Source: an uncultured Chloroflexia bacterium (GTDB lineage: Bacteria; Chloroflexota; Limnocylindria; Limnocylindrales; CSP1-4). From it: a stretch of DNA of 64,000 nt. The notes under the pieces were generated by a model. It ran no database searches. It was not told the origin of the DNA and saw nothing but the letters and a program-made list of their open reading frames with translations. The stretch covers positions 574,372-638,371 of the forward strand of contig CAWEYL010000003.1 in the NCBI GenBank assembly GCA_963813335.1. The letters are read 5' to 3'. Below are positions 1-64,000 of the stretch, in pieces; the first letter of the stretch is position 1; the number at the start of each line of letters is the position of its first letter. Made by a program: the position numbers and the translations under genes.

Positions 1-3000
1 ACGACGATTCGCCCGCGCCCCTGAACCTCGCCGCGCAGCGCGGCCTGTCGAACGTGATGCTCGACCTGATCGCGAGCCTCCCACGCGACGCCCAGACGGT
101 CGGCATGACCGCGCTGCGCGAGCGGCATGTCACGGTCCTCGCCGGCGAGCTCGAAGGGACGGTCCCGCGCCTCCAGCGGATGTACCGCGCCGAGGGCATC
201 CGCTCGATGTGCTTTGTGCCGATCGTCTTCCGGGACGAGGTCCTCGGGCTGCTCGTCCTGTACCACCGGACGGACTACGAGTGGTCCGACGACGAGACCG
301 ATCTCGCCCGCTCGTTCGGCGATCACATCGCCGTTGCGATGCAGAACGCCAGGCTGGCCGAGTCCTCGCATGCCCTCGCCGAACGCCTCGGCGCCATCTC
401 CGAGCTGGCCGTCCGGCTCAACCGGATCCACGACATCGACGGCATCGCGGCGTCCATCGTCGGCGAGGCCGGCCGGCTCATCGACCACGACACCATCCGC
501 GTCTACCGCGTCGACCACGCGGCCGGCGTCTGCGAGCCGATCGCCTTCCAGGGCACGTTCCTCGGCAGCAGCGACCCCGATCCCGACACCCTCCGCGTCG
601 CGATCGGCGAGGGCCTGACCGGGTGGGTCGCGGAGCACAACCAGACGGTCCGCTCGGGCGATGCCGGCGCTGACCCGCGCGGCGTGGTCATGGGCTCCAA
701 CGATGAGCCCGAATCGATGCTCATCGTGCCGATGGCCTTCGAGGACGTCGTGCACGGCGTGGTCGTCGTCTCGAAACGCGGTCGCGACCGCTTCGACGCC
801 GACGACGAGACCACCTTCGGGATCTTCGCGAGCTATGCGGCCCAGGCCCTGGTCAACGCCTCGAACGTGGGCCGCCTCAAGCTCCAGCAGGCCGAGCTGC
901 ACCACCAGCTCGCCAGCCAGCGCCGGCTGCTGGAGGTCAACGAGCGGCTGCTGTCGACGCTCGAGCCGAACAGCGTCCTCGACCTGATCGCCGATTCGCT
1001 GAAGGTGATCGTCCCGTACGACACGCTGACCATCTACCGCGTCGACCGGGTCGCCGGCGTCCGCCGCGCGGTGATCGCCCGCGACCGCTTCGCCGACCTG
1101 ATCCTCGCCCACGAGAGCCCGCTCGGCGTCGGGATCAGCGGTTGGGTCGTCGACCACGGTGAGGCCGTGCTGGCCAACGAGGCGCACCTCGATCCCCGCT
1201 CCGTCCAGGTGCCTGGGACCCCGTTCGAGCCGGAGTCGATGATCGTGGTCCCGCTGCTCGTCGGCGGCGAGGCCATCGGCACGCTCAACATCGGCCGGAT
1301 GGGCGAGGCGGAGGCGTTCTTCAGCGCCAACGAGTTCGACCTGACGAAGCTCTTCGCCGGGCAGGCCTCCATCGCGCTCCAGAATGCCGAGGCGCACGGC
1401 GAGGTGCGGGTCCGGGCGGAGCACGACGCCCTCACCGGCATCCGCAACCACGGCGCCTTCCAGGCCGACCTCGGCGACGCCGTGCGGGCGGGCGGCAGCG
1501 GCGGGCCGTTCGCGGTGCTGATGATGGACCTCGATGCGTTCAAGGCCTTCAACGACACGCGCGGGCACCCCGCCGGGGACGCGCTGCTGACCGGCATCGC
1601 CCGGGTGATGAGCGCCGCCGTCCGCGACGGCGACCGCATCTACCGCTACGGCGGCGACGAGTTCGCGGCGATCCTGCCGGGCGCCGACCGGGTGGCGGCC
1701 CACGAGATCGCCGAGCGGCTGCGCCGCACGGTCGCCGACCTGTCGCGTGGCACGCCGACGGTCTCGATCAGTGTCGGCGTCTCCTGCTACCCCGACGACG
1801 GCCGCTCGAAGGACGCGCTGGTCGCGGTGGCCGACCGGGCGATGTACCTCGCCAAGCCCACGGCGCCTGTCTCCGACGGCGCGGGCAGCAGCGACGACCC
1901 GTACCTGCGCGCGCTCGACGAGACGGCCCTCGCCCTGCTCGACCGGCGCGACGCCGCGATGCTCCTCGAGACGATCCTGACCCGCGCCTGCTCGCTGCTG
2001 GGCACCCCGCACGGGTACATCTTCCTGGCCGAGCCGGGCGGCGGGGAACTGGACCTCCGCCACGGTTCCGGGCTGTTCGCCCAGGGCGTCGGCCACCGAC
2101 AGCCGGTCGACAAGGGGATCGGCGGCCAGGTCTTCCTCACCGGCCAGCCGGTCACCGTGGACGACTACGACGCCTGGGCTCGACGCGCCGGGATCGTGCC
2201 GAACGGCATGCTGAGCGCAGTCGTGGGTGTGCCCCTCTTCTCGGGCGACGAGGTCGTCGGGGTCATCGGCCTGGCGTCCAGCGCCACCGATCGCACCTTC
2301 GGCCCGCGCGATGTGGCCGCCCTGACGCGGTTCGCCCAGCTGGCCTCGATCGCCATCGACAACGCCCGCCTCGTCGACGTCGCGGAACGAGGCGCCCTGT
2401 ACGACCCCACGACCGGCCTGCCGAACCGCGAGCTGCTGACCGACCGGATCGCCCACGCGCTCTCGCGCGTCCGCCCGGACGATGCCGGCCCGATCGCGGT
2501 GATCATGCTCGACCTCGACCGGTTCAAGGTCATCAACGAGAGCGTCGGCCACGCGGTCGGCGACCGGCTGCTCATCGCCGTGGGCCAGCGGCTCGCCGCG
2601 TGCCTGCGGCCCGGCGACACGGTCGCGCGCTTCGGCGGCGACGAGTTCGGGATCATCCTCGACCCGGTCACGGACGAGGGCGAGGCGCGGCGGATCGCCC
2701 AGGTGATCTCGTCGGAGCTGCGGGCGCCGTTCTCGCTGAGCGGCCGCGAGTGGTTCATCAGCGCCTCGATCGGCATCGCCCTCGGCGAACCGGGCCGGGT
2801 CACGCCGGACGAGCTGCTGCGCGAGGCCGAGGTCGCGATGGTCCGGGCCAAGAGCGATCCGGCCGGGCAGTTCGCGCTCTTCGATCCGTCGATGAGCGCC
2901 CAGACGCTGGAGCGCCTCGACCTCGAGAGCGACCTGCGACGTGCGCTCGAGCGCGACGAGCTGCGCGCCCACTACCAGCCGATCGTGGACCTGAGGACCG

Positions 3001-3716
3001 ACCGGATCGTCGGCTTCGAGGCGCTGGTGCGCTGGCAGCACCCCAAGCGCGGGCTGGTCCCGCCGCTGTCGTTCATCGGCCTCGCCGAGGAGACCGGCCT
3101 GATCGCGCCGCTGGGCCGCTGGGTCCTCCAGACGGCATGCCGCCAGGCGGCGGCGTGGCAGGCCCTCGCGCCGAGCGAGGCCCCGCTCGTCATGTCCGTC
3201 AACCTGTCGGCCCGGCAGTTCACCCAGCCCGACCTCGTCGACGAGATCGCCGAGATCCTCGCTGCGACCAGCCTGGAGCCCTCGTCGCTGGAGCTCGAGA
3301 TCACCGAATCGGTCGTGATGGACCAGTCCGAGGTCGGCGTGCGGGCGCTCGGTCGGTTGCGCGAGCTCGGCGTGCGCCTGGTCCTCGACGACTTCGGGAC
3401 CGGCTACTCGTCCCTGTCCTACCTGAAGCACCTGCCGCTCGACACCATCAAGATCGACCGCTCGTTCGTGGCCGGGCTGGAGGCGACCGCGGATCGTTCG
3501 ATCGTGGAAGCGGTCATCGCGCTCGCCCACGGCCTCGGCATCGGCGTCGTCGCCGAGGGCATCGAGACCGACGCGCAGCGCCGCCGGCTCATCGAGCTGG
3601 GCTGCGACCTCGGGCAGGGCTACCTGTTCTCCCGCCCGGTCCCCGCGAAGGACGCCGGACGGCTGCTGAAGCGGCGGACCCCGATCCGCCCGCGACGCCG
3701 CGCGGGCGACGCCTGA
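1..3716 (+). CDS. Multi-GAF diguanylate cyclase/phosphodiesterase (GAFs-GGDEF-GAF-GGDEF-EAL), 5' end outside window
   Basis: YRYGGDEF and ARFGGDEF motifs, FEALVRW and DDFGTGYSSL EAL motifs, repeated GAF segments; frame stays open to the window start. Confidence 0.93.
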   Translation, partial: DDSPAPLNLAAQRGLSNVMLDLIASLPRDAQTVGMTALRERHVTVLAGELEGTVPRLQRMYRAEGIRSMCFVPIVFRDEVLGLLVLYHRTDYEWSDDETDLARSFGDHIAVAMQNARLAESSHALAERLGAISELAVRLNRIHDIDGIAASIVGEAGRLIDHDTIRVYRVDHAAGVCEPIAFQGTFLGSSDPDPDTLRVAIGEGLTGWVAEHNQTVRSGDAGADPRGVVMGSNDEPESMLIVPMAFEDVVHGVVVVSKRGRDRFDADDETTFGIFASYAAQALVNASNVGRLKLQQAELHHQLASQRRLLEVNERLLSTLEPNSVLDLIADSLKVIVPYDTLTIYRVDRVAGVRRAVIARDRFADLILAHESPLGVGISGWVVDHGEAVLANEAHLDPRSVQVPGTPFEPESMIVVPLLVGGEAIGTLNIGRMGEAEAFFSANEFDLTKLFAGQASIALQNAEAHGEVRVRAEHDALTGIRNHGAFQADLGDAVRAGGSGGPFAVLMMDLDAFKAFNDTRGHPAGDALLTGIARVMSAAVRDGDRIYRYGGDEFAAILPGADRVAAHEIAERLRRTVADLSRGTPTVSISVGVSCYPDDGRSKDALVAVADRAMYLAKPTAPVSDGAGSSDDPYLRALDETALALLDRRDAAMLLETILTRACSLLGTPHGYIFLAEPGGGELDLRHGSGLFAQGVGHRQPVDKGIGGQVFLTGQPVTVDDYDAWARRAGIVPNGMLSAVVGVPLFSGDEVVGVIGLASSATDRTFGPRDVAALTRFAQLASIAIDNARLVDVAERGALYDPTTGLPNRELLTDRIAHALSRVRPDDAGPIAVIMLDLDRFKVINESVGHAVGDRLLIAVGQRLAACLRPGDTVARFGGDEFGIILDPVTDEGEARRIAQVISSELRAPFSLSGREWFISASIGIALGEPGRVTPDELLREAEVAMVRAKSDPAGQFALFDPSMSAQTLERLDLESDLRRALERDELRAHYQPIVDLRTDRIVGFEALVRWQHPKRGLVPPLSFIGLAEETGLIAPLGRWVLQTACRQAAAWQALAPSEAPLVMSVNLSARQFTQPDLVDEIAEILAATSLEPSSLELEITESVVMDQSEVGVRALGRLRELGVRLVLDDFGTGYSSLSYLKHLPLDTIKIDRSFVAGLEATADRSIVEAVIALAHGLGIGVVAEGIETDAQRRRLIELGCDLGQGYLFSRPVPAKDAGRLLKRRTPIRPRRRAGDA

Positions 3717-3720
3717 TCCG

Positions 3721-4467
3721 CTAGCGCTGGCTGCCGGTCAGGCGCAGGAAGAACAGGAACAGGTTGATGAAGTCCAGGTAGAGGAGCAGGGCGCCGATGA
3801 CGGCCCCCTTCTCCATGGAACCGGTCGCGGCCGCGAGGGCGCCGTCCTGGATCTTCTGGACATGGAAGGCGGTCAGCCCGGTGAACAGCACGACGCCGAC
3901 GATCGAGATCACCCACGAGAGCCCGTCGTTGTGCAGGAAGATGTTCAGCAGCGACGCGACCAGGATCCCGATCACGCCCATGAACAGGATCCCGCCGATC
4001 CGATCGAGCGAGCGCTTCGTCGTGGCGCCGTAGAGGGCGGCGGCGCCGAACATCGCGGCGGCGCTGACGAAGGCCGTGGCGACCGACGCGGACGTATAGG
4101 CGAAGACGATCGCGCCGATCGTGATGCCGAGGGTCGCCGCATACACGAAGAACAGCCCGAGGGCCGCGCTCGCACTGATCCGGTTGATCGCCGCCGAGAT
4201 CGCCAGCACGATCCCGATCTGGATCAGGAACAGGATGAAGAAGCTGTCGTAGGCGAACGCGAGGATCCGCTCGTTCGACTGGACGAGATAGGCGACGCCC
4301 GCCGTGACCAGCAGGCCGGCGAACATCCAGAGGAAGGCGTGACTGAGGAACGCGGCCTGCAGCCGGGCATCTGGCTTGACGCCGAGCTGGGCCGGCGATG
4401 CGTACGGGGTGGCCGGGGTCGAAGACGCGTACGGGGTGTTCGGGTTCGGGTTCGGGTTCTGGTTCAT
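3721..4467 (-). CDS. Bax inhibitor-1/YccA family membrane protein
   Basis: ~7 hydrophobic helices, C-terminal GALLLYLDFINLFLFFLRL signature. Confidence 0.92.
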   Translation of the reverse strand: MNQNPNPNPNTPYASSTPATPYASPAQLGVKPDARLQAAFLSHAFLWMFAGLLVTAGVAYLVQSNERILAFAYDSFFILFLIQIGIVLAISAAINRISASAALGLFFVYAATLGITIGAIVFAYTSASVATAFVSAAAMFGAAALYGATTKRSLDRIGGILFMGVIGILVASLLNIFLHNDGLSWVISIVGVVLFTGLTAFHVQKIQDGALAAATGSMEKGAVIGALLLYLDFINLFLFFLRLTGSQR

Positions 4468-4556
4468 CGCTCGTTCGGCTCCTTGTCAGTCGTTCGTGCG
4501 GCTGATCGAGTCATCTCAACGTACCACGAGGTGTCACGAGGGCTGCCAGACCGCGA

Positions 4557-4886
4557 TCACCACATCAGCCCGGCGTCGCGCGGGTCCCAGCGCTCGGCCA
4601 GCAGCGTCACCTTCACGTCGTGCTCGACGACGGTCTCCGCCTGCTCCTTGACCTGCGCGATCATCGAGCCGGCGTAGGGGCAGAACGGCGTGGTCAGGAT
4701 CATCTTGATCTCGGTCGAGTCGGGACCGAGCAGGATCTGCTTGATCAGCGCAAGCTCGACGACGTTCATCCCGATCTCGGGGTCGACGACACCGCGCAGG
4801 GCGTCGAGGATGGCGAGCTCGGTCGCGCGGCGCGCCGGATCGAAGGCTGCCGCGGCGTCGGTCTGGGAGGTCGTGGTGTCGGTCAT
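4557..4886 (-). CDS. Metal-sulfur cluster assembly factor (DUF59/SufT-like)
   Basis: LRGVVDPEIGMNVVELAL and LTTPFCP motifs. Confidence 0.88.
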   Translation of the reverse strand: MTDTTTSQTDAAAAFDPARRATELAILDALRGVVDPEIGMNVVELALIKQILLGPDSTEIKMILTTPFCPYAGSMIAQVKEQAETVVEHDVKVTLLAERWDPRDAGLMW

Positions 4887-4959
4887 GCGGTCGTCCGTGC
4901 TCCGGGATGCGGAGCAAGAGCGTATCACCAGCTCGTGAAAGCGCCCTTGCGAGAGCCGG

Positions 4960-5301
4960 TCAGGCGGTTGCGGGCTCCGCGTCCGCGGCGGCCTTGAGCA
5001 CGATCCCCGCGCGGCGGTACTGGGCCGGCAGGCCGGCCGCCTCCGCTTCGGAATAGCCGGGACCGGTCAGGGAGCCGTCGGCCTCGAAGAAGTCCGCGTA
5101 GCGCTCGCGGTGGTCGGCGGCGTACGTGAACGCGGCGGCGATCCCCAGGCGGCGCAGCTCCGGATGGTCGTTGAGGATCCGGGCCAGGTCGTAGCCGTTG
5201 GCGCGCAGCTCGAGGAGCTGTCGGACGGTCAGGCGCGATCCATAGCAGAACGGCTCGCCATTGAGCACGAGGGGGTCCTGCTGCACCCACTTGACGGTCA
5301 T
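4960..5301 (-). CDS. DUF433 domain protein
   Basis: DPLVLNGEPFCYGSRLTVRQLLE...ILNDHPEL pattern; real start is ATG 5301 inside a longer ORF call. Confidence 0.75.
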   Translation of the reverse strand: MTVKWVQQDPLVLNGEPFCYGSRLTVRQLLELRANGYDLARILNDHPELRRLGIAAAFTYAADHRERYADFFEADGSLTGPGYSEAEAAGLPAQYRRAGIVLKAAADAEPATA

Positions 5302-5309
5302 CGCCCGCC

Positions 5310-5792
5310 TCAGCCGCCCTTGTAGAGGAACTGCAGGAAGGCGTTCTTCTTGCGCGCATCGCCCGCCAGGCGGCGGTGCCACTCGTACGCCCGGATCGCC
5401 TCGTCGAGCGCGGCATCGGCGGGGGGCATCTCGCCCGGGGCCAGCACGCCCGGGAGCGCGGCGCGCAGGCCCTCGCACAGCGCGACCAGGTCGTCCATCG
5501 AGACCTTGCGGCGCCGGTACAGGGCGGACGTGTACTCGCCGTAGGCGTGGGCGGGCGCGGGGTCGTCCGCGGCGACGCACAGGGCGACGCGCTCCGCGAG
5601 CAGGCTCGCGTCGTGCAGCAGCAGGCGGAGCCCGGCCTCGTCGTAGCGCTCGCGCATGCCGGGTGTGGCGTCGAGGGCCACCTCGAGGGCGCGCGCGCCC
5701 AATCGGTCCTGGTTGGCGCGGATGCGCTCGGCCGCGGCGGGGAAGCCGCGGGTGAGGTCGAGAGGCGGACGCCCCAGGCTGTAGTGGCTCAC
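5310..5792 (-). CDS. Hypothetical all-helical protein, globin/phycobiliprotein-like sensor fold suspected
   Basis: Good codon usage; RERY..GLRLLLHDASLLAERVALCVAADDP..LYRRRKV pattern. Confidence 0.6.
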   Translation of the reverse strand: MSHYSLGRPPLDLTRGFPAAAERIRANQDRLGARALEVALDATPGMRERYDEAGLRLLLHDASLLAERVALCVAADDPAPAHAYGEYTSALYRRRKVSMDDLVALCEGLRAALPGVLAPGEMPPADAALDEAIRAYEWHRRLAGDARKKNAFLQFLYKGG

Positions 5793-5820
5793 GCCCGAAG
5801 TCTAGCGTGCGGCGACTACG

Positions 5821-6324
5821 ATGGGCGGGATGGACGACCCCGCCCCCGAAGCCCCGACGGGCGCGCCCGCGCCGACGCCCGGCGAGCGCCGGCTCGCCCA
5901 CCCACCCTCGGACCGCTACCGGACGGCCGAGCCGGCCGCAGCGTCGCCACGGGCCGGTTCCGCGGGGCGCGCGGCCGCCTTCGGGGTCATCGCCGCGATC
6001 GGCGGGGCCGCCGCGATCGTGCTGCTCGGCGGTGTCCTGGCCATGAGCGCACCGCTGCTCGTCGTGGCGCCAGTCGCCGGGTGGGCGGTGGCCTGGGCGC
6101 TCAAGCTCGGGGCACAGGGGAGCGTGGCGCCGGCACGGCTGGCGCTCGTGGCGCTGCTCCTTGCCGTCGGGGCGGTGCTGCTCGGCCAGGTCGGGCTGTG
6201 GCTCTACGCCCGGATTGAGGGCGGGGTCCTGCCGTTCGCGGACTACCTCGGCGAGGTCTACGGCGTCCTGGTGCCGCTCCAGTTCCTCTTCGCGGCCCCT
6301 GTGGCCTGGGCTACGGCGCGGTGA
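5821..6324 (+). CDS. Hypothetical membrane protein
   Basis: ~4 hydrophobic segments; GTGA overlap with the next gene. Confidence 0.7.
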   Translation: MGGMDDPAPEAPTGAPAPTPGERRLAHPPSDRYRTAEPAAASPRAGSAGRAAAFGVIAAIGGAAAIVLLGGVLAMSAPLLVVAPVAGWAVAWALKLGAQGSVAPARLALVALLLAVGAVLLGQVGLWLYARIEGGVLPFADYLGEVYGVLVPLQFLFAAPVAWATAR

Positions 6325-6836
6325 GCGACGAGCTGCGCTTCCGCCGGCCGACGCCCGACGACCATCGGACGATCGTCGCGGTCGTCGACGACTGGTGGGG
6401 CGGCGACCGGACGGTCGCGATGCTGCTGCCGCGCCTGTGGTTCGACCATTTCGCCGGGACGTCGTGGGTGGTGGAGTCCGGCGACCGGCGGCTCGAGGGG
6501 TTCCTGGTCGGCTTCATCAGCCCGGACGATCCGGCCACCGCATACATCCACATGGTCGGCACGAACCCGAACCGGCGCCGCGCCGGGTTGGGCCGTCGGC
6601 TCTACGAGCGCTTCTTCGACGATGCGGCGGCTCGCGGCGCCCGGCGGGTCTCCGCCGTGACCTGGCCCGGCAACCGGGTCTCGGTGGCGTTCCACATCGC
6701 CATGGGCTTCCGCCCCGACGACGGCCCGGGCACGCAGCGGCTCTACGGGACGCCGGCCTACGCCGACTTCGACGGCGACGGCGCGGACCGGGTCCGCTTC
6801 AGCCGGGATCTGGCGCCCCGACCGCCGACGGCGTGA
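6321..6836 (+). CDS. GNAT family N-acetyltransferase
   Basis: YIHMVGTNPNRRRAGLGRRLY acetyl-CoA motif A; N..S..FH..MGF motif B. Confidence 0.9.
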   Translation: MSDELRFRRPTPDDHRTIVAVVDDWWGGDRTVAMLLPRLWFDHFAGTSWVVESGDRRLEGFLVGFISPDDPATAYIHMVGTNPNRRRAGLGRRLYERFFDDAAARGARRVSAVTWPGNRVSVAFHIAMGFRPDDGPGTQRLYGTPAYADFDGDGADRVRFSRDLAPRPPTA

Positions 6837-8112
6837 GCTGCTCGCGCAGGAGGCGCCCGAAGCGCGCCGCCTGGTCCGCGGGCGGCACCGCGTCGACCCA
6901 GCGACGGAGCAGCGCCTCGCCCTCCGCGTAGACGAAGACATAGGTCCGCCACAGCGGGTGCTCGATGAACTCGAGCCGCTTCGCGGCGGTGTCGGGCGCC
7001 ATCCGCCCGACGGTCTGCAGGTAGTCCAGCACCTCGGCGTGGGTCCGGCCGTCGGCGTGGCGCAGGATCGCCGCGTTGCCGCGGATGGCCGACAGCGCCC
7101 GCCGGGCGGACGTGAGGGCCACGGTCCGCTCCGCGGCCTCGCGGGCCGCAGCCGGATCGGCGGCGATCGGCAGCGCGGCGCGCTCGTACAGCTCGACCAG
7201 CAGGCCGGCCCGCTCGTCGTCCGGGACCGCGTAGCCGATCCCGAGGTCGGCCAGGCCCTCGCTGATCAGGCACTCGGGCGTGTTGATCAGCAGGATGGAG
7301 GCCTCGAGGCGGCCCAGCCCGTCGACAAGGGCCGCCTCCTTCCAGGCGTGCTCGAGGTGGTGGCCCGGATAGGTCTCGTGGGCGACGGTGTCGACCAGCG
7401 CCGACGCGCGGATCGGCAGGTCGGTGTTGATGTCGACCCGCGATCGCCGCCCGCCGTCGAACCAGTTGTAGCCCGACCACGGCTGGTCGCGGACCAGCGA
7501 CACCCGCAGGTCCTCGCCGTCGGGCAACCCGAAGGTCGTCGCGGCACGAGCGCGGAAGCGGGCCACGAGCCAGTCCAGGACCGCCGGTAGCCGGTCGACG
7601 GCGATCTCGAACCGGCGGTCCCACGCCTCGAGGCGCTCGGTCAGGGTCGCGTCGCCGGGGAGCAGCCGATCGATGGCCGCGGCCGCGTCGTCGAACTCGG
7701 TGTCGGGCCGGCGCGGTGGCCGGAACGCGAAGCAGCACTCCACGTGGTCCAGGTACGGCAGCGGCTCGCCGGCCAGGGCTGCGGCCTGGATCTCGAGCGC
7801 CACGAGCTGCGCGTCCAGCCACGTCCGCCGGTCGTCGTCCGCGACCTCGGCGGCCAGCCGGTCCCGCAGCGCGACCGCGTCGTCGCGCAGTCGCGCCGGC
7901 GGGCGGCCCTGCTCCATGTCGACCGTCGCCTTGAGGTTCGCCGGGCCGAAGTAGCCATCGACGAGCCCGGGGATCCGCTGGTCGAGCCGCAGCGCGAGCA
8001 GCAGGTAGTCATGGGCGACAGGGTCGGGCGGCGGGACCGACCGCGTCCCGCCCATCGCCGACACGCGGGCGGCGTCGGCCGAGCGGGCGGCGTCCGGTGG
8101 CCGGTCAGGCAT
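6799..8112 (-). CDS. DUF885-like zinc metalloprotein
   Basis: HETYPGHHLE and SEGLA motifs; start overlaps the upstream stop. Confidence 0.7.
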   Translation of the reverse strand: MPDRPPDAARSADAARVSAMGGTRSVPPPDPVAHDYLLLALRLDQRIPGLVDGYFGPANLKATVDMEQGRPPARLRDDAVALRDRLAAEVADDDRRTWLDAQLVALEIQAAALAGEPLPYLDHVECCFAFRPPRRPDTEFDDAAAAIDRLLPGDATLTERLEAWDRRFEIAVDRLPAVLDWLVARFRARAATTFGLPDGEDLRVSLVRDQPWSGYNWFDGGRRSRVDINTDLPIRASALVDTVAHETYPGHHLEHAWKEAALVDGLGRLEASILLINTPECLISEGLADLGIGYAVPDDERAGLLVELYERAALPIAADPAAAREAAERTVALTSARRALSAIRGNAAILRHADGRTHAEVLDYLQTVGRMAPDTAAKRLEFIEHPLWRTYVFVYAEGEALLRRWVDAVPPADQAARFGRLLREQLTPSAVGAPDPG

Positions 8113-8452
8113 CGCCCGCACCCAGCCCGCCGGTCTCCCCCGCGAACGGCATGTGCTGGCGCTCCACGGCGTCGAGGCTCATCCGCAGCGCGGCGGTCTT
8201 CTGCTCCGCGACCTCGCGGACGTAGGCGGCCTCCTCCTCGGCGGTCATCGGGCGGCCGCGAACGATCCCCTTGGGCTTGCCGACCATCAGCCACGAGAGG
8301 TGGTAGCGGTCCATGGTCCCCCAGGCCGTGGACAGCAGGTCGTCCGAGTGCTGCAGCCAGACGCGTAGCGAGCCCATCGATGGGTCCGCCTGGAGGCGAT
8401 CGCCCTCGTCGACCAGCTGGCGCGTCCGCCGGATCAATTCGTCGCGGGTCAT
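8105..8452 (-). CDS. Hypothetical protein
   Basis: MTRDELIRRTRQLVDEG..., ATGA-coupled to the upstream aminotransferase; protein-like composition. Confidence 0.7.
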   Translation of the reverse strand: MTRDELIRRTRQLVDEGDRLQADPSMGSLRVWLQHSDDLLSTAWGTMDRYHLSWLMVGKPKGIVRGRPMTAEEEAAYVREVAEQKTAALRMSLDAVERQHMPFAGETGGLGAGDA

Positions 8453-9367
8453 CCGCCGTCGGTCGTCCGGCCCGCGATGAGCGCCTCGCGGTCGGCCCGG
8501 GCGCGGGCGGACCACGGCCCCGGGCGCCCGCTCCCGATCGGCGCCCCGGCGAAGCGGGTGACCGGCAGGACGCCCGCGACGCTCGACGAGATGAACGCCT
8601 CGTCGGCGGCCGCCAGGTCGGCCGGGAGCAGCCGCCCTTCGAGCACGCGCAGCCCGACCCGTTCGCCCCACGCGAGCAGCCACGAGCGCGTCGTGCCCGG
8701 CAGGATGGCGCAGTCGAGCGACGGTGTCGCCAGCTCCGTGGCCCCGTCCGCCGCCCGGCGGACCAGGAAGATGTTGGCGGTCGTGGCCTCCGAGAGGTGC
8801 CCGTCGATGGTCAGGAACAGGGCGTCGTCGGCGCCGGCGCGGCGGGCCTCGACCCGCGCGTAGACGTAGTCGGCACGCGACGTCGTCTTGAGCGCGGCGA
8901 GGGGGTTCTCGGGATCGCGCCGCACGGCCGAGGCCACGAGGTGGAGGCCCCTGGGCGAGGTGGTCCGCCGCCGGCGGGACGACCGGCCAGGCCTGGATGG
9001 CGATCGTGGCCGGGACCGCCTCGCCGGACGGGAGCAGCCCGCGGGTCCGGACCGGGCCGCGCGACACCGTGATACGGAGCGAGGCGTCGCCGTCCGGCCC
9101 GGCGAGCCCCTCGGCGGCCAGGAGGTCGGCGATCCCCGTCGCGATCAGCGCATCGAGGTCGGCGGGCAGGGCGATCGCGAGGCCGGCGGCGGAGCGGCGC
9201 AGCCGGGCGAGGTGCTCGGGCAGCTCGGTCGTCCGACCGGCCCGGGCGCGCAGGGTCTCGAAGATGCCGTCGCCCAGCTGGAAGCCGCGGTCGAAGACCG
9301 ACAGGTGGGGACCGTCCGCGGGCAGCAGCCGGCCGTCCACCCAGACGTGGTCGGGTCCCGGGGCCAT
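8449..9367 (-). CDS. Class IV aminotransferase / aminodeoxychorismate lyase (apparent frameshift ~8950)
   Basis: DRGFQLGDGIFETLR, LKTTSRAD, EATTANIF, ILPGTTR motifs split over two frames. Confidence 0.85.
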
Positions 9368-9369
9368 GG

Positions 9370-10798
9370 TCAGGCGACCTCGACCCCGCCGATCGCGGCC
9401 AGCGGGCCGCGCGCCTTCGCGACGGTCTCGTCCCACTCCGCGGCAGGATCGCTGCGGTACGTGATCCCGCCGCCGACGTGGAGCGTCAGCTGCCGGCCGT
9501 CCGCGACGAGGGTCCGGATCAGGATGCTGGTCTGCATCGCCCCGTCCGGCCCGATCCAGCCGAGCGCCCCGGTGTAGGGGCCGCGGCGGACCGGCTCCAG
9601 CTCCTCGAGGATCTCCATCGCCCGGATCTTGGGGGCGCCCGTGATCGACCCGCCCGGGAAGCTGGCCGCGAGGAGGTCGAACGGGTCGCGCCCGGCGGCG
9701 AGGCGGCCGGTGACGGTCGAGACGAGGTGCTGGACGGCCGCCGTGCGCTCGAGGCGGCAGAGCCGCGGGACGCGGACGCTGCCCGGGCGGCAGACCCGCC
9801 CCAGGTCGTTGCGCAGGACGTCGACGATCATCACGTTCTCGGCGCGGTCCTTGGCACTCGAGAGCAGCTCGCGGGCGAGCGCGCGGTCCTCGGCCCGGGT
9901 CGCGGCCGCGCGGCCGCGTGCCCTTGATCGGGTCCGTGCTGACGGCGCCCTCGGCGTCGACGGCCAGGAACGGCTCGGGCGACGCCGACAGCAGCGCGCG
10001 GGGCCGCCCGGACAGCTGGCTCGGCCCGAGGTCGAGGTACGCCGAGAAGAGCGACGGGTCGCCGGTCCGCAGCCGCCGGTAGCGGTCCCACGGGTCGGCC
10101 TCGAACGGCGTCGCCAGGCGCCGGGTCAGGTTCGCCTGGTAGATGTCGCCGCGGGCGATGTGCTCGCGCACCAGCTCGACGCGTGCCTCGTACTCGGCGC
10201 GTGTCAGCCCCGAGCGGAACTCGAGCGTCGGCGCGTCGGGCGGCTCGTCGGCCGCCCGCGCGAGCGCCCGGACTCCCGGGCTGGTCAGCCGGGCATGGAC
10301 GTCGTCGAGCCGGCGCGACAGGCGGCGGGCGTCGCCGTCGAGCGCCCGGCCGCCGAGCCACGCGTAGCCGGTCCGCCGGTCCCAGGCCACGACCCAGTCG
10401 TGCAGCGCCAGCCGGAGGAGCGGCAGACCCTGGTCGTCCGCGGCGATCGACGGCAGCCGTTCGAGCGCGTGGCCCAGGTCGTAGCCGAGGAAGCCGACGA
10501 GCCCGCCGAGGAACCGCGGCGCGTCGGCCGGCACCACGACGGTGCGGTCGAGTCGCGCCACCAGCCGGCGCGCCACGGCGAACGGGTCGGGCCCGGCGGC
10601 CGGCCCCTCGAGGACCGCGACCGGGTCGGCGGTGAGGTAGGTCCAGCGCGCGTTGCGGCCCGGGCGGGCGCTCTCGAGGAGGGCGAGCCCGGGCAGGTCG
10701 CGGAACGCCTCGGCCACGTCGATCGGCCGGGCCGCCGCGAGGCGGTCCGGGAGGCGCCGGAGCCGGAGTGGGGCACTCGGCCGGGGACTGGGGATCAC
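9370..10798 (-). CDS. pabB: Aminodeoxychorismate synthase component I / anthranilate synthase component I family (apparent frameshift ~9900)
   Basis: LLES, GDIYQANL, SASPEPFL, PIKGTRPR, MIVDVLRNDL, FPGGSITGAPK motifs over two frames. Confidence 0.82.
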
Positions 10799-10916
10799 GG
10801 CGCGATGATACGGCGCGACCGCCGGCCGGCCGCGAGCATCGCGCTGGTCGAGGCGATCGGCGTGGGCCGGACGACTCCGGCCCGCCGCCAGCTGACGGGG
10901 CGAGGCCCCGCCGGGT

Positions 10917-11783
10917 TCAGGCGACCGCGACGGGCGCCGGCTTCTCGATCGGCACGCCGATCAGGCTGCCGTACTCGGTCCAGCTGCCGTCGTAGTTGCG
11001 GACCCGCTTGTAGCCGAGCAGCTCGTGCAGGACGAACCAGCTATGGCTGGACCGCTCGCCGATCCGGCAGTACGCGATGATGTCCTTGTCGGGGGTGATG
11101 CCCTTCGCCTCGTACAGGGTCGCGAGCTCCTCGGCGGACTTGAACGTGCCGTCCTCGCGGACGGTCTGCGCCCAGGGGATGGACGCGGCGCCCGGGATGT
11201 GGCCGGCCCGCTGGGCGGTCTCGCTCATGCCGGGGGGCGCGATGATCTCGCCGTTGAACTCGGCGGGGCTGCGCACGTCCACGAGGGCGAGGGACTCGTC
11301 GCCGAGGCGCGGCAGGATGTCGTCGCGGAAGGCGCGCAGACCGAAGTCCGGCTCCGGCAGGTCGTAGCCGGTCGCGGCGTAGGCCGGGACGTCCACGTCG
11401 AGCGCGAGACCCTGGTCGAGCCAGTACTTGCGCCCGCCGTTGAGGATGCGCACGTCGCGATGGCCGTACAGCTTCAGCTGCCAGTACGCCCACGCGGCGA
11501 ACCAGTTGTTGTTGTCGCCGTAGAGCACGATCGTGGTATCCGGGCGGATGCCGGACTCGCTGAGCAGCGTGCTGAAGTCCTCGCGCGAGGCGATGTCGCG
11601 GCGGATCCCGTCGGCGAGCTGGCTGGTCCAGTTCCAGCCGACCGCGCCCGGCAGGTGGCTCTGCTCGTAGGCCGTCGTGTCGACGTCGACCTCCACGAAG
11701 CGGACCGCGGGGTCACTCAGATGGGCCTGCGCCCAGGCCGCGTCGACGAGGACGTCGTCGCTGGCGTATCCGGACTGTGTCAT
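10917..11783 (-). CDS. Two-domain sulfurtransferase (rhodanese)
   Basis: GHIPGA, YCRIGERS active-site loop, NYDGSWTEY. Confidence 0.93.
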   Translation of the reverse strand: MTQSGYASDDVLVDAAWAQAHLSDPAVRFVEVDVDTTAYEQSHLPGAVGWNWTSQLADGIRRDIASREDFSTLLSESGIRPDTTIVLYGDNNNWFAAWAYWQLKLYGHRDVRILNGGRKYWLDQGLALDVDVPAYAATGYDLPEPDFGLRAFRDDILPRLGDESLALVDVRSPAEFNGEIIAPPGMSETAQRAGHIPGAASIPWAQTVREDGTFKSAEELATLYEAKGITPDKDIIAYCRIGERSSHSWFVLHELLGYKRVRNYDGSWTEYGSLIGVPIEKPAPVAVA

Positions 11784-11870
11784 GGGGTCATCCCTTTCCT
11801 GGCTGGATGGCGGCGTCGGCACCTCCTGACGCCGCCGGGTCGTGAGCACGTCGGGGTCGCGGCCCCGGGA

Positions 11871-12410
11871 TCAGTCGCCGGACCCTGGTCGGTCGCGGCG
11901 GCTGAACTCGGCAAGCCGCTCGGTACACTCGGCAGCGAGGCGCTGGGCCTGGCGGACGATCCAGGGATCGACCCGCGACGAGTCCTCGATGGTCACGGTC
12001 GCGCCACGCGGACCGTCGTCGAGCGCGATCCCCGAGGTGTTGCGGTAGTCGGCCATCCAGTTCGCCTGCAGCTGCAGGATCACGTCGGCCACGACCGGGA
12101 CGGGGAAGAGCCAGTCGAGGTAGGTCGCGTCCAGGCGGTCGGCGAGGTCGGCCAGGCGGACCGGTCGCCCCCGCTCGATGCGGGCCAGCAGGTCGACGAC
12201 CCGGAGGGCCGTGAACGGGTCCCCGCTCTCGCCGATGGTCGGCGGGCTGATCCGGGGATCCGGCAGCCCGGCGGGCGCGGTCCGGAGCGGGCCGAGTCCG
12301 ATCGGCGCGGCCGATGCGTCGGTCGGCTGGACATCGCTCACGGGTGCCTCGGTCACGGCGACGGGGATCTCCGACTGGTTCACTAGGGATTGGGTGCGCC
12401 AGCCTACCAT
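11871..12410 (-). CDS. Hypothetical protein (possible winged-helix)
   Basis: Protein-like ORF with good codon usage; start uncertain. Confidence 0.6.
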   Translation of the reverse strand: MVGWRTQSLVNQSEIPVAVTEAPVSDVQPTDASAAPIGLGPLRTAPAGLPDPRISPPTIGESGDPFTALRVVDLLARIERGRPVRLADLADRLDATYLDWLFPVPVVADVILQLQANWMADYRNTSGIALDDGPRGATVTIEDSSRVDPWIVRQAQRLAAECTERLAEFSRRDRPGSGD

Positions 12411-12569
12411 GCACGTTCGGTGGATGCCAGTGGCCCCCGACGTGGGCGAACCTTTATCGACTCGACACCCCAGGCCAACGCCGGCGCGTCATGCTGCACC
12501 GAGCTGGGAGACCCCCGGTGCCGGACCGCGTCCCGCGTTCCGGTCGTTCCTGTCGCAAGCGCGTGAGTC

Positions 12570-13925
12570 ATGTTGCCCCCATTCGAGCCCGATCGAACCC
12601 CGACCGAACCGACCTTCGGATCCGGCCCACTGGACGCGACCCCGGTCGTGCCCAGCCCCTCCCTGGCGCCGGGGACACCGGCGGGCGGTCGACGGCGTCG
12701 GCCGTGGCTCCCACGGGCGGTCATCGTGACCGCGATCATTGCGACGTTCGTCGTCGGGATCGGGGTCGGTGCGGCGGGAGCCCTCGCGACCGCCCCGAGC
12801 CTGACGTCGTCCGACAAGGAGTTCGCCCTCATCCGCGAGGCGTGGGACACCCTCCACAAGGAATACGTCGCGCGCGCCGAGCTCGACGACCAGGCGCTCG
12901 CCTGGGGGGCCATCAAGGGGTTGACCGCGGCAGTCGGCGACACCGGCCATACCTCGTTCATGACCCCGGCCGAACGGGCCGCGAACCAGGCCGGGCTGTC
13001 CGGCACGTACGTCGGGATCGGGGTCAAGGTCAACAAGGCCGCGGACGGCCGGCCGCTGATCATCACGGTCTTCGCCGACAGCCCCGCCGAGAAGGCCGGG
13101 CTGCGGTCCGGCGACATCGTCGTGAGCGTCGACGGCAAGACGACCACCGGGCACGAGATCGACGAGGTCATCGGCTGGATCCGCGGCGAGGCCGGGACGT
13201 CCGTGGCGGTCACCGTGCGCAACGGCGTCGACGGCGAGGACCGCGAGTACACGCTGGTCCGCGCGGACGTGCCGGTCCAGTCGGTCGCCTGGACGATGGT
13301 CCCGGGCTCGCGGACCGCGCTGCTGGCCCTCGACTCGTTCTCGAACGGCTCGGCCGACGACGTCGTCGCGGCGCTCAAGGAGATCAAGGCGGCCGGTGCC
13401 GACCGGCTGGTCCTCGACCTGCGCGGCAACCCGGGCGGGTACGTCAACGAGGCGGTCGGCGTGGCGAGCCAGTTCCTGACCAAGGGCGACGTCTACATCG
13501 AGCGCGACGCGGACGGCCACGAGACCCACCACCCGGTCTCCGCCGACGGCGTTGCCACGGACATCCCGATGGTCGTGCTCGTCGACGGCGGCACCGCCAG
13601 CTCGGCCGAGATCGTGTCGGGCGCCCTGCAGGATGCGAAGCGCGCCGAGGTCATCGGGGTCCCGACGTACGGCACTGGCACCGTGCTCGGCGAGTTCCCG
13701 CTCTCGGACGGTTCGGCGATGCGCATCGGGACCGTCGAATGGCTGACGCCGAACGGCCGCCGGATCTGGCACGAGGGGATCGTGCCCGACGTCACCGTCG
13801 AGCGGGCCACCGACGTGGCGGCGCTGAGCCCCGACCAGGTCCGGACCATGACGCCGGCCGGCGTGGATGGGATCGCGGACCCGCAGCTGGCCAAGGCCCT
13901 CAGCCTGGTGGCGTCGATCTCCTAG
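12570..13925 (+). CDS. ctpA: S41 carboxyl-terminal processing protease with PDZ domain
   Basis: GIG PDZ loop, LDLRGNPGG, TASSAEI motifs, N-terminal TM anchor. Confidence 0.92.
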   Translation: MLPPFEPDRTPTEPTFGSGPLDATPVVPSPSLAPGTPAGGRRRRPWLPRAVIVTAIIATFVVGIGVGAAGALATAPSLTSSDKEFALIREAWDTLHKEYVARAELDDQALAWGAIKGLTAAVGDTGHTSFMTPAERAANQAGLSGTYVGIGVKVNKAADGRPLIITVFADSPAEKAGLRSGDIVVSVDGKTTTGHEIDEVIGWIRGEAGTSVAVTVRNGVDGEDREYTLVRADVPVQSVAWTMVPGSRTALLALDSFSNGSADDVVAALKEIKAAGADRLVLDLRGNPGGYVNEAVGVASQFLTKGDVYIERDADGHETHHPVSADGVATDIPMVVLVDGGTASSAEIVSGALQDAKRAEVIGVPTYGTGTVLGEFPLSDGSAMRIGTVEWLTPNGRRIWHEGIVPDVTVERATDVAALSPDQVRTMTPAGVDGIADPQLAKALSLVASIS

Positions 13926-14156
13926 GGCTCGTCGGCTTGGTCGGGCCGCGCCGGCCCGTCGTCGGGCCGCACCGGGCGGTCATCCGGCAGCTCGATCGAG
14001 AGCTTGCCGCCGCCCGAGGCCGGCACCGGAGCGATCGGCTTCGCCGAATTCGACCAGCTCGGACGGCGGCTTCGTCGCGCGGAACACCTGGTAGTCGAAG
14101 CCGACGATGATCCCACCCATCGTGTCGCCAAGGGATCGGCGCTTGCGCTTGGCCAT
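13922..14156 (-). CDS. Small hypothetical protein (apparent frameshift ~14050)
   Basis: MAKRKRRSLGDTMGGIIVGFDYQVFR..., continues in another frame as SAKPIAPVP... Confidence 0.45.
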
Positions 14157-14729
14157 CGGCCTCGAGTCTAGCCGGCTCGCGCGTCGAGCCGCGGGCCGGT
14201 TGCGTGGCGCCTCCGGGAGCGCCGCAGGCTGCTCGCCAACGCGCGCGACGGACGCCTGGACCTTGGCCAGCAGCCGGAGGAGATCCAGGCGCTCCGAGAG
14301 CGTCAGGGCGCCCATGACATCGGTCTCGACCAGGTGGAGGCCGGGCAGCAGGCGGTCGATGACCGTTCGGCCCTCGGGTGTCAGGGTGACCCAGGTGCGC
14401 CGCCGATCCGCCTCGTCCGCCGATCGCGCGACGAACCCCTTGCGCTCATTCGTATCGATGAGCGACGTGATCGCGGCCGAGGACACGACCACGTGCTGGC
14501 CGATCTCCGCCGGCGTGCTGCGACCGCCCAGGCCGTCGATAGTGGCCAGCACCATCAGCGTCGTGGTCGAGATCCCGGCCTCCACGCGCAACCGGCGGGC
14601 CAGCTCGCCGAGGAGCTGGTCCGCCGTGCGGATCAGGTTGACGTAGCACTCCGCCGACGTCGGGTCGGCGCCCGGGTACTCGGCTTCGAAATCGTCCTCG
14701 ACCCGGAGCTGCGGCTGTGGGTCGGTCAC
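13980..14729 (-). CDS. MarR family transcriptional regulator (3' end uncertain, reads into the next gene)
   Basis: AITSLIDTNERKGFVAR..DRRRTWVTLTPEG wHTH motif. Confidence 0.85.
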   Translation of the reverse strand: MTDPQPQLRVEDDFEAEYPGADPTSAECYVNLIRTADQLLGELARRLRVEAGISTTTLMVLATIDGLGGRSTPAEIGQHVVVSSAAITSLIDTNERKGFVARSADEADRRRTWVTLTPEGRTVIDRLLPGLHLVETDVMGALTLSERLDLLRLLAKVQASVARVGEQPAALPEAPRNRPAARRASRLDSRPMAKRKRRSLGDTMGGIIVGFDYQVFRATKPPSELVEFGEADRSGAGLGRRQALDRAAG

Positions 14730-14995
14730 GCCGTCTGGTAGAACTCGATGCTCGGCGCCCCGATGACGCCGCCGCGGGCCATGGCCGACTTGAGGGCCGG
14801 GTCCGCCGCGAACGACTGGGCATCACCCAGCGTCGGGAACTCGTGGATCACGAGCAGCTGGGCCGGATCGCTCGCATCGCGCATGACCGTGTCGGTCGTG
14901 CAGCCGTACTGCGTGCGCAAGCCGGCGACCTCGTCGTAGACCGTCCGCCAGGAGCCGTAGTCCGCCACCGCGTGCTTGACAACCAGGGTCGTCAT
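14726..14995 (-). CDS. Small dimeric alpha-beta barrel (ABM/cyclase-like) protein
   Basis: VKHAVADYGSWRTVYD...FAADPALKSAMARGGV pattern. Confidence 0.75.
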   Translation of the reverse strand: MTTLVVKHAVADYGSWRTVYDEVAGLRTQYGCTTDTVMRDASDPAQLLVIHEFPTLGDAQSFAADPALKSAMARGGVIGAPSIEFYQTA

Positions 14996-15113
14996 CGTGG
15001 TCTCCAATTGCCGCCGACGATCATCCATCGGCCGATAGTTAGAACATTAGATATCAGACGTTAAGATGTCAAGACCCTAGCGACGTCGAAGGCGCCCGCC
15101 GTCGCGACCCAGG

Positions 15114-15800
15114 CTAACGAAGCTCCCCGTGGACCGGGGCCGGCGGATCGTCTGTCGGGGTCGGTGTCGGATCCGTGGGCTCGGTGGGGTCCGGCGTCGG
15201 CGTGGGCGCCGGCGTCGGCTCGGGCGTTCGCGTCGGCGGTGGCGTCACCGTCGGCTCCGGCGTTCGCGTAGGCTCCGGCGTTCGCATCGGCTCCGATGAC
15301 GCGGTCGGCTCGGTGGTCGTGGTCGGCTCCGGGCTCGGGGTGGGCTCCTCCGACGGCCCCGTGGCTTCGGTCGGTTCCTCGGTCGGCTCGGCGGGATCCG
15401 TCGGCTGGGTCGGCGCGTTCGGCTCGGTCGTCGGCTCCACGGAAGGCGTCGGCTCATCGCTCGGCCCGTTCGATCCCGTCGCGCGTGGGCCCGGCGAATC
15501 GGTGACATTCACGTTGACCGTGACGACGTTGCTGACGCGGTGGGCCACGAGGATGGGGGTGGTCACCCCCTCCTGGAACAGGACCACGTCGCCATTCACG
15601 ATCGAATCGATGCCGACCGGCTGGGTGACGATGAGGTCGCCCGGCTCCAGCGCGGGTCGCATGCTGTCCGTGGCGATCGACGCGACGCGGTAGCCCATCA
15701 CTTGGGTGGCCAGCAGGAAGACGATGGCGATGCCAAGGACGAGGCCGGCCACGACGTTCGCGAGCCGCCGCAGGAACGTGGTCACTCGATGATTCCTCAC
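15114..15800 (-). CDS. SipW-like signal peptidase I, apparently truncated and fused to a Pro/Thr-rich tail
   Basis: TM, DSMRPALEPGD (Ser), GDVVLF, AHRV (His); no TKGDAN box; ends in EPT/PTP repeats. Confidence 0.65.
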   Translation of the reverse strand: MRNHRVTTFLRRLANVVAGLVLGIAIVFLLATQVMGYRVASIATDSMRPALEPGDLIVTQPVGIDSIVNGDVVLFQEGVTTPILVAHRVSNVVTVNVNVTDSPGPRATGSNGPSDEPTPSVEPTTEPNAPTQPTDPAEPTEEPTEATGPSEEPTPSPEPTTTTEPTASSEPMRTPEPTRTPEPTVTPPPTRTPEPTPAPTPTPDPTEPTDPTPTPTDDPPAPVHGELR

Positions 15801-15857
15801 TCGGGATGTTGACCCGGGCGGGGGGTCAGCCGCCGTCCGGGTCGGGAATGCGCTGGA

Positions 15858-16307
15858 CTAGGTGGTGACGTCGACGTTGATGACGTAGTCGACGCCGAGA
15901 CCGGCGCAGGGATTCGGCGTGTTGCTGGCCAGGGCCAGATAGCTATCCCAGGCTCCACCGGTGGTTCCGGTCGCCACGGGTCCAGGGTCCGTGATCGTGA
16001 CGCTGCCGCTCAAGTAGGCGTTGCAGCCCGTGTTGGCGGGAACGTTGATCCCCGAGATCGAGCCGCTGGTCAGGGCGATCGCGACACCGGTGTTGTTGTT
16101 GACCCTGCCGGTCGCCGTCTTGGTATTCGTTCCGGGCAGGAGATTGCTACCGGTGTAGCTGTCGACCTGCAGCGAGACGTTGACGGTCCCGATGACCGAT
16201 GGTGTTCCAGCTTGCTGTGACGCCGTGCCGGTGAAGGCGAAGGCGAGGCCGGCGACCAGGGCGAGCGTCGCGCTCAGCCCAAACGCCGACAGGAAGAATC
16301 TACGCAT
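15858..16307 (-). CDS. Secreted TasA/camelysin-like protein (SipW-type signal peptide)
   Basis: MRRFFL-hydrophobic-AFAFT signal, GTVNVSL and NLLPG motifs, adjacent SipW-like gene. Confidence 0.6.
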   Translation of the reverse strand: MRRFFLSAFGLSATLALVAGLAFAFTGTASQQAGTPSVIGTVNVSLQVDSYTGSNLLPGTNTKTATGRVNNNTGVAIALTSGSISGINVPANTGCNAYLSGSVTITDPGPVATGTTGGAWDSYLALASNTPNPCAGLGVDYVINVDVTT

Positions 16308-16521
16308 GGAGAGGATGCCTCTAGAAGGAGTGCCCGACCGGGTGCGACGCACCCGGGTCCGGATTCACGCCCGCGTGACGCCGGGTGTCACCTGGGACAC
16401 ACCCCGGACGCAGAGTCGCCGCCAGGCGCGCGCGAGGCGCCAAAGGCGGGTGCGTGGCCGTCGCCGATGTGCCGGCGAGATCCCCCGAGTGCGATCGCCT
16501 AAGGCGGCGACGCCATGGTGC

Positions 16522-16539
16522 TGTTGCACCAACGCAACA
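16522..16539. promoter_or_regulatory. Palindromic operator candidate TGTTGC-N6-GCAACA upstream of the tasA-like gene
   Basis: Perfect 6-bp inverted repeat with 6-bp spacer in an A/T-richer patch. Confidence 0.4.
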
Positions 16540-16630
16540 CTATCATCGGCGGGGCGCGATACAACAACGAAGATTCGGGACCCGGACGCGTCGATGCCAC
16601 CCCTGCGGCATCGGTCCGAACGAGGCGCGC

Positions 16631-18216
16631 CTAGAGCAATTCGCCGTGGGCCGAGGCCGTCGGCTCGCCCTCGCGCGGCCGCGGCTCCTCGCCGGGACCG
16701 TACTCCGGCGCCCGGCTCCGAGCTCGCCTCGGCCGGCACCTCCCCCGGCCTCGAGCACGCGTAGCGGTACGCCGGCCGTGCCCTCGATCGCGCCGACGCC
16801 GAAGGGGACCCATTTCGACGGGTCCTGGAGGCGATGCGCCTCGGTGTTGCCGCGCGTGTGGATCTCGTCGAAGCCCCGCGGCTCGATCCACATCCGCTCG
16901 CCCTCGAGCAGCCCCAGCACGCCGGACTGGCCGGGCTCGGGGCGCCCGTGCTGGCAGTAGGCGCAGCGCGACGGATCGTGCTTCTGGTAGGTCTCGGGCT
17001 CCTCGTAGGTCGTGATGTAGCCCTCGTAGTTGCGCAGGACCACCTTGTGGTCGCTGTACGAGATCAGGTAGTTCGGCATGACCGGGATCTTGCCCCCGCC
17101 GCCGGGCGCGTCGATGACGTAGGTCGGAACGGCGTAGCCCGAGGTGTGCCCGCGCAGGCCCTCGATGATCTCCAGGCCCTTGCCGACCGGCGTCCGGAAG
17201 TGCCCCGACCCTTCGACGAGGTCGCACTGGTACAGGTAGTACGGACGGATCCGGTTGGCGACGAGCTTGTGGACCAGGCTGCGCTGGATGTGGACGCAGT
17301 CGTTGACGCCGGCCAGCAGCACGCTCTGGTTGCCGACCGGCAGGCCCGCCCGCGTCAGCTTGTCGACCGCGCGCGAGACCTCGGGCGTGATCTCGTTGGG
17401 GTGGTTGAAGTGGAGGTTGATCCACAGCGGGTGGTACTTCGCGAGCATCTCGCACAGCTCGTCGTCGATGCGCTGCGGCAGGAAGACGGGCACGCGGCTC
17501 CCGATCCGGATGATCTCGATGTGCGGGATCTCGCGCAGGCCGCGCAGGATCTTCTCGAAGAGCTTGGGGGCGAGGGTCAGGCCATCGCCGCCGGAGATGA
17601 GGACGTCGCGGACCTGCGGCGTCCGGCGCAGGTACTCGAGCTGCGCCTCGTGGTCCCGGCTGTTGAAGTTCTGGGTGGGGTCGCCCACGATCCGCGACCG
17701 CGTGCAGTAGCGGCAGTACGACGCGCACTGGGTCGTCACCAGCATCAGGACCCGGTCCGGGTAGCGGTGGACCAGCCCGGGCACCGGCGAATGGCGATCC
17801 TCGGCGAGCGAATCCTCCATCATCGCGGTGAAGGCCTGGTGCTCCCGGGCGCTCGGGATGACCTGGCGGCGGATCGGATCGTCCGGGTCGTTCGGGTCCA
17901 TCAGGCTGATGAAGTACGGCGTGATGTCGACCCGGAACTTCTCCGGCGCGGAGAGGCCCTCGCGCTCGTCGTCGGTGAGCTCGAGGACTTGCTCGATCTC
18001 CTCGAGGTCGTTGACCCGGTGGCTCAGCTGCCAGCGCCAGTCGTTCCACTGCTCGTCGGGGATGTCCGCCCAGAGCGGGGCGCGTCGGCTGACCGCGGGC
18101 CGTCCGTCAGGACCCAGGACCTGCGCGGGGTCCGCGCGGTTGACGAACGGGACCTCGGCCGCCGCGCGGGCGGCGTCCTGGTGGGCGACGGCGGACTGGA
18201 TCTCGCGGGCATCCAA
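16631..18216 (-). CDS. kamA: Lysine 2,3-aminomutase family radical SAM protein (C-terminal frame uncertain)
   Basis: WNDWRWQL, HRYPDRVL, CASYCRYC, HTSGYAVPTYVIDAPGGGGKIP; GGAGG before TTG 18216. Confidence 0.9.
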
Positions 18217-18398
18217 CGCTGGCTGGCCTCCGACGGCGGATCGGGCTTCGATGCATAGAAAGTATGCATCCTGCAAGTCGGCGGATGATAGCGCGATGGT
18301 CCCGCCGGGGTCCAGTGCATGGTCGGCGCCCGCTCAGGCGCCTGGAGCGGGCGTCTCGGGTTGGTCGGGGTGCGTGCGGCGGCGGTCGCCGCGAGCGG

Positions 18399-18719
18399 TC
18401 AGTCGCCGATGACCGCCCAGAGGAAGCCCATCATGATGAAGAAGCCGGTGAACAGGGCGATCAGCCCCATCGCGCCGTAGGGCGAACCGGCGCCCTCGTG
18501 GGGCACGAGCTGCAGGGTGATCCCGAAGAAGACGGCCCACAGGACGAACAGGAACCCGAACAGGTACTTGCCGTTGGGGTTCGTCACCCGCCGCACCCAG
18601 CGGGAGCCGCCCTCGGTCGAGACCGCGGCGCGAAGCATGATCCCGATCATCACGATCACCGCGAGCGCGGAGATGCCGAACGGGATCGGCTGCTCGAAGG
18701 GGACCAGGAACAGCTGCAT
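18399..18719 (-). CDS. Small membrane protein
   Basis: 3 hydrophobic helices. Confidence 0.65.
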   Translation of the reverse strand: MQLFLVPFEQPIPFGISALAVIVMIGIMLRAAVSTEGGSRWVRRVTNPNGKYLFGFLFVLWAVFFGITLQLVPHEGAGSPYGAMGLIALFTGFFIMMGFLWAVIGD

Positions 18720-18782
18720 CGCGGCGATGCTACCAGATGGCTCCCCGGCCCAGAACGCCACTCGCGTCTACGATGGGGTCCC

Positions 18783-21056
18783 GTGAGTCCCTTCGATCGC
18801 CTCGGCCGGTTCATCGCGCGTCGCGCCTGGTTGGTGGTGGGCATCTGGGCCGTCGTCCTGCTCGCCGCCATCCCGCTGGCGCCGCGGGTCCCGGGCGTCC
18901 TGTCGGCCGGCGGCTTCATCCTCGACGACCTCGAATCCGCCCGCGCCAAGGCCCTCCTCGGACGCGAGCTTGGCGTCCCGCCGGCGGCGCTCGTCATCGT
19001 CTTCAGCAGCCCGACGCTCGAGGCCGGAACGCCCGCCTTCGAAGGTGCGGCGGCCGCGGCCGTCGCCGACATCGCCAGTGCGCCGCACGTCGCCCGGGTC
19101 GTCCCGCACCTCCTGTCGCCCCGCCAGATCTCGGCCGACCGGCACACGGCCTACGACGTCGTCTTCCTCGACCTGCCGCCGGACGATTCGCCCCAGGCGC
19201 TGCCGATCCTGCGCGAGCGCCTCCACGAGGCGCCCGGCCTGACGGTCGAGCTGGCCGGCGGCCCGGCCTTCTACGGCGACGTCCAGACCGTGTCCGAGGC
19301 GGACCTCCGGCGGAGCGAGGTCTTCTCCCTGCCGCTGGCCGCGCTGGCGCTGCTGGTGGTCTTCGGATCCGTGGTCGCCGCGGGGATCCCGCTCATCGTG
19401 GGCGGCACGGCCGTCGTGGTCGCGCTGGCGGCCATCTTCCTGGTCGCCTCGGCCACCCCGATGAGCATCTTCGTGCTCAACCTCGCGACGCTCCTCGGCC
19501 TCGGGCTCGGAGTGGACTACTCGCTGCTGCTCACGAGCCGGTTCCGCGAGGAGCTGGCCCGCCGCCCACCCGGCCCCGAGCGCGTGCCCGATGCCGTCCG
19601 GGTGACGGTCGCCACGGCCGGCCGGGCGGTGTTCTTCAGCGGGTTGACCGTGCTGCTGGGCCTCCTCGGGCTGGTCCTGTTCGAGTTCATGATCCTGCGC
19701 TCCGTCGGCATCGCCGGCGCGATCGTGGTGGGGCTGGCGGTCCTGTCGGCGCTGACCCTGCTCCCGGCCATCCTCGCGATCGTGGGCGAGCGGATCGACC
19801 GCTTCGCCATCCGGGCGGTGCGGCCGGCGGACCGGGTCGACGGCCCGTGGGCGCAGCTCGCCCGGCGGGTGATGCGCCATCCGGTCGCGGTGCTCGTGCC
19901 GACCCTGCTCTTCCTGCTCGTGCTGGGCTCGCCGTTCCTGCATGTCCGCTTCAACGCGCCGAATTCCTCGATCCTGCCGGCCAGCGTCCCGTCGCGCGCG
20001 GCCTTCGACCGCCTCGCCGCGGAGTTCGGCGAAGGCGAGTTCGCGCCGATCGTGCTGGCGATCCGGACGACCGGCGCTGCCACCGACCCGGCCAATCTCG
20101 CGGCGCTCTACGACTACTCGCGCCGCCTCGCGGCGGACGCGCGGATCACGCGCGTGGACAGCCTCGTGGACGCGGACCCGCGCCTCACGCTCGACCAGTA
20201 CCGGCTCCTCTACGCGGACCCCAACGGTCCGCGTGACCGCTATCTCGCGACGGCCCTGGCGGCGACGACCAAGGGTGACCTGACGGCCTTCACGATCACG
20301 ACGCCGTACGGGCCGAACCGCGACGAGGGCCGCGACCTCGTGGCCGACCTCCGCTCGGGGACGGGGCCGCTCGCGGCGCCGGCCGGTACGACCGTCCTGG
20401 TCGGCGGCGGGGCGGCGGACGTGACCGACGTCGTCGGCCGGGTCGCCGCCGACTTCCCGCGCACCGCCTTGTTCATCATCGTGACCACATACCTCGTGCT
20501 GTTCGCCCTGCTCCGCTCGGTCGTGCTCCCGGCCAAGGCGCTGGTCATGAACACGCTCTCGATCGTCGCGAGCTTCGGCGCCCTGGTCTGGATCTTCCAG
20601 GACGGGAACCTGTCCGCCGGGCTGGGCTTCCAGCCGCTCGGGTTCGTGGAGACGACCCAGCCGGTCATCCTCTTCTGCGTCCTGTTCGGGCTGTCGATGG
20701 ACTACGAGGTCTTCCTGCTCTCGCGGATGAAGGAGGTCTGGGACCGCACCGGCGACAACACCGAGGCGGTCGCCCGCGGCCTCGAGCGGAGCGGGCGGAT
20801 CGTGACGTCGGCCGCGCTGATCGTGGTCCTGGTCGCGGGCTCGTTCGCCCTCGCCGACATCGTGCTCATCAAGGCGCTCGGGGTGGGGATGGCCATCGCG
20901 GTCGCCCTCGACGCCACGGTCGTCCGGGCGCTCCTGGTGCCGGCCACGATGCGCCTCCTCGGCCGCTGGAACTGGTGGATGCCGGCGACGCTCGAGCGCT
21001 ACGTGGCGAACCGGCTGCCGGCTCCGGAGTCGGACGTCGAGGCGGCGCTCCGATGA
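18783..21056 (+). CDS. MMPL family (RND-like) transporter
   Basis: GLGVDYSLL and FGLSMDYEVFLLSR motifs, ALDATVVRALLVPA. Confidence 0.93.
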   Translation: MSPFDRLGRFIARRAWLVVGIWAVVLLAAIPLAPRVPGVLSAGGFILDDLESARAKALLGRELGVPPAALVIVFSSPTLEAGTPAFEGAAAAAVADIASAPHVARVVPHLLSPRQISADRHTAYDVVFLDLPPDDSPQALPILRERLHEAPGLTVELAGGPAFYGDVQTVSEADLRRSEVFSLPLAALALLVVFGSVVAAGIPLIVGGTAVVVALAAIFLVASATPMSIFVLNLATLLGLGLGVDYSLLLTSRFREELARRPPGPERVPDAVRVTVATAGRAVFFSGLTVLLGLLGLVLFEFMILRSVGIAGAIVVGLAVLSALTLLPAILAIVGERIDRFAIRAVRPADRVDGPWAQLARRVMRHPVAVLVPTLLFLLVLGSPFLHVRFNAPNSSILPASVPSRAAFDRLAAEFGEGEFAPIVLAIRTTGAATDPANLAALYDYSRRLAADARITRVDSLVDADPRLTLDQYRLLYADPNGPRDRYLATALAATTKGDLTAFTITTPYGPNRDEGRDLVADLRSGTGPLAAPAGTTVLVGGGAADVTDVVGRVAADFPRTALFIIVTTYLVLFALLRSVVLPAKALVMNTLSIVASFGALVWIFQDGNLSAGLGFQPLGFVETTQPVILFCVLFGLSMDYEVFLLSRMKEVWDRTGDNTEAVARGLERSGRIVTSAALIVVLVAGSFALADIVLIKALGVGMAIAVALDATVVRALLVPATMRLLGRWNWWMPATLERYVANRLPAPESDVEAALR

Positions 21057-22280
21057 GCGGCCCGATCCGCTGCCGCCCCGGCGGCGCACGCCGCGCCGGC
21101 ATCGCACGCCGCGCTGTGGCGCTCGCGGTCGTCGCGGCCGCCCTCGCCGGCTGCACCGCCGGGGCGCCGATCCTGGCCAACCCGACCGCGCCGGGGCCGC
21201 GTGTCCCGTCGCCCGCCCCGACCCGCGCAGCCGTCGCCGACCCGCTCCCCGTGGTCCTGCCGCGGGACGACGGCCCGCACGACCGCCTGACCGAGTGGTG
21301 GTACGACACGGGCCACCTGCGCACGGCGGACGGGCGGCGGTTCGGGTTCGAGTACGTCATCTTCCGCGCCGAGCGCGGCGCCTTCCCCACCTCGTGGGCA
21401 TCGCACCTCGCGATCACCGACGAGACCGGCGACCGCTTCGTCTACGCCCAGCGGCTCGAGGTGGGGCCGCAGGTCGGACCGCTCACCGCGGGGCAGCGAC
21501 GGCCAGCCGACCGGCTTCGACCTCTCGCTGAGCGGCATCGACCCGTCGAACCCCGCGACCGCCGGCCGGCCGGCCTGGACGATGAGCGGGGCCGACGGGG
21601 CCGACCGCCTCGTCGCCTCCCTCGCGCCGGACGAAGCGGCCGCGGCCGGGTCACCGGGTGGGTTCGGCCTCGACCTGACGCTGGCCTCGACCAAGCCGCC
21701 CGCGCTGCACGACCACGACGGCTGGATCGACTTCGGGGCCGCCGGCAGCTCGTACTACTACTCGCGGACCGCCATGACGGCCACGGGCAGCGTGACCCTC
21801 GACGGGGAGCGCCTGGCGGTCGACGGCGAGGCCTGGTTCGACCACCAGTGGGGCGACTTCATCTCGATCGGGGGCGGCGGCTGGGACTGGTTCGCGGTCA
21901 ACCTCGACGACGGGACGGACCTGACCCTGTCGCTGGTCCGCGACGCCGCCGGCGGCTATCCGCTGGTCTATGGCACGCTCGTCGGCCGCGACGGCACGGC
22001 CCGCCACCTCGAGCGCGACGCGTTCACGGTCGACGTCACCGACCGCTGGCAGAGCCCGGCGACCGGCGCCGACTACCCCGCCGGCTGGCGGGTCTCGATC
22101 CCCGGCGAGGGGCTGTCCATCGAGCTGACGCCGACGGTCGCCGCGCAGGAGCTGGACACGCGGGCGACGACCGGGGTCATCTATTGGGAGGGGTCGCAGG
22201 TCGTCCGGGCGACGCGCGATGGGGCGCCGCTCGGCGGCGAGGCGTATGTGGAGCTGACGGGCTACGCCGGGTCGCGCTGA
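21053..22280 (+). CDS. AttH/CrtC-like double-lipocalin lipoprotein (apparent frameshift ~21480)
   Basis: LAGC lipobox, EWWYDTGHL, SYYYS, WFDHQWG, GWDWF, YWEG, YVELTGY. Confidence 0.85.
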
Positions 22281-22295
22281 CCGCGCTGACCGCGC

Positions 22296-23093
22296 TCAGG
22301 AACCCCCGAAGGTCCCCAGGTCGACCGGCGGCAACTCCACCTCGGCGACCGAAGCGAGCGTCCGCGAGGCCGCATCGAGCGGGCCGAGCTGCTGCAGGAC
22401 CTTGAGCATCGACTTCGCGTTCGCGCGGTAGGCCTTCGTGTCGGAGATCGAATCGCCGAGGCTCGAGTGCGCCGATGTCGAGATCGCGCCGTAGAACGCG
22501 GCGCGGTCGCCGGAGAGGGTCTGCGCCTCAGGCCACGCCGCGAGGCGCGGCGCGATGTCGGCCCCGATGGCGGCGTCGGCCGAGAGGGTCCGCAGGACCT
22601 TGGCGATGTCGTTGGCGGACCCACCGCTCGCGAGCCGCGCCAGCGACGAGGCGTCGTCGGCGATCCGGGCGTCGAGGAGCGCGGTCTGTCGGAGCGCGGT
22701 GAGGGCGGCCGGCGACACCGGGATGGCGGACGGCACTGGGATCGTGCTGGGGCCGGCCGCCGCGGTCGCCACGGGGACGGTCCCGCCGTCGGCGGGGTCG
22801 AAGACGGCGGTCGCGGCCGGATCGACGAGGGACTTGATCGCGACGGAGGTGATCATCCCGCCGACGAAGAGCCCGACGATGGCGCCGAATCCGATGAGGG
22901 TCATCGCGCGCCGGACGGCGACGCCCATGATCAGCCTGGTGCCGCAGCCGGGGCACTTGGGCGTGCCGTCGTTGAGGGGCCGCGAGCACGTCGGGCAGTT
23001 GAAGACGTGCGCATCGGCCTCGCCGATCGCGATCTTGGGCGGTCCGTCCGGTCGCTGGCCGGACAGGCGGCCACGCAGGATGTTGAAGGTCAT
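22296..23093 (-). CDS. Zinc-ribbon membrane-anchored hypothetical protein
   Basis: CPTC..CPGC, one TM segment, helical C-terminal domain. Confidence 0.65.
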   Translation of the reverse strand: MTFNILRGRLSGQRPDGPPKIAIGEADAHVFNCPTCSRPLNDGTPKCPGCGTRLIMGVAVRRAMTLIGFGAIVGLFVGGMITSVAIKSLVDPAATAVFDPADGGTVPVATAAAGPSTIPVPSAIPVSPAALTALRQTALLDARIADDASSLARLASGGSANDIAKVLRTLSADAAIGADIAPRLAAWPEAQTLSGDRAAFYGAISTSAHSSLGDSISDTKAYRANAKSMLKVLQQLGPLDAASRTLASVAEVELPPVDLGTFGGS

Positions 23094-23207
23094 CACGCTG
23101 AGTGTCGTCGCCCGGAGCCCCGATTCATCCGACCCGATGGTCCCGACACGAGGCGGGACGTTCGGTGGCGGGCGGTGTGGTCGTGTGGCATCGATCGACA
23201 CGCTAGC

Positions 23208-23222
23208 TGAGACTGAGTATCG
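23208..23222 (+). promoter_or_regulatory. Fur/Zur-type box candidate
   Basis: TGAGACTGAGTATCG resembles the 7-1-7 TGAnAATnATTnTCA pattern, just upstream of fur. Confidence 0.4.
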
Positions 23223-23256
23223 ACAACGGTGCTCCTCCCTGCTACCGTTCGCCGCC

Positions 23257-23691
23257 ATGGACGCCGTCGACCCCCTCACCGCCGCGCTGCATCGGGCGGG
23301 CCATCGCCTGACCGAGCCCCGCGTCGCGGTGATCCGCCTGATCAATGCGCAGACGGGCCATTTCTCCGCCGCCGACCTCGTCCACGACGCGCGGGTCCGC
23401 CACCTCGGGATCGGCCGCGCCACGATCTTCCGGACGCTCGACGTCCTGTCCGAGCTGGGCGCCGTGGAGCGGATCGACCTGCCGAGCGGCGAGCACGCCT
23501 ACGTGGGCTGCGCGCCGACCCATCACCACCACGTCGTCTGCTCGCGCTGCGGCCGTACGGCCGAGATCGAGGACGCCGGGCTGCGGGCCGTGGTCCGCGA
23601 GGTCACCCGGCGGACCGGGTTCCGGGTCGACGAGCACCGCCTCGAGCTGTTCGGGCTGTGCTCGGCCTGCCAGGCGGCGGCCGCCCGATGA
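23257..23691 (+). CDS. fur: Fur family metal-responsive regulator
   Basis: RLTEPR, ATIFRTL, HHHHVVCSRC, FGLCSAC. Confidence 0.9.
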   Translation: MDAVDPLTAALHRAGHRLTEPRVAVIRLINAQTGHFSAADLVHDARVRHLGIGRATIFRTLDVLSELGAVERIDLPSGEHAYVGCAPTHHHHVVCSRCGRTAEIEDAGLRAVVREVTRRTGFRVDEHRLELFGLCSACQAAAAR

Positions 23692-24443
23692 CGCTCGCGG
23701 CCCTCGTCGTCTCGTTCGGCGCCTTCGTCTCAGCCTTCGCCGGCGGCTGGCTCGCGATCCGGGCGGTCCGCTACGTCGGGATCGTCATCGCGGTCGGGGC
23801 CGGCATCCGGATCGGCGCGGCCTTCTTCGACCTGATCCCGGAGGCCATCCGCTACCTCGGCTCCGTCGATGCGGCGATGCTCTGGACGGCGATCGGCTTC
23901 CTGGCGTTCTACGCGATCGAGAAGCTCACCACGCTCCACGTCGGCCATGAGACGGCCGCCGAGCTCGACCATGACGCGGCCATGCACACGCACGTCGGCA
24001 AGGCCGGCGCGGTCGGGATGGGGATCCACAGCTTCCTCGACGGCGTCGCCCTGGCGGCCGGTCTGGCGGTCGGCGGCGGGACCGCGATCGTGATCGCGGT
24101 CGTCGTCATCGTCCATCGATTCAGCGACGGGATCGGCGTGGTGAGCTTCCTGCTGGCGAGCCGGATGCCGTCGTCGACGGCCTATCGCTGGCTGACGATC
24201 GTCGCGATCGCCCCGCTGGCCGGCGTCCTCGTCGGGGTGGTCGTCAGCATCGAGCAGACGGCGCTCGGGGCCGTCCTCGCGTTCTTCGCCGGCTTCTTCC
24301 TGTACGTCGGCGCGGCGGAGCTGCTGCCGGAGGCGCACCGGCGCGCCCGGTCGCGCTGGATCGTGCTGGCCACCGTCGGCGGCGCGGCGGCCATCTACCT
24401 GTTCTCCGTGGCGGTCGGGGCCATCGGCGTCGACGCCCCCTAG
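23688..24443 (+). CDS. ZIP family metal transporter
   Basis: HSFLDG and HRFSDG metal motifs, ELLPEAH; ATGA-coupled to fur. Confidence 0.9.
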   Translation: MTLAALVVSFGAFVSAFAGGWLAIRAVRYVGIVIAVGAGIRIGAAFFDLIPEAIRYLGSVDAAMLWTAIGFLAFYAIEKLTTLHVGHETAAELDHDAAMHTHVGKAGAVGMGIHSFLDGVALAAGLAVGGGTAIVIAVVVIVHRFSDGIGVVSFLLASRMPSSTAYRWLTIVAIAPLAGVLVGVVVSIEQTALGAVLAFFAGFFLYVGAAELLPEAHRRARSRWIVLATVGGAAAIYLFSVAVGAIGVDAP

Positions 24444-24551
24444 GTACGAGGGTCCCACGACCCGCGGGTGACCATCGGCGGCATCGCCGGACGAAACCTT
24501 TGCGGCCGGCGTTGCCTCGGGTGAGTAGACACCATCCGCCCGGAGCATCCG

Positions 24552-25253
24552 ATGGCCACTGCGAACCCAGCACGGAGCGGCCCGCCGTTCCGCCTCACCT
24601 TGCGCGGGACGGCGATCCTCGTCGGCCTGCTCGGCGTCCTGCTCGTCTATGCGACCGACCAGATCCTGCCCGCCTCGACCGATCGGCAGGCCGAGCTGCG
24701 GTTCTGGCTCGCGGCGCGGGCGACCGGCATCGTCGCGTTCCTGCTGCTGACCATGCAGATCGTCCTGGGCCTGGTCCTCAGCCACCCGACGAACCGCTCC
24801 ACCTGGAACCTCTCGAAGCGGATCTTCCCGTGGCACGACCACCTCTGGGTGTTCGTGCTCGCGTTCCTCATCGCGCACATCGTCAGCCTCGTCGTGGACC
24901 CGAAGGCCGGCGTCAGCCTCGCCGGCGCGTTCATCCCGGGCCTCTCCGAGTACCGCAGCTCGCCCGTCGCCATCGGCACGCTTGCCCTGTACGCGTTCCT
25001 GATCACCGCGATCACCGCACGCTGGACCAAGCTCCTGCCGCGCGGCGTCTGGCTGTCGATCCACCGCCTGGCGCTCGTGATCTGGGTGATGGCCTGGATG
25101 CACGGGGTGCTCGCAGGCACGGACACCGGCTCCCTGGCCGGCCCCTACGTCGCGGCGGGCCTGCTCGTCGTGTGGGCCGGGGCCTACCGCTACTGGGCGA
25201 GCCGCAAGCAGCGGCCGACGTTCTCGACGTCGCGCCAGGAGGTCAACGAATGA
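24552..25253 (+). CDS. Ferric reductase-like / MsrQ-like di-heme membrane protein
   Basis: ARATG after TM1; four His in helices (WHDHL, AHIV, IHRL, MHG). Confidence 0.8.
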   Translation: MATANPARSGPPFRLTLRGTAILVGLLGVLLVYATDQILPASTDRQAELRFWLAARATGIVAFLLLTMQIVLGLVLSHPTNRSTWNLSKRIFPWHDHLWVFVLAFLIAHIVSLVVDPKAGVSLAGAFIPGLSEYRSSPVAIGTLALYAFLITAITARWTKLLPRGVWLSIHRLALVIWVMAWMHGVLAGTDTGSLAGPYVAAGLLVVWAGAYRYWASRKQRPTFSTSRQEVNE

Positions 25254-25720
25254 ACATCTCGTCGCTCCGGTTACGTCGCCTGCTCACGGCCGTCGGGGTC
25301 GTCGCGGCGCTGGTCCTCGGGTTCGGCTCGATCAGGGTCGCCGCCGCCTGGACCGCCGCGTCAGCGCCCATCGGCGTCGCGCCCATCCCGGTCAGCTCGA
25401 TCCAGGACCGGCTCGACCAGGAGCTGGCCCGCTCGGAGACGATGCGGGCGCAGCTCGATTCGCTCGCGGCGCAGTCCACCGAGATGACGACGGCGCTCGA
25501 GGCGGCCCAGGCCCGGATCGCGGCCGACACCGGGCACGCCAAGGCCCTCGCCGACGAGCTCAAGACCGCCAAGCAGAAGCTCGCCAAGCTCGCGGCATCG
25601 ATCGCGAAGGCCAAGGCAGCGGCAGCCCGGGCGACCGTGACGACGAAGGCGGCGGCGCCCGCCGCGACGCCGACCCCGACACACCATGGCGACGACGACG
25701 AGGGTGAGACCGGTGGCTGA
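25250..25720 (+). CDS. Membrane-anchored or exported coiled-coil protein with His/acidic tail
   Basis: LRRLL plus hydrophobic segment, long heptad-like helix, tail HHGDDDEGE; ATGA-coupled. Confidence 0.75.
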   Translation: MNISSLRLRRLLTAVGVVAALVLGFGSIRVAAAWTAASAPIGVAPIPVSSIQDRLDQELARSETMRAQLDSLAAQSTEMTTALEAAQARIAADTGHAKALADELKTAKQKLAKLAASIAKAKAAAARATVTTKAAAPAATPTPTHHGDDDEGETGG

Positions 25721-26126
25721 GCGCCGGCCGGTCCACCTTGCGGTCCTCATCGGCGCGTCCGCGGGCGCCTACGCCATCTCCCTCGCCGGCGTGACCGCGC
25801 TCCAGTCGGCCACGGACGCCCGCGTGGCGGCCGAGCGCGGACCAGCCAGCCACGCCGTCGATGTCGTGGCGGCCGGGCACGACGACCTGCAGGCCTCGGT
25901 GGACGGGGCGAGCGGGGCGTTCACCGTGGCAGCCGACCGGTACGCCGCCCTGACGAGCCACCTGGCCGACATGGAGGCCTCGCTCGACCACCTCGGGCAG
26001 CGGGTCGCCAAGGTCTCTGGGGCGGCCGGCGCGCTGCCGACGCGGGTCAGCCTGCCGAGCATCCATGCCTCGGCACCGGTCACCAGGACGAAGGTCGTCC
26101 ATGCGACCACGGGGGCCTCGGGCTGA
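25713..26126 (+). CDS. Membrane-anchored helical protein ending in TTGASG (candidate flavinylation substrate)
   Basis: GTG start overlapping the previous gene, ERRP plus hydrophobic segment, terminal [S/T]GA[S/T]. Confidence 0.7.
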   Translation: MAERRPVHLAVLIGASAGAYAISLAGVTALQSATDARVAAERGPASHAVDVVAAGHDDLQASVDGASGAFTVAADRYAALTSHLADMEASLDHLGQRVAKVSGAAGALPTRVSLPSIHASAPVTRTKVVHATTGASG

Positions 26127-27148
26127 GCACGGGAGCAGCCGCCGCATCGCCAGCTGCCGTCCGCGAGGCGCCTGAGAGCGTCCACCGCTTCGAGGGGAAG
26201 GCCATGGCGTCGCCCCTGCGCCTGAGTGTGTGTGGGCACGGTGACGCCGATCGGGCGCGCGACTGGGAGGTCGACGCCGCCTGGGCCGCGGTCAGGACGG
26301 AGTTCGAGACCGCCGAGGCCGAGCTGTCGCGCTTCCGGTCGACGAGCGACCTCACCCGCCTGAACCTCGCCGCCGGATCTGGACGGCCGGTCGACGTCCC
26401 GCGGCGGCTCGAGCGCGCCATCGTCGCGGCGGACCGGGCTCACCGCGTCACGGGCGGCCGCTTCGATCCGCGCGTGCTCCGCGACCTCGACCGCCTCGGC
26501 TACGCGGGCGCCCCGCTCGGGACGCACTCGGCCACGCCGGACGCGGACCGGGCCGCCGGCACCCGCGTCGTGGATCAGGCGCGGCGCGGCCGCGTGGTCA
26601 CGTCCGCGCCGATCGATCTCGGCGGGATCGGCAAGGGCCTCACGCTCCGCTGGGCCGCGGCGCTCCTCGACCGACGAGGCATCGGGCGATACCTGCTGGA
26701 AGCCGGCGGCGACCTGGTCGCCCGCGGACCCGGACCCGACGGCGGCCCGTGGCTCGTCGGCATCGAGGATCCAGCCGGCGGTCCGGACCCGCTGGGCGCC
26801 ATCGTCGTGGAGGACGGGGCGGTGGCGACATCGTCGGTCCGGATCCGGTCATGGGTCCATGACGGCCGGACCGTCCATCACCTGCTCGACCCGCGGACCG
26901 GCGAGCCCGTGGAGGCCGGGCTGCGATCGGTGACCGTGGCCGGTCCGGACCCGGCCTGGGCCGAGGTGTGGTCGAAGACCCTGTTCGTGGGCGGTCGACG
27001 GGCGATCGCCGCCGAGGCCCGTTCGCGTGGCCTCGCCGCCTGGTGGGTGACCGACGAGGGCGCGCTCGAGATGACGGCGGCCGCGCGCGCCCGAACGGCC
27101 TGGATCGAGGGCGAGGACGAGTCGAGGCGGCCGACTGTCAGCCGATGA
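26123..27148 (+). CDS. apbE: FAD:protein FMN transferase (start uncertain: CTG 26123 or ATG 26204)
   Basis: RFEGKAMAS, LSRFRSTSDLTRLN, IDLGGIGKG, EAGGD, AVATS, HHLLDPRTG. Confidence 0.9.
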   Translation: MSTGAAAASPAAVREAPESVHRFEGKAMASPLRLSVCGHGDADRARDWEVDAAWAAVRTEFETAEAELSRFRSTSDLTRLNLAAGSGRPVDVPRRLERAIVAADRAHRVTGGRFDPRVLRDLDRLGYAGAPLGTHSATPDADRAAGTRVVDQARRGRVVTSAPIDLGGIGKGLTLRWAAALLDRRGIGRYLLEAGGDLVARGPGPDGGPWLVGIEDPAGGPDPLGAIVVEDGAVATSSVRIRSWVHDGRTVHHLLDPRTGEPVEAGLRSVTVAGPDPAWAEVWSKTLFVGGRRAIAAEARSRGLAAWWVTDEGALEMTAAARARTAWIEGEDESRRPTVSR

Positions 27149-27652
27149 CCGAGGTGGGCGAGACCGGGCGCACCGCGAGCTTGGTCGACTGGTGGGGTCC
27201 GGTCACGATGACTTCCTCGGCCAGCTCTTCGCCATCGCCGTATCGAACGACGAAGCGATGGTGAACCTCGGTCATCCCACTCGATAGCGTCGAACCGACC
27301 GAGCAGTACTTCGTCGCCGACAGTTCGATGGCCCGGCGGACCGCGTCGCTGTCGACCGACGCACCGTCAACGACGTGGAGCACATCGATCCGGGTGAAGG
27401 CGTTCGGGTGGTCGTCCTGTTGCGTGCCGCTGGCCAGCACCCGATAGCCGGTCACGGCCTGGCGCTTCTTGCGCAGGATGGAGATGACATCCATCGCGGT
27501 GCAGCCCGCGATCGCCATCGGGATCAGCTCGGCCGGGCGCATGCCCGTGTCGCCCCGACCGTCGTCGAGCACGAGAGCATGCCGGCTCCCGGATTCGGCG
27601 ACGAATGGAGACCCTCGCCGTCGAGGGTGATGGTTGCGGTCTTGGTCGTCAC
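27138..27652 (-). CDS. OsmC/YhfA family protein (apparent frameshift ~27605)
   Basis: PAELIPMAIAGCTAMDV and AIELSATKYCSV. Confidence 0.85.
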
Positions 27653-28581
27653 GGTCGTCTCCAGCGCTGCAAGGTCGGCGGGCCAGAGTCATGGACACTG
27701 ACGCGGACCCGACCACCGGCTGGGCGTGCCTCGATCGCGACTGCTCCTCCCCGGGGACTGTGGCGGATCGCGTTGTCGACGAGTGCGCCGAGGACCTGTC
27801 GCAGGCGGTCGACATCACCGATGACGACGAGATCCGGCGATGCATCAGCGTCGAGCGTGATCCCGGATGCCTGGGCGCGTGCGGAGAACGACTGGGCGAT
27901 CGTGTCGATCAGCCCGCGTACCGCGACGGGCCCTTTGCGGAGCGGCAGGTCGCCAGACTCGGCGAGGCCGATCGTTCGAAGGTCGTCGACGATCCGTGCG
28001 AGCAGGCGTGACTGGTCGCGAATGGTCTCGAGGTGTCGATCCTCATGCTCGTAGACGCCATCGATGACCGCAGTGGTCGTCGCGTCGATGACGGTGAGCG
28101 GTGTCTTCAGTTCGTGGACGACGTCCTGGAGGAACCGCTGGCGCGCGGCCTGGGCCTGCTGGAGTTCGCCGGCCATCGCGTCGAACGATCGACCGAGCGA
28201 CCCGATCTCGTCGCCTCGGCTGCCGAGCCCCGAACGGCGGCCGAGGTCGCCGTGGGCGACGGCTTCGGCGGCTCCGCCGAGGGTGCCCAGTGGCCCCGCG
28301 ATCCGTTGTGCGAGCAGCACGCCGATCAGTGATGCGCCTGCCGCGGCTGCGATCGCGACCGTGATCAAGGTGACGGTGGTCTCTTGCTGGATCTGCTGCG
28401 CGTGCATCCCTGCCATCGCGCCGGGACCTCGCCCGGGTCCCGGGCCAGGCGCTCCAGAAGCGTCCGACTCGATCTGGGCGAACCCTCGACCGACGATCGT
28501 CGGGGTCGCGAGCGCCACCGCGGCCGCGGTGATCAGCGCGACGAAGGCGAACGTCAGCGCGAGACGCAGTCGCAGGCTCAC
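27649..28581 (-). pseudogene. HAMP sensor histidine kinase, C-terminally truncated
   Basis: HELKTPL H box, LVDNAIRHS N box; stops just after HDSGP with no F or G2 box. Confidence 0.75.
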
Positions 28582-29267
28582 GGCCGGGCCGCCCGATAAC
28601 CCACCCCTCTGGCCGTCTCGATGTATTGCGCGCCGTCGGGCCGTGCACCGAGTTTGTGGCGAAGGTTCTTCACGTGGCTGTCGATCGTGCGGTCGTACGC
28701 ATCGAACTCGTGGCCGAACATCGCGCTCGCGAGCTGGTCTCGCGACAGCACGACGCCCGGTCGGTCGGTCAACGCGACGAGCAGGTCGAATTCGATCCGC
28801 GTGAGGGCGAGCGCTGTCCCGCCTCGGTCGACTTGGCGGGCACCGAGGTCGATGTCGAGGTCGAAGAACCGCGATGTGCGATCCGTCGTGTGTCCACCGT
28901 CGGCTGCTGTGCGTCGGAGGACGGCGCCGACCCGCGCGACGAGTTCTCGGGGCTCGAACGGCTTGGTCACATAGTCGTCGGCGCCGATCTCAAGTGCCGC
29001 GACGCGGTCGATGACATCGTCGCGAGCGGTGAGCATGATCACCGCTCCTCGGAAGTCGCTCGCCCGAAGATCCCGCAGCACCTCGAACCCGGATCGCTTC
29101 GGGAGCATCACGTCGAGCACGATCAGGTCGGGCGATCCCGACCGAGCCCTCTCGAGCGCACTTTCGCCGTCCGTCGCCGACGAGACGTTGTGGCCTTCAC
29201 GAACGAGGTATGCACGCACGACATCGAGGATGTGCGCTTCGTCGTCGACGACCAGGATGCGGGCCAT
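28578..29267 (-). CDS. OmpR family response regulator
   Basis: VVDDE, LDVMLP, GADDYVTKPF, RTIDSHVKNLR, TARGVGY. Confidence 0.95.
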   Translation of the reverse strand: MARILVVDDEAHILDVVRAYLVREGHNVSSATDGESALERARSGSPDLIVLDVMLPKRSGFEVLRDLRASDFRGAVIMLTARDDVIDRVAALEIGADDYVTKPFEPRELVARVGAVLRRTAADGGHTTDRTSRFFDLDIDLGARQVDRGGTALALTRIEFDLLVALTDRPGVVLSRDQLASAMFGHEFDAYDRTIDSHVKNLRHKLGARPDGAQYIETARGVGYRAARP

Positions 29268-29333
29268 GTGCTGAGGGTGGGTGGACGGTCGGACCCGCGA
29301 ACAGGTCCGACCGTCCCGAAAATGGCCTGTCGC

Positions 29334-29813
29334 CTACCTGCTCATGGCTCCATGCGGGCCGCTTCCGTCGCACGTGCCGGTCCCGGCCGTCCCGCGACCC
29401 ATCCCTGTCGGACCGGCACCGACCGCGACGCCGCGCATCCCGCCCGTCGTCACCTTGTCGACCATGTCCTTGGCGCGCAGTTCGACCTGCGCCTTCAGTG
29501 TCGCCGCCTCGCCGGCGGTGATCGCCCCGTTGGCGACGCGCGCCTCGATGCGCTCGGTCCATCGCGCCCGCAGAGCATCGACCAGCTTCTGCGGCTCGAC
29601 GTTCTGGCGCTCGGCGATCTGCGCCAGCGACAGTCCCTCGTGCCGCAGCGCCATCACCTCCGCCTGGGTCAGTCCCAGGATCGTCGGGACCGTGTCTCGG
29701 CTGCGGATCTGGTCGCCGGCCTGAGTCGGCTGCGGGGTCGCGGCGATCACGCCGCCCGCCAGGGCGATGACGACAAGGGCTGCGCCCCCGAACGAGATGA
29801 CGATCTTCCTCAT
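29334..29813 (-). CDS. Exported helical hypothetical protein
   Basis: Signal peptide; LGLT..E....GLSLAQIAE and GAIT..EA repeats; GGAGG RBS. Confidence 0.7.
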   Translation of the reverse strand: MRKIVISFGGAALVVIALAGGVIAATPQPTQAGDQIRSRDTVPTILGLTQAEVMALRHEGLSLAQIAERQNVEPQKLVDALRARWTERIEARVANGAITAGEAATLKAQVELRAKDMVDKVTTGGMRGVAVGAGPTGMGRGTAGTGTCDGSGPHGAMSR

Positions 29814-30006
29814 CTGGTGCCTCCTGGGATGGTTCGATCCTTCACGGATCTGGCCCACTCACGAGCCGAGCGGGTGGATGCAGCGAGCATCGCGGCCCTG
29901 GGTGAAGGCACGATGGAGGCTGCGTGCCGATTCGAAGGAGAATGCCGCTCAGGACGAATGGATGCGGTATCCATCCGGGTGCGAGTCTCGCCGGTCAGTG
30001 CCGGGG

Positions 30007-30928
30007 TTACGCGCCTTCGATCCCGGGCGATGCGGCGTCCACCGCGGCGGCGTCCGGCATCCCCTCGCGGGCGCCGGCCCGTGTGACCGCAAGGCTGGCG
30101 GCGATGACGGCCCGCTGCGCGGCGGCGGCCAGGTCCAGGCCCGCGGCGAGCCCGGCGGCCAGCGCCCCGTTCAGCGCGTCGCCCGCGCCCACGGCATCGA
30201 CCGCGTCGACTCGCGGGGCCTTGATGACCGTGGACCGCCGACCGACGTACCAGGAGCGCGCCGTCCGACCCGAGGCTCACCAGCGCGGCCCGCTTCGCGC
30301 CGGTGCCGAGGAGGTTCTTCGCCACCGCTGCGGGCTTGCCCGGTCCGGCGAGCGTCTCCAGTTCGCCGCGGTTCGGGGTGAGGATATCGGCGAGGTCGAG
30401 CGTGGACCTGCCCAGGCCGGCGGCGGGCGCCGGGTTCAGGATCGTGGTCGAGCCAGCGAGCCGCCCGAGACGGAGCGCCTCATGGGTGGCCCCGGTCCGG
30501 ATCTCGTGTCCGACCAGGACGACGTCGTGCGGCCCGAGCGCCAGCTTCTTGAGCGCCTCGCGGACCTGGACCGAGTCGAGCGCCGAGTTCGCGCCACCCG
30601 CCACCGCGATGCTGTTCTCGCCACCCTGGTCGACGAGGATCAGGGCGACACCGGTCGGCTCGTCGAGCGTGAACAGACCCGCCAGGTCGATGCCTTCGGC
30701 CTCCAGCGCCTCGCGCGCGTCGAATCCGAACGCGTCGCGACCGACCGCGCCGATGAACGAGACGTCGGCGCCCAGCCGCGCGGCGGCGACCGCCGCGTTG
30801 GCGCCCTTGCCGCCGTGGTGGCGCTCGTAGCGGCCGCCGATGACGGTCTCGCCGGGCCCCGGCAGGCGTTCGACCGTGACGACCAGGTCGATGTTGACCG
30901 ATCCGACGACGACCACCCGGCCGGCCAT
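30007..30928 (-). CDS. rbsK: Ribokinase (apparent frameshift ~30245)
   Basis: GSVNIDL, GGKGANAA, LNPAPA, NRGE, DAVGAGDA. Confidence 0.85.
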
Positions 30929-30935
30929 GGCCGCG

Positions 30936-31757
30936 TTACGACCCCGTGATGTATTCGCCGCCGTCGACGCCGATGACCTCGCCGTTGATGAAGTCCGTGC
31001 CCTCGCCCGACAGCGCGACGATGGTGTTCGCGACGTCCTGCGGCGTGGTCATCCGGCCGGTCGGGTTCCGTTTGGTGGCCGCTTCGATGATCATGTCGTG
31101 CTCGGGGATCTTCATCAGGGCCGGGGTCATCGTCACGCCCGCGCGGATCGTGTTGGCGGTCACCCCGGAATCGAGCCGGGCGAACTCCATCGCCAGCTGG
31201 CGGATGTGCGATTCGAGCGCCGCCTTCGCGGACGACACGACGCCGTACGACGGCACGACCCGGGTCGAGCCCTCCGAGGTCATCGCGTAGAACTTGGAGC
31301 CGTGCTCCAGGAACCCGCCGCGCCACAGGTCCTGTGCCCAGTAGACGAGGCTGTTGGCCATCACGTCCTGGGTCATCTCCATCTTCTTGCGGTCGACGGC
31401 GCCTTTGGGGTCCTCGGCCAGGAACGGGACGAGCGAGCCGAAGGCGAGCGAGTGCATGACGACGCGCACGTACGGGTGCTTTCCCGCGGCCGTCGAGCGG
31501 TCGAACCGCTCGCGCAGCGTGGCCAGCGCCGCGGTCCGCTTTTCGTCGTCAGCCGCGTTCATGTTGATGTACAGCGCTTCCTGGCCGGTCGCGGAGATGG
31601 CCGCCTTGACCTCGTCGACGTGCGCGATCGCGGCGCGGAAGTCGAGGTGGATCCCGCAGATGTTGTAGCCGGCCTTCGCGAGCGCGATCGAGGTCGCCTC
31701 GCCCATCCCGGACGACGCGCCGAGGATCAAGGCCCAGCGCTCGCGGTCGTCGGTCAT
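30936..31757 (-). CDS. SDR oxidoreductase, FabL-like enoyl/oxoacyl-ACP reductase
   Basis: LGASSGMG, YGVVSSAK, TPALMKIP. Confidence 0.85.
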   Translation of the reverse strand: MTDDRERWALILGASSGMGEATSIALAKAGYNICGIHLDFRAAIAHVDEVKAAISATGQEALYINMNAADDEKRTAALATLRERFDRSTAAGKHPYVRVVMHSLAFGSLVPFLAEDPKGAVDRKKMEMTQDVMANSLVYWAQDLWRGGFLEHGSKFYAMTSEGSTRVVPSYGVVSSAKAALESHIRQLAMEFARLDSGVTANTIRAGVTMTPALMKIPEHDMIIEAATKRNPTGRMTTPQDVANTIVALSGEGTDFINGEVIGVDGGEYITGS

Positions 31758-31868
31758 CGTGTGGAGCCTCCAGCAACGGGACGGCGTCGGGATCGCCTCG
31801 GCGTCGGTGCCGAGTCTAGCAGCGGGCCACCGCGCGACGACGTTGACGAGGGCCTCGGCCGAGGCGTA

Positions 31869-31887
31869 ATTTGGCGTCGTCCGAAAT
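31869..31887. promoter_or_regulatory. ArsR/SdpR operator candidate
   Basis: Imperfect palindrome ATTTGG...CCGAAAT directly upstream of the sdpR RBS. Confidence 0.4.
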
Positions 31888-31901
31888 ACGGAGGCGCCGA
31901 G

Positions 31902-32177
31902 ATCAACCGCATCTACAAGGCCCTGGCCGACCCGACCCGTCGACGCGTGCTGGCGATGCTCCGCGAGCGCGATATGACCGCGGGCGAGCTGGCGGCCGAA
32001 TTCGACCTCTCGTGGCCCACGATGTCCGGCCACTTCGCGGTCCTGCGCGACGCCGATCTCGTCGTCGCCGACCGAACCGGGACCAGCATCACCTACCGCC
32101 TCAACCTGTCGGTCCTCGAAGAGGCGCTCGCCGCCCTGATGGACACGTTCAAGCTCCAGCCGAAGGAGTCGCGATGA
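31902..32177 (+). CDS. sdpR: ArsR family autorepressor SdpR-like (apparent ATC start)
   Basis: YKALADPTRRRVL, MTAGEL, TMSGHF, YRLNLSVLEE; GGAGG 7 nt before ATC. Confidence 0.85.
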   Translation: MNRIYKALADPTRRRVLAMLRERDMTAGELAAEFDLSWPTMSGHFAVLRDADLVVADRTGTSITYRLNLSVLEEALAALMDTFKLQPKESR

Positions 32178-32842
32178 ACATCCGGCCCATGCTCATCTAC
32201 AGCGCGGTCGTGGTCGGGCTGATGCTCGGCCTGTCGGCGTGGGCGTGGACCCAGCTGCCCGCCGATGCCTCGATCCCGATCCACTGGGGCATCGACGGCC
32301 AGGCCAACGGCTTCGCCCCCAAGCCGATCGGGCTGCTGCTCCTCCCGTCGATCACGACCGCGATCGTCGCGCTGTTCGCGGTCATCCCCAGGATCGAGCC
32401 GCGACGCGCGAACCTCGAGCGCTCGAGCACCGCCTACCGCGCCACCTGGATCGGCCTCGTGACGCTGATGGGCGTGATCCACGCGGCCACCATCGCCGCC
32501 GCGCTCGGGGCGACCTTCGACATCACCCGCTTCGTGCTGGTCGCCGTCGGGGCGCTGTTCATCGTGATCGGCAACTACCTGCCGAAGGTCCAGTCGAACT
32601 ACCTCGTGGGCATCCGCACCCCGTGGACGCTCACGAGCGACCTGTCGTGGCAGCGGACCCATCGGCTCGGCGGCCGGCTGTTCGTGATCGAGGGCGCGGC
32701 CTTCGCCGTCCTCGGCCTCATCGGCGCGTCGCCGCAGTGGCTCGTGGCCGCGATCATCGGTGGCGTCGCGGTCCTGCTCGTGGTCCTGTTCGCCTACTCG
32801 TATCGGGTGTGGAAGCTCGATCCCGCGAAGCGCGTGTCATGA
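32174..32842 (+). CDS. sdpI: SdpI family immunity membrane protein
   Basis: IPIHWGIDGQANG, GNYLPK..NYLVGIRTPWTL..WQRTHRLGG. Confidence 0.88.
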   Translation: MNIRPMLIYSAVVVGLMLGLSAWAWTQLPADASIPIHWGIDGQANGFAPKPIGLLLLPSITTAIVALFAVIPRIEPRRANLERSSTAYRATWIGLVTLMGVIHAATIAAALGATFDITRFVLVAVGALFIVIGNYLPKVQSNYLVGIRTPWTLTSDLSWQRTHRLGGRLFVIEGAAFAVLGLIGASPQWLVAAIIGGVAVLLVVLFAYSYRVWKLDPAKRVS

Positions 32843-33039
32843 GCGATCCCACGCTGCTCCTGCTGCTGCTGCCCGTCATCGCGATCGAGCTGGTCCTCCT
32901 CCTGGTCGCGTTGCGCGACCTGCTCCGACCCGAGCGCAAGGTGAAGGGCGGCAGCAAGCTCGCCTGGGGGCTCATCATCTGCTTCGTGAGCCTCATCGGC
33001 CCGGTCCTGTACCTGCTCGCCGGGCGCGAGGACCGGTGA
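32839..33039 (+). CDS. PLDc_N-like small membrane protein
   Basis: ALRDL...KLAW..IGPVLYLLAGR. Confidence 0.8.
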   Translation: MSDPTLLLLLLPVIAIELVLLLVALRDLLRPERKVKGGSKLAWGLIICFVSLIGPVLYLLAGREDR

Positions 33040-33986
33040 GCGGCGCGGCGGTCCGCTGCCAAGGGCTGAGCAAGCGGTTCGGCGGGGCGAGCGGCGTGCT
33101 CGCCGTCGACGCCCTGGACCTGGACGTGCCAGCGGGTTCGGTCTTCGGCCTGCTCGGGCCTAACGGCGCGGGCAAGACCACGACGCTCCGGCTCATCACC
33201 GGCCTCGCGACCCCGACCGCCGGCGAGGCCTCGATCGACGGCACGCGAGTCGATCCGCGCGACCCCGGGGCGCGGCGGGCGATCGGGGTCCTCGACCAGG
33301 ACCCGCGCTACTACGGCTGGATGACCGGCCGGGAGCTCGTCGCCCTGGCCGGCCGGCTGCAAGGCCTCGCGGCAGGTGACGCCCGGACGCGGGCCACGGC
33401 CGCACTCGAACGGGTCGGGCTGGCCGAGGCCGCCGACCGGCGCATCAGCGGCTATTCGGGCGGGATGCGCCAGCGGCTGGGGATCGCCCAGGCGCTCGTC
33501 TCCGAGCCGAGCCTGCTGATCCTCGACGAGCCGGTCAGCTCGCTCGACCCGGAGGGCCGGCGCGACCTCCTGGCGCTGATCGCCGAGCTGCGCCAGCGGG
33601 CCACCATCATCTTCTCGACCCACGTCCTCGCCGACGTGGAGCGGATCTGCGACCGGGTGGGCATCCTCGACCACGGCCGGATGGTCACCGAGGGGCCGCT
33701 CGACGAGCTGCTGGGCCGCTACGCACAGCCGCTGTACCGGCTGGACCCGGAGCCGGGGCAGGCCGCGCTCGTGGCCGCGCTGGCGACCCGTCTCGCCGAG
33801 ATCCCCTGGATCGACCGGGTGACCGAGACCGAGAGCGGCCTGGTCGTCTCGGTCTCCGACGAAGGCCGTGCCTCGGCCGGGCTCCTGCCGGTCGTGGTCG
33901 ACGTGGGCGTCCGGCTGGCCGCCTTCGAACGCGTCCGGCCATCGCTGGAGGACGTCTTCCTGCGCCTCGTCGGGCGGGCCGGCTGA
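33036..33986 (+). CDS. ABC exporter ATP-binding protein
   Basis: GPNGAGKT, YSGGMRQR, LILDEP. Confidence 0.95.
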   Translation: MSGAAVRCQGLSKRFGGASGVLAVDALDLDVPAGSVFGLLGPNGAGKTTTLRLITGLATPTAGEASIDGTRVDPRDPGARRAIGVLDQDPRYYGWMTGRELVALAGRLQGLAAGDARTRATAALERVGLAEAADRRISGYSGGMRQRLGIAQALVSEPSLLILDEPVSSLDPEGRRDLLALIAELRQRATIIFSTHVLADVERICDRVGILDHGRMVTEGPLDELLGRYAQPLYRLDPEPGQAALVAALATRLAEIPWIDRVTETESGLVVSVSDEGRASAGLLPVVVDVGVRLAAFERVRPSLEDVFLRLVGRAG

Positions 33987-34756
33987 TGGCAGGGCTCGCG
34001 GTCCTCCTGCGCAAGGAGCTGCTCGAATCGTGGCGGACCTACCGGCTCCCGGTCGTCGCCGGCCTCTTCCTGTTCGTCGGCCTAAGCTCGCCGCTCCTCG
34101 CCCGTTACCTGCCGGAGATCCTCAAGGCGGCCGGCGGCGACCAGATCGGCATCCTGCAGCTGCCCACCCCGACCGCGGCGGACGCGGTCGACCAGCTCTG
34201 GAAGAACCTGGCCCAGTTCGGGGCGTTCGCCGCGATCATCCTCGCGATGGGCGCGGTCGCGGGGGAGAAGGACCGCGGCACCGCCGCGTTCGTGCTGTCC
34301 AAGACCGCGTCCCGCGGCGGATTCCTGGGCGCGAAGGTCATCGCGATCGGGGCTGTGCTTGGCGTCTGCACCGCTCTGGCCGTCGCGGTCGGGTGGGTCT
34401 ACACCGCGGTCCTGTTCGCCCCGCCGTCCGTCGCCGGCTGGATCGCGATGGGGGTCCTGGCCTGGATCGGGCTCGGGGCCTGGGCGGCGATCACGTTCCT
34501 CGGCAGCACCCTGACCGGCTCGACCGCGGCGGCCGCGGGGATCGGGTTCATGGCCCTGCTCCTGCTCTCGATCGTGTCGGCCGTCCCGAGCGTGGGGCCG
34601 TACACGCCGGGCGGGCTCGCGGCACCCGCGCTCGCGCTCGCCGCAGGCACGCCGGTCGCGCTGGGCGACGTGCTGATCCCGGCGGTCTCGACCGCCGTCC
34701 TGATCGCGCTCGTGCTGGGGGTCGCCGCCTGGTCCTTCCGCCGCCAGGAGCTCTAG
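33986..34756 (+). CDS. ABC-2 type permease
   Basis: LLRKELLE, GEKDRGT, FRRQEL; 6 TM segments. Confidence 0.9.
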   Translation: MAGLAVLLRKELLESWRTYRLPVVAGLFLFVGLSSPLLARYLPEILKAAGGDQIGILQLPTPTAADAVDQLWKNLAQFGAFAAIILAMGAVAGEKDRGTAAFVLSKTASRGGFLGAKVIAIGAVLGVCTALAVAVGWVYTAVLFAPPSVAGWIAMGVLAWIGLGAWAAITFLGSTLTGSTAAAAGIGFMALLLLSIVSAVPSVGPYTPGGLAAPALALAAGTPVALGDVLIPAVSTAVLIALVLGVAAWSFRRQEL

Positions 34757-34763
34757 CGCGGGC

Positions 34764-36036
34764 TCAGACCACCCCGTCGCGGCGCAGGGCGGCGATCTGC
34801 GCCGGCGTCCGTGCCCAGCGGCCGCGCAGGACCTCGTCGGTGTCCTGCCCGAGCAGCGGCGGCGGCGTCCGGATGCTCGCGGGCGTGCGCGCGAGCCGGA
34901 ACGGCACGCCGACCTGGCGGATGACGCCCCACGCCGGGTGCTCCTGCTCGACGGTCATCCCCAGCGCGACGGCCTCGGGCGAGGCGAAGGCCTCCACGAT
35001 GCCCTGGATCGGCCCGCACGGGATCCCGCCGAGCTCGAGTGCGGCCAGCCAGGTCGCGCGATCGCGCTCGAGGAACCGCGCGGCGAGGAGCGGGCGCAAC
35101 TCGGCTCGATGCTCGACCCGCTGGCCGTTGGTCGCGAAGCGCGGGTCCGCCGCCACCTCGGGCAGCTCGAGGGCGACGAAGAACTTCCGCCACTGGCGTT
35201 CGGAGCCGACGGCCGACCGCGATCGGGCCGTCGGCCGTGTCGAAGGTCTCGTACGGGACGATGTTGGGGTGCGCGTTCCCGAGGCGGCCCGGGGCGACGC
35301 CGGTGACGAACGCGTTCTGGGCCTGGTTGACGAGGCTGGCGAGGGTGGCTCCGAGCAGCGAGATGTCGATCCGCTGGCCGCCGGCCGGGACGGCATCGCC
35401 CGCGACCTCGGAGGCGCCGCCGGCCGCGGTCCCGGCCCGCGCCAGCAGCGCCGCCAGCACGCTCACCGCGCCGAGCATCCCGGTCGCGACGTCGGTGATC
35501 GCGACGCCCACCTTCGTCGGGCCGCCACCCTCCGCGTCCGGCGCCCCGGTGATGCTCATGAGCCCGCTCGTCGCCTGGATGACGAAGTCGTAGCCGGGCC
35601 GGTCCGCGGCCGGGCCGGACGTCCCGTAGCCGGTGATCGCGAGGTGGACGAGCCGCGGGTTCAGCGCCTCGAGGTCCGCGTCATCGAAGCCGAGCCGGGC
35701 GAGGCCGCCGGGCCGGAAGTTCTCGACGAGGACGTCGGCGTCGGCGAGCAGGTCGCGCAGGATCGCCGCGCCCTCGGGGTGGCGAAGGTCGACCCGGATG
35801 CTGCGCTTGTTGCGGTTGACCGCGAGGTAGTAGGCGGCGGTCCGGGTCCCGTCCCGCTCGCTGCCCACCCACGGCGGCCCCCAGCCACGGGTCGCGTCGC
35901 CCTCCGGCGGCTCCACCTTGATCACGTCCGCCCCGAGGTCGCCCAGGAGCATCGTGCAGTACGGGCCGGCGAGGACCGTCGAGCAGTCGATGACGCGCAG
36001 GCCGGCGAGCGGACCGGGGGCCGCGGGAGCGGGCAT
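34764..36036 (-). CDS. CaiB/BaiF family III CoA transferase (apparent frameshift ~35213)
   Basis: LAGPYC..LGDLGADVIKVE, NRNKRS, ENFRPG, PGYD. Confidence 0.88.
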
Positions 36037-36186
36037 GGGGCCGATGGTAGTGGGCGCGGCAGTCGCCTGGCGACCGCCTGGGACCGGTCGCCCGGTGGCC
36101 ATCGCCGCGCCGCGGTAGCATCGCCCGATGATCGACACCGCAACGACCCACGCACCCGACGACCTGGCCCCCATCGGCCCACCCTC

Positions 36187-37086
36187 ATGACCGTCCACGC
36201 CCACCCCGACGACGAGATCATCGGAACGGGCGGCGCGATGGTCAGAGCCGTGCAGGCCGGCCAGCGGGTGGTGCTGGTCACCGCGACCCGCGGCGAGCAG
36301 GGCGAGATCGTGGTGCCCGAGATGGACACCCCCGACAACCACCGGCGGCTCGGCGAGCTCCGCGCCGTCGAGCTCGAGCGCGCGATGGGCGTCCTCGGTG
36401 TCACCGAGTGGGAGAACCTCGGCTACCGCGACTCGGACATGATGGGCCGGCCGGGGAACCTCGACCCGCGGACCTTCTGGCAGGCCGACCTCGACGAGGC
36501 GGCCGGGCGCCTGACCTGGCTCGTCCGCCGCTACCAGCCGGACGTGATCACGACCTACAACGAGTTCGGCGGCTACGGCCACCCCGATCACATCCGGGTC
36601 CACGACGTGTCCATCCGCGCGTTCGAGCGCGCCGGCGACGCGGCCTGGTACCCGGAGCAGCTGGCCGAGGGCGGCGTCACCGTCTGGTCGCCCTCCAAGT
36701 TGTACGAGCAGGCGATCCCGGCCTCGGTCCGCACGAGGATGTCGGAGAAGCTCAGGGAGCTCGGCCAGAAGTCGTTCTGGGAGCCACCGGAGGACGCCAC
36801 GCCCGAGCAGCTTGCGGAGTTCGAGGAATACGCCTCGAAGATGCTCGTCCCCGACGAGCGGATCACGACCTGGCTCGACATCTCGGGCGACCCGGTCGAC
36901 CGCAAGTGGGACGCCATCCACGAGCACAAGACCCAGATCAGCCCGGACAGCCCGTTCATGCTCTTCGGGCTGGACGGCTGGCGCGAGCACTGGGCCCGCG
37001 AGGCCTACATCCTGCGCGAGTCGCGCGTGGAGACCGCGCTGCCCGAGACGGACCTCTTCGCCGGGATCGTCCAGGCGCCGCTCTAG
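36187..37086 (+). CDS. PIG-L family deacetylase (Mca/MshB-like)
   Basis: HAHPDDE, TRGEQGE, YRDSDM, GGYGHPDH. Confidence 0.9.
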   Translation: MTVHAHPDDEIIGTGGAMVRAVQAGQRVVLVTATRGEQGEIVVPEMDTPDNHRRLGELRAVELERAMGVLGVTEWENLGYRDSDMMGRPGNLDPRTFWQADLDEAAGRLTWLVRRYQPDVITTYNEFGGYGHPDHIRVHDVSIRAFERAGDAAWYPEQLAEGGVTVWSPSKLYEQAIPASVRTRMSEKLRELGQKSFWEPPEDATPEQLAEFEEYASKMLVPDERITTWLDISGDPVDRKWDAIHEHKTQISPDSPFMLFGLDGWREHWAREAYILRESRVETALPETDLFAGIVQAPL

Positions 37087-37093
37087 CCGCCCG

Positions 37094-38766
37094 TCACCAC
37101 GGGAGCAGGCCCTTCGACGCGTCGTAGACCTGGCCCATCACCACGCGGCCGTCGCCGGCCGGGTCGAGCAGGTTCGGCTGCGCCTTGTCGAGGATGATGT
37201 GCGGCCGCATCCGCGCCTGGACCAGGTGCTTGCCGCGGAAGGTCAGCTCGAGGGTGATGCCCTCCATCGTCGGCTCGGACCAGGTCTGGTCGAAGACGAA
37301 GTTGCCGAGCGCGTACCAGATCGGCTTGCCCTTGTAGAGCTGGACCGCGCCGGCCCAGTGGGCGTGGTTGCCGATGACCATGTCCGCGCCCGCGTCGATG
37401 GCCGCCTCGGCCAGGCCCTTCTGGCCGGCGAAGGGGGTCGGGTCGTACTCGGTGCCCCAGTGCGGGAAGACGATGACGACATCCGCCCCGGCCTTGCGCG
37501 CAGCCGCCACGTCCGCCTTGACGGTCTTCGCGGTGAGCTTGGCGCTGCCGGCCTTGTTCGTGCCGGCGGCGTAGTAGCCGGCGATCGTGTCGTAGGCGAG
37601 CATCGCGACCGTCACGCCGTGGGTCTTGAGCAGCGCCGGCTTGCGCGCGGCCGCGAGGTCCTTGCCGGCTCCGCTCGACGCGACGCCGTACGTCTTGAGG
37701 TTCTTGATGGTCTGGAGGATGCCCGGCCCGCCGGCGTCGCCGATGTGGTTGTTGGCGAGCCCGACCCAGTCGATGCCGGCGTTCGCGAGCCCCTTGATCA
37801 GCTTGGGATCCGCGGAGAATCGCGTCCCGGACGTGTGATAGCTGAACGCGTCGGGGGCGGGGTTCTCGAAGTTGGCGATGGCCAGGTCGGCGCCCTTGAT
37901 CAGGTCGCGCATCGCCCCGGCGTCGCCGGTCCGCGACGTCCGCGGCAGATCCCACCCGAACGACGAGCAGCAGTACCGGCTGAGGATGTCCGCCGACCCG
38001 CCGTCGAACGGGAAGTCCGCTCCCTTGCCCTTGATCTTCAGGGTCTGGGCGACGCCGCGGTCGAGCATGATGTCGCCGCCGGCGAAGAGGGTCCAGGTCG
38101 CCCCGGCATCGAAGGCGCGGCCGGCCGCCGGCGCGGGCAGGCGTCGCCGTGAGCGGCCAGTCGGCGAGGTCGGTCACGCGGCCGACGCCGAACAGCGTCT
38201 TGTCGCCCCACAGCAGGGCGCGGACGCCGGGCCCGACCGCGTCGGCGCGCAGGAACGCGAGCCGCTTGCGGTTCTTGGCGAGATCCGCGGTCAGCGCCTT
38301 GGCCGTCGCCGCCTCGACCAGGCGCGAGGCGTCGGCCGGGCGCACGGCACCGAGCGACGCGAGGATCGCGTCCGCCTCCCCGGACACGAGCTCGAGCGCG
38401 TCGTAGCGGGTGCTCGTGCCGGCCAGGACGTCGGCGACCTCCTTGCGCGAGGTCGGCGGTCGCCGTGGTGCGGAACTGGGTGACCGGCACGATCGCGACC
38501 GCCGCGGGCGGGCCGGGGGTGACAGGCGGGGCGGACGGAGAAGCCGTCGGCGTCGCGGGCGTGGCGGAGCCGGACGGGCTTGGCCTCGTGGCCGGGGTCG
38601 CGCTCGCGACGGTGCTCCCGGTCGGTGTCGCGGACGGACCGCCGGCCGCCGCACCGCTCGACGGCGACGCGCTGGCGCTCCCGAAGCCGAGCTCGCCGCC
38701 GGTGATGGGCAGCGCGATGGCGATCGCGAGGAGGCCGAAGACCAGCAGGAGCGGACCGCGCTTCAC
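37094..38766 (-). CDS. CapA family (metallophosphatase-fold) exported protein (two apparent frameshifts ~38145 and ~38455)
   Basis: GGDIMLDR, NFE, LANNHIGD, HWGTEY, GNHAHW, YALGNFVFDQ. Confidence 0.82.
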
Positions 38767-38793
38767 CGCGCGGATGCTACCAGCGGACAGAAG

Positions 38794-38824
38794 GACGCCC
38801 CGTCCGGGCGGGCGGACGGGGCGT
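38794..38824 (-). terminator. Hairpin downstream of tRNA-Asp
   Basis: ACGCCCCGTCCG / CGGACGGGGCGT inverted repeat. Confidence 0.55.
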
Positions 38825-38839
38825 AGGGAGATGCGGTGA

Positions 38840-38916
38840 TGGCGGACCCGACCGGATTCGAACCGGCGATCTCCAGCGTGACAGGCTGGCATGTTGGGCC
38901 GCTACACCACGGGTCC
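38840..38916 (-). tRNA. tRNA-Asp(GTC)
   Basis: Cloverleaf GGACCCG..CGGGTCC-G-CCA, anticodon arm CCAGC-CTGTCAC-GCTGG, GGTTCGAATCC. Confidence 0.97.
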
Positions 38917-39013
38917 ATGAGCGGCGATGGCGGAGCATAGCAGGTGCATCCGGCCTTGTCGCCTCGGAGCGGGCCGCCGTCCGACGCCCGACCCTCACCT
39001 ATACTCGGCGCCC

Positions 39014-40147
39014 ATGCCCCTCATCGACCTGCGCAGCGACACCGTCACGAAGCCCTCGCCGGCCATGCGCCGGGCGATGGCCGAGGCCGAGGTCGGCGAC
39101 GACGTCTTCGGCGACGACCCCACCGTCAACGCGCTGGAGGAGCGGGCCGCGGAGCTGCTTGGCAAGGAGGCCGGGCTGTTCGTCGCCTCCGGCACGATGG
39201 GCAACCTCGTCGCCCAGATGGCCCACCTCGCGCGCGGCCAGGAGACGATCGCCGGCCGCGAGCACCACATGGTGATCGACGAAGCGGCGGGGCACGCGGT
39301 CATCGTGGGGACCAGCATCCGCACGCTCGACGACCGGCCGGACGGGACCATGGACCTCGCGGCGATCGAGGACGCCTTCCGCGACCCGACCGACGCCCAC
39401 GAGCCGATCACCGGCATGATCGGCATCGAGAACACCCATGCGCATTCGATGGGCCAGCCACTGACCCCCGCCTATACCGAGGCGGTCGCGGCGATCGCGC
39501 GCCGGCGCGGGGTGCCGTTCCACGTCGACGGCGCCAGGTTCTGGAATGCGGTCGTGGCCCAGCGCGACGACGGCGTCCGGGCGACCGACCTCGCCGGCCC
39601 CGCAGACACCGTCATGTTCTGCCTGTCGAAGGGGCTCGCCTGCCCGGTCGGCTCGATGGTCGTCGGCTCGAAGGAGGTCATCTGGCGCGCGCGGCGCGCC
39701 CGCAAGATGGTCGGCGGCGGGATGCGCCAGGCCGGGATCCTCGCCGCGGCCGGGCTCGTCGCCCTGTCCGACGGCACGGACGGGATGATCGACCGCCTCG
39801 CCGAGGACCACGCCAACGCACGCCGGCTCGCGGAGGCCCTGAGCGGGATGGACGGCATCGAATCCGCCGGCGGCACCGCCCAGCCGACGCCCGGCCCGCT
39901 CGACCCGGGCCGGGTCCGGACGGACTTCGTGCTGTTCAAGGTCGCCCGCGACCGGGCGGCCTTCCTGGCCGCCCTCCGGGCGCGCGGCGTCCTGATGGTG
40001 GAATATCCGCACGGACAGGTCCGCGCGGTGACGCATTACGGCGTGGACGCGGCCGATATCGACACCATCATCGCCGCGACGCGCGCCGCCCTCGCCGAGA
40101 CCGGTCCGCGACCCGTCTCGCCCGATCCGGTGGCCGCCCCGGCCTGA
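39014..40147 (+). CDS. ltaE: Low-specificity L-threonine aldolase
   Basis: DLRSDTVT, SGTMGN, ENTH, HVDGAR, CLSKGL, GGGMRQAG. Confidence 0.92.
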   Translation: MPLIDLRSDTVTKPSPAMRRAMAEAEVGDDVFGDDPTVNALEERAAELLGKEAGLFVASGTMGNLVAQMAHLARGQETIAGREHHMVIDEAAGHAVIVGTSIRTLDDRPDGTMDLAAIEDAFRDPTDAHEPITGMIGIENTHAHSMGQPLTPAYTEAVAAIARRRGVPFHVDGARFWNAVVAQRDDGVRATDLAGPADTVMFCLSKGLACPVGSMVVGSKEVIWRARRARKMVGGGMRQAGILAAAGLVALSDGTDGMIDRLAEDHANARRLAEALSGMDGIESAGGTAQPTPGPLDPGRVRTDFVLFKVARDRAAFLAALRARGVLMVEYPHGQVRAVTHYGVDAADIDTIIAATRAALAETGPRPVSPDPVAAPA

Positions 40148-40158
40148 CCGAGGGATCC

Positions 40159-41856
40159 ATGACCACCGCCCGCCAGATCGACGATCGACCCCTGCCCCGG
40201 CCGTCCGCGGGCGCCGACGCCGGCCCCGCCGACGAGCGCTTCCACGATGCCGTCGAAGCCCGTTTCCGGCGCGTCGTCGCGACCGACCCGCTGCTCGCGA
40301 CCTGGCTCGGGCTCCACGACGCCGACGACCGGCTGGCCGACGCGAGCCGCGACGCCGTCCTCGGGCAGATCGACGACGAGCGGGCGCACCTGGCCGCGAT
40401 CGAGGCGATCGACGCGTCCGAGCTGTCCGCGGCCGTGCGCTTCGAGCGCGACATCGAGCTCCACAACGTCCGTCGCGAGCTCTTCGACCTCGACGAGCTG
40501 CGGCTGTGGGAGCGGCGCTCCTTCGCCCTGGACACCATCGGCGATTCGCTGTTCCTGCTGTTCGCGCGCGACCACGCCCCGCTCGCCGAGCGGCTGGACG
40601 CGATCGCCGGCCGCCTGGAAGGGGTCGCCGCCTTCCTCGAGGCCTCGAAGACCCGCGCGACGCTTCCGCAGGTCCGCCGCTGGCAGGAGCTCGAGATCGA
40701 CGAGACGCGCACCCTGCCGGGGCTCTTCGCCGAGTTCGTCGCGGCCGGAGCCGGGGTCCTCGGACCGGCTGAGGGCCGGCGGCTCGACCGCGCGGTGGAG
40801 GCCGCCCGGGCCGCCGTCGAGGAGTACGGCACCTGGCTGCGCGGCACGCTGGCCGGCGGGAACGACGACTGGCCCATCGGCCGGGAGCGCCACGACGCCC
40901 TGGTCGCGCACCGGGCGTTCGACGGCCTCGACGCGGACCAGATCCTGGAGCTCGGCTGGCAGAAGCTCGCCGAGGAGCAGGCGGCCCGCGTCGCCGCGGC
41001 CCATGAGGTGGACCCGGACGCCGACGAGCCGACGGTCCTCGCCCGGATCAAGGCCGACGGGCCGGCCGACTTCGCGGCCGCGCTCGGTGCCTACCGCTCC
41101 TCGATGCTGCGCGCCCGCCAGCACCTGATCGACCACGACCTGGTCACGGTGCCCGACGACGAACGGATCGACGTCATCGAGACGCCCGACTTCCTGCGCA
41201 ACGTCATCCCGTTCGCGGCGTACTTCTCGCCGGCGCCGTTCGATGCCGACCCGAAGGGCATCTACGTCGTCACCCCGTCGGTCGGCGACGACCCCGACGC
41301 GAGGCTCGAGCACAACTTCGCGTCGATCAGCAACACCAGCATCCACGAGGCCTACCCGGGCCACCACCTGCAGCTCGACGCGGCCCGCCGGATCCCGTCG
41401 CTGACCCGCCTGCTGACCGACGCCCCGGAGTTCGTCGAGGGCTGGGGGATGTACTCCGAGCTGCTGATGCGCGAGCACGGCTTCGACGACGATGCGCGCT
41501 TCCGGGTCATCCTCCACACCGACGCCATCTGGCGGGCCTGCCGGATGATCCTCGACGTGCGGATGCACCGGGGCGAGCTGACCGTCGAGCAGGCGACGGA
41601 CTTCCTGACCAAGCAGACCGGGTTCCAGCGCAGCAACGCCGCCGCCGAGGTGGGCTGGTACACCTACCGGCCGACCTATCCGCTGTCGTACCTGCTCGGG
41701 CGGACGCTCCTGCTCGGCCTGCGCGCCGACGAGCAGCGCCGGCTCGGCGAGCGGTTCTCGCTCAAAGGCTTCCACGACACCCTGCTCCGCAACGGCTCGC
41801 TCCCGATCAGCTTCCACCGCCGCGCGCTCGCCGGCGAGGGCGCGGTCGGCGGCTGA
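40159..41856 (+). CDS. DUF885 family protein
   Basis: HEAYPGHHLQ, FVEGWGMYSE, SYLLG, FHDTLL..GSLP. Confidence 0.9.
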   Translation: MTTARQIDDRPLPRPSAGADAGPADERFHDAVEARFRRVVATDPLLATWLGLHDADDRLADASRDAVLGQIDDERAHLAAIEAIDASELSAAVRFERDIELHNVRRELFDLDELRLWERRSFALDTIGDSLFLLFARDHAPLAERLDAIAGRLEGVAAFLEASKTRATLPQVRRWQELEIDETRTLPGLFAEFVAAGAGVLGPAEGRRLDRAVEAARAAVEEYGTWLRGTLAGGNDDWPIGRERHDALVAHRAFDGLDADQILELGWQKLAEEQAARVAAAHEVDPDADEPTVLARIKADGPADFAAALGAYRSSMLRARQHLIDHDLVTVPDDERIDVIETPDFLRNVIPFAAYFSPAPFDADPKGIYVVTPSVGDDPDARLEHNFASISNTSIHEAYPGHHLQLDAARRIPSLTRLLTDAPEFVEGWGMYSELLMREHGFDDDARFRVILHTDAIWRACRMILDVRMHRGELTVEQATDFLTKQTGFQRSNAAAEVGWYTYRPTYPLSYLLGRTLLLGLRADEQRRLGERFSLKGFHDTLLRNGSLPISFHRRALAGEGAVGG

Positions 41857-41860
41857 GGCG

Positions 41861-42562
41861 GTGCAGGTCATCCCGGCGATCGACCTCGACGGCGGCCGGT
41901 CGCGGACGGTCTACTGGCCCGGCGCGGCCGCCGGCGTCGGGGCACCCACCGACCGCCCGGAGCGCATCGCCGAGACCTTCGTCGCGCTGGGTGCGCGGGT
42001 GATCCATCTCGTCGACTTCGCCGGCGCCAGAGCCGGCGCGCCGGTCGAGCTCGAGGCGATCGGGTCCATCGCGGCCCGGGTGGCGGTGCCGATCCAGGTC
42101 GCCGGCGGCCTGTCCTCGGCCGATGCCATCCGCCTGGTCTTCGCCGCCGGCGCGACGCGAGCCGTCCTCGGCACGGACATCGCGGACCAGCCCGACGAGC
42201 TGCGGGCATGCCTGACGGTCGCGGGCGACTGGCTGGCGGTCGGCCTGGACCCGCGACCGGAGCGACTGGCCGCCTATCCGTGGAAGCGCCCGGCGCCGCC
42301 GACGGTCGAGACCCTCGTCGCCGAGCTCGTCGGCGCCGGCGTGGGGCGGTTCGTCCTGAGCCACGGCGGGGCGGCGCCGGACCTCGAGCGGGTGCGATCG
42401 CTCGTCCGGACGTACGATGCGGAGATCCTGCTGGCCGGTGGCGTCCGCGACCTCGATGGTCTGCGGCGCGCGCGCGACGCGGGGGTGGCGGGGGTCATCC
42501 TCGGGGAAGCGCTCCTCACCGGCGCCATCGACTACCCCGAAGCGCTCGTCGCGGCCGCGTGA
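41861..42562 (+). CDS. HisA/HisF-like TIM-barrel protein
   Basis: IPAIDL, IHLVD, IQVAGGL, AGGVRD..G.ILGEAL. Confidence 0.8.
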   Translation: MQVIPAIDLDGGRSRTVYWPGAAAGVGAPTDRPERIAETFVALGARVIHLVDFAGARAGAPVELEAIGSIAARVAVPIQVAGGLSSADAIRLVFAAGATRAVLGTDIADQPDELRACLTVAGDWLAVGLDPRPERLAAYPWKRPAPPTVETLVAELVGAGVGRFVLSHGGAAPDLERVRSLVRTYDAEILLAGGVRDLDGLRRARDAGVAGVILGEALLTGAIDYPEALVAAA

Positions 42563-42601
42563 CCCGCCCGCGGCGCGCGCACGACATCACGGAGGCCATC
42601 C

Positions 42602-43387
42602 TTGCCTGACCAGCCCGCCGGGAAACCGACCGGCAAACCGCCCACCGGCTCCGGGTCCCGGCGTCCCACGTCGGGGCCGCGACCGTCGGGAACGTCGAAG
42701 GTCCCGCCCGCGCCGCCGACATCGAGCGTCGGGGGCGTCCCGTGGAAGCCGATCGTCGTCATCGTCGGCGTCATCGCGCTGGCGGTCGTCGGGACGCTGT
42801 TCGTGCTCGGTCGCGGCGGGAGCGGCGGGTCCGGCGGGACCGGCGGCGGCGACACGGTCGCCTGCCCGACCAAGCAGCCGCCGGCGCTGCCGGCCGGCGA
42901 GACCCGGACCGTGACCATGGCCACCGAGAAGGGCACCATGACCATCAAGCTCGAGGCCGACCTGTCGCCGATCGCCGTCGGCAACTTCGCGGCGCTGGTC
43001 GATTGCGGCTTCTACGACGGCGTCGGCTTCCACCGGACCGCCGCGCTCGACGCGAACACGCCGTTCGTCATCCAGGGCGGCGACCCGACCGGGTCCGGCT
43101 CGGGCGGGCCCGGCTACACGATCCAGGACGAGGCGGTCACCGCGCAGTACGGGCGCGGGGTCGTCGCCATGGCCCGCAGCTCGCAGCCGAACTCGGTGGG
43201 GTCGCAGTTCTTCATCGTGCTCTCCGACGCGGCCCGCGACGTGCTGGCGAACTACAACACCTACCAGATCATCGGCCACGTGACGTCGGGCATGGAGGTC
43301 GCCGATGCGATCTTCTCCGCCTCGAACGGCGTCGAGCTGCCCGACAAGCCGGTGAAGATGACCAAGGTCACGCTCGCCATCCCCTGA
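42602..43387 (+). CDS. Membrane-anchored cyclophilin-type peptidyl-prolyl isomerase
   Basis: TM, GFYDGVGFHR, IQGGDPTG, AMAR, GSQFFI. Confidence 0.9.
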   Translation: MPDQPAGKPTGKPPTGSGSRRPTSGPRPSGTSKVPPAPPTSSVGGVPWKPIVVIVGVIALAVVGTLFVLGRGGSGGSGGTGGGDTVACPTKQPPALPAGETRTVTMATEKGTMTIKLEADLSPIAVGNFAALVDCGFYDGVGFHRTAALDANTPFVIQGGDPTGSGSGGPGYTIQDEAVTAQYGRGVVAMARSSQPNSVGSQFFIVLSDAARDVLANYNTYQIIGHVTSGMEVADAIFSASNGVELPDKPVKMTKVTLAIP

Positions 43388-43413
43388 GCCGCCACACCAC
43401 TGGAGGAGGACCC

Positions 43414-43908
43414 ATGACCCGAGCCACCATCGCCACCGAGCTGGGCGACATCGAGGTCGAACTGTACGACCAGAGCGCGCCCAAGGCGGCGGCCAACTTC
43501 ATCGCCCTGGCGAAGAAGGGCTTCTACGACGACGTCGTCTTCCATCGCGTCATCCCGGGCTTCGTCGCCCAGGCCGGCGACGGCCAGTACGGCAAGAAGT
43601 CCGACTTCCGCAAGGGCAGCGTCGGGACCGGCGGGCCGGGCTACAAGTTCGAGGACGAGCCCGTCCAGGGCGACTACGTCCGCGGCGCCCTGGCCATGGC
43701 CAACGCAGGCCCGAACACCAACGGCAGCCAGTTCTTCATCTGCCACCAGGACCTCACCGGCAAGCTCCCGAAGCAGTACACGCTGTTCGGCCAGGTGACC
43801 CGCGGCATGGACGTCGTGGACAAGATCGTCGGCGCCCCGCGCGACAGCCGCGACCTGCCCCACGAACCGGTGGCGATGACCTCGGTGACGATCCTCGACG
43901 AGGCCTGA
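43414..43908 (+). CDS. Cytoplasmic cyclophilin-type peptidyl-prolyl isomerase
   Basis: FHRVIPGF, AMANAGPNTNGSQFFI; GGAGG RBS. Confidence 0.93.
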   Translation: MTRATIATELGDIEVELYDQSAPKAAANFIALAKKGFYDDVVFHRVIPGFVAQAGDGQYGKKSDFRKGSVGTGGPGYKFEDEPVQGDYVRGALAMANAGPNTNGSQFFICHQDLTGKLPKQYTLFGQVTRGMDVVDKIVGAPRDSRDLPHEPVAMTSVTILDEA

Positions 43909-43965
43909 ACGGTTTGTGACGTCCGTCAGGTTAAGGAATTTACATCCGCGAACCTGACAAAACCC

Positions 43966-43994
43966 TTGGAAAACGACCCTCGACCGGCTAGGAT
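43966..43994 (+). promoter_or_regulatory. Sigma70-type promoter
   Basis: TTGGAA-N17-TAGGAT; upstream inverted repeat GTCAGGTT-N18-AACCTGAC. Confidence 0.65.
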
Positions 43995-44000
43995 ATCGAA

Positions 44001-44141
44001 GCTGCTCAGTCAGCCAGCGCTGCCCCAGCGACAAGCTCATGGGTAGGTAGGGTCAGGGTAGTCGGTGCAGCCGACGTGATAGATGGACTTGCCGCGCGGC
44101 AGAAGCGTTCGCTCTAGGGCGGGCTCTTTCACCGGGACAGC
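44001..44141 (+). ncRNA. Candidate structured small RNA (6S-like rod or unknown class)
   Basis: Begins 7 nt after the -10 box; 5' GCTGCTCAGT pairs with 3' ACCGGGACAGC; GCGACAAGCTCAT pairs with ATGGACTTGCCGC; no credible ORF. Confidence 0.6.
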
Positions 44142-44142
44142 A

Positions 44143-44178
44143 TCGAAGCGGCTCCTTCGGGAGCCGCTTCGGCATTTC
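44143..44178 (+). terminator. Terminator-like hairpin
   Basis: CGAAGCGGCTCC-TTCG-GGAGCCGCTTCG followed by GCATTT. Confidence 0.7.
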
Positions 44179-44215
44179 CGGCGTCCGGACCCCGGCAAAG
44201 CCGCAGAATGTTCCC

Positions 44216-44840
44216 ATGCCGGCAGACGTCGACGAGACCGCGCGGGTCCGGGCGATCTGGGACCGACTGGCGCCGACCTACGACCGCGGCGCGGGGTTCG
44301 AGGCTCGTCTCCTCGGTGACGGCCGCGAGTGGGTCGTCGGCCAGGCGAGCCGGCGAGATCCTCGAGATCGGGGTCGGGACCGGGCGCAACCTCCCGCTCT
44401 ACCCGCCCGGAACGCGGCTGACGGCCGTCGACATCAGCCCGCGGATGCTGGCCATCGCGGACGCACAGGCCCGGGCGCTCGGCCTGGATGTCGAGCTCGC
44501 CCTCGCTGACGCGCAGCGGCTGACGTTCGAGGACGCCGCCTTCGACACCGTCGTCTGCACGCTCGTGCTGTGCTCGATCCCCGACGACCGGGCCGCGATC
44601 GCCGAGGTCTTCCGCGTCCTCCGCCCGGGCGGCCGGTTCGTGCTCATCGAGCACGTCCGGAGTCACCACCGCGTCGTCCGCGCCGTCGAGCGGGCGTTGG
44701 AGCGGCGGTCCGTGCCGCGGACCGGGGACCACCTGACGCGCGACCCCCTCGACCACCTGGAGCCGGCCGGCTTCACGGTCGACGTCGCCACGCGGTCGCG
44801 GCTCGGGGTCGTCGAGCGCATCCTCGCCCACCGGCCCTGA
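44216..44840 (+). CDS. Class I SAM-dependent methyltransferase (apparent frameshift ~44350)
   Basis: ILEIGVGTG, VDISPRML, FDTVV, RVLRPGG. Confidence 0.85.
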
Positions 44841-44867
44841 CCGGGCCCGGCGTCGGCGACCCGGAGG

Positions 44868-45239
44868 TCAGCCGGGCTGGAGCACCGCCAGGATGTTGCC
44901 GGCAGGGTCCTTGAACCAGGCGATCGGCGGCCCGTACTCGCGCACGATGCCGCGGGCGTCCTGGGGCGACCCCTCGTAGACCTCGAAGACGATCCCCTTG
45001 GCGGTCAGCTCGTCGACGGCGGCGTCGATGTCGTCGACCGGGAAGTTCAGGACCGTGAACGTCGCCGGCACGTGCGCTTCCTTGGGATAGACGAGGACGC
45101 GGCTGCCGCCGGCGAGGTGGAGCGTCAGCATCCCGTTCTCCTCAGTCACCTCCAGCCCGAGCGTCCCGGCGTAGAACGCGCGGGCGGTCGCGATGTCGTC
45201 GGTGGAGAACCCGGAGAACGCGGGGCTGGTCGCGAGCAC
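44868..45239 (-). CDS. VOC/glyoxalase family protein
   Basis: [28 protein letters not shown]. Confidence 0.9.
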
Positions 45240-45248
45240 GCTCGAAGC

Positions 45249-48200
45249 CTACTCCCAGTCGACCTCCGTCGACACGCCCCGAGGGTCGGCGGCGGTATCG
45301 ACGAGGCCCAGGCGGTAGGCCAGGGCGGCGGCCTCGCCGCGTCCCTTGACGTCGAGCTTGCCGAGGATGTTCGAGACGTGGACGCCGGCGGTGTTCTCGC
45401 TGATGAACAGCTCGGCGGCGATCTGCCGATTCGTCCGCCCGAACGCGACCAGCGCGAGCACCTCGCGCTCGCGCGGGGTCAACCCGAGGCGAGCCCCCTC
45501 GTCGACCTCGGGCTGCGCCTCGTCCGGCTGGTCCGGCTCCATGGTCAGGCGCGCGCGCGACGCGAGGGAGGTCACCTCGCGCGCCAGCGGCTCCGCACGG
45601 AGCCGCGTCGCCACGTCGAGCGCATCGCGCAGCGCGGCTTCGGCCGGCCCTCGGTCACCCTTGGCGGCGAGCCTGGCCTCGGCCTCGCGATAGCGCGCGT
45701 ACGCGGCGGGATACGGTCGTCCGAGCCGGTCCCAGGCCGCCGCCGCGGCGGCCCACGCCGCCCCGTCCGGCCGCCGATGCAGCCGGCTGCCCTCCGCTTC
45801 GCAGAGCAGCAGCCAGACCTCGGACAGCGGAGCCAGGGAGGGAGCGGAGGCGACCGTCTCCGCGTTGCGACCGCGCATCGCCTCGAGCAGGGCGTCGCCG
45901 GTGGCCACCGCCCGGTGCTCCTGGTCCTGCGAGCGCCGCGCGCGCGCCAGCTCGGCGGCGTCGGCGTTGGCCCGCAGCCCGAGGGCGAAGATCTCGCCGA
46001 TATGGATCTCGGGCGAGAACCCGATGAGCCGGATGGCCGACGCGACCTGCGACGCCGCGTCGTCGGGGCGGCCCTCCCACAGCGCCAGCTCGGCCAGGCT
46101 CGCCTGGACCGGACTGATGAACTGGACGTCGGCGGCGCGCTCCGCGAGGCGGGCCAGGGGCCGCAGGTGCTCGGCCGCTTCGGCGAAGCGGCCGCGGGCC
46201 ATGGCGAGCCGCCCGAGCAGCTCCTGCTCGAGGATCTCGTTGATGCCCATCGGGCCCAGCTCGGTCGCCTGGCGCAGGGCCTCCTCGCTCTCGTCCCAGC
46301 GCCCGAGGCGATACAGGTCGTGGCTGATCCCGCAGAGCAGGTGCGTCCCGAAGAAGCGCCGCGCGCCGAGCCGCTCCGTCGTGCGGACACCGACCCACGC
46401 CGCCGCCACGGACTCCTCCAGGCGGCCAGCGACATCGAGCACCCAGACCGCGTTCGCGTGGGCCCGGCCGATGTCGTCGACGCTGTTCACCTCCTCGGCG
46501 ATCTGGAGGGCGGCCCGGAGGTCGTCGAGCGCTTCGTCGATCTCGCCGAAGATGCTTCGACCCTTGCCTCGGGTGTTGAGCGCGTGGCCCTCCACGTCTC
46601 GCGCACCGACCGCCCGCGCGGCCGCCAGCGCGCCGTTCGCCCAGGTGCGCGACTCCTCGAAGCGGTCGCCGAGCATGAGGATCTGAGCAAGTCCGGCCAT
46701 GGCCCGGGCGCGTGCCACGGACGGCGGCTCGACCGGGCTCAGGCGGACGGCCGCCCGGTAGCCCTCCCGGGCGATCTCGCCCTGGCCCGCGATCCAGGCG
46801 CACCGGCCGAGCCGCTCGTTGAGCAGGCTGGCGCGCACCGGGTCGGCGGTCTCGTCGACGAGCCGGATCGCCGACTGGATGAGCGAGACGGCGCGCGCTG
46901 CGTCGTGGAAGCGGGCGACGCCGCCGGCGGCCGCGAGGAGCTCGACCCGGTCGCGCCCGGTCCGCGTCTCGGCATCGGGGACGTGCTCCCAGAGTTCGAG
47001 CGCGCGCTCGTACTGGTCGAGGGCCTCCGGGAACGCGTACCGCCGCTCAGCGGCATCCCCGGCGGCCACGGAGGCCTCGAGGGCGCGCGGCAGGTCGTGC
47101 GCCGCATACCAGTGGTAGGCCAGCTCCGCCGCGCGCGAGGTGTCACCTGCCGCCCGGGCCTCGAGCGTGCGGGCGAACGCCGCGTGCAGCCGGGTCCGCT
47201 CGCCGGGCAGGAGGTCGTCGTAGACCGCCTCCTGGAGCAGCGCGTGGCGGAACGCGTAGCGCTCCGCTCCGGCGGTCGGGTCCGGGATGAGCACCTGGCG
47301 TCCGACGCACTCCCGGAGCGCGTCGTACAGGGCGGCCTCCGGCATGGCGAGGGCACCGGCGAGGAGCGCTGGATCGACCCGCTGGCCGGCGGCCGACGCG
47401 ACGCGCAGGAATTCCTGGGTCGGTTCCGCGAGTTCGGTCACGCGGGATAGCAGGAGGTCCCGCAGCGTCGACGGCAGCTCGGTGGTCCCGTCGGCGCCCG
47501 CCGCGACGAGCAGCTCCTCCGCGAAGAAGGCGTTGCCGCCCGACCGGGCATGGATCGATTCGACGAGGCGGACGTCGAGGTCGTGCCCCGCGATCGCGCG
47601 CAGCTGCTGCGCCGACTCGTCGCGATCGAACGGACCGACGTCGAGCCGCTCGACCCGGCCGGACCGGTCGAGCTCGGCCAGGAACGGCAGCAACGGGTGG
47701 CGCCGGTGGAGGTCGTCCGAGCGATAGGTGAGGACCAGCGCGACCGGCGCGTCGCGCAGGTTGCGGACCAGGAAGCCGAGAAGGTCGCGGGTCGAGCGGT
47801 CGGACCAGTGGAGATCCTCGACGATGACGACCACCGGCGCGATGCCGGCCAACCGGTCCAGGACGCCGAGCAGCAGCTCGAACAGGCGGCCCTGGGCGGA
47901 CCCGGTGTCGAGGCCGGTCTCGGCGCCGTCCGCCGCGGGACCGAGGTCGGGGACGAGCCGCGCGAGCTCGGAACGGCCGTGCCCGACGACCGCGTCGAGC
48001 TGGTCGGGTGAGAGCCGCCGGACGAGTCCGCGCAATGCCTCGACGATCGGGGCGTACGGCAGAGCGCCGTCGCCGAGCACGATGCAGCCGCCGGTCAGGA
48101 CCACGGCGCCGTCGCGTTCGGCGAAATCGGCGAACTCCGACACGAGGCGCGTCTTGCCGACGCCCGCCTCGCCCGCCACGACGATCGCGCTGCTCCGCCC

Positions 48201-48287
48201 CTCGCGGGCGAGGCGAAGGGCGGACCGGAGCCGGTCGTACTCGTTCGAACGGCCGATGAGGACAGGGCTGGAGACGCGGGTCGCCAT
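45249..48287 (-). CDS. Large ATP-binding LuxR family regulator (ATPase-TPR-HTH)
   Basis: GEAGVGKT, VEDLHW, GGNAFF, C-terminal LTPREREVL..HVSNILGKL. Confidence 0.93.
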   Translation of the reverse strand: MATRVSSPVLIGRSNEYDRLRSALRLAREGRSSAIVVAGEAGVGKTRLVSEFADFAERDGAVVLTGGCIVLGDGALPYAPIVEALRGLVRRLSPDQLDAVVGHGRSELARLVPDLGPAADGAETGLDTGSAQGRLFELLLGVLDRLAGIAPVVVIVEDLHWSDRSTRDLLGFLVRNLRDAPVALVLTYRSDDLHRRHPLLPFLAELDRSGRVERLDVGPFDRDESAQQLRAIAGHDLDVRLVESIHARSGGNAFFAEELLVAAGADGTTELPSTLRDLLLSRVTELAEPTQEFLRVASAAGQRVDPALLAGALAMPEAALYDALRECVGRQVLIPDPTAGAERYAFRHALLQEAVYDDLLPGERTRLHAAFARTLEARAAGDTSRAAELAYHWYAAHDLPRALEASVAAGDAAERRYAFPEALDQYERALELWEHVPDAETRTGRDRVELLAAAGGVARFHDAARAVSLIQSAIRLVDETADPVRASLLNERLGRCAWIAGQGEIAREGYRAAVRLSPVEPPSVARARAMAGLAQILMLGDRFEESRTWANGALAAARAVGARDVEGHALNTRGKGRSIFGEIDEALDDLRAALQIAEEVNSVDDIGRAHANAVWVLDVAGRLEESVAAAWVGVRTTERLGARRFFGTHLLCGISHDLYRLGRWDESEEALRQATELGPMGINEILEQELLGRLAMARGRFAEAAEHLRPLARLAERAADVQFISPVQASLAELALWEGRPDDAASQVASAIRLIGFSPEIHIGEIFALGLRANADAAELARARRSQDQEHRAVATGDALLEAMRGRNAETVASAPSLAPLSEVWLLLCEAEGSRLHRRPDGAAWAAAAAAWDRLGRPYPAAYARYREAEARLAAKGDRGPAEAALRDALDVATRLRAEPLAREVTSLASRARLTMEPDQPDEAQPEVDEGARLGLTPREREVLALVAFGRTNRQIAAELFISENTAGVHVSNILGKLDVKGRGEAAALAYRLGLVDTAADPRGVSTEVDWE

Positions 48288-48306
48288 GCCCTCGATTATC
48301 ACGCGC

Positions 48307-48522
48307 TCAGCAGCCCTCGACGATCGATCCCGTGGCGACGGCCGGCTGCTCGCGCCGTCCGAGCCGCTGGATGACGGCCGCGATGCGGGCGCGGAGCGGG
48401 GCTCGTGGCGTCCCGTGGTCATGGCGCGGCTCGATGCCGCGGATCAGGCGGCCATGCTCCGCCTCGTTGAGGAGCTGGTGCATCCGCACTTCGGCGGCGA
48501 TGCCCATGTTGTAGTAGCTCAT
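48307..48522 (-). CDS. Small hypothetical protein upstream of the LuxR regulator
   Basis: AGGAGG RBS, MSYYNMGIAAEVRMHQLLNEAE... Confidence 0.6.
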   Translation of the reverse strand: MSYYNMGIAAEVRMHQLLNEAEHGRLIRGIEPRHDHGTPRAPLRARIAAVIQRLGRREQPAVATGSIVEGC

Positions 48523-48680
48523 CTGGAACCTCCTGGCCGGCATCCGTGTCGGCACCCTGAAGATTCGGGCTAACGGCGGGGGGAGCACATCACGATGACT
48601 CGTTATTTCCCGCTCCGGACACGCGTATTCGTGGTGGTGTCGGCCCCTGCCGGGCGCGACGCCGTATCATGGGCGGCCGC

Positions 48681-48756
48681 GCGCCTGTAGCTCAGTGGAT
48701 AGAGCGTTGGGTTCCGGACCCAAAGGTCGCAGGTTCGAGTCCTGTCGGGCGCGCCA
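48681..48756 (+). tRNA. tRNA-Arg(CCG)
   Basis: GCGCCTG..CGGGCGC-G-CCA, anticodon arm TTGGG-TTCCGGA-CCCAA, GGTTCGAGTCC; TATCAT -10 upstream. Confidence 0.97.
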
Positions 48757-48949
48757 TTACAGCGTGTGGCAACGCGAGTGCCAGTCCGTGCCGGTAGGCG
48801 GCCGGTGTGAGGCGGACACCGACGAACCGCGGCCCCTCCACCAGGATGCGCAGGGCGTTGTGGCGCGATCGGTTGGACCGACACGCGTGCTCGGTGCAGC
48901 GACTACCAGCGCGGCTGGTGACGACGCCGCAGACCGTGCACAGCTTCAC
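48692..48949 (-). pseudogene. Fused remnant: CxxC/CxxH phage-like N-terminus plus putative integrase C-terminus running through the tRNA
   Basis: KLCTVCG..SRCTEH joined to VGVRLTPAAYRHGLALALP.AVMARPTG. Confidence 0.55.
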
Positions 48950-49111
48950 CCGCGAATCGTCGGCGGGCTTGGTGATCTGGTCTATTCGCTCGGGGTGCTG
49001 GGCCTGCGGGGTCAGGCGTGAGCGCTACCCGCGCAGACGACAAGAGCACCCCGATGCGCCAGGGGCGACTCTTTCCGACACGATGGGCCCACGGGCCGCT
49101 ACCGTAGGCGC

Positions 49112-50083
49112 ATGAGAGCGGCAACCCACGACCGATATGGGGGGCCGGAGGTCCTCCGTGTCGAGGAAGTCGCGAAGCCCGAGCCCGCGGACGATGAGGT
49201 TCGGGTCAAAGTCCAAGCGTCCAGCGTCACGCGGACAGACACCGCGCTGCGCAGCGCCGAGTACTGGTTTGCGCGGGCGTTCACGGGCCTCCGACGGCCC
49301 AAGCGCCGGATCGCCGGAATGGAGTTCGCTGGCGTGATCGAGGCAATCGGCGCCTCGGTCACCACGTTCCACGTCGGCAAAGCCGTCTTCGGCATCAAGT
49401 CCGGTGCCAACGCCGAGTACCTGTGCGTCCAGGAGCGGGGCGTGCTAGCTCCCATGCCCGCGGACATGACCTTCGAGGAGGCGGCGGCGGTTGCGGATGG
49501 CGCGCTGACCGCGATGGCGTTCCTCCGGCAGGCGGCGCTCCAGCCGGATCAGCGCGTCCTCGTCTATGGCGCGACCGGGTCCATCGGCACGGCAGCCCTC
49601 CAGCTGGCCCGGCACCTCGGCGCCGAGGTGACAGCTGCCTGCGAGGCTGAGCACGCCGACCTCGCACGCTCGCTCGGTGCGACGACCGTGCTCGACCACC
49701 GCCTCGTCGACGTCACATCGGGAGAACGCCGGTATCACGTGATCCTCGACGCGGTTGGGAAGCTGTCGGCCTGGCGAGCCCGGCGCGCGCTCGTGCCCGC
49801 TGGGGTCTACCTCACAGCCGGCTCGGCTGGGTCACTGCTGCCGGTCCTCGTCCTGTGGCTCGTGACGCGAGGAACCGGGAGGCGGCGAGTCCGGCTCGGC
49901 GTGGCCGAGTACCGGAACGAGGACATCGTGACCTTGACCGGGCTCATCGATCGCGGCGCGTATCGGGCCGTCGTTGACCGGTCGTATCCGCTCGAGGATG
50001 TCGTCGAAGCTCACCGATACGTCGACACGCACCGCAAGATCGGCAACGTCGTCCTCGTCGTCCGTGGCGAGGCCGCGCCATGA
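49112..50083 (+). CDS. NAD(P)-dependent MDR (zinc-free quinone/alcohol) oxidoreductase
   Basis: RYGGPEVL, GATGSIG, VDRSYPL..AH..GNVV. Confidence 0.9.
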   Translation: MRAATHDRYGGPEVLRVEEVAKPEPADDEVRVKVQASSVTRTDTALRSAEYWFARAFTGLRRPKRRIAGMEFAGVIEAIGASVTTFHVGKAVFGIKSGANAEYLCVQERGVLAPMPADMTFEEAAAVADGALTAMAFLRQAALQPDQRVLVYGATGSIGTAALQLARHLGAEVTAACEAEHADLARSLGATTVLDHRLVDVTSGERRYHVILDAVGKLSAWRARRALVPAGVYLTAGSAGSLLPVLVLWLVTRGTGRRRVRLGVAEYRNEDIVTLTGLIDRGAYRAVVDRSYPLEDVVEAHRYVDTHRKIGNVVLVVRGEAAP

Positions 50084-50279
50084 CGCCCAGCTGGACACGC
50101 GTGACAGGGAAGCCCTAGTCCGGGACCGCGGCGACCCGGACACCGAGTCCGATGAGCGCCGTTCCTGTCCCTCATCGGGCCGTGCGACTGACCCGTGGCG
50201 CCGCGGACCGCGGCGCGTGACTGCGCCCTGCGCCGGGGCGAGATGCGGTGTTGTTCTCGGTTGCCTCGGTGAGCGTCAG

Positions 50280-50314
50280 GCTCGACGCAGGCACACTCCG
50301 TGCCTGCGTCGAGC
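50280..50314. terminator. 15-bp perfect hairpin between convergent genes
   Basis: GCTCGACGCAGGCAC-N5-GTGCCTGCGTCGAGC. Confidence 0.6.
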
Positions 50315-50323
50315 ACCGATGAC

Positions 50324-50821
50324 TCAGGCGTGGGCTTGCTGTTGCAGTCGGTCGGCCGTCGCGACATCTGCAGCGTCGGAGTACGTTCGGGGCCAGGTCC
50401 ATGCGGAGCGCAGGATGAAGGCCAGGATCAGCACCTCGATTCCGATGGAGAGGCCGTAGAAGGACGCCCACTCCCAGGTCGCCCCTGCCGCGTTGAACGC
50501 CGAGTAGGGGATGAGGAGCGATGCAACGACGAGGTTCGTGGCGCGGTTCACCCGGGCTGGCAGCGTCATGGAGAGCATCACCATCAGGGCCGGGATCGCC
50601 ACGGACGCGAGCATGAAGGTCAACAACGTCGGGCTGACGTCGAACTTCCAGACGAGGCCATGCAGGATGCCGTCGACGACGCCGGGCTTGTAGAGGTTGA
50701 AGAAGTCGACGTAGATGTAGAGGAACATGAAGCTGGTCCATGCGGCGGCGATCTTGGCCTGCACCGGGATCGGCGGGCCTGTCAAAGCGCTGTTGATGGG
50801 GACAGGTCGTGTCTTGTTCAT
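50324..50821 (-). CDS. DUF6326-like small membrane protein
   Basis: KIAAAW..MFLYIYVD..YKPG; AAGGAG RBS. Confidence 0.75.
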   Translation of the reverse strand: MNKTRPVPINSALTGPPIPVQAKIAAAWTSFMFLYIYVDFFNLYKPGVVDGILHGLVWKFDVSPTLLTFMLASVAIPALMVMLSMTLPARVNRATNLVVASLLIPYSAFNAAGATWEWASFYGLSIGIEVLILAFILRSAWTWPRTYSDAADVATADRLQQQAHA

Positions 50822-50917
50822 GGTTTGCTCCTTCGTTCGCTTGGTGAGCCGTCCGCCTGACAGCGGTGGCTGGTGTACGGGTGGCGCTGTGGTGGGTCGT
50901 GACACCTGGTCCGACGT

Positions 50918-51958
50918 TCAGACGGAGATGACGACCTTGCCGCGGGTGTGGCCGGCGCCGACGTAGCGGAGGGCCTCGGCCGCCTCGCTCAGCGGGTAGG
51001 TACGGTCGATGACCGGCGTGAGTTGCGCCGCCTCGAGAAGCTCGGCCAGATCAAGCAGGTCGCGGCGCTTCCTGAATGAGGTGAACGGCCGCAGGGTCTG
51101 GCGCGTGAACAGCGACCGCGCGCGCGCCTTGACGACCCGGCCCAGGGGTCCGACCCATCGGCCGCCTCGACCGCTGTTGGGGATGAGGGTGCCGGTGGGT
51201 GTGAGCGCCCGTCGGACCTCCGACAGGGACTGCGCTTCCACGTTGTCGAAGATGACGTCGTAGCGCAGCCCCGTCCGGGTGAAGTCCGTGCGCGTGTAAT
51301 CGATGACGTGGTCGGCGCCCACCGACCGGACCAGCTCCATGTTGCGGGTGCTGCATACCCCGGTCACCTCTGCCCCGAGCGCCTTGGCGATCTGCACGGC
51401 AAACGTCCCGACGCCGCCAGATGCGCCCGTGACGAGCACCGTGTGCCCCGGTTGCACGTGCGCGATGTCGCGCAGAGCCTGCAGTGCGGTGATCGCCGAG
51501 GTGGGCACCGCGGCTCCTTGCGCCATGGTCAGCCTGCCGGGTTTGCGCACCAGCTGGTCCGACGGCACGCTCGCGTACTCCGCCAGCGTCCCGGTGGTGC
51601 TCCAGCCGAACACCTCATCACCCGGTCGGAGGTCCGTGACCGCCGCGCCGACGGCTTCCACCACGCCGGCGACGTCCCTGCCCGGGATCGGGGACCGGGG
51701 CCGGCGAAGTCCGAACGCCAGCCGCACCATGTGCGGCGCGCCGGTCATGAGGAAGTAGTCGCCGGGGTGGACCGAAGCGGCGTGGACGCCGACCAGGACG
51801 TCGCCGTCCCCCACGACCGGCCGACCCACATCCGTGTACTCGAGCACCTCGGGAAGCCCGTAGCGGCGTTGCATCACAGCCTTCATCCCCGCCTCGGCCG
51901 GCAAGGCGTGGCTGACCAGGGCTTGGCCGCGGTCACTGGTTGTTCCCATTGCCTGCAT
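50918..51958 (-). CDS. NAD(P)-dependent MDR oxidoreductase
   Basis: GASGGVGTFAVQIAK, PVIDRTYPL, RGKVVI. Confidence 0.92.
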   Translation of the reverse strand: MQAMGTTSDRGQALVSHALPAEAGMKAVMQRRYGLPEVLEYTDVGRPVVGDGDVLVGVHAASVHPGDYFLMTGAPHMVRLAFGLRRPRSPIPGRDVAGVVEAVGAAVTDLRPGDEVFGWSTTGTLAEYASVPSDQLVRKPGRLTMAQGAAVPTSAITALQALRDIAHVQPGHTVLVTGASGGVGTFAVQIAKALGAEVTGVCSTRNMELVRSVGADHVIDYTRTDFTRTGLRYDVIFDNVEAQSLSEVRRALTPTGTLIPNSGRGGRWVGPLGRVVKARARSLFTRQTLRPFTSFRKRRDLLDLAELLEAAQLTPVIDRTYPLSEAAEALRYVGAGHTRGKVVISV

Positions 51959-51986
51959 TGATCTCTCCTCGTGTGCTGCGTTGGTG

Positions 51987-52012
51987 CTTATGGCATAAGC
52001 TTATGGCATAAG
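51987..52012. promoter_or_regulatory. Two abutting palindromic TetR operators
   Basis: CTTATG-G-CATAAG twice between divergent genes. Confidence 0.75.
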
Positions 52013-52046
52013 GTATCATGGCGTCAAGGGCATTCGAGGAGAACAC

Positions 52047-52712
52047 GTGATGGCACGCCGCACGACTCAGAAGCGAGCGCCGCTCACCCGGGACCGCGTG
52101 CTGCGCGCGGCGCTGGAGCTCGCCGACGAGGGCGACACCGCGGCGCTGACGATGCAGCGGATCGGGCAGCGGCTCGGCGTGGAGGCGATGTCGCTCTACC
52201 GACACGTTCGCAACAAGGACGACATCCTCGACGGGATCGTCGACCTCGTCTTCGCCGAGATCGAGCTGCCGGCAGATCGCTCGAACTGGCGAACGGTGCT
52301 CCGTGCCCAAGCGATCTCGACCCGCGCGGCCCTGCGCCGGCATCCTTGGGCGATCACGCTCATGGAATCGCGATTGACGCCCGGCCCGGCCAACTTCCGC
52401 ACACACGAGGACACCATCACCGTCCTGCTCGACGCCGGGTGCTCGGCGGTCATGGCGGTACATGCCTACAACCTTCTCGACAGCTACGTGCTCGGGTTCG
52501 CGCTGCAGGAGGTCAACTTCCCCTTCAGCAACGCCGAGGAGCTGGCAGCCATGAGCGAGGAGGTGCTCGCCAACCTGCAGGCGGACGAGTACCCGAACTC
52601 TGCGCGCGTCGCGAGGGAGCTCCTCACGTCCGGCTTCGACTACGCCGACGAGTTCGAGTTTGGGCTCGACCTCATCCTCGACGCCCTCGGGCCGGTCCTG
52701 CCGGGAGCCTGA
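52047..52712 (+). CDS. TetR family regulator (TetR_C type)
   Basis: LTMQRIGQRLGVEAMSLYRHVRNK, FEFGLDLILD. Confidence 0.93.
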   Translation: MMARRTTQKRAPLTRDRVLRAALELADEGDTAALTMQRIGQRLGVEAMSLYRHVRNKDDILDGIVDLVFAEIELPADRSNWRTVLRAQAISTRAALRRHPWAITLMESRLTPGPANFRTHEDTITVLLDAGCSAVMAVHAYNLLDSYVLGFALQEVNFPFSNAEELAAMSEEVLANLQADEYPNSARVARELLTSGFDYADEFEFGLDLILDALGPVLPGA

Positions 52713-52845
52713 TCGCCGGGCGACCGGTCAAGCGGGCCGGGCCCACGGCGGGTCCCAGCCTGCGCCGACGGACGGCTACTACCTGCTGGCACGAGTGATC
52801 ACTGCGGCAATCGTTGCGGTAGCCCAGCGCTCGGCCGGTGCGAAT

Positions 52846-52900
52846 TCAGCTGGGCTCGAGGCTCGCCACCACCAGCCAGCCCTCGGCCCGGCCGTGGTGA
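52846..52900 (-). pseudogene. C-terminal remnant of the island HTH gene
   Basis: GRAEGWLVVASLEPS* matches GRAEGWLFVAELEPS in the 55089-55412 ORF. Confidence 0.65.
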
Positions 52901-52904
52901 CCGC

Positions 52905-53279
52905 CTACGGATACGAGGTCCAGGCCAACCAGGCCGTGGCAGCGTTCCATCCCAGCCCGACGACGATGAGGAACTTGTCGTACAGCCCCGAGTACGTCGG
53001 CAGGCCGATGAGGTTGAAGGCGAAGAGACCGACCGCGGCGATGACGCTGACCCAGCGAAGCGTCTGCCCGGACAACGTCACGGACAGGACGACCATGACG
53101 ATCGGAATCAGCATCAGGACGGCGACGAACATCAGCGCCGCCGGGACCATCTCCTGCTTGAGGCCGCCGAACTGGCCCGGGGTGGCGTCGCCGCTCCAGA
53201 ACCGCAAGACGTCCCCCAGCAGGTAGGTGAGCATCAGGGCTACCCACAGCGCTGACAGCTTGATCTGCACCTCTGGCAT
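52905..53279 (-). CDS. DUF6326-like small membrane protein (second copy)
   Basis: KLSALWVALMLTYLLGD..IPIVMVVLS. Confidence 0.7.
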   Translation of the reverse strand: MPEVQIKLSALWVALMLTYLLGDVLRFWSGDATPGQFGGLKQEMVPAALMFVAVLMLIPIVMVVLSVTLSGQTLRWVSVIAAVGLFAFNLIGLPTYSGLYDKFLIVVGLGWNAATAWLAWTSYP

Positions 53280-53404
53280 CGATCGGCTCCGTTCTCGATC
53301 AAGTGAGCTTTGGGGTTGAAGGCCATGCCTCGCGTCGATCCACCGGCTCGGTGGGCGCTGAACGGATCTGCCCGTCGGCATCGGCTCGTTCATGCGGCCA
53401 CCCC

Positions 53405-54379
53405 TCAGGCCACTGCCCGATCGATCGCGATGACCACGGTCCCTCGCGCATGTCCTGCTGCGACACGCCCGATCGCCTTGGGCGCCTCTCGCAGTGGCCA
53501 GGTCCCGGCGATCACCGGTTTGACCTTCCCCGCCTCGACGAGGTCCTTGAGGACCAGCAGGTCAGCTCGGTTCTCGAACTTGGGGGACGGTTTGCCCTGC
53601 TGGCGCACAAACATCGACACGATCGCGAGCCGGATCACGCGACCGATCGCGCCGCCGGCGTGTCCGCCCCCGTTCGAGAGCAGCTTCCCGTTGGAGGCGA
53701 GGGCTCGCCTCGTCGCCGACATGGAGTGGTCCCCCACGTTGTCGAGGATGAGGTCGTAGCGCCGTCCGCCCTTCCTGAAGTCCTCCTTCGTGTAGTCGAT
53801 GACGTGGTCGGCGCCGAGCGAGCGGACCAGCTCCACGTTCTTCGTGCTGCATACGCCGGTCACCTCGGCACCGAACGCCTTGGCGATCTGAACGGCGAAC
53901 GTGCCCACGCCTCCGGATGCCCCGTTGATGAGGACCTTCAACCCGGGCTGGAGGTGTCCGTCATCGCGCAGGAGCTGGAGTGCGGTCGTCGCGGACACGC
54001 CGACGGCGGCCGCCTGGTCGAACGTGAGATTGGCTGGCTTGAGCGCGAAGTGGTCCTCGCTCGCTGACGCGTACTCAGCGAAGGCGCCCATGCACCACCC
54101 GAACACGTCGTCACCGGGGCGTAGTCCGTTCACGTCCTTGCCAACCGCTTCGACCGTCCCCGCGATGTCCGTCCCTGGAACACGGTTCCTCGGCTTGCGG
54201 AGTCCGGTCGCCAGCCGCATGAGGAATGGCGAGCCCGTCATGACGATCACGTCACCGACATGGATCGACGCGGCATGGACACGGACCAGGACTTCGCCGT
54301 CGCCGATCTCGGGACGATCGATGTCCCGTGACTCCAGGACCTCGGCCGCGCCGTACCGGTCCTGAACGATGGCTTGCAT
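53405..54379 (-). CDS. NAD(P)-dependent MDR oxidoreductase (paralog of 50918-51958)
   Basis: GASGGVGTFAVQIAK, GADHVIDYT; AGGAG RBS. Confidence 0.92.
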   Translation of the reverse strand: MQAIVQDRYGAAEVLESRDIDRPEIGDGEVLVRVHAASIHVGDVIVMTGSPFLMRLATGLRKPRNRVPGTDIAGTVEAVGKDVNGLRPGDDVFGWCMGAFAEYASASEDHFALKPANLTFDQAAAVGVSATTALQLLRDDGHLQPGLKVLINGASGGVGTFAVQIAKAFGAEVTGVCSTKNVELVRSLGADHVIDYTKEDFRKGGRRYDLILDNVGDHSMSATRRALASNGKLLSNGGGHAGGAIGRVIRLAIVSMFVRQQGKPSPKFENRADLLVLKDLVEAGKVKPVIAGTWPLREAPKAIGRVAAGHARGTVVIAIDRAVA

Positions 54380-54397
54380 GGATGGAGTCTCCTGTGG

Positions 54398-54441
54398 CTT
54401 TACGATGTAAAGTTGTCGCATCGGACTTTACGCTGTAAAGT
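54398..54441. promoter_or_regulatory. Two palindromic TetR operators
   Basis: CTTTAC-GAT-GTAAAG (54398-54412) and ACTTTAC-GCT-GTAAAGT (54425-54441). Confidence 0.75.
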
Positions 54442-54495
54442 GGGTGAATGTCAACCCCGGAATCGTGCGGTTGACCGAGTCCCGGAGGAGGGCCT

Positions 54496-55218
54496 ATGAC
54501 GCACACGAGCAAGCGAGCACAGCGACGCGCCCCGCTGAGCCGGGACCTCGTACTCGACACCGCGGTCAAGCTCGCCGATCGGGGTGGGCTCGCGTCCCTG
54601 AGCATGCGGAACCTCGGCCAGGAGCTCGGGGTCGAGGCGATGGCCCTCTACTACCACTTCGCCAACAAGGACGAGGTGATCGACGGGATGGTCGATCTCG
54701 TCTTCAGCGAGATCGATCTGCCTGCCAGCGGAGCCGACTGGAAGACCGCCATGCGTCAACGGGCGATCTCGCTCCGAGACGCGTTGCTGCGCCACCGCTG
54801 GGCAATCGGCCTGATGGAGTCGCGGCGAAAGCCAGGGCCGGCGAACCTGCGCCACCACGACGCGGTGATCGGCACGCTGCGGTCGGCAGGCCTCGACATG
54901 CCGACGATCGCGCACGCGTACTCGCTCTTGGACAGCTACATCTACGGTTTCGCCCTGTTTCTGGTGAACCTCCCATTCGATCCCTCGGAGGAGGTCGCGG
55001 AGTTGGGCCAGGTCACGCTCCGGGCGTTCCCCCTCGACGCCTACCCCAACCTCGTCGCGTACATCTCAGCGATGAGGCCCGGCTACGACTACGGGGACGA
55101 ATTCGAGTACGGTCTCGACCTGGTACTTGACGGCCTCGGGAGCGCAGCGGGATCTTCACGATCTGAGCTCGGCTCCAGCTCTGCGACGAACAGCCACCCC
55201 TCCGCCCGCCCTCGGTAG
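54496..55218 (+). CDS. TetR family regulator (paralog of 52047-52712)
   Basis: LSMRNLGQELGVEAMALYYHFANK, FEYGLDLVLD. Confidence 0.92.
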   Translation: MTHTSKRAQRRAPLSRDLVLDTAVKLADRGGLASLSMRNLGQELGVEAMALYYHFANKDEVIDGMVDLVFSEIDLPASGADWKTAMRQRAISLRDALLRHRWAIGLMESRRKPGPANLRHHDAVIGTLRSAGLDMPTIAHAYSLLDSYIYGFALFLVNLPFDPSEEVAELGQVTLRAFPLDAYPNLVAYISAMRPGYDYGDEFEYGLDLVLDGLGSAAGSSRSELGSSSATNSHPSARPR

Positions 55219-55412
55219 ATCAGCTGCTCGGTACTGAGACCAGATCGTGCTCGCAGGTCCGCGAGATGCCGCTTCGCTGTACTAGGCCGGATGCCAACCC
55301 GCGCTGCGGCGTCGGACACGGATCCGCCGACCTCGACGAAGGCGGCGAGGACGTCGACCTGACGGGCGGTCCGAGTCGTAAGAGGCTCGCCGCGTAGGCG
55401 TCCGTCCCTCAT
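55089..55412 (-). CDS. Small HTH DNA-binding protein of the integrated element
   Basis: TARQVDVL..AAARVGIRPSTAKRHLADLR; ATG overlaps the TGA of the putative integrase tail. Confidence 0.65.
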   Translation of the reverse strand: MRDGRLRGEPLTTRTARQVDVLAAFVEVGGSVSDAAARVGIRPSTAKRHLADLRARSGLSTEQLIYRGRAEGWLFVAELEPSSDREDPAALPRPSSTRSRPYSNSSP

Positions 55413-55578
55413 GCACGCAACCCGGCCGCGGCCAGCCACTCATCGCGGCCCTCGATCGGGATGCGGTAGGTGTAGGTTGAAATCGCGCGCCCAACACCTG
55501 TCGGGCGCGCCATTACAGCCTCTTCCGGCAGCGCCAGCACCAATCCGTTGGCATAGGCCGCCGCGGTCAGCCGGATCA
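55409..55578 (-). pseudogene. Putative integrase C-terminal remnant spanning the att core
   Basis: IRLTAAAYANGLVLALPEEAVMARPTGVGRAISTYTYRIPIEGRDEWL...*. Confidence 0.6.
55497..55519 (+). repeat. att-like direct repeat of the tRNA-Arg 3' end
   Basis: CCTGTCGGGCGCGCCATTACAGC identical to 48741-48763. Confidence 0.9.
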
Positions 55579-56208
55579 CGCGCGAGAAGGGCGTGGGTCG
55601 TCCACCGCGTTGACGAGGCGCAGCATGAGATCGACGGCCTCCGCGTCGGAGAGCCCGTTGTCGGTCAACGATCGCCACGTCGGGTACGCCATCGCATGAC
55701 CGATGGCGACCATCCTGAGGCGCTGGGTCGAGCCGTCGCCGGACCATCCACGAGCGAGAACCGAGAACAGCTCCGTCATGTGCTCGAGGAACGGTTCCAC
55801 GCCGCCGACCCGGATCATCGTCGGCAGATCCCGGATGACGTTCCCGACGACCCGGGCGTTCGCTCGGTAGTACGGGTAGAGCTCGCCGAGAGCGTGGCGG
55901 AGACGGGCAGGCGGATCGTCGATCGCGGCCCAGCCTTCCCCGGTGGGGATGTGCGTGACCTGGAGACCGTGCTCCGTGCAGGCGCGGAAGAGCGAGCCCA
56001 GGTCGGGAAAGTGGTGGTAGACGGTGTGGCGCTGGACGCCGGCCAGCTCGGCGACCGCGCTGATCGACGTCTGCGCCGGCCCGACCGTGCTGTGCAGCTC
56101 GAAGGCCGCCTTGGTGATGCGCTGGCGCGTTGCCTCCCATTGCACGCGCCGTTCTCGCATCTGGTATGCGCGTTTTCTCGTTGGCCTCTTGGGTACAGTC
56201 ATGTGCAC
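55576..56208 (-). CDS. TetR family regulator
   Basis: TSISAVAELAGVQRHTVYHHFP. Confidence 0.9.
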   Translation of the reverse strand: MHMTVPKRPTRKRAYQMRERRVQWEATRQRITKAAFELHSTVGPAQTSISAVAELAGVQRHTVYHHFPDLGSLFRACTEHGLQVTHIPTGEGWAAIDDPPARLRHALGELYPYYRANARVVGNVIRDLPTMIRVGGVEPFLEHMTELFSVLARGWSGDGSTQRLRMVAIGHAMAYPTWRSLTDNGLSDAEAVDLMLRLVNAVDDPRPSRA

Positions 56209-56254
56209 CGAAAGTATTGACGAACCCGCCCCGGATGGCTAGTCTCAATTTAGA

Positions 56255-56270
56255 TGCACAGTATTGTGCA
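56255..56270. promoter_or_regulatory. Palindromic operator candidate
   Basis: TGCACA-GTAT-TGTGCA between the divergent TetR and hydrolase genes. Confidence 0.6.
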
Positions 56271-56290
56271 CATAGCCCTGAGGCGGCAAG

Positions 56291-57376
56291 GTGCCAACGC
56301 TGAGGACTGCCCACTTCGTGATGGCACTCGTCGCCACGGTCGCGACGACCACCGCGCTCGGCGCCTGCAGTGGTCCTGCGGTGCCATTGCCACCGACATT
56401 CGCACCGACCGGTCCTGTCCGGACAAGCATCTCGACGTCGGGAGAGTCGACCGGCTCCAGCGAGCCAGCTTCGACCTCGGGATCACCCGAGACGACAAGC
56501 GCATTCGAGGCAGGCGCGAGGACGCTGCGGACGATCGCCGGGGCGAGCGCGGCAAGTTCGCACCTCACCATCGGCCGCGCGCTATCGGCCAACACCGTCT
56601 ACACGAGCCACGCGGCCGCGTACACGAGTGACGGTCTGACGATCTCGGCGGTCCTGCATCAGCCCGTGGCACCCGGTCCGCACCCGGGCGTGGTGCTCGT
56701 GCACGGCTTTGTCGACCCGGCGAACTACACCACCGGCGCGGAGTTGCAGCGCGAGCAGGATCATCTGGCGCGTGCCGGGTACGTCGTGCTCTACACGGAC
56801 CTGCGCGGGCTTGGGGGATCGGACCCAGCACCCAGTGGCCCACCGGATCTGGAGATGGGCGCGACGGACGATGTCATCAACGCCGTCAGCGCCCTGGCGG
56901 CCTCAGGTCTACCAGGCTTGGACGCAAAGAGGATCGGACTGCTCGGTCATTCGCTCGGCGGTCTGCTCGTCCTCAACGTACTCGTGGCCAAGCCGGGTCT
57001 CGTCGATGCTGTCGCGGCTTTCGCCCCCTCGGGCACGGATCGCTTCGAGGATGCCCAGCTGTACCTGGCCCATGACGACCCGATCTACCTGGCTCTCGTC
57101 GCCGCCCACGGCACGCCGACCACCGATCCCGAATACTGGGCGGACGTTTCACCGCGCACGTTCGTCGACCGAGTCACAGACCCGCTGCTGATCGTGCAAG
57201 GCGACGCCGACGTCGACGTCCCTCCTGCCGGGACGAAGGACACGGTCGCGATCTGGCAAAAGGCCGGTAAGGACGTCGAGTTCGTCACCCTCGAGGGTGA
57301 GGATCACGTGTTCCGAGCGCGCTGGAACGAAGCGATGGAAGCGGTGATCGCCTTCTTTGCCAAGCATCTCAAGTAG
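56291..57376 (+). CDS. Alpha/beta hydrolase (S9 peptidase-like) lipoprotein
   Basis: LGAC lipobox, GHSLGG, QGDADVDV, EDH. Confidence 0.85.
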   Translation: MPTLRTAHFVMALVATVATTTALGACSGPAVPLPPTFAPTGPVRTSISTSGESTGSSEPASTSGSPETTSAFEAGARTLRTIAGASAASSHLTIGRALSANTVYTSHAAAYTSDGLTISAVLHQPVAPGPHPGVVLVHGFVDPANYTTGAELQREQDHLARAGYVVLYTDLRGLGGSDPAPSGPPDLEMGATDDVINAVSALAASGLPGLDAKRIGLLGHSLGGLLVLNVLVAKPGLVDAVAAFAPSGTDRFEDAQLYLAHDDPIYLALVAAHGTPTTDPEYWADVSPRTFVDRVTDPLLIVQGDADVDVPPAGTKDTVAIWQKAGKDVEFVTLEGEDHVFRARWNEAMEAVIAFFAKHLK

Positions 57377-57477
57377 CGCGATCCGATCCGACCCGTGGTT
57401 CGCCCGTCGTGACCAGGGATACAGCCTTCAGCCCAGTCGCGCGGCCACGATTCGGCCATCGCGGCAGCCGCGCAGCC

Positions 57478-57507
57478 TCGCAGGTTCGAGTCCTGTCGGG
57501 CGCGCCA
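57478..57507 (+). repeat. att-like 30-bp duplicate of the tRNA-Arg 3' end
   Basis: TCGCAGGTTCGAGTCCTGTCGGGCGCGCCA identical to 48727-48756. Confidence 0.92.
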
Positions 57508-57616
57508 GAACGCATGTTCTATATCCGTTCCCAACGGCAACCGTCCTCGCCCCGTCGGGCTGACCTACGACATCGAGCCTCGCTCAGGGCCTCGGGGTGT
57601 CGCTCGAGTTCAGGGG

Positions 57617-57736
57617 CGGTTGCGCGATGAGGTCGATCTCGGGCAACTCGCCATCGAGATGAAAGGTGCGGTCGAGCGCACCGTCGAGCCAGTGACCGTC
57701 TCGGTTTGGCTGCGGCATCGAGCGTTCTGGGAATGA
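57617..57736 (+). pseudogene. C-terminal remnant of a membrane protein family
   Basis: RLRDEVDL.......VERTVEP..VSVWLR motif with no upstream coding body. Confidence 0.5.
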
Positions 57737-57988
57737 CTATCATCGGACGCCGTCCGGAGTCGAGTTCGAGACTCGACATCAGACCGAGACGGTCGCTGGC
57801 GCGGTCTATTCGCCTGCGGTCCTACGCCCGGGAGGCCATGCTCGTTAGCCACCCATGCGGCAGCCGCGGCGCGAGCTACGGAAATGGCGTGGCGCCAGGC
57901 CGGATTCCGCGAGTTCGTTTGTCATCGCCGTTGATGCTAGGTCGATGGTTCCGACGAAGGGTGTCGCGAGTTCGGGCCGATGCCCCGG

Positions 57989-58489
57989 TCAGAGAGCGCA
58001 GTTCTTGGAGACCCATACCGCGGTCGTCCCGATGTCCTTGGCGTTTCCGGCCATGCCATCGGTGATCGCTTTCTGTAGGGCAGCTTCGTCGACGGCCCCG
58101 CCGGCAGCGGCCTTCCCGATGTTGTCCATGACGTCGGCATAGGTGTTGGCGGCCTGTGCGATCTCTGCCGGTGCGTACTTCCGCATGTCAGCCGCAGCGG
58201 CCTGGAACTGTGCGCCCATGGTCGCGATATCGCCTGTCGGGTTATCGTTGAGCGCCTGGAGCTCCTTGAACGCGCCGCAGAAGTCGGTGGCGGTGCCTCC
58301 GGCGACCGGCGCCGAGGTCGATCCCTCGCTCGGTGCCGTCGATGCTTCGATCGACGAAGTCGGTTCCGATGCTGGCTGCGATGCCGTCGCCGCGGGTGGC
58401 CCACCGGATGGCCCTGAGCTCGCCGTCGACGAGCAGCCAGCCAGGGTAACCACGACCAGAAGCGAGAGCTGAGCGATGAGGCGCTTCAT
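57989..58489 (-). CDS. Lipoprotein, Ser/Thr linker plus small disulfide helical domain
   Basis: MKRLI...LAGC lipobox; DFC...NC; AAGGAG RBS. Confidence 0.8.
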   Translation of the reverse strand: MKRLIAQLSLLVVVTLAGCSSTASSGPSGGPPAATASQPASEPTSSIEASTAPSEGSTSAPVAGGTATDFCGAFKELQALNDNPTGDIATMGAQFQAAAADMRKYAPAEIAQAANTYADVMDNIGKAAAGGAVDEAALQKAITDGMAGNAKDIGTTAVWVSKNCAL

Positions 58490-58771
58490 GCCGAGTCTCC
58501 TTCGGGAATGCGGGACGGACTTGCCCCCGTGCGCCAGCCCGCCGCTGAGGCTGCAAGTATGGGCGTTGGCGGGCTTCCTGTCCGATCGTCGGTCGGGCAG
58601 GCTCGCGCGCCCTCCCCGACCAGTTTGCCCGGTGCGATGCCGCACCGCGGCCGATGGTCTTGGTCCTTGCATCGGCCCGCTGGACGGCCACACTGGTCCG
58701 ACGCGGCCGCCCTGGCCCAAACGACGCCGATCTCCCGTCCGCCACCGTCGCCGCGCAAGGAGGCCCGTCGA

Positions 58772-59344
58772 ATGCGCTTGATCCGTCCACCATGGCGCGG
58801 CCCGCGGGCCGTCTTCGTCACCCTCGTCGGAGTCGTCGCACTGTTCGTGGCCGCTGTCGCACCGGTGACCGTCGGAGCGGCAGCCACCGCACAGCCCGCT
58901 GCGCCTGTTGCGGCCGCGCCCCTCGCGCTCCCGACGACCACGGTGCACGGCGGGGGCTTCCAGCTCCACAGTGTCATGGATCCGAACTTCTGCGCCGAGG
59001 TCGGTGGCGGCGCGGCCGACCTGCGATCCGTGACCCTGGAGCCATGCGTCGCAGCCTCCGCACAGCGCTGGACATTCTCGTGGCTGGCGACCGGCCTCAA
59101 CCAGATGATCGAGACCCAGGGGATGTGCGTTGACGTGAGCGGCAGAAAGCCTGGCGACGGCGTCGCGGTCGCGGTCACCTACTGCAAGAACACCAAAGCG
59201 GAGAAGCTGACCTTCAGCCTGACCGGGCAGATCGAGTTCGCAAAGGGCTGCCTCTCGTTCCCCCGGAACGCCGCGGGCGCCGCGGTCTTCCTCGAGGCGT
59301 GCGATAGCATGAACAACAGGCAGTTCTGGAAGCTCTCCCAATAG
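58772..59344 (+). CDS. Secreted ricin-type beta-trefoil lectin
   Basis: Signal peptide; CxxV..C..QRW, CVDV, CL..C..QFW repeats; AAGGAGG RBS. Confidence 0.85.
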   Translation: MRLIRPPWRGPRAVFVTLVGVVALFVAAVAPVTVGAAATAQPAAPVAAAPLALPTTTVHGGGFQLHSVMDPNFCAEVGGGAADLRSVTLEPCVAASAQRWTFSWLATGLNQMIETQGMCVDVSGRKPGDGVAVAVTYCKNTKAEKLTFSLTGQIEFAKGCLSFPRNAAGAAVFLEACDSMNNRQFWKLSQ

Positions 59345-59536
59345 CGGTGGCCCGCGGATCGTGACGAATGTCGTCACGGACGGTCCCGGCACGACTCCGG
59401 CGGGCCGCTGCCAACCTTTTCGGTGGCGGGCCCCCGTGTCACGCGAAAGGGGGAATCGATGCGTGGACTGGCAAGAATCGTCGCCGACCGCCGTCCTTTC
59501 GGTGCCGTGAGCCCGCGACCAAGCTGGCCAAGCGAC

Positions 59537-60103
59537 ATGGAGATCCCTCAGCTGAATCGTCCCCGCGCCACCAAGACCTTCCTTCGGAGCACATTTCTCG
59601 TGCTCGGTCTCCTCGTGCCCGTCGGGTGCTCCGGCGCGGCCACCGGAACCCCCACGAATACCGATCCCGGCAGCGTGTCGGGGCCTGCGACCGTGAATCC
59701 CCAGGCGACCCCACCTGCCGGGACATCCCCACAGGCAGGCGCCCCCCTGCCTGCCGACCCGTGCGCGCCGACCGCCGCCGCCATCAAGTCGGTCGGCTGG
59801 TCGGTCATCAAGGCTGTGGCCGGCCCTGGCCCCGGCGGACCCAACACGCAATGCACCTTCCAGGCCGACCGCGGTGGGAACAGCTCCGACAACGGCTGGG
59901 TGGCGTACATTCCCGCGTCGCAGATGTCGGGCGAGTACCACGAGCCAGAAGCGATCACAGGCGTCGGGGTCGAGGCGTTCCGGGGTTCGCCCCAGAGCGG
60001 CGAGATCCTGGCCACAGGCGCCAGTCCTGGGTTCCGGCTGTTCGTGGCGAGCGGCGACGAGGACGCCCTCAAGTTCGCGCAGGCGCTCGTGAGCGGGAAT
60101 TGA
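59537..60103 (+). CDS. Putative lipoprotein
   Basis: Hydrophobic segment ending PVGC, Pro/Thr linker, DPC...QCTF. Confidence 0.65.
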   Translation: MEIPQLNRPRATKTFLRSTFLVLGLLVPVGCSGAATGTPTNTDPGSVSGPATVNPQATPPAGTSPQAGAPLPADPCAPTAAAIKSVGWSVIKAVAGPGPGGPNTQCTFQADRGGNSSDNGWVAYIPASQMSGEYHEPEAITGVGVEAFRGSPQSGEILATGASPGFRLFVASGDEDALKFAQALVSGN

Positions 60104-60336
60104 GCGTGGGCGGCAGGAACCAGGGGGGTTCCTCTCCTCGCAGGTGTCAGCCGCATGACGACCCCTCATGCCCGGCCGGAGCTGGCACATGGCGGCCGCA
60201 TCGATCGTCGCGATCGTCGCCACGCTGATCGCGGGTCTGCCGCCCGCGCTGGCGGACGGTGACGCGGGCCGATGACGCACAACCCATTCGCGGAAGGCGG
60301 CCATTCCCTGGGCCTCGGGCCGGCGAGGCAACCGGC

Positions 60337-63300
60337 CTAGGCGCAGGAGCCGCCGGCGAGCATCCCGGCCATCATCAGGAGCACGGCGACGATCGACCGA
60401 CCGGCCAGGCCCCCGATGTCGGCCGCCGCCAGACCGGCGGCGTAGGACGCGGCGTTAAAGATGTCCTGCTTGATGTTCGGGGCGGCGGTGAAGGAGCCGA
60501 GGGCCGCAGTTCCGGCGCCATAGACGTCCGCCCCGACGCACGCGTACTGCGGGATCACGCCCGGCGTCGCGATGCACAACGTCGAGATCATCGCGATCGA
60601 CGTCGTGATGAAGGCTGCGAGATCGTCGGCACCCTCCGGCTGGAGGCACTTGCTGTAATCCTTGCCGGCCCCGCGACCGTCGGCGCCGACCGCGGTCAAC
60701 GATCCCGTCGCAGGATCGACGAGCCACGCGGCCACGACATCGCCGGACGTCGGCACAAGCCGGTGGAAGTTCCAGTACTTGGTCGCGAGTGGCGAGAGAC
60801 TCGCCTTGCGGTCCGCCGCGAGGGCCGTCGAATCGATGGTCGCCAACGCCGGGATCAGGGTGAGGGCGAGCCCGTCGAGCTGATCGGCGGCACTCGCGGG
60901 GAAGAGCAGGGATTCGCGAACGCTCGCGCCGACCGATCGGCGCGCCGCGGCATCGAACGCGGCCATCCCGTCCGGGCCTACGCCGACCCAATCGTCGAGA
61001 CTCGGGACGATATCGGAGAGGTGGACGAGGTCCGTCGCCGTGACCGCTTCGGTCAGGATCGAGACTGAGAGCCCGACCGGTGTCGCGTCGATCGCGGGCT
61101 CGCGGCCGGCGACCGGTTCCGACATCGCCGCGAGGATGCCCGGGAACCGCCGCCAGCCCGTGGAGGCGGCGGCGATCGCCGCCGGGCCATCGGCCCATAC
61201 CTTGTCGAGCGGTTCGAATGTCAGCGCCGCCCCGATCAGGTCGTCGAGGAGTCGTGCGGTCGTGGTCCCGGGTTCGAAGCGGATCGTCTGGATCGCATCG
61301 AGCGCGGCGGTCGCCTCGGCGATCGCGGTGGCGTCGGCCGTCTCGTTCGGGACGTCACGGTCCGACGCCGGGACCCCGCCGAGTCGCCGGCGCATGACGC
61401 GGTCGCCGACGGTGACGGTGACGTAGACACCCGCGACGCCGGACGGCGCCGAACGGTCCGCAGGGGCGGGGACGTCGTACGCCAGCGTCGCCGGGCTCGC
61501 GGTCGACCCAGCGATGCCCACGCTCACGTCCCTCGACGTCGGGCCATCGGTCGGGGCCACGTACCGCAGCCGGTAGCCCGTCGAGGCGGCGGTCGCGACC
61601 CGGTCGGCGACGAACCCGCTGAGTCGCTCGGCGAGGTCGCTCGCCTTCGGGTCGAGGCGTTGGCCATGCGTGTCGGCCAGGATCGCCTCGGTCGCCGCCT
61701 TGTCAACCGACCCGACGGGGAGCACGGCGATAGGAACCCCCGCGCCACGGACCTGCCGGCGCAGGCCCGGGATCTGCTCCGGGAAGTCGCTCGCGACGTT
61801 GTCGCTGACGAGGATCACCGCCGAGGCCCCGGACGCCGGCACGGCCTGTCCGAGCGTGGTCCAGATGTCGGACGTCGAAGCCGCGCCGCCTGCGAATGCC
61901 GCCGTGAGGGCCGCCGCCTCAGGGGCCGCCCACCCGTCGTCGCTGGACGCCCCGCCGACCCCGATCACCTGGGTGGTGAACGGATGCCCGACGGCCGCTG
62001 TCGTGAGCGCGGTCGCGATCTTCGATTCGAAGGCGGCCCGGGCCTTCGCCGAGGGCCAGGAGCCGATCACGCTGCTGCTCGAGTCGTAGATGACGAGGAT
62101 CCGGATCGACGTCGGGGCGCTGTTGCCGATGAGTGTCACGGTTCGGGGCTGCCCGTCATCGGTAACTTCGAACGCCGATGCGGGCAGGCCGTCGATCGGC
62201 CGTCCATCGACGTCTCGCACGCTGACGGCGAGATCGACCGTCGGGAAGGTCGCGATCGACGCGGCCGCGGCGATCGTGGTCACCGTCGCGACGGTGGCTC
62301 CAGATGGCGGTGCCGCGAGGATCGGTCCAAGCGGGCCATCGAGTGCTCCGGATCCGTCCGACGCGGGCGTGACGAGCCCGCCGGCCAGGCTGATCGCGGT
62401 GCCGCCGACGATCTGGATCGTGCCGTCATCCGCATCGATCGCCTCGAGCCGCAGGACCGGCTGGCGCACGGGCACCTCGCTCCGCCGTCGCTGGAGCGTC
62501 TCGAGCGGGCTCCCCGGGACCCCGAACGCGAGCGTGAGATGACGCGCGGCCAGCTGGTCCGCCGGCCACGTCCCTCGCAGCACCTCGTGGAGCACCGTTC
62601 GATCAACTGTCGCGCCACGCGGCGGGTTAAACGCGACCTGGACACTTACGGTCACCTGTGGCATCACGGCCGCCGAGGCCGACACCATGCCGTTGGGCGC
62701 CGTGGTCAGGAGCGCTGTCCCGCCGACGGCAGTCGCCCATCGGGCGTCGGCGCCGTCGCCGAACGCCACGACCGGGATGCGGTCGGGCAGACCCGGGGCG
62801 ATCGTCTGAGCCGTCCGGAGCTCCGGCGGGAGAGCGGCGAGGACGGCCGAAGCGGCTCGGGCCGCCGCGGTCGGGGCGTCGTCCGGACCGTCGGTCAACC
62901 TCGGATGCCCGGCGTCGACGGTGTCCCACAGGGCCGCGAGTGCGCCGAGGTCTGGAGTGAAGGCCACCGGCTTGGCACCGCCGAACGCGAAGTCCGCCGG
63001 TCGATCCATCGAAAGCACCGTGCCGGTCACGCCCATGGTCCCGAGGAGCTCGACGAGGAGGTCGGCGCGCTCCCGCAGCGTGCCGCGACCCGAGGCGAGT
63101 GTCCCGCGCGCGCCCCAGCGCGCCTCTGTCAGCGGGTCGCCGGATCTCTGGCTCCCTGGCAGGATGGCGATGTGATCGCGGACGAATGACACGACCGCCG
63201 CAGGGTCGCCGGTCGCGACCGCCGCCGCGGCAAGCGTCGCGAGGTGATCCGGGCTCGCCCGGACGATGGCCCGGAGTCGTCGAAGGGCATCGAATGCGTC

Positions 63301-63471
63301 GGCCGGTGGCCCGGTCTGCGCCGGGCTCGCAGTCGCCGTCGGCGCGAATGTGCCGTTCACGGGTGGCTCCGGCGGGGCGGGCAGACAGCCGGCTGCGACG
63401 GCGCACCCGACGAGGGCAAGGAACGCCCGCCGATCGATCCGCGGACCGAACCAGATGCCGTCGATAGCCAT
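60337..63471 (-). CDS. Large Tat-type lipoprotein with VWA-like domain and hydrophobic Cys/Gly-rich C-terminus
   Basis: DRRAFL..AAGC signal; YDSSSS MIDAS-like motif; GL...FEVTDDG pre-VWA segment. Confidence 0.7.
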   Translation of the reverse strand: MAIDGIWFGPRIDRRAFLALVGCAVAAGCLPAPPEPPVNGTFAPTATASPAQTGPPADAFDALRRLRAIVRASPDHLATLAAAAVATGDPAAVVSFVRDHIAILPGSQRSGDPLTEARWGARGTLASGRGTLRERADLLVELLGTMGVTGTVLSMDRPADFAFGGAKPVAFTPDLGALAALWDTVDAGHPRLTDGPDDAPTAAARAASAVLAALPPELRTAQTIAPGLPDRIPVVAFGDGADARWATAVGGTALLTTAPNGMVSASAAVMPQVTVSVQVAFNPPRGATVDRTVLHEVLRGTWPADQLAARHLTLAFGVPGSPLETLQRRRSEVPVRQPVLRLEAIDADDGTIQIVGGTAISLAGGLVTPASDGSGALDGPLGPILAAPPSGATVATVTTIAAAASIATFPTVDLAVSVRDVDGRPIDGLPASAFEVTDDGQPRTVTLIGNSAPTSIRILVIYDSSSSVIGSWPSAKARAAFESKIATALTTAAVGHPFTTQVIGVGGASSDDGWAAPEAAALTAAFAGGAASTSDIWTTLGQAVPASGASAVILVSDNVASDFPEQIPGLRRQVRGAGVPIAVLPVGSVDKAATEAILADTHGQRLDPKASDLAERLSGFVADRVATAASTGYRLRYVAPTDGPTSRDVSVGIAGSTASPATLAYDVPAPADRSAPSGVAGVYVTVTVGDRVMRRRLGGVPASDRDVPNETADATAIAEATAALDAIQTIRFEPGTTTARLLDDLIGAALTFEPLDKVWADGPAAIAAASTGWRRFPGILAAMSEPVAGREPAIDATPVGLSVSILTEAVTATDLVHLSDIVPSLDDWVGVGPDGMAAFDAAARRSVGASVRESLLFPASAADQLDGLALTLIPALATIDSTALAADRKASLSPLATKYWNFHRLVPTSGDVVAAWLVDPATGSLTAVGADGRGAGKDYSKCLQPEGADDLAAFITTSIAMISTLCIATPGVIPQYACVGADVYGAGTAALGSFTAAPNIKQDIFNAASYAAGLAAADIGGLAGRSIVAVLLMMAGMLAGGSCA

Positions 63472-63572
63472 CGGATCGATGGTAGCGCCCGGAAGCGTTC
63501 GCCTCCGATCCGATCCTGTCAATGATCCACTCCGATGCCCGGGCGTGATCAGCCGCAAATCGCCTCCATACG

Positions 63573-63845
63573 CTATCCGATCAGCGACGCGCCTCTTCGG
63601 CTCCCTCGATCGGAATCACCTTTGAATCCCGAGTGGGTACCCCCACGTCTGACTCCTGTCGGGCGCGCCACGGCAACCCTTTCGGGCAGCGCCAGCGCCA
63701 AACCGTGCGCGTGGGCCGCCGCGGTCAGCCAGACACCGACGATTTCGGGGACAGCGACGGTGATCCGCTCGTAGATGGCGTGCATCAGGTCTGCCTTCTC
63801 CTCCGGTGCGTCTGCGGTCTGGAAGGACTCGCCCAGAGTGCGCTG
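63573..63845 (-). pseudogene. Putative integrase C-terminal remnant spanning the att core
   Basis: EEKADLMHAIYERITVAVPEIVGVWLTAAAHAHGLALALPERVAVARPTG; homologous to the remnants at 48.8 and 55.5 kb. Confidence 0.6.
63654..63670 (+). repeat. att-like direct repeat of the tRNA-Arg 3' end
   Basis: TCCTGTCGGGCGCGCCA identical to 48740-48756. Confidence 0.85.
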
Positions 63846-64000
63846 CCTTTCAGCTGTCGCCCGCAGATGCTTTCGAGGTGGCCGCCGAGCAGGTCGACCC
63901 GATTCCAGTTCTTCGGCCCCCGCCGCGAGTCTTGGAGCGCCGCGCCTCCTCCACGCGGGCCAGAGCTTGTCCGAGACGACACCCCAAACCCTGCAGCGGG

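Follow-up and report, generated by a model that had tools for sequence, protein, structure and literature searches.

What function could unite a Fur-family regulator, a divalent-metal importer, a six-TM membrane protein with two His pairs, two anchored coiled-coil proteins, and an ApbE-type flavin transferase? All of these, preceded by a palindromic Fur-type box, lie at positions 23208-27148 of a 64,000-nt stretch of DNA from an uncultured Chloroflexia bacterium (GCA_963813335.1 CAWEYL010000003.1:574372-638371); this whole stretch is referred to here as the window. Our analysis suggests that the core of the locus looks like a previously undescribed wiring of electrons across the cell membrane, probably for metal handling.

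Gene layout of the locus

The components that an earlier note on this DNA had listed (fur-ZIP, a four-His membrane protein, two anchored helical proteins, ApbE, and a Fur-like box) are all present, at the following coordinates:

23208-23222, no strand: 7-1-7 inverted-repeat operator-like box of the TGAGACT-n-AGTCTCA type, with 2 mismatches in the window copy
23257-23691, + strand: fur, Fur-family regulator, probably Zur-like (Pfam FUR, 1.6e-28)
23688-24443, + strand: ZIP-family divalent-metal importer (Pfam Zip, 1e-23; weak NCBIfam ZupT match)
24493-24519, + strand: promoter-like motif GAAACC-N16-NCTC[AG], 59 nt upstream of the cytochrome start
24552-25253, + strand: cytb, candidate divergent FRD/MsrQ-like 6-TM di-haem cytochrome b (233 aa) with invariant His pairs
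25250-25720, + strand: hel1, with RR and a single hydrophobic helix, a coiled coil, a Thr/Val/Pro/Ala linker, and an acidic/His C-terminal tail
25682-25717, + strand: C-terminal tail of hel1, sequence HHGDDDEGETGG
25686 (or GTG 25713)-26126, + strand: hel2, with a single hydrophobic helix, a coiled coil, a Pro-rich linker, and a C-terminal flavinylation tail
26109-26120, + strand: codons for T142-G143-A144-S145, two codons before the hel2 stop; Ser145 is the predicted ApbE target
26204-27148, + strand: apbE, ApbE-family FAD:protein FMN transferase without a signal peptide (Pfam ApbE, 1.1e-50)

The fur and ZIP genes overlap by ATGA, as do cytb and hel1, and the start of hel2, whose product ends in TTGASG, overlaps hel1. 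The four core genes had been described as overlapping, which holds for three of them; apbE stands apart: with ATG 26204 as its start, 77 nt separate it from the hel2 stop. The apbE reading frame opens right after the hel2 stop and contains no ATG, GTG, or TTG upstream of 26204.

The four-gene core is conserved in one lineage

A synteny survey had been suggested as a check on this grouping, and we compared the window with 57 related loci (58 in total), all from Ca. Limnocylindria-type MAGs and representing one class-level lineage. With gene order and strand constant throughout, cytb and hel1 were each present in 57 of the 58 loci, hel2 in all 58, and apbE in 55, such that the helical genes co-occur with apbE and the cytochrome almost without exception. 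The core is a real unit in an arrangement far beyond chance, and the host lineage of the module is soil and freshwater Chloroflexota.

The core also has a promoter-like motif of its own. A search of 1.07 Mb on both strands for GAAACC-N16-NCTC[AG] gave 47 matches, every one of them located 54-153 nt upstream of a cytb start and on the cytb strand, and the motif is kept even in loci that have no fur or transporter. Rfam returned no family match for the window copy at 24493-24519.

Two unrelated neighbours, a gene for a CrtC-like lipocalin and pfkB, are likewise syntenic in this lineage. Since such neighbours share the synteny and a single class-level lineage was sampled, the adjacency of the core to fur and a transporter may be inherited gene order.

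The membrane protein, a candidate di-haem cytochrome b

Proteins of the NOX/FRD pattern have six TM helices, and helices 3 and 5 each carry a pair of His 13-14 residues apart. The cytb product has the same arrangement: six TM helices, with H95/H109 14 residues apart on helix 3 (93-115 in the model) and H171/H184 13 residues apart on helix 5 (166-187), all four His being invariant in 28 sequences. At E<=1, the window protein does not match Pfam Ferric_reduct (PF01794), nor does it reach the gathering threshold of that family; it gave a sub-threshold match to Ni_hydr_CYTB (E 7.6e-4), as did 20 of the 28 relatives, and Ferric_reduct was found in 1 of the 28 at 1.1e-6. Thus, the earlier picture of a four-His ferric-reductase-like protein stands with regard to the invariant His pairs but not with regard to the Pfam family, whose threshold is not reached.

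A Foldseek search with a mediocre model (pLDDT 68) yielded no match at E<=1e-3. The best matches, all with an E of about 0.1, were SpNOX, cytochrome b561, Dcytb, NOX5, DUOX, and STEAP, headed by SpNOX (8qta and 8qq7, TM 0.35-0.39), and all of these nearest folds are di-haem electron carriers. In Atlas, 24 of the 30 named matches were PF01794-bearing clusters, and relatives of the protein are labelled MsrQ/YedZ or ferric reductase by a source. From the His pattern, we infer that the membrane protein is a candidate divergent FRD/MsrQ-like di-haem cytochrome b.

Two helical proteins and a terminal flavinylation motif

Neither hel1 nor hel2 matched any Pfam or NCBIfam family at E<=0.01, including the known flavinylated domains FMN_bind, DUF2271, DUF3570, NqrB/RnfD, Flavodoxin_4, and FMN reductase, and these profile searches agree with the previous observation that no classical FMN_bind domain is visible. 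Relaxed scans of 27 hel2 and 39 hel1 relatives returned sub-threshold coiled-coil models only. Homologues of hel2 number 172 in a 5.8-billion set and form 446 clusters in a 1.84-billion representative set. Residues R9, R10, and W34 of hel1 are invariant (39 sequences). The His/Asp-tipped stalk proposed in the earlier note is usual but not universal: the hel1 tail is acidic/His in 31 of 58 loci by our criterion and ends in D[DGN] in 43 of 58, while 6 loci lack any acidic tail.

The hel2 C-terminus carries an [S/T]-G-A-[S/T] motif with a terminal Ser/Thr acceptor, which we predict to be an FMN site. Across 27 sequences, S145 and G146 never vary, and conservation is at least 90% for T142, G143, and A144. 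The strict motif, defined as [S/T]GA[S/T] within the last 14 residues, was found in 90 of 150 hel2 representatives and in 30 of the 58 loci, the others having a Cys-flanked x-A-S-G variant (n = 19), a relaxed form (n = 5), or none (n = 4); two of these last four are assembly frameshifts in which the DNA still encodes the tail. Hence, the postulated ApbE-type site is conserved at the hel2 C-terminus beside apbE. According to the excerpted part of PMC12052999, the ApbE substrate motif is D-x-x-[S/T]-G-A-[S/T], a 7-residue motif whose last position is the modified Ser/Thr is enough for flavinylation and is most effective at a protein terminus, and replacement of the leading Asp by Ala has minor effects only. 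The hel2 proteins lack this canonical Asp at position 1: the window copy has His there, and its relatives have His, Asn, Gln, or Ser.

The motif also covaries with its surroundings. In 12 loci, a flavinylation motif is carried by hel1, and all 12 have the Cys-flanked hel2 variant, whereas it occurs in hel1 of none of the other 39 loci. L009 and L045, the only loci without apbE although the contig continues, have pfkB directly after hel2, and their hel2 tails read GGS in place of GAS. Judged by sequence, hel2 would represent a new class of ApbE substrate, i.e., a coiled-coil protein that ends in a bare motif and has no flavin-binding domain. Alternatively, hel1 and hel2 might be structural envelope proteins whose small-residue tail stays unflavinylated, with the ApbE substrate encoded elsewhere, and the matches to generic coiled-coil models, the missing leading Asp, and an ApbE that looks cytoplasmic (see below) would suit such a role. 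We regard this as very improbable, because the motif is fixed in position, with Ser-Gly invariant across 27 diverse sequences in a family of 446 clusters, apbE lies directly downstream in 55 of 58 loci, the motif shifts to hel1 in a subclade and is altered where apbE is lost, and the hel1-hel2 pair docks on the cytochrome in the complex model described below.

ApbE and the export of its predicted substrate

The ApbE protein scored 173 bits (Pfam PF02424 cut-off, 25.6) and aligned to the S. enterica and E. coli ApbE structures (3pnd, 2.6e-26), with residues 14-287 aligning to 3pnd, including the His of the H-x-x-D-P-x-T-G stretch. Neither a signal peptide nor a lipobox is apparent: as judged by eye, no hydrophobic leader precedes the start of the conserved domain in 55 of 55 loci. 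A leaderless ApbE is an odd fit for an outward-facing substrate. Both cytosolic and Tat-exported ApbE homologues are known, as far as the excerpted parts of PMC12052999 and PMC7660919 go.

An arginine pair precedes the hydrophobic helix in 56 of 57 hel1 and 47 of 58 hel2 sequences (it is absent from 11 of 58), and the remaining Tat consensus is poorly matched in both. Because ApbE lacks an export signal and hel1 and hel2 carry these arginine pairs, flavinylation would probably precede Tat-type insertion and occur in the cytoplasm.

A modelled stalk docked on the cytochrome

Multimer modelling, another check suggested earlier, favoured an assembly of the cytochrome with hel1 and hel2, with an ipSAE of 0.82 in 3 of 3 runs and 0.15 for the best of 3 controls; the 0.82 mark is reached by 116 of 157 solved complexes and by 2 of 215 mismatched pairs. 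The runs share at least 86% of contacts, and the partner pLDDT is at least 73. In the model, helix 13-42 of hel2 touches cytb, its residues 44-121 touch hel1, and the hel1-hel2 contacts are heptad-spaced. The model supports a parallel coiled coil of hel1 and hel2 that docks on the cytochrome.

An in-register coiled coil over residues about 44-121 would put the tails about 11 nm from the membrane and the outer haem. Direct haem-to-FMN transfer, by which the cytochrome had been thought to hand electrons to an FMN-tipped stalk, is doubtful at this distance, unless bending of the stalk or a mediator closes the gap.

The fur region and the metal neighbourhood

The 7-1-7 box upstream of fur is conserved across loci, and the copy at 23208-23222 is the sole match with <=2 mismatches within the 64-kb window. 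Across all sources, we found 39 matches with <=2 mismatches, of which 32 lie within 200 nt upstream of fur, the remainder lie beside fur or znuA, and none is near cytb. The Fur-like box reported in the earlier note is indeed an inverted repeat, but one confined to the fur region. A conserved promoter-like motif of its own precedes the core, and Fur-type boxes occur only around fur, so co-regulation of fur-ZIP and the core finds no support; fur-ZIP is a neighbouring metal-uptake operon with its own operator and is not demonstrably in the core's transcription unit.

The proposed tie between fur-ZIP and the core stands insofar as fur and a divalent-metal importer lie directly upstream of the core in 43 of 57 related loci, but not for ZIP itself, which occupies this position only in the window and 4 of the 57 (L001, L002, L011, and L016). 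A ZnuABC-like ABC transporter takes its slot in 39 of 57, and 7 loci with enough upstream sequence keep the core with neither ZIP nor ABC transporter nor fur. On this distribution, ZIP is no conserved companion of the core.

The fur product aligns to M. tuberculosis Zur/FurB (2o03, 5.5e-22), including a Cys before the His run that may belong to the Cys-containing sensing site of Zur. Scores against Fur and Zur entries are about equal overall, with a slight advantage for the best Fur match (9ire), which lacks this Cys; the regulator is probably Zur-like, its assignment to Zur as opposed to Fur or Mur being uncertain from sequence. The binding protein of the relatives is closest to 8svc, 5kzj, and AztC/TroA-like entries and has a His at the position aligned in both best structures. 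Both proteins look zinc-type. Zinc neither needs nor undergoes reduction, and this Zur-like regulator and zinc-type binding protein point to zinc, against metal reduction.

The module could accordingly belong to a Zur regulon as a zinc-limitation accessory that aids zinc acquisition without reducing the imported ion. With its His/Asp tail, hel1 could collect Zn(II) and supply the ZIP or ABC importer, while flavin and cytochrome would serve another step, e.g., oxidising thiolate or sulfide ligands or dissolving zinc-holding Fe/Mn oxides. The Zur alignment with its Cys, the binding protein, the sharing of one slot by two unrelated importer types, both Zn(II)-capable, and the presence of a His/Asp/Glu tail in hel1 all agree with this role. 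We nevertheless consider it unlikely, since the core, behind a promoter-like motif of its own, lacks a Fur-type box, dispenses with fur and transporter in 7 loci, and has a hel1 tail that is a flavin motif in 12 loci and not acidic in 6; moreover, the Zur call carries the uncertainty noted above, 9ire included.

The neighbourhoods of relatives also hold FTR1, a multicopper oxidase with Rrf2, SCO1/PCuAC, and DsbA/VKOR, the last located divergently upstream in many of them, and the metal-handling setting envisaged earlier is borne out by this placement of the module among metal genes. Alternatively, metals might not be the target: as an MsrQ-type supply line, the module would feed electrons to a soluble enzyme outside the cytoplasm whose gene lies elsewhere (for instance, a reductase for protein repair or detoxification), or it would reduce O2 or free flavins. 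Such a route would accord with the DsbA/VKOR genes, with the MsrQ/YedZ or ferric reductase names given to relatives of the membrane protein, and with the MsrQ-like flavinylation clusters with varied partners on record in the portion of PMC8238504 considered here. It seems to us quite unlikely, as the conserved core contains no MsrP-like or other reductase gene, metal genes dominate the neighbourhood, and the acidic/His tail would be left unexplained.

Proposed mechanism

We favour, with a probability of roughly 55%, the reading that the core (24493-27148) is a module for flavin-based electron transfer across the membrane, self-contained and specific to this lineage, that likely reduces an extracytoplasmic metal. 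As the His pattern suggests, two haems in cytb would carry electrons across the membrane. In line with the model, hel1 and hel2 would be N-in/C-out single-pass proteins that form a parallel heterodimeric coiled-coil stalk, with their TM helices packed on the cytochrome. The motif, gene adjacency, and covariation point to a dedicated ApbE that would put FMN on Ser145 in the flexible C-terminal tail of hel2 or, in one subclade, on the hel1 tail instead; this step may take place in the cytoplasm, followed by Tat-type insertion of the stalk. On the outer side, the tethered FMN would shuttle one or two electrons at a time, with the acidic/His tail of hel1 as the most likely cation-binding partner. 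Metal reduction by the module is plausible, and, judging from the neighbourhood only, its most likely job would be reducing Fe(III), Cu(II), or Mn oxides for assimilation.

Comparison with known systems

Eukaryotic reductive metal uptake pairs yeast Fre1 with Fet3/Ftr1 and plant FRO2 with IRT1; in these reductases, an NADPH/FAD domain is fused on at the cytoplasmic side, and the outer haem is the site of metal reduction. The module shares with them an FRD-type cytochrome b beside ZIP (in the window) or beside FTR1 and a multicopper oxidase (in relatives). It differs in having no dehydrogenase domain, in the proposed interposition of a stalk-tethered FMN, and in an importer link that consists of gene adjacency.

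In Listeria, the lipoprotein PplA contains folded FMN-bind domains, and FmnB is exported, whereas the present module would use a helical stalk with a terminal tag, a leaderless ApbE, and a different membrane partner. In the flavin-based extracellular electron transfer covered by the excerpt of PMC9973259, PplA is flavinylated by FmnB; common to both systems are a membrane-tethered surface protein with ApbE-type flavinylation (predicted here), a likely single-membrane bacterium, and proposed outside acceptors.

The MsrQ-like flavinylation clusters, as characterised in the portion of Meheust et al. 2021 (eLife, PMC8238504) considered here, likewise combine an ApbE gene with a 6-TM two-haem membrane protein of the FRD superfamily, are likewise proposed to move electrons out of the cell, and are in some cases tied to iron importers. 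Those clusters are defined by a PF01794 match, typically include an FMN-bind protein and often an NAD-binding domain, and are mainly actinobacterial. Here, by contrast, the membrane protein is below the PF01794 threshold, FMN-bind, DUF2271, and DUF3570 are absent, the predicted substrate is a coiled-coil protein that ends in the bare motif, and ApbE has no signal peptide.

With the engineered Flavin-tag of Tong, Fraaije and co-workers (excerpted part of PMC12052999), the module shares a short terminal ApbE-motif peptide as the FMN site. The tag was made in the laboratory and has Asp as its first residue, whereas hel2 would be a natural family, predicted from sequence, in which His, Asn, or Gln stands in place of that Asp.

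Gene order and conservation of the core locus

The genes of the window (G+C content ~72%) were mapped from the ORF listing, the raw sequence, and Pfam and NCBIfam scans.

Genes of the fur-ZIP pair and the four-gene core
23257-23691, plus strand: fur, Fur-family regulator (Pfam FUR)
23688-24443, plus strand: ZIP, metal importer, sharing an ATGA overlap with fur
108 nt: gap between ZIP and cytb
24552-25253, plus strand: cytb, membrane protein of 233 aa, candidate di-haem cytochrome
25250-25720, plus strand: hel1, anchored coiled-coil protein, sharing an ATGA overlap with cytb
25686 or 25713 to 26126, plus strand: hel2, second anchored coiled-coil protein, overlapping hel1
26204-27148, plus strand: apbE, FAD:protein FMN transferase (Pfam ApbE)

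The genes and coordinates of the earlier note were correct, and the 23208 at which it began is the exact first base of a palindromic box. It had described four overlapping core genes; cytb, hel1, and hel2 do overlap, but apbE lies clear of hel2. Its frame stays open a long way upstream, yet it offers no ATG, GTG, or TTG before 26204.

A scan of the genome collection with the hel2 alignment yielded 57 related loci, from MAGs labelled Chloroflexia, Chloroflexota, or Candidatus Limnocylindria/Limnocylindrales, with one labelled Actinomycetes. Using jackhmmer over stop-to-stop ORFs from the 58 sources (the window included), we found cytb in 57, hel1 in 57, hel2 in all 58, and apbE in 55, in one order and on one strand throughout, so the proposed synteny survey bore out the co-occurrence of the four genes. 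The sole source without cytb and hel1 is a 2.7-kb contig that begins inside hel2. Among the three without apbE, one is a contig end, and two (L009 and L045) are true losses, in which pfkB, normally found after apbE, abuts hel2 (L009, 10420-11453; L045, 8514-9786). All of this context evidence was drawn from one lineage, where a CrtC-like lipocalin and pfkB, plainly unrelated neighbours, are likewise conserved; spread beyond the genome collection was judged from protein sets without gene context. Collectively, the observation is confirmed, and the core is a real, conserved, lineage-specific module.

Several features of the surroundings were also recorded. In the window, an OsmC-like gene and a histidine kinase/response regulator pair (27138-29267, minus strand) lie between apbE and pfkB (29810-30928), while pfkB directly follows the core in L007, L009, and L045; the stretch looks like an insertion in the window's lineage. 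A divergent gene upstream (22296-23000, minus strand), syntenic in many relatives, encodes a zinc-ribbon-like N-terminus (Pfam Zn_Ribbon_1 at only 0.009), one transmembrane helix, and an Ala-rich extracytoplasmic part. Further away (8108-10798, minus strand), overlapping ORFs carry the pieces of chorismate-binding and class IV aminotransferase domains; the region is either a PabB/PabC-type fusion gene interrupted by frame breaks or a product of assembly errors. Frameshift-like breaks also occur in several related long-read MAG loci, and eight loci with such breaks (L001, L002, L011, L016, L031, L053, L054, and L056) were excluded from the alignment designated A4.

Terminal motifs of hel1 and hel2

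Pfam and NCBIfam searches with hel1 and hel2, including relaxed scans of their relatives, returned only generic coiled-coil noise, and the two are not recognisable paralogs of each other (hhalign probability, 6%). We found 172 hel2 homologues in a set of 5.8 billion proteins, and the hel2 profile matched 446 clusters at E<=1e-3 (269 at E<=1e-10) in a representative set of 1.84 billion; nearly all family members are 135-240 residues long.

The C-terminal end of hel2 matches the [S/T]-G-A-[S/T] motif of ApbE substrates and is a predicted flavinylation site, with Ser145 as the putative acceptor. In the 27 diverse sequences aligned, S145 and G146 never vary, and conservation is at least 90% at T142, G143, and A144; 90 of the best 150 hel2 representatives carry the strict motif within their last 14 residues. 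The canonical leading Asp of the motif is replaced by His, Asn, Gln, or Ser in the hel2 family; in the available text of a 2025 review, such replacement has minor effects only, and the motif is described as able to act with only seven residues and as performing best at a protein terminus (PMC12052999). The representatives also include a subfamily with a conserved S-G-G-S-A tail.

Tail types of hel2 and hel1 among the 58 loci
hel2, strict motif: 30
hel2, Cys-flanked variant (C-T-T-A-S-G-K-P-C type): 19
hel2, relaxed variant: 5
hel2, none: 4
hel1, rich in Asp/Glu/His (window: HHGDDDEGETGG): 31
hel1, own T-G-A-S-G motif followed by an acidic end: 12
hel1, stops short: 6
hel1, other: 8
hel1 absent: 1

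The four hel2 tails scored as none comprise two assembly frameshifts, in which the DNA still encodes the tail, one GGS tail, and one other Cys-flanked form. In L009 and L045, the two loci that lost apbE, hel2 ends in GGS instead of GAS; this association of apbE loss with a GGS tail is suggestive, with two cases only.

In hel1, R9, R10, and W34 are invariant and the tail is variable, ending in D[DGN] in 43 of 58 loci. A motif-bearing hel1 is always paired with a Cys-flanked hel2 (12/12; L017, L021, L023, L025, L027, L028, L029, L033, L035, L036, L040, and L051), and the hel1 motif occurs in none of the 39 other loci. These 12 loci are kin and hence do not represent 12 independent events. The pairing suggests either a swap of roles between the two proteins or a disulfide- or metal-closed loop.

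Candidate membrane cytochrome and modelled assembly

An alignment of 28 cytb sequences (59-91% identity to that of the window) revealed five invariant His residues. H95 and H109 are 14 residues apart on one predicted helix, and H171 and H184 are 13 apart on another, a spacing that we take to be the bis-haem pattern of NOX/FRD-type cytochromes. The earlier note had called the protein ferric-reductase-like with four His; the invariant pairs stand, but there is no recognisable Pfam ferric reductase, with Ni_hydr_CYTB found sub-threshold in 20 of the 28 relatives and Ferric_reduct in 1 of 28, at 1.1e-6. A sequence search of PDB chains gave no meaningful match. The AlphaFold model is mediocre (pLDDT 68, pTM 0.62), and Foldseek returned nothing at E<=1e-3 with it; its best matches are all di-haem electron carriers (SpNOX, cytochrome b561, Dcytb, NOX5, DUOX1, and STEAP2). 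In the ESM Atlas, 24 of 30 named matches are clusters bearing PF01794, and some sources label cytb relatives MsrQ/YedZ or predicted ferric reductase. We therefore read cytb, which has no dehydrogenase domain, as a divergent member of the FRD/MsrQ-type superfamily. The fifth invariant His, H78, lies at the predicted cytoplasmic end of helix 2, and residues 212-226 form a conserved cytoplasmic tail (Y-R-Y-W...R-P-T-F-x-T-S); both are possible donor- or quinol-docking features.

The AlphaFold multimer check supported an assembly of cytb, hel1, and hel2. In a three-chain prediction with a separate alignment for each chain and scored on hel2, the complex reached 0.82 in all three runs, compared with 0.15 for the best of three controls. 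Of 157 solved complexes, 116 reached this mark, as did 2 of 215 mismatched pairs; these counts apply only roughly to a three-chain prediction made with our own alignments. Contact agreement between runs was at least 86%, and partner pLDDT was at least 73. In the model, hel2 residues 13-42 contact helices 1-3 and an outer loop of cytb, and residues 44-121 contact hel1 at heptad spacing with equal residue numbers on both chains, which predicts a coiled coil that is parallel and in register and stands up from the membrane. The modelled orientation fits the positive-inside rule for all three proteins, as read from their sequences. The prediction thus favours binding without demonstrating it. A stalk of ~78 helical residues would span ~11 nm and place the tails far from the outer haem, which is a genuine problem for a simple electron hop from haem to FMN.

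ApbE and the possible site of flavinylation

The window ApbE is a good family member: it scores 173 bits against Pfam, and its alignment to the S. enterica and E. coli enzymes includes the conserved stretch that contains the His. No hydrophobic leader was found on ApbE in any of the 55 loci, where the protein begins a few residues before its conserved domain and immediately after the hel2 stop. We considered a programmed frameshift that would fuse hel2 to ApbE and anchor the enzyme outside, and rejected it: in L019, L032, and L039, the ApbE frame meets a stop after that of hel2 and ahead of the ApbE domain. The hel2 stop itself is kept by all inspected relatives.

Both cytosolic ApbEs and Tat-exported ApbE homologues are described in the available parts of two sources (PMC12052999, PMC7660919). 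A twin Arg precedes the anchor in 56 of 57 hel1 and 47 of 58 hel2 proteins. Bacterial Rieske proteins are inserted by the Tat route with their cofactor already aboard. We hypothesize that cytoplasmic ApbE would flavinylate the free hel2 tail and that cofactor-bearing hel2 would then be inserted by a Tat-type route as a signal-anchor protein, which would be the most economical account. Among the 57 window ORFs scanned (some small ORFs lay outside the scan), we found no ECF sigma, anti-sigma, or Tat genes.

Regulation and the adjacent metal importer

The upstream context of cytb was assigned to four classes.

Genes upstream of cytb in the 57 related loci
fur with a ZnuA/ABC/ABC-3 transporter: 39
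fur with ZIP (closest relatives, window-like): 4
sequence too short to tell: 7
neither, despite at least 6.7 kb of sequence: 7

The core is thus paired with a Fur-family gene and a divalent-metal importer in 43 of 50 informative loci, and the importer type is interchangeable. As adjacency, the proposed fur-ZIP link holds as far as fur with an importer is concerned, but ZIP itself adjoins the core in four loci and the window only.

The Fur-like box of the earlier note exists upstream of fur, as a conserved 7-1-7 inverted repeat (window, 23208-23222), but not near cytb. Allowing up to two mismatches, we found 39 occurrences in 1.07 Mb. In 27 of 44 fur-bearing sources, the box is no more than 200 nt upstream of fur, twice in 5 of them, giving 32 copies; the others sit just after fur or ahead of a transporter gene. 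None is near cytb, and a scan of all loci for a second Fur-type box at the core found none. A second copy just 3' of fur, before the binding-protein gene, is present in L014, L017, L023, L037, L040, and L055, which suggests separate control of the transporter genes. In addition, the Fur-type box is preceded, in the window (23120-23175) and at equivalent positions in relatives, by a conserved hairpin-like element of high G+C content and then ACGTTCGG; this element is possibly a further regulatory site, or else the terminal part of the divergent upstream gene.

The core has a conserved element of its own. The motif GAAACC-N16-NCTC[AG] has 47 matches in 1.07 Mb, all of them 54-153 nt upstream of cytb and on its strand (window, 24493-24519), including loci without fur. 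It looks like a dedicated promoter, perhaps of the alternative-sigma type, which it resembles. We also considered an RNA element; there was no Rfam match, and the spacer, always 16 nt long yet variable in sequence, is better explained by a promoter. A simple scan of 22900-27500 found neither a sigma-70 promoter nor an intrinsic terminator, and since no terminator was found, read-through co-transcription of the core with fur-ZIP is possible. The link between them is one of adjacency, not of demonstrated co-regulation.

With regard to the metal, the regulator aligns about equally well with Fur (9ire) and M. tuberculosis Zur, and in common with the latter has a Cys before its His run. For the binding protein of the relatives, the best matches are 8svc, 5kzj, and further AztC/TroA/MntA-like entries; it has a His at a position aligned in both best structures, which we take to be the third ligand of the Zn/TroA type, as opposed to the Glu of Mn/Fe types. 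Regulator and binding protein would thus favour zinc, which weakens a reductive-uptake reading. However, relatives have a redox-metal neighbourhood within 10 kb, with genes for the iron permease FTR1 (11 loci), the copper chaperones SCO1 and PCuAC, a multicopper oxidase accompanied by an Rrf2 regulator, and DsbA/VKOR; none of these occurs in the 64-kb window. The island, comprising multicopper oxidase and Rrf2, VKOR and a DsbA-like thioredoxin, FTR1, SCO1, and PCuAC, sits between 1 and 8 kb upstream of either fur or cytb (e.g., L030, 5251-8619; L036, 3364-8327; L052, 5825-8008). In several loci, FTR1 and fur are divergently oriented and have the box-containing intergenic region in common.

Proposed function and relation to known systems

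Taken together, the data allow a reading in which hel2 carries a natural flavin tag and is inserted by the Tat route with its cofactor, within a metal-partnered, tethered reductase on an FRD cytochrome; we put its probability at roughly one in four. Limnocylindria would, using a cytoplasmic ApbE, flavinylate a bare C-terminal peptide of a protein without a flavin-binding fold, and the cofactor-loaded hel2 would enter the membrane by a Tat-type route as an uncleaved signal-anchor. There, hel2 would pair with a metal-binding stalk, both standing on a minimal FRD cytochrome, to form a tethered "fishing-line" reductase, whose FMN would swing from the cytochrome to a cation on the adjoining acidic/His tail. 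If true, Fre1/FRO2-type reductive metal uptake would have a bacterial counterpart, assembled from wholly different parts.

To our knowledge, the ApbE substrates described to date are folded flavin-binding domains, whereas in at least 446 sequence clusters a coiled coil appears to bear a terminal motif and nothing more. Confirmation would mean that nature uses a minimal-tag principle that engineers found independently, and it would add a class of ApbE substrates invisible to domain-based searches. The core would also offer a compact three-protein system (a cytochrome and two stalks) for electron exit from a single-membrane cell, and it would pose a testable question, namely where flavinylation occurs when ApbE has no export signal.

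According to the available text of a 2021 survey, ~4% of ApbE-encoding genomes were left without a known substrate, and genes or clusters were discarded if they had neither a predicted signal peptide nor a predicted lipidation site (PMC8238504). A 2024 follow-up, in its available parts, added Flavodoxin_4 and FMN-reductase substrates, all folded flavoproteins, as well as DUF4405 cytochromes (PMC11334425). Our searches of the literature on ApbE or flavinylation with Limnocylindria, Chloroflexota/Chloroflexi, novel substrates, or twin-arginine, whose scope did not extend to the supplementary cluster table of PMC8238504, revealed no coiled-coil, tail-only substrate. The nearest described systems are the MsrQ-like flavinylation clusters, defined in the available text of Meheust et al. 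2021 by PF01794 and ApbE and usually including an FMN-bind protein (PMC8238504). In contrast to these, the predicted substrate of the core is a tail-only coiled coil, with no FMN-bind protein. The core is best filed as a variant of the MsrQ-like flavinylation systems with a new class of predicted ApbE substrate.

Follow-up and report, generated by a model that had tools for sequence, protein, structure and literature searches.

Probable tandem accretion of integrative elements at a tRNA-Arg(CCG) gene of an uncultured Chloroflexia bacterium, with putative attachment sites and gene remnants of a large serine recombinase

The segments lined up downstream of the tRNA-Arg(CCG) gene in the window (the whole stretch of DNA that was analyzed, 64,000 nucleotides) very likely represent an accretion of integrative elements that inserted into this tRNA gene by means of a large serine recombinase (SR). 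The recurring copies of the tRNA 3' end appear to be attachment sites of such a recombinase, and the "GLALALP..ARPTG" stubs next to them are dead 3' ends of its gene, which would represent a new enzyme family with a new target. The last base of the window coincides with the end of contig C3, and contig C5 probably carries the array onward as far as about 10.1 kb; a fifth copy of the core lies on that contig, whose two junctions are at 6032 and about 10119. The tRNA gene, the junctions, and the SR stubs of the window are the following:

48681..48756, plus strand: tRNA-Arg(CCG) gene, identified by ARAGORN
48741-48756: core of junction J0 (the last 16 nt of the tRNA), a predicted attL (B arm, CC, P' arm) with the tRNA T-arm to the left
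48757..48964, minus strand: SR stub 1; joined to the tRNA antisense (from 48695), it matches residues 403-496 of the SR from relative G007 at 53% identity
55472..55512, plus strand: junction J1, with a canonical P arm (55472-55496), the central CC (55497-55498), and the remaining core to 55512, followed by a P' flank
55513..55576, minus strand: SR stub 2, which together with the core makes up the last 27 codons
57478..57526, plus strand: junction J2, a tRNA 3'-end copy with a tRNA-type (B) left arm, followed by a ~20-nt motif, G.AC..ATGTTCTAT
63641..63670, plus strand: junction J3, a core with a left arm of neither the B nor the P type (24/30 to the tRNA) and with a P' flank on its right
63671..64000, minus strand: SR stub 4, a pseudogene, frameshifted and internally deleted, cut by the contig end

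The tRNA 3' end is present in four copies on the same strand, at 48727-48756, 55483-55512, 57478-57507, and 63641-63670 (repeat family D4), the third of them being identical to the tRNA at 30/30 positions. The exact 16-mer that ends the tRNA, CCTGTCGGGCGCGCCA, occurs four times in the window, with 0.00 expected from 100 dinucleotide-preserving shuffles; beyond the tRNA, this core recurs exactly at 55497, 57492, and 63655. These searches confirm the recurrences that the original prediction had reported behind the tRNA, and both its match lengths (23 bp from 55497, i.e., the 16-nt core and 7 nt past the tRNA end; 30 bp from 57478; and 17 bp from 63654) and its segment sizes (~6.7, 2.0, and 6.2 kb) are right, lending support to its view of a tandem array at a tRNA hotspot.

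The anatomy of these sites was deduced from 41 core copies, drawn from the window, from contig C5, and from 18 relatives (19 genomes and 20 oriented sequences in all, each related species being represented by one genome). Their left arms are tRNA-type (B) in 18 cases, of a conserved element type (P) in 19, and other in 4; because the P' classifier misses indel variants, only left-arm classes were used, and the identity of the right flanks comes from tblastn. P-type arms account for 19 of the 24 non-tRNA (distal) copies. The hybrid arms match the expectation for a serine integrase, with B/P' at the tRNAs and P/P' between cassettes, and the arrays end in a P arm followed by a flank motif. The attP forms an imperfect palindrome centered on CC, GCGCGCCCaACA / CC / TGTCGGGCGCGC, whose symmetry suggests that crossover takes place at this CC, at the T-loop/T-stem junction of the tRNA. 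IMG/VR contigs L057 and L058 encode an SR with an intact P/CC/P' site and no tRNA. The SR gene reads across its own attP, and on these two contigs the open reading frame (ORF) ends in ..ARPTGVG..TTY.IPIEGRDEWL, a tail encoded by the P arm. At the relatives' loci holding a stub or a gene, the target is tRNA-Arg(CCG) in 10 of 11 cases and tRNA-Arg(TCG) in one. In the window, J1 looks like an attP-like P/P' junction between two cassettes, since the P' flank comes after the core. J2 has the sole B-type left arm among the 24 non-tRNA core copies examined and is best read as an attB-like pseudo-site. Its ATGTTCTAT motif was considered as a conserved native flank and rejected: only ~20 nt are held in common, and the DNA further out is unrelated.

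The stubs that follow 48757, 55513, and 63671 are mutually homologous (repeat families D3 and D5) and align only with the last 27-94 residues of a 496-aa SR, the full ORF of which adjoins tRNA-Arg(CCG) in relative G007. In stub 4, residues 420-490 lie in frame -3, residues 261-310 in frame -1, and residues 260-270 in frame -2, and about 110 codons are absent. The mutual homology, along with the matches to the SR C terminus, bears out the idea that the stubs at the junctions all derive from a single gene family. The full-length gene ending in ..GLALALP..ARPTG, sought by the original prediction, is found in genomes G007, G104, G146, and G061 and on IMG/VR contigs but not in this assembly, where neither a full-length SR nor any match to PF00239 was detected; the assembly is 81% complete, so a recombinase could be unassembled, and contig C3 ends inside stub 4. 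SR genes of the relatives display many degrees of decay, such as a frameshifted full-length copy in G071.

The G007 ORF matches the Pfam Resolvase domain (PF00239, E value of 8.5e-10) and gives no match to the Pfam Recombinase and zinc-ribbon models. When 22 SR homologs are aligned, residues R21, S23, Q27, D92, R93, and R96 show no variation. The AlphaFold model of the SR (mean pLDDT of 65.8, i.e., moderate confidence) has helical, beta-ribbon, and long-helix segments, in that order, and its nine best Foldseek matches, PhiC31 and Bxb1 among them, are all full-length serine integrases (E values of 2.6e-10 to 2.9e-8 over 554-634 aligned columns, with TM-scores of only about 0.2). A search of PDB sequences with the SR profile had 3g13 as its sole match (E value of 0.0036).

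Between the junctions lie the following cargo genes and cassettes:

49112..52712: cassette A cargo, four genes on both strands; five other species have copies of 49152-52898 at 90-96% identity
49112-50083, plus strand: cassette A quinone oxidoreductase/ADH
50324-50905, minus strand: cassette A DUF6326 protein
50918-51958, minus strand: cassette A ADH
52047-52712, plus strand: cassette A TetR
52849..53010, minus strand: vestigial small HTH gene at the fused, deleted boundary of cassettes A and B
52905..55418: cassette B, whose module is a paralog of cassette A (73% identical)
52905-53561, minus strand: cassette B DUF6326-like protein
53405-54421, minus strand: cassette B ADH
54496-55218, plus strand: cassette B TetR
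55167-55418, minus strand: cassette B small HTH gene, 70% identical to that of a 4.95-kb cassette (see below)
55576..57376: segment 2 cargo, TetR (55576-56208, minus strand) and an S9/alpha-beta hydrolase (56291-57376, plus strand)
57527..63640: segment 3 cargo, three listed genes
58508-59344, plus strand: segment 3 ricin-B lectin-domain protein
59368-60228, plus strand: segment 3 unknown ORF
60337-63558, minus strand: segment 3 1073-aa protein with weak VWA-like signals only (ESM Atlas, NCBIfam)

Segment 1 consists of two fused cassettes, A and B, of a TetR-regulated oxidoreductase type. Identity of the window to the cassette copies in G126 and G065 ends at 52898, and the small HTH gene, vestigial at this boundary, normally adjoins a P arm; its product has only subthreshold matches to HTH families in Pfam and none in NCBIfam. 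The right end of segment 2 has neither the HTH gene nor a P arm, and the segment 3 cargo has almost no DNA match among 130 congeneric genomes. Among the 16 ORFs scanned with Pfam between 48.7 and 64.0 kb (the GC3-supported ones and other long ones, out of 130 mechanical ORFs of at least 50 aa), there was no recombinase, tyrosine integrase (PF00589), or phage structural family. The complete segments lack an intact recombinase, as had been proposed, and of the SR gene only stubs remain. The accompanying claim that they keep their att arms stands for segment 1 (P' on the left, canonical P on the right) and fails for segment 2, which has a P' end only, and for segment 3, which is bounded by J2 and J3 and has no canonical arm on either side; canonical arms on both sides are found in one of the three complete segments.

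Copies of the core are present in 56 of 61 genus genomes, often as clusters of 2 to 5 on one strand. With the N-terminal 397 aa as the query, close full-length SR orthologs, defined by an identity of 70% or more across residues 1-396, were found in 4 of 131 congeneric genomes. A search of IMG/VR yielded 22 loci; tblastn of the full SR against 50,697 GenBank phage records produced no match. The complete element in G104 (13.3 kb) encodes the SR, a PD-(D/E)XK nuclease, a Prim-Pol with an AAA_25 helicase, HNH, an amidase, and two HTH genes and carries a P arm, and the element on L058 encodes a primase-helicase, the SR, a ParB-methyltransferase, and a small terminase. Twenty public runs that were searched for excision products contain at most 0.29 of the sampled words (short Logan contigs) and yielded no usable joint, excised form, or circular form: the joints fall at paralogous stretches and in all cases have at most 42 letters, mostly <30, on one side.

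The clearest case of spread is a 4.95-kb SR-less cassette that is 99.2-99.8% identical across three species, occupying array position 2 in G010, positions 1 and 3 in G044 (i.e., twice in a single array), and position 1 in G060. Flanking homology as the cause of this common cassette was rejected: the array flanks of these genomes (2.8 kb upstream and 3 kb downstream) have no blastn match with one another. Identity stops at the core on the right in all four copies and begins at the core on the left in three. In the G044 copy at position 3, 14 of 20 differences fall within the first 83 nt, a clustering which implies that homologous exchange within the stubs also shuffles cassettes. All four copies carry the same 61-codon stub at >99% identity, so the truncation preceded the spread, in agreement with the notion that recombinase-less cassettes of the SR family spread after gene loss. 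The cassette A copies that are 90-96% identical to the window come from G126, G065, G118, G120, and G086; core genes located on the upstream side of the tRNA share 73-82% identity with their counterparts in these genomes.

From the observed site anatomy, homology, distribution, and cross-species near-identity, we infer an order of events and the possible parts played in it by mobilization in trans or in cis, by the HTH gene, and by an exchange of the SR tail. The SR gene lies at the tRNA-proximal end of each element and reads toward the tRNA. Integration would generate attL (tRNA arm/P') and attR (P/native flank) and swap the last ~25-30 residues of the SR for a tail encoded by the tRNA antisense; more insertions or composite transfers would then stack elements, leaving P/P' junctions. 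Canonical serine integrases are not known to recombine attP with attL; for elements to stack where one already sits would therefore take either composite transfer or a promiscuous enzyme. A tRNA-type left arm, as at J2, is not an expected product of serine attP x attB recombination; this arm and the unclassifiable left arm of J3 imply that part of the array arose by another route. As every SR gene here is cut back to a 3' stub, nothing in the array can move by itself. Excision of segment 1, with its P' end and canonical P arm, might be possible through a neighboring helper or a recombinase acting in trans; the other segments (2 to 4), which lost one arm or never had it, are probably fixed. In the family as a whole, SR-less cassettes (P' stub, cargo, small HTH gene, and P arm) would have moved between species with the help of rare SR-bearing elements, including phage-like ones and small Prim-Pol replicons.

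The main alternative, which we consider possible but rather unlikely, is that the array consists of inert scars only, a graveyard of serially decayed prophages or islands in which SR-less cassettes never moved alone; the near-identical cassettes would have come in complete SR elements that decayed alike or via homologous recombination at stubs and arms. Decayed islands, which the original prediction had also suggested, fit segments 2 to 4, with no canonical arm pairs, at least as well as mobile cassettes do. The lack of an SR in this genome, the many decay states of SR genes (as in the G071 frameshift), and the divergent first 83 nt of the third-position G044 copy, suggestive of homologous exchange, point the same way. 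Against this stand a truncation older than the spread of the four 4.95-kb copies, contexts of that cassette that share no homology outside the tRNA and the arms, and its double occurrence in one array. Beyond accretion by an SR, a bolder reading, possible but rather unlikely, is a cassette economy that spans the genus and depends on a serine integrase, a functional analog of integrons at tRNA genes. SR-less units would then form a common pool, moved between species in trans by rare phage- or plasmid-borne recombinases, with the same cargo modules refitted with other ends and docking at tRNA-Arg(CCG) or tRNA-Pro(CGG). The conserved HTH gene might provide a cassette-borne directionality or regulatory factor, and the C-terminal tail swap on integration might switch between integrating and resident forms of the enzyme.

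Classical tyrosine-integrase islands, with the repeats as att identity blocks and the stubs as unrelated neighbors, are very unlikely: tRNA 3' ends are the usual targets of such enzymes, J0 and J2 form a perfect 30-bp direct repeat of the sort that such elements leave, and tyrosine integrases do occur inside the G007 island and on L058, but none of the 16 scanned window ORFs matches PF00589, 10 of 11 loci have a gene for a serine recombinase as the conserved gene at the junction, and the 19 P-type distal copies carry a palindromic partner arm around CC rather than extended tRNA identity. It is highly improbable that this is a true integron-like platform, in which a resident recombinase and a docking site would capture promoterless single-gene cassettes behind a common promoter. 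The stacked cassettes with a recurring recombination site, far outnumbering recombinase genes, recall such a platform, but the cassettes are multigene, occupy both strands, and have TetR regulators of their own, the complete elements resemble phages or plasmids, and no resident recombinase was found at the locus or elsewhere in the assembly, nor any conserved chromosomal recombinase gene beside the tRNA in the 20 loci examined. The label "integron-like" names the wrong family: the sites are serine-integrase attP/attL/attR halves rather than attC/attI, and a resident integrase is absent. Chimeric assembly or binning as the source of the repeats and common cassettes is scarcely credible, for although the assembly has 7 contigs at its partial completeness and several relatives' contigs end at these repeats, a 701-nt soil-metagenome contig (X1 record 1) crosses the tRNA end and J0 with 0 differences from the window, and many genomes have similarly designed arrays in the interior of contigs that are 106 to 2904 kb long.

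Streptococcal CIMEs and ICEs and psiSCC/SCC elements place recombinase-less, att-flanked segments in tandem with autonomous elements, and these segments are presumably mobilized by the recombinase of a neighbor or helper. The streptococcal systems use tyrosine recombinases and conjugation, and SCC uses CcrAB at rlmH. The tRNA-Arg array resembles these composites in stacking recombinase-less segments at one site, and segment 1 in particular has a P' end, a canonical P arm, and no recombinase, the function of its sites being predicted from sequence; unlike in those systems, a tRNA serves as the target, and phage-like or Prim-Pol replicons seem to act as the vehicles. In mycobacteriophages with integration-dependent immunity, attP lies inside the repressor gene. 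The SR system shares the location of attP within the 3' end of a coding gene, so that integration changes the C terminus of the protein, but the gene concerned is that of the integrase itself.

Serine integrases mostly target protein-coding genes. With the large serine integrases of phages (phiC31, Bxb1, and the A118/LI type), the SR shares the catalytic motif, short att sites with inverted half-sites around a nonpalindromic dinucleotide, some phage-like carriers, and, according to its model, possibly the order of an N-terminal catalytic domain, a recombinase domain, and a zinc ribbon with a coiled coil. It differs from them in having as its target a tRNA gene whose 3' end is restored by the element, in the 16-nt block that is identical in attB and attP, and in being missed by the Pfam Recombinase and zinc-ribbon models. 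A literature search (supplements being outside it) found no account of this recombinase family, no tRNA-targeting serine-integrase family of this kind, and no arrays at tRNA-Arg(CCG).

The closest known system is that of the ssrA islands of Dehalococcoides, 15 of 31 of which have no integration module; these 15 were proposed to be cis-mobilizable and to move by accretion (McMurdie et al. 2011, PMC3146451). The ssrA islands with the DsiB serine recombinase (PMC3146451) and the tRNA-Arg array have in common tandem islands that follow a small structured-RNA gene and are delimited by a ~20-bp direct repeat of that gene's 3' end, an insertion point in the T-loop region, a large SR gene beside attL on the reverse strand, and many islands without a recombinase. 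To judge by the source names of SR homologs, the host phylum is probably also the same, Chloroflexota. The targets differ, ssrA (the tmRNA gene) in Dehalococcoides and tRNA-Arg(CCG) here, and so does the recombinase ORF spanning attP, a feature of the tRNA-Arg system as opposed to the DsiB islands, to which the SR is likened by description, not sequence. Neither the six-gene integration module of the ssrA islands nor a small recombinase of the DsiA type was seen in the ten ORFs of the G104 element that were scanned; these ORFs have PD-(D/E)XK, Prim-Pol/AAA_25, HNH, Lnt-like, and amidase matches and include no second resolvase.

The array is thus an island build-up of a known kind, seen with a new enzyme family and a new target: the second documented tandem build-up of islands by a large SR next to the gene for a small RNA, with a host phylum that is probably shared with the first, and at a tRNA, a target rarely reported for serine recombinases. 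One published integrase-mining pipeline requires a Resolvase followed by a Recombinase domain (PMC12884075); as the SR family escapes the Pfam Recombinase model, such a pipeline would discard it. If the sites work as read, they would make up a compact attP/attB pair with a universal conserved attB, the tRNA 3' end, and could be of practical use in engineering the genomes of uncultured soil lineages. Recombinase-less cassettes that are nearly identical across species offer a testable case of mobilization in trans or in cis, and the integrase gene spanning its own attP offers one of an integration-dependent change of the C terminus.

The original prediction held that the 3′ end of the tRNA-Arg(CCG) gene recurs in tandem, and the recurrence is real: three same-strand copies lie beyond the gene, and the exact 16-mer CCTGTCGGGCGCGCCA, the last 16 nt of the tRNA (the core), occurs four times in the window versus 0.00 expected from 100 shuffles. 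The locus is an accretion array built by a large serine recombinase (SR), mostly decayed in the genome under study (G000, whose contigs C3, which carries the window, and C5 are relevant here). Junctions J0 to J3 delimit segments 1 to 4 and, like those on C5, are described by their left arms (B, tRNA type; P, element type) and by the right flank of the att site (P′):

48681-48756, + strand: tRNA-Arg(CCG) gene
48741: J0, B then P′, an attL
55483-55512, + strand: tRNA 3′-end copy; J1 at 55497, canonical P arm then P′
57478-57507, + strand: tRNA 3′-end copy (30/30 nt); J2 at 57492, B then a ~20-nt ATGTTCTAT motif
63641-63670, + strand: tRNA 3′-end copy; J3 at 63655, other left arm then P′
C5, 6032, + strand: fifth exact core copy, P then the same ~20-nt ATGTTCTAT motif as at J2
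C5, ~10119, + strand: degenerate sixth copy, P then a truncated core

Because contig C3 terminates at the last base of the window and further core copies are found on C5, the array probably continues from one contig onto the other across an assembly gap. Contig ends within ~350 bases of a core copy were noted in G045:C8, G070:C2 (60 to 76 bases in these two related genomes) and G000:C3, a pattern that fits assemblies broken by these repeats or by strain heterogeneity.

The sequences that follow three of the copies (after 48757, 55513, and 63671) are mutually homologous and, read on the minus strand, end in ..GLALALP..(M/V)ARPTG, the last codons being the antisense of the tRNA end. A tblastn search of the whole G000 assembly with such a stub returned the three stubs themselves and no other match, and the stub was matched in 17 of 41 related genomes, G000 counted. 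Open frames at the 12 non-self stub places (E ≤ 4.2e-8) measured 51 to 255 aa, except for one of 501 aa in G007. This ORF (496 aa counted from its ATG) abuts tRNA-Arg(CCG) and matches Pfam Resolvase, so the full-length gene expected behind the stubs does exist in relatives at the same tRNA. The SR family comprises 554 proteins at E ≤ 1e-5 among 8000 scored candidates; the best 120 of the 554 are 456 to 518 aa long with 65 to 100% identity to the query, and the source names of two homologues point to Chloroflexota or Limnocylindrales. The catalytic residues R-x-S-T-x-x-Q and D-R-x-x-R are invariant in 22 aligned members, and the nine best PDB matches of an AlphaFold model (pLDDT 65.8) are full-length serine integrases, including those of PhiC31 and Bxb1; the Pfam Recombinase and zinc-ribbon models gave no match to the SR. 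The parent gene of the stubs is read as a divergent large serine recombinase, to which they align as follows:

after 48757: stub 1, SR residues 403-496
after 55513: stub 2, last 27 SR residues
after 63671: stub 4, SR residues 420-490, plus displaced pieces of residues 260-310 in two other frames

Stub 4 is a frameshifted and internally deleted pseudogene cut through by the contig end. The absence of an intact recombinase from the segments was borne out, with no resolvase domain match anywhere in the G000 assembly (81% complete). SR genes are nearly always reduced to their last 27 to 190 codons, and close full-length orthologues were found in only 4 of 131 genomes (G007, G146, G104, and G061). 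At the tRNA in G071 (L031, contig C8), the SR gene retains its full length but is split into at least five frames, an intermediate stage of decay. The target at 11 stub- or gene-bearing loci is tRNA-Arg(CCG) in 10 and tRNA-Arg(TCG) in one. At L010 of G023, the stub adjoins tRNA-Arg(TCG) in place of tRNA-Arg(CCG), which suggests target switching between arginine isoacceptors.

The window, contig C5, and 18 relatives supplied 20 oriented sequences (19 genomes), in which 41 core copies were compared. The B arm, which is the tRNA T-arm, precedes 18 copies (17 tRNA genes and J2), the conserved P arm (..GTAGGTTGnnAnCGCGCGyCCAACA) precedes 19, and the remaining 4 have neither. The P arm and core together form an imperfect palindrome, GCGCGCCCaACA and TGTCGGGCGCGC separated by CC, which is the layout of a serine-integrase att site; crossover would take place at the central CC, its position within the common 16 nt not being mappable by comparison. 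IMG/VR contigs L057 and L058 encode a 67 to 68% identical SR and carry an intact P-CC-P′ site with no tRNA. Their SR ORF runs on through the P arm (..ARPTGVG..TTY.IPIEGRDEWL), so ~45 nt of this arm are conserved because they encode the end of the ORF, and integration exchanges the C-terminal tail of the SR. J2, the sole tRNA-type arm among the 24 distal core copies, is not an expected product of a serine attP × attB event, and J3 is also atypical.

In five contexts (window 57508-57526, G000:C5:6048-6066, L026:2965, L024:11431, and L023), the ~20-nt sequence G.AC..ATGTTCTAT comes directly after the core, with varying left arms (tRNA, tRNA fragment, or P arm) and unrelated DNA past the motif, which may derive from a native attB arm that was carried along or mark where a second class of element ends. 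Iteron-like repeats (CATGAGTCGCGACAT) begin immediately after the tRNA-Arg(CCG) core in L020 (G047) and L029 (G062), and are also found after a P-core junction in G104 (joined locus, 31952) and after tRNA-Pro(CGG) in L037 (G118). These may represent a putative small inserted element or binding-site array.

The cargo of segment 1 consists of a quinone-oxidoreductase-type alcohol dehydrogenase (ADH) followed by two DUF6326-ADH-TetR modules that are 73% identical. A small HTH gene is located immediately inside the P arms at many loci, and segment 1 contains both an intact and a decayed copy:

51171-52273 and 53667-54725: duplicated DUF6326-ADH-TetR modules
52849-53010: vestigial small HTH gene, between the modules
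55167-55418: intact small HTH gene

The paired modules and the vestigial HTH gene indicate that segment 1 represents two cassettes whose intervening P-P′ junction has been deleted. Segment 2 encodes a TetR protein and an S9-type hydrolase, with neither an HTH gene nor a P arm. Segment 3 encodes a ricin-B lectin protein, one further ORF, and a 1073-aa protein (60337-63558, − strand, with a high GC3 of 0.86) that matched no Pfam family and gave nothing stronger than a weak VWA-like NCBIfam match and Atlas neighbors named VWFA; in 130 congeners, DNA matching the segment, this ORF included, is almost absent. The stretch of C5 from 1 to 6 kb carries genes for an enolase-superfamily enzyme, GntR, and a sugar ABC transporter.

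Core copies are present, often clustered, in 56 of 61 genomes of the genus. A 4.95-kb SR-less cassette (61-codon SR stub, FtsX/MacB permease, ADH, TetR, HTH, and P arm) is 99.2 to 99.8% identical among G010 (array position 2), G044 (positions 1 and 3), and G060 (position 1), and the flanks of these arrays gave no blastn match to each other. The identity ends on the right at the core in all four copies and starts on the left at the core in three; in the exception, G044 copy 3, the first 83 nt hold 14 of the 20 differences. Cassette A, the left part of segment 1 (49152-52898), is 93, 96, 92, 90, and 90% identical to its counterparts in G126, G065, G118, G120, and G086, respectively, compared with 73 to 82% for core genes upstream of the tRNA. 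Near-identical cassettes without related flanks, together with a cassette closer than the core genes, argue that cassettes have spread after loss of the SR. In four of these five genomes (G126, G065, G118, and G120; L035-L038, L054, and L055), cassette A copies lie at tRNA-Pro(CGG), so cargo modules have been exchanged between docking systems. A ~15-nt repeat of the tRNA-Pro(CGG) 3′ end is found distal to the module in G118 and G120, and these loci look like a parallel docking system with cargo common to the tRNA-Arg one. The small HTH gene of the tRNA-Pro(CGG)-side module is intact in three of four cases (G126, G065, and G120), and a 30%-identical SR-like stub abuts tRNA-Pro(CGG) in G120.

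Complete SR-bearing elements include one of 13.3 kb in G104 (SR, PD-(D/E)XK nuclease, Prim-Pol/AAA_25 helicase, HNH, Lnt-like protein, amidase, two HTH genes, and P arm) and one of 36 kb in G007 (SR, Rhs-repeat ORFs, tyrosine integrase, and a DNA methylase adjoining the P arm); L058 carries a primase-helicase, SR, attP, ParB-methyltransferase, and small terminase. Such gene contents point to phage-like and small replicative elements as the helpers.

A tyrosine-integrase island left no sign in the Pfam search of 16 ORFs from 48.7 to 64.0 kb, and the proposed likeness to an integron does not hold, as the sites have the serine-integrase att layout. The array belongs, as a further member, to an already known type of system. 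The closest described one is the ssrA genomic islands of Dehalococcoides, which stand in tandem behind ssrA, are bounded by a 20-bp repeat, and have the DsiB serine recombinase on the reverse strand beside attL; an integration module is missing from 15 of 31 islands, for which cis-mobilization was proposed (PMC3146451). The present array works like these islands as described there, yet falls outside that group, since its target is a tRNA instead of ssrA, no DsiA-type partner was seen among the ten ORFs scanned in the G104 element, and its SR ORF spans attP.

The cross-genome comparison upheld the spread of SR-less cassettes between species and did not single out the proposed movement in trans: the cassettes may have moved in trans or in cis beside a helper that has since departed, and homologous exchange may account for part of the spread. 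This family-level evidence for the mobilization of SR-less cassettes is worth experimental follow-up.

What the first reader, a model, noticed from the sequence alone, without database searches (positions are those of the whole stretch)
48692..63845. The att core lies inside a protein C-terminus, so integration swaps the tail
Seen: at three junctions the minus strand encodes the same peptide, RLT.AA..HGL.LALP...[M/V]ARPTG, where ARPTG is the antisense att core. At the tRNA it continues LEPATFGSGTQRSIH* (antisense tRNA). At 55.5 kb it continues VGRAISTYTYRIPIEGRDEWL...*. At 63.6 kb an IPIEG motif reappears after a frameshift. Known: attP inside int occurs in Mx8 and SSV1. Inference: the peptide is an integrase C-terminus, possibly of a large serine recombinase, and its tail reports integrated versus excised state. 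Tandem junctions rebuild hybrid attP-type tails.
Basis: partly seen in the sequence, partly recalled or inferred. Interest (0 to 1): 0.72.

Follow-up and report, generated by a model that had tools for sequence, protein, structure and literature searches.

The report
Serine integrase gene spanning its att site
Downstream of a tRNA-Arg gene lies a row of decayed mobile cassettes whose repeated peptide is the end of a large serine integrase gene that runs across its own attachment site, so integration replaces the enzyme's last 26 or so residues with antisense-tRNA sequence.

Summary
A 16-nt core, CCTGTCGGGCGCGCCA (the 3' end of tRNA-Arg-CCG), occurs four times in the window, against 0 expected. 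Three copies are followed on the minus strand by the same peptide.

Full-length relatives from the same bacterial family are about 500 aa. They are large serine recombinases (LSRs) by Pfam, by conserved catalytic and zinc motifs, and by fold matches to solved serine integrases. Their ORFs run through the att core. Integrated copies end in 15 residues of antisense tRNA-Arg. attP-type junctions instead encode a conserved tail, VGRALATYEIPIEGRDEWLAAARRLA*. That tail varies mostly at third codon positions, and conservation stops at the stop codon. AlphaFold2 predicts it as an ordered strand plus helix. The antisense-tRNA tail is predicted disordered.

The 55.5-kb junction has attP-like dyad symmetry (18 of 22 positions) around a central CC.

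All three copies in the window are dead remnants, and no intact LSR is assembled in this genome. The locus is a fossil tandem array of small cargo cassettes.

Any functional effect of the tail swap is untested. attP inside an integrase gene is known for tyrosine integrases (Mx8, SSV). I found no report of it for a serine integrase.

The parts
48681..48756 (+). tRNA-Arg(CCG). Its last 16 nt (48741-48756) are att core copy 1. The junction is attL-type: tRNA, core, then integrase 3' end.
   Evidence: ARAGORN; core search.
48692..48949 (-). Remnant 1 of the large serine recombinase gene, an 85-aa frame. It keeps a piece of the zinc ribbon and the C-terminus, then ARPTG plus 15 aa of antisense tRNA and a stop inside the tRNA D-loop.
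   Evidence: Translation. tblastn: residues 449-500 of the L047 LSR, 92% identity over 52 aa. Alignment A1. An ADH gene starting at 49112 leaves no room for a full gene.
49112..55218 (.). Cargo of cassette 1: three zinc-type alcohol dehydrogenases (49112-50083 +, 50918-51958 -, 53405-54421 -), two TetR regulators (52047-52712 +, 54496-55218 +) and a weak DUF6326-like ORF (52905-53393 -). It includes a diverged tandem duplication of an ADH/TetR pair.
   Evidence: Pfam; repeat families D1 and D2; GC3 values.
55409..55575 (-). Remnant 2: the last 55 or so codons of the recombinase gene across core copy 2 (55497-55512), with the attP-type tail VGRAISTYTYRIPIEGRDEWLAAAGLRA*. This is a P-core-P' (attP-like) junction between cassettes 1 and 2.
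   Evidence: Translation. Codon-position GC shows the frame changes at about 55575. Dyad symmetry 18 of 22 around CC.
55576..57376 (.). Cargo of cassette 2: a TetR-family regulator (55576-56208 -) and an alpha/beta hydrolase of peptidase S9 type (56291-57376 +).
   Evidence: Pfam.
57430..57526 (+). Core copy 3 (57492-57507), preceded by 14 more nt identical to the tRNA T-arm (30 nt in all). On the minus strand there is a degenerate tail, ...RDGRIVAARLG*. The core is followed by the short motif gaacgcATGTTCTATatcc. This is an attR-like junction.
   Evidence: Repeat family D3; sequence; translation. The same motif follows the tRNA or core in other genomes.
57508..63654 (.). Segment 3. It is bounded on the left by the ATGTTCTAT motif and on the right by a decayed P arm (63573-63654, IPIEG in a shifted frame). 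It holds a ricin-lectin-domain ORF (58508-59344 +) and a 1073-aa ORF with no Pfam family (60337-63558 -). Its origin is unresolved.
   Evidence: Pfam; GC3; translation. The same junction type occurs in G123 and G151.
63655..64000 (-). Core copy 4 (63655-63670) and remnant 3 of the recombinase gene. It matches residues 423-486 and 276-306 of a full-length LSR, so it has an internal deletion of about 117 codons and a frameshift. It is cut off by the end of the contig.
   Evidence: Translations; frame plot; tblastn. The contig ends at the window end.

Best explanation
The region is a tandem array of small integrative cassettes that accumulated at the 3' end of tRNA-Arg(CCG).

The cassettes belong to a clade of large serine recombinases (LSRs) of about 500 aa that is common in this high-GC bacterial family. 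The recombinase gene sits at one end of the element and reads outward. Its last 30 or so codons span the element's attachment site, attP.

attP is a dyad-symmetric site of about 46 bp. Its right half is the tRNA acceptor-stem 3' strand, TGTCGGGCGCGCCA. Its left half is the inverted repeat of that sequence. The centre is the dinucleotide CC. That CC is the crossover point is an inference.

In the excised form, or at a tandem junction, the ORF continues through the left half. It then ends in a conserved tail, ...IPIEGRDEWLAAARRLA*, predicted to be ordered. After integration the body of the gene is joined to the tRNA. It then ends after 15 residues of antisense tRNA, which are predicted disordered. 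The tail codons are left behind at the far junction.

Repeated integration next to the regenerated tRNA, followed by deletions, produced the array. In this window every recombinase copy has decayed to a 3' stub. The three stubs come from three different LSR subtypes.

Shown: the anatomy, the family membership, and the coding conservation of both tails. Inferred: the crossover at CC, the order of events, and any effect of the tail swap on activity.
For: 1. Repeats. The 16-nt core occurs 4 times in the window against 0 expected.

2. Parents.
- The C-terminal peptide matches 113 of 201 genomes of the family. By my count about 30 of the listed rows lie in open frames of 480 aa or more.
- 19 full-length genes align over their whole length.
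- Pfam Resolvase gives E 8e-12 to 3e-10.
- The motif ARW[IV]RES[TS]xGQ and near-invariant Cys/Cys/His/Cys are conserved.
- The AlphaFold2 model (mean pLDDT 91) matches full-length serine integrases: 9dxh_A at Z 16.4 and Bxb1 9iu2_A at Z 14.6.

3. Target. A tRNA was found in 11 of the 14 loci scanned with ARAGORN. All 11 are tRNA-Arg: 8 CCG, 2 TCT and 1 TCG. ORFs end in antisense tRNA.

4. Tail.
- 8 distinct P arms encode VGRALATYEIPIEGRDEWLAAARRLA*.
- Variable columns at codon positions 1, 2 and 3 number 7, 5 and 14.
- All 60 columns after the stop codon vary.
- The tail peptide is found in 86 of 201 genomes.
- A subfamily that targets tRNA-Arg(TCT) keeps RIPIAGRGEWEAAALKSA*.
- More distant full-length representatives end ...IPIVGRREWLRASRSA and the like.

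5. Structure. Tail residues 491-510 of the attP form have pLDDT 95 and 91 and form a strand plus a helix. Residues 479-500 of the integrated form have pLDDT below 50.

6. attP symmetry. 18 of 22 positions match at 55.5 kb, against 9-10 of 22 at the other three window cores.

7. Independent origin. The three stubs are 83, 72 and 69% identical to LSRs of other genomes, but only 54-64% to each other in the pairs printed.

8. An intact example. In G151 an 8.3-kb unit lies between the tRNA and a P-core-P' junction. It carries the LSR plus regulators and redox genes. None of its 10 ORFs scanned matched a phage, conjugation or tyrosine-integrase family.
Against: - No intact LSR of this family is present in the assembled genome, which is 81% complete. 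Nothing here can be active unless supplied in trans.
- No direct evidence of excision or integration was obtained. Metagenome contigs gave only short, untrustworthy joints.
- The Pfam Recombinase domain is below threshold (17.5-18.2 bits against a cutoff of 21.1).
- Identity between attB and attP over 16 bp is more typical of tyrosine integrases.
- Segment 57508-63654 does not fit a simple cassette. Its left end is a short ATGTTCTAT motif, not an integrase stub.
- High pLDDT of the tail is a prediction from a 39-row alignment that I chose.
Confidence: 0.85

Rival explanations
1. The tail swap is real but functionally neutral. The recombinase works the same with either tail. The attP-type tail is conserved only because it stabilises the protein a little, or for a reason unrelated to the integration state.
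For: - Full-length genes with the antisense-tRNA tail are common and look intact, so the protein is presumably still used for excision.
- Solved LSRs align only up to model residue 464-469, so the catalytic and DNA-binding core does not need this tail.
Against: - The tail is kept with third-position variation, and the stop codon is at the same position across genera and across subfamilies with different tRNA-Arg targets.
- It is predicted to be ordered with pLDDT above 90.
- This degree of conservation suggests that it matters in the state in which it is expressed.
Confidence: 0.3
2. The cassettes are ordinary tRNA-targeting islands moved by a tyrosine integrase. The serine recombinase stubs are passenger genes that happen to lie next to the att site.
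For: - A 16-30 nt identity block that regenerates a tRNA 3' end is the classic signature of tyrosine-integrase islands. [quoted passage not shown]
Against: - The LSR 3' end abuts the tRNA, in the same orientation and frame, in about 72 of the 91 tRNA flanks listed (classed by eye).
- No Phage_integrase domain was found in the window ORFs scanned or in the 8.3-kb G151 element.
- attP has LSR-type dyad symmetry.
- The P half-site co-varies with the acceptor stem in the TCT-targeting subfamily.
- Serine recombinases that target tRNA genes are on record (PMC3218068, passages read).
Confidence: 0.04
3. The repeated 'peptide' is not coding. It reflects DNA-level conservation of recombinase-binding arms that translates similarly by chance.
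For: - In the window itself the copies are short and lie outside any intact gene.
Against: - The same sequence is the C-terminus of 19 aligned full-length ORFs.
- Substitutions are concentrated at third codon positions, and conservation ends exactly at the stop codon.
- GC3 supports the frame.
Confidence: 0.02

Closest known systems
Myxophage Mx8 IntP (also SSV-type fusellovirus integrases): attP inside the integrase gene
   Same: attP lies within the integrase coding sequence. Integration creates a gene with a new 3' end and an altered C-terminus. Sources: PMC6070905 and PMC4383910, passages read.
   Different: Those are tyrosine recombinases. Here the enzyme is a large serine recombinase with a dyad-symmetric attP. 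The replacement tail is antisense tRNA-Arg. In SSV the gene is split rather than re-tailed (this last point is recalled, not checked).
Integration-dependent immunity of mycobacteriophages (attP inside the repressor gene)
   Same: The products of the free and integrated forms differ at their C-termini because attP lies inside a gene. Source: PMC8092301, passages read.
   Different: There the gene is the repressor, the integrase is a tyrosine enzyme, and the viral tail is an ssrA-like degradation tag. Here the gene is the recombinase itself, and the free-form tail is predicted to be folded, not tag-like.
Serine recombinases that target tRNA genes (Mycobacterium AICEs into tRNA-Leu; phage phiRSM into tRNA-Ser)
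   Same: A serine recombinase integrates into the 3' end of a tRNA gene. The source calls this rare. Sources: PMC3218068 and PMC3816273, passages read.
   Different: phiRSM uses a small resolvase-like enzyme, and its attP lies between ORFs. No overlap of attP with the recombinase ORF is mentioned in the passages I read. Whether the Mycobacterium AICE enzymes belong to the present clade was not tested.
SCC elements with Ccr recombinases, and accretion of ICE/CIME-type elements
   Same: Small cargo cassettes are moved by an LSR into the 3' end of a conserved gene. Tandem arrays include units that lack a recombinase. Accretion at a tRNA-Arg gene is described for Streptomyces AICEs (PMC9513070, passages read). 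The SCC comparison is recalled.
   Different: The match to the NCBIfam CcrB model is only 27.8 bits against a cutoff of 900. The target is a tRNA rather than rlmH. The Streptomyces paper detects AICEs by tyrosine or serine integrases; which type the tRNA-Arg elements carry was not stated in the passages I read.

Membership tests
Large serine recombinase (serine integrase) | N-terminal resolvase-type catalytic domain with the nucleophilic serine | tested here: met
   Pfam PF00239, E 8e-12 to 3e-10, above the cutoff. The motif ARW[IV]RES[TS]xGQ is conserved in 19 full-length sequences. The catalytic domain aligns to TP901-1 integrase 3bvp_A at Z 14.9, rmsd 3.1. This holds for full-length relatives only. 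The window copies lack this part.
Large serine recombinase (serine integrase) | Recombinase domain followed by a zinc-ribbon domain with an inserted coiled coil | tested here: met
   Pfam PF07508 is below threshold (17.5-18.2 bits against 21.1). However, the model aligns to the LSR C-terminal domains of 4kis_B (model 147-462, Z 13.2) and to full-length 9dxh_A (Z 16.4). Cys286, Cys288, His308 and Cys314 are near-invariant. Long helices span residues 326-441.
Large serine recombinase (serine integrase) | attP of about 50 bp with imperfect dyad symmetry around a 2-bp crossover | tested here: met
   At the 55.5-kb P-core-P' junction 18 of 22 positions are symmetric around CC. The other three window cores give 9-10 of 22. 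The crossover dinucleotide itself cannot be determined from sequence.
Large serine recombinase (serine integrase) | Catalyses attP x attB integration | not testable with these tools
   Only comparative evidence is available: attL-, attR- and attP-type junctions in many genomes.
Mx8-type 'attP within int' arrangement | The integrase ORF extends across attP, so integration changes its C-terminus | tested here: met
   Integrated ORFs end in antisense tRNA. P arms carry the alternative in-frame tail.
Mx8-type 'attP within int' arrangement | Tyrosine recombinase chemistry | tested here: not met
   The enzyme is a serine recombinase.
SCC / Ccr cassette chromosome recombinases | Match to the CcrA or CcrB equivalog models | tested here: not met
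   NF047343 CcrB scores 27.8 bits against a cutoff of 900. NF047344 CcrA scores 21.7 against 700.
Accreted array with non-autonomous units (CIME-like) | Units flanked by att sites that lack their own recombinase, in tandem with each other | tested here: met
   There are four core copies in the window. Units of 6.7 and 2.0 kb carry only 3' stubs of the recombinase.

The most novel reading that the evidence does not exclude
The C-terminal tail is a built-in state sensor for a serine integrase. Only the excised (or tandem) element encodes the folded IPIEGRDEWL tail, which makes the enzyme integration-competent. The integrated copy makes a tail-less isoform with different directionality or activity. 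This would give control of integration versus excision without, or in addition to, a separate recombination directionality factor. The same recombinase may also mobilise recombinase-less cassettes and capture flanking host DNA into new cassettes.
Probability: 0.22. Interest if true: 0.85.

Novelty: new variant of a known kind. Interest (0 to 1): 0.62.

Why it matters
Serine integrases are prized genome-engineering tools because they are simple and directional. Their directionality is thought to depend on a separate factor.

A widespread natural clade in which the enzyme's own C-terminus is rewritten by integration would be a new way to couple recombinase form to element state. It also offers a set of enzymes with a defined and conserved tRNA-Arg target.

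It adds to the few known cases of serine recombinases that use tRNA genes. It also shows SCC-like arrays of small metabolic and regulatory cassettes as a route of gene flux in this bacterial family.

For this particular window the practical meaning is modest, because the locus is a fossil record of such events.

Tried and rejected
- tblastn of a full-length family member against the 'phages' and 'plasmids' collections found nothing at E 1e-5. I therefore cannot say that the elements are phage- or plasmid-borne.

- Public metagenome runs were laid on 47000-64000. Only short contigs were available.
  - Joints such as 48962-48969 to 57791-57798 recur in three runs. Their sides are 35 nt or less, likeness was set to 92, and they do not coincide with the att cores. 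I do not use them.
  - Parts without cover mean nothing.

- Search for a full-length type-1 gene with the VGRA... tail. Three large open frames ending in the tail (G018, G009:C26) proved to be spurious high-GC frames with no catalytic motif. Full-length attP-type forms were seen only in L059 and in library representatives whose context is unknown.

- Search for a conserved directionality-factor candidate. The 103-aa ORF upstream of the LSR in G151 has no Pfam family. It recurs in only 3 genomes among my loci and not in the window's genome. It was not pursued.

- Synteny with a same-genus genome (G143) to define the native flank. Only two short matches to other contigs were found. The native B' flank therefore stays uncertain. 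My first reading of G143 as an 'empty site' is not secure.

- A simple reading of 57508-63654 as native chromosome was rejected because it ends in a decayed P arm. A reading as a normal cassette was rejected because its left end has no integrase stub. It remains unexplained.

- My regex classing of representative tails is crude. Of 150 sequences, 105 lacked the C-terminal anchor and were not classed.

- Literature. Searches found no paper describing attP inside a serine integrase gene. The library lacks most subscription journals, and supplements were not consulted. This is not proof of absence.
Full report
**What is in the window**

ARAGORN finds tRNA-Arg(CCG) at 48681-48756 on the plus strand. 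Its last 16 nt, CCTGTCGGGCGCGCCA, recur at 55497, 57492 and 63655. None is expected by chance in 100 shuffles. A fifth copy lies at position 6032 of contig C5 of the same assembly.

The window is G000:C3:574372-638371, and the contig ends with the window. The assembly has 7 contigs, 72% G+C, and is 81% complete.

IPIEG at 63.6 kb is indeed present in a shifted frame.

**What the peptide is**

A search of 201 genomes of the same family with the 69-aa piece from 63.6 kb hit 113 genomes. This includes 61 of 99 high-quality genomes and 35 of 49 genera. By my count about 30 of the listed rows lie in open frames of 480 aa or more.

I fetched such frames, and 19 align from end to end at about 500 aa. 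The evidence that they are large serine recombinases is as follows.
- They carry Pfam Resolvase (E 8e-12 to 3e-10). Their Recombinase match is below threshold.
- They share a conserved ARW[IV]RES[TS]xGQ motif.
- They share near-invariant Cys, Cys, His and Cys.
- An AlphaFold2 model of a 510-aa member has mean pLDDT 91.1.
- That model matches full-length serine integrases over its length. Foldseek gives E about 1e-13 for 9dxd, 9dxh, Bxb1 9iu2 and PhiC31 9tep.
- VIA gives Z 16.4 for 9dxh_A, 14.6 for 9iu2_A, and 13.2 for the 4kis_B C-terminal domains.

Curated NCBIfam models give only faint CcrB, CcrA and XisF matches. There is no tblastn match in the phage or plasmid collections.

The representative library holds 2127 relatives at E up to 1e-3 and 215 at E up to 1e-30.

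**The ORF crosses the att site**

In integrated copies the ORF reads ...LALPEKVxxARPTG. It then continues into the antisense strand of the tRNA (FEPATFGSGGRRSI[HR]* or LEPATFGSGTQRSIH*). It stops at a TGA that comes from the D-loop.

A tRNA was found in 11 of the 14 loci scanned with ARAGORN. All 11 are tRNA-Arg: 8 CCG, 2 TCT and 1 TCG. Subfamilies read the T-arm in other frames (RQDSNLRP, RLELTA).

One search listed 91 tRNA T-arm-plus-core flanks. It listed only those with G or C at position +25, so this is part of all flanks. By eye, about 72 continue directly into antisense recombinase C-terminus, 6 into a short ATGTTCTAT motif, and 13 into other sequence.

**The other tail**

To the left of many cores lies a 'P arm'. 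Read in the same frame, it continues ARPTG with VGRALATYEIPIEGRDEWLAAARRLA*.
- Eight distinct copies of equal length have 7, 5 and 14 variable columns at codon positions 1, 2 and 3. All 60 columns after the stop codon vary. The constraint is therefore on the peptide and ends at the stop.
- The tail peptide from the window matches 86 of 201 family genomes.
- The subfamily that targets tRNA-Arg(TCT), with a different core and frame, keeps RIPIAGRGEWEAAALKSA* and TPISGKREWEAAARQSA*.
- By eye, ten full-length library representatives of 28-52% identity to P0012 end in the same kind of motif, and so does L059. My regex classed 8 sequences as attP-type and 18 as antisense-tRNA, out of the 45 that had a C-terminal anchor.
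- AlphaFold2 places the attP-type tail as a strand (490-493) plus a helix (499-509), with pLDDT 95 and 91.
- The model of an integrated-form protein, from the same set of sequences, has pLDDT below 50 for residues 479-500 and no secondary structure there.
- Solved integrases align only up to model residue 464-469. The tail is therefore an addition of this clade.

**The att sites**

At the 55.5-kb junction the two sides of a central CC are inverted repeats at 18 of 22 positions. At the other three window cores the figure is 9-10 of 22.

This is the anatomy of a serine-integrase attP. The right half is the tRNA acceptor strand that must be restored, and the left half is its mirror image. That explains why the palindrome reads ARPTG-VGRA.

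In the TCT subfamily the P arm mirrors that tRNA's acceptor strand instead.

I infer that the crossover is the CC. Sequence comparison can only place it within the 16-nt identity block.

**The array in the window**

- 48.7 kb is attL-type: tRNA, core, then a recombinase stub that is 92% identical to the last 52 residues of the L047 enzyme.
- Cassette 1 (to 55.5 kb) carries three zinc alcohol dehydrogenases, two TetR genes and a small ORF.
- 55.5 kb is a P-core-P' junction with a 55-codon stub. Upstream of it the frame belongs to a TetR gene.
- Cassette 2 carries that TetR gene and a hydrolase.
- 57.5 kb has 30 nt of the tRNA end, a degenerate tail, and then the motif gaacgcATGTTCTAT.
- 63.6 kb has a decayed P arm, the core, and a stub with an internal deletion and a frameshift. 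The stub runs off the contig.

The three stubs resemble enzymes of other genomes (83, 72 and 69% identity) more than each other in the pairs printed (54-64%). They therefore record separate arrivals.

No intact family member is in the assembly.

Similar arrays are common. G123 has five cores in 18 kb and G086 has four in 9 kb.

An intact example in G151 is an 8.3-kb unit with the recombinase and regulatory and redox cargo. None of its ten ORFs scanned matched a phage, conjugation or tyrosine-integrase family.

**What remains unexplained**

Segment 57508-63654 begins with the ATGTTCTAT motif and ends with a decayed P arm.
- The motif follows the core in several genera, but similarity stops after about 19 nt.
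- P-arm-core-motif junctions also occur in G123 and G151.
- One possibility is that the motif is the native flank and that such segments are host DNA captured by recombination between an attR and a downstream junction. This is a guess.

**Comparison with what is known**

- Integrases that extend across attP are on record for Mx8 and SSV. In Mx8, integration changes the C-terminus of IntP (PMC4383910, PMC6070905; passages read). Both are tyrosine enzymes.
- Mycobacteriophage repressors with attP inside the gene differ at their C-termini between the free and integrated states (PMC8092301, passages).
- PMC3218068 calls such cases rare. It names Mycobacterium AICEs in tRNA-Leu and phage phiRSM in tRNA-Ser (passages). 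For phiRSM, attP lies between ORFs (PMC3816273, passages).
- Accretion of elements at a tRNA-Arg is described in Streptomyces (PMC9513070, passages).
- My searches found no description of attP inside a serine integrase gene. The library is incomplete, and supplements were closed.

**Verdict**

In this window it is a fossil. At the level of the family it points to an apparently undescribed variant: a tRNA-Arg-specific large serine recombinase whose own tail is rewritten by integration. Whether that changes what the enzyme does is the open question.

Noticed in passing
window 51171-51470 / 53667-53966 and 52074-52273 / 54526-54725: Cassette 1 contains a diverged (73% identity) tandem duplication of about 2.5 kb. 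The duplicated unit carries a zinc alcohol dehydrogenase and a TetR regulator (Pfam).
   Followed up: partly
window 60337-63558 (-): A 1073-aa ORF has coding-like GC3 (0.86) and an N-terminus that looks like a twin-arginine or lipoprotein signal (judged by eye). It has no Pfam family. The overlapping 780-aa frame at 57989-60331 looks non-coding. A ricin-lectin-domain ORF lies at 58508-59344 (+).
   Followed up: partly
window 57508-57526; G000 C5:6048-6066; loci L027, L068, L062: A short AT-rich motif, g.ac..ATGTTCTATtTcc, directly follows the att core in several genera. Similarity ends after about 19 nt. It may be the native attB flank or the arm of a second kind of unit.
   Followed up: partly
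window 45249-48422 (-) and locus L062:2986-5740: A 1057-aa AAA_16/TPR/LuxR (MalT-like) regulator lies just upstream of the tRNA in the window. A gene of the same architecture, apparently frameshifted, is cargo of the intact 8.3-kb element in G151.
   Followed up: no
window 48962-48969 joined to 57791-57798: Contigs of three metagenome runs show joints that skip about 8.83 kb between these places. The joints are not at the att cores. Their sides are 35 nt or less, so they may come from other organisms.
   Followed up: no
locus L062:2125-2436 (-), also L008 and L041/L061: A 103-aa ORF with no Pfam family sits just upstream of the recombinase gene in 3 genomes (G151, G196, G131), at about 90% identity. 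It is not found in the window's genome.
   Followed up: partly
locus L059 / L066 (G009:C49, same genus): A full-length recombinase of a sister subtype ends ...RIPIVGRSAWLRSAKTA*. Its 3' end holds a perfect 10-nt inverted repeat spaced about 30 nt apart. No tRNA is on the 17.5-kb contig, and the contig ends do not overlap.
   Followed up: partly
window 38840-38916 (-): A tRNA-Asp(GTC) gene lies 10 kb upstream. It was not examined for islands.
   Followed up: no
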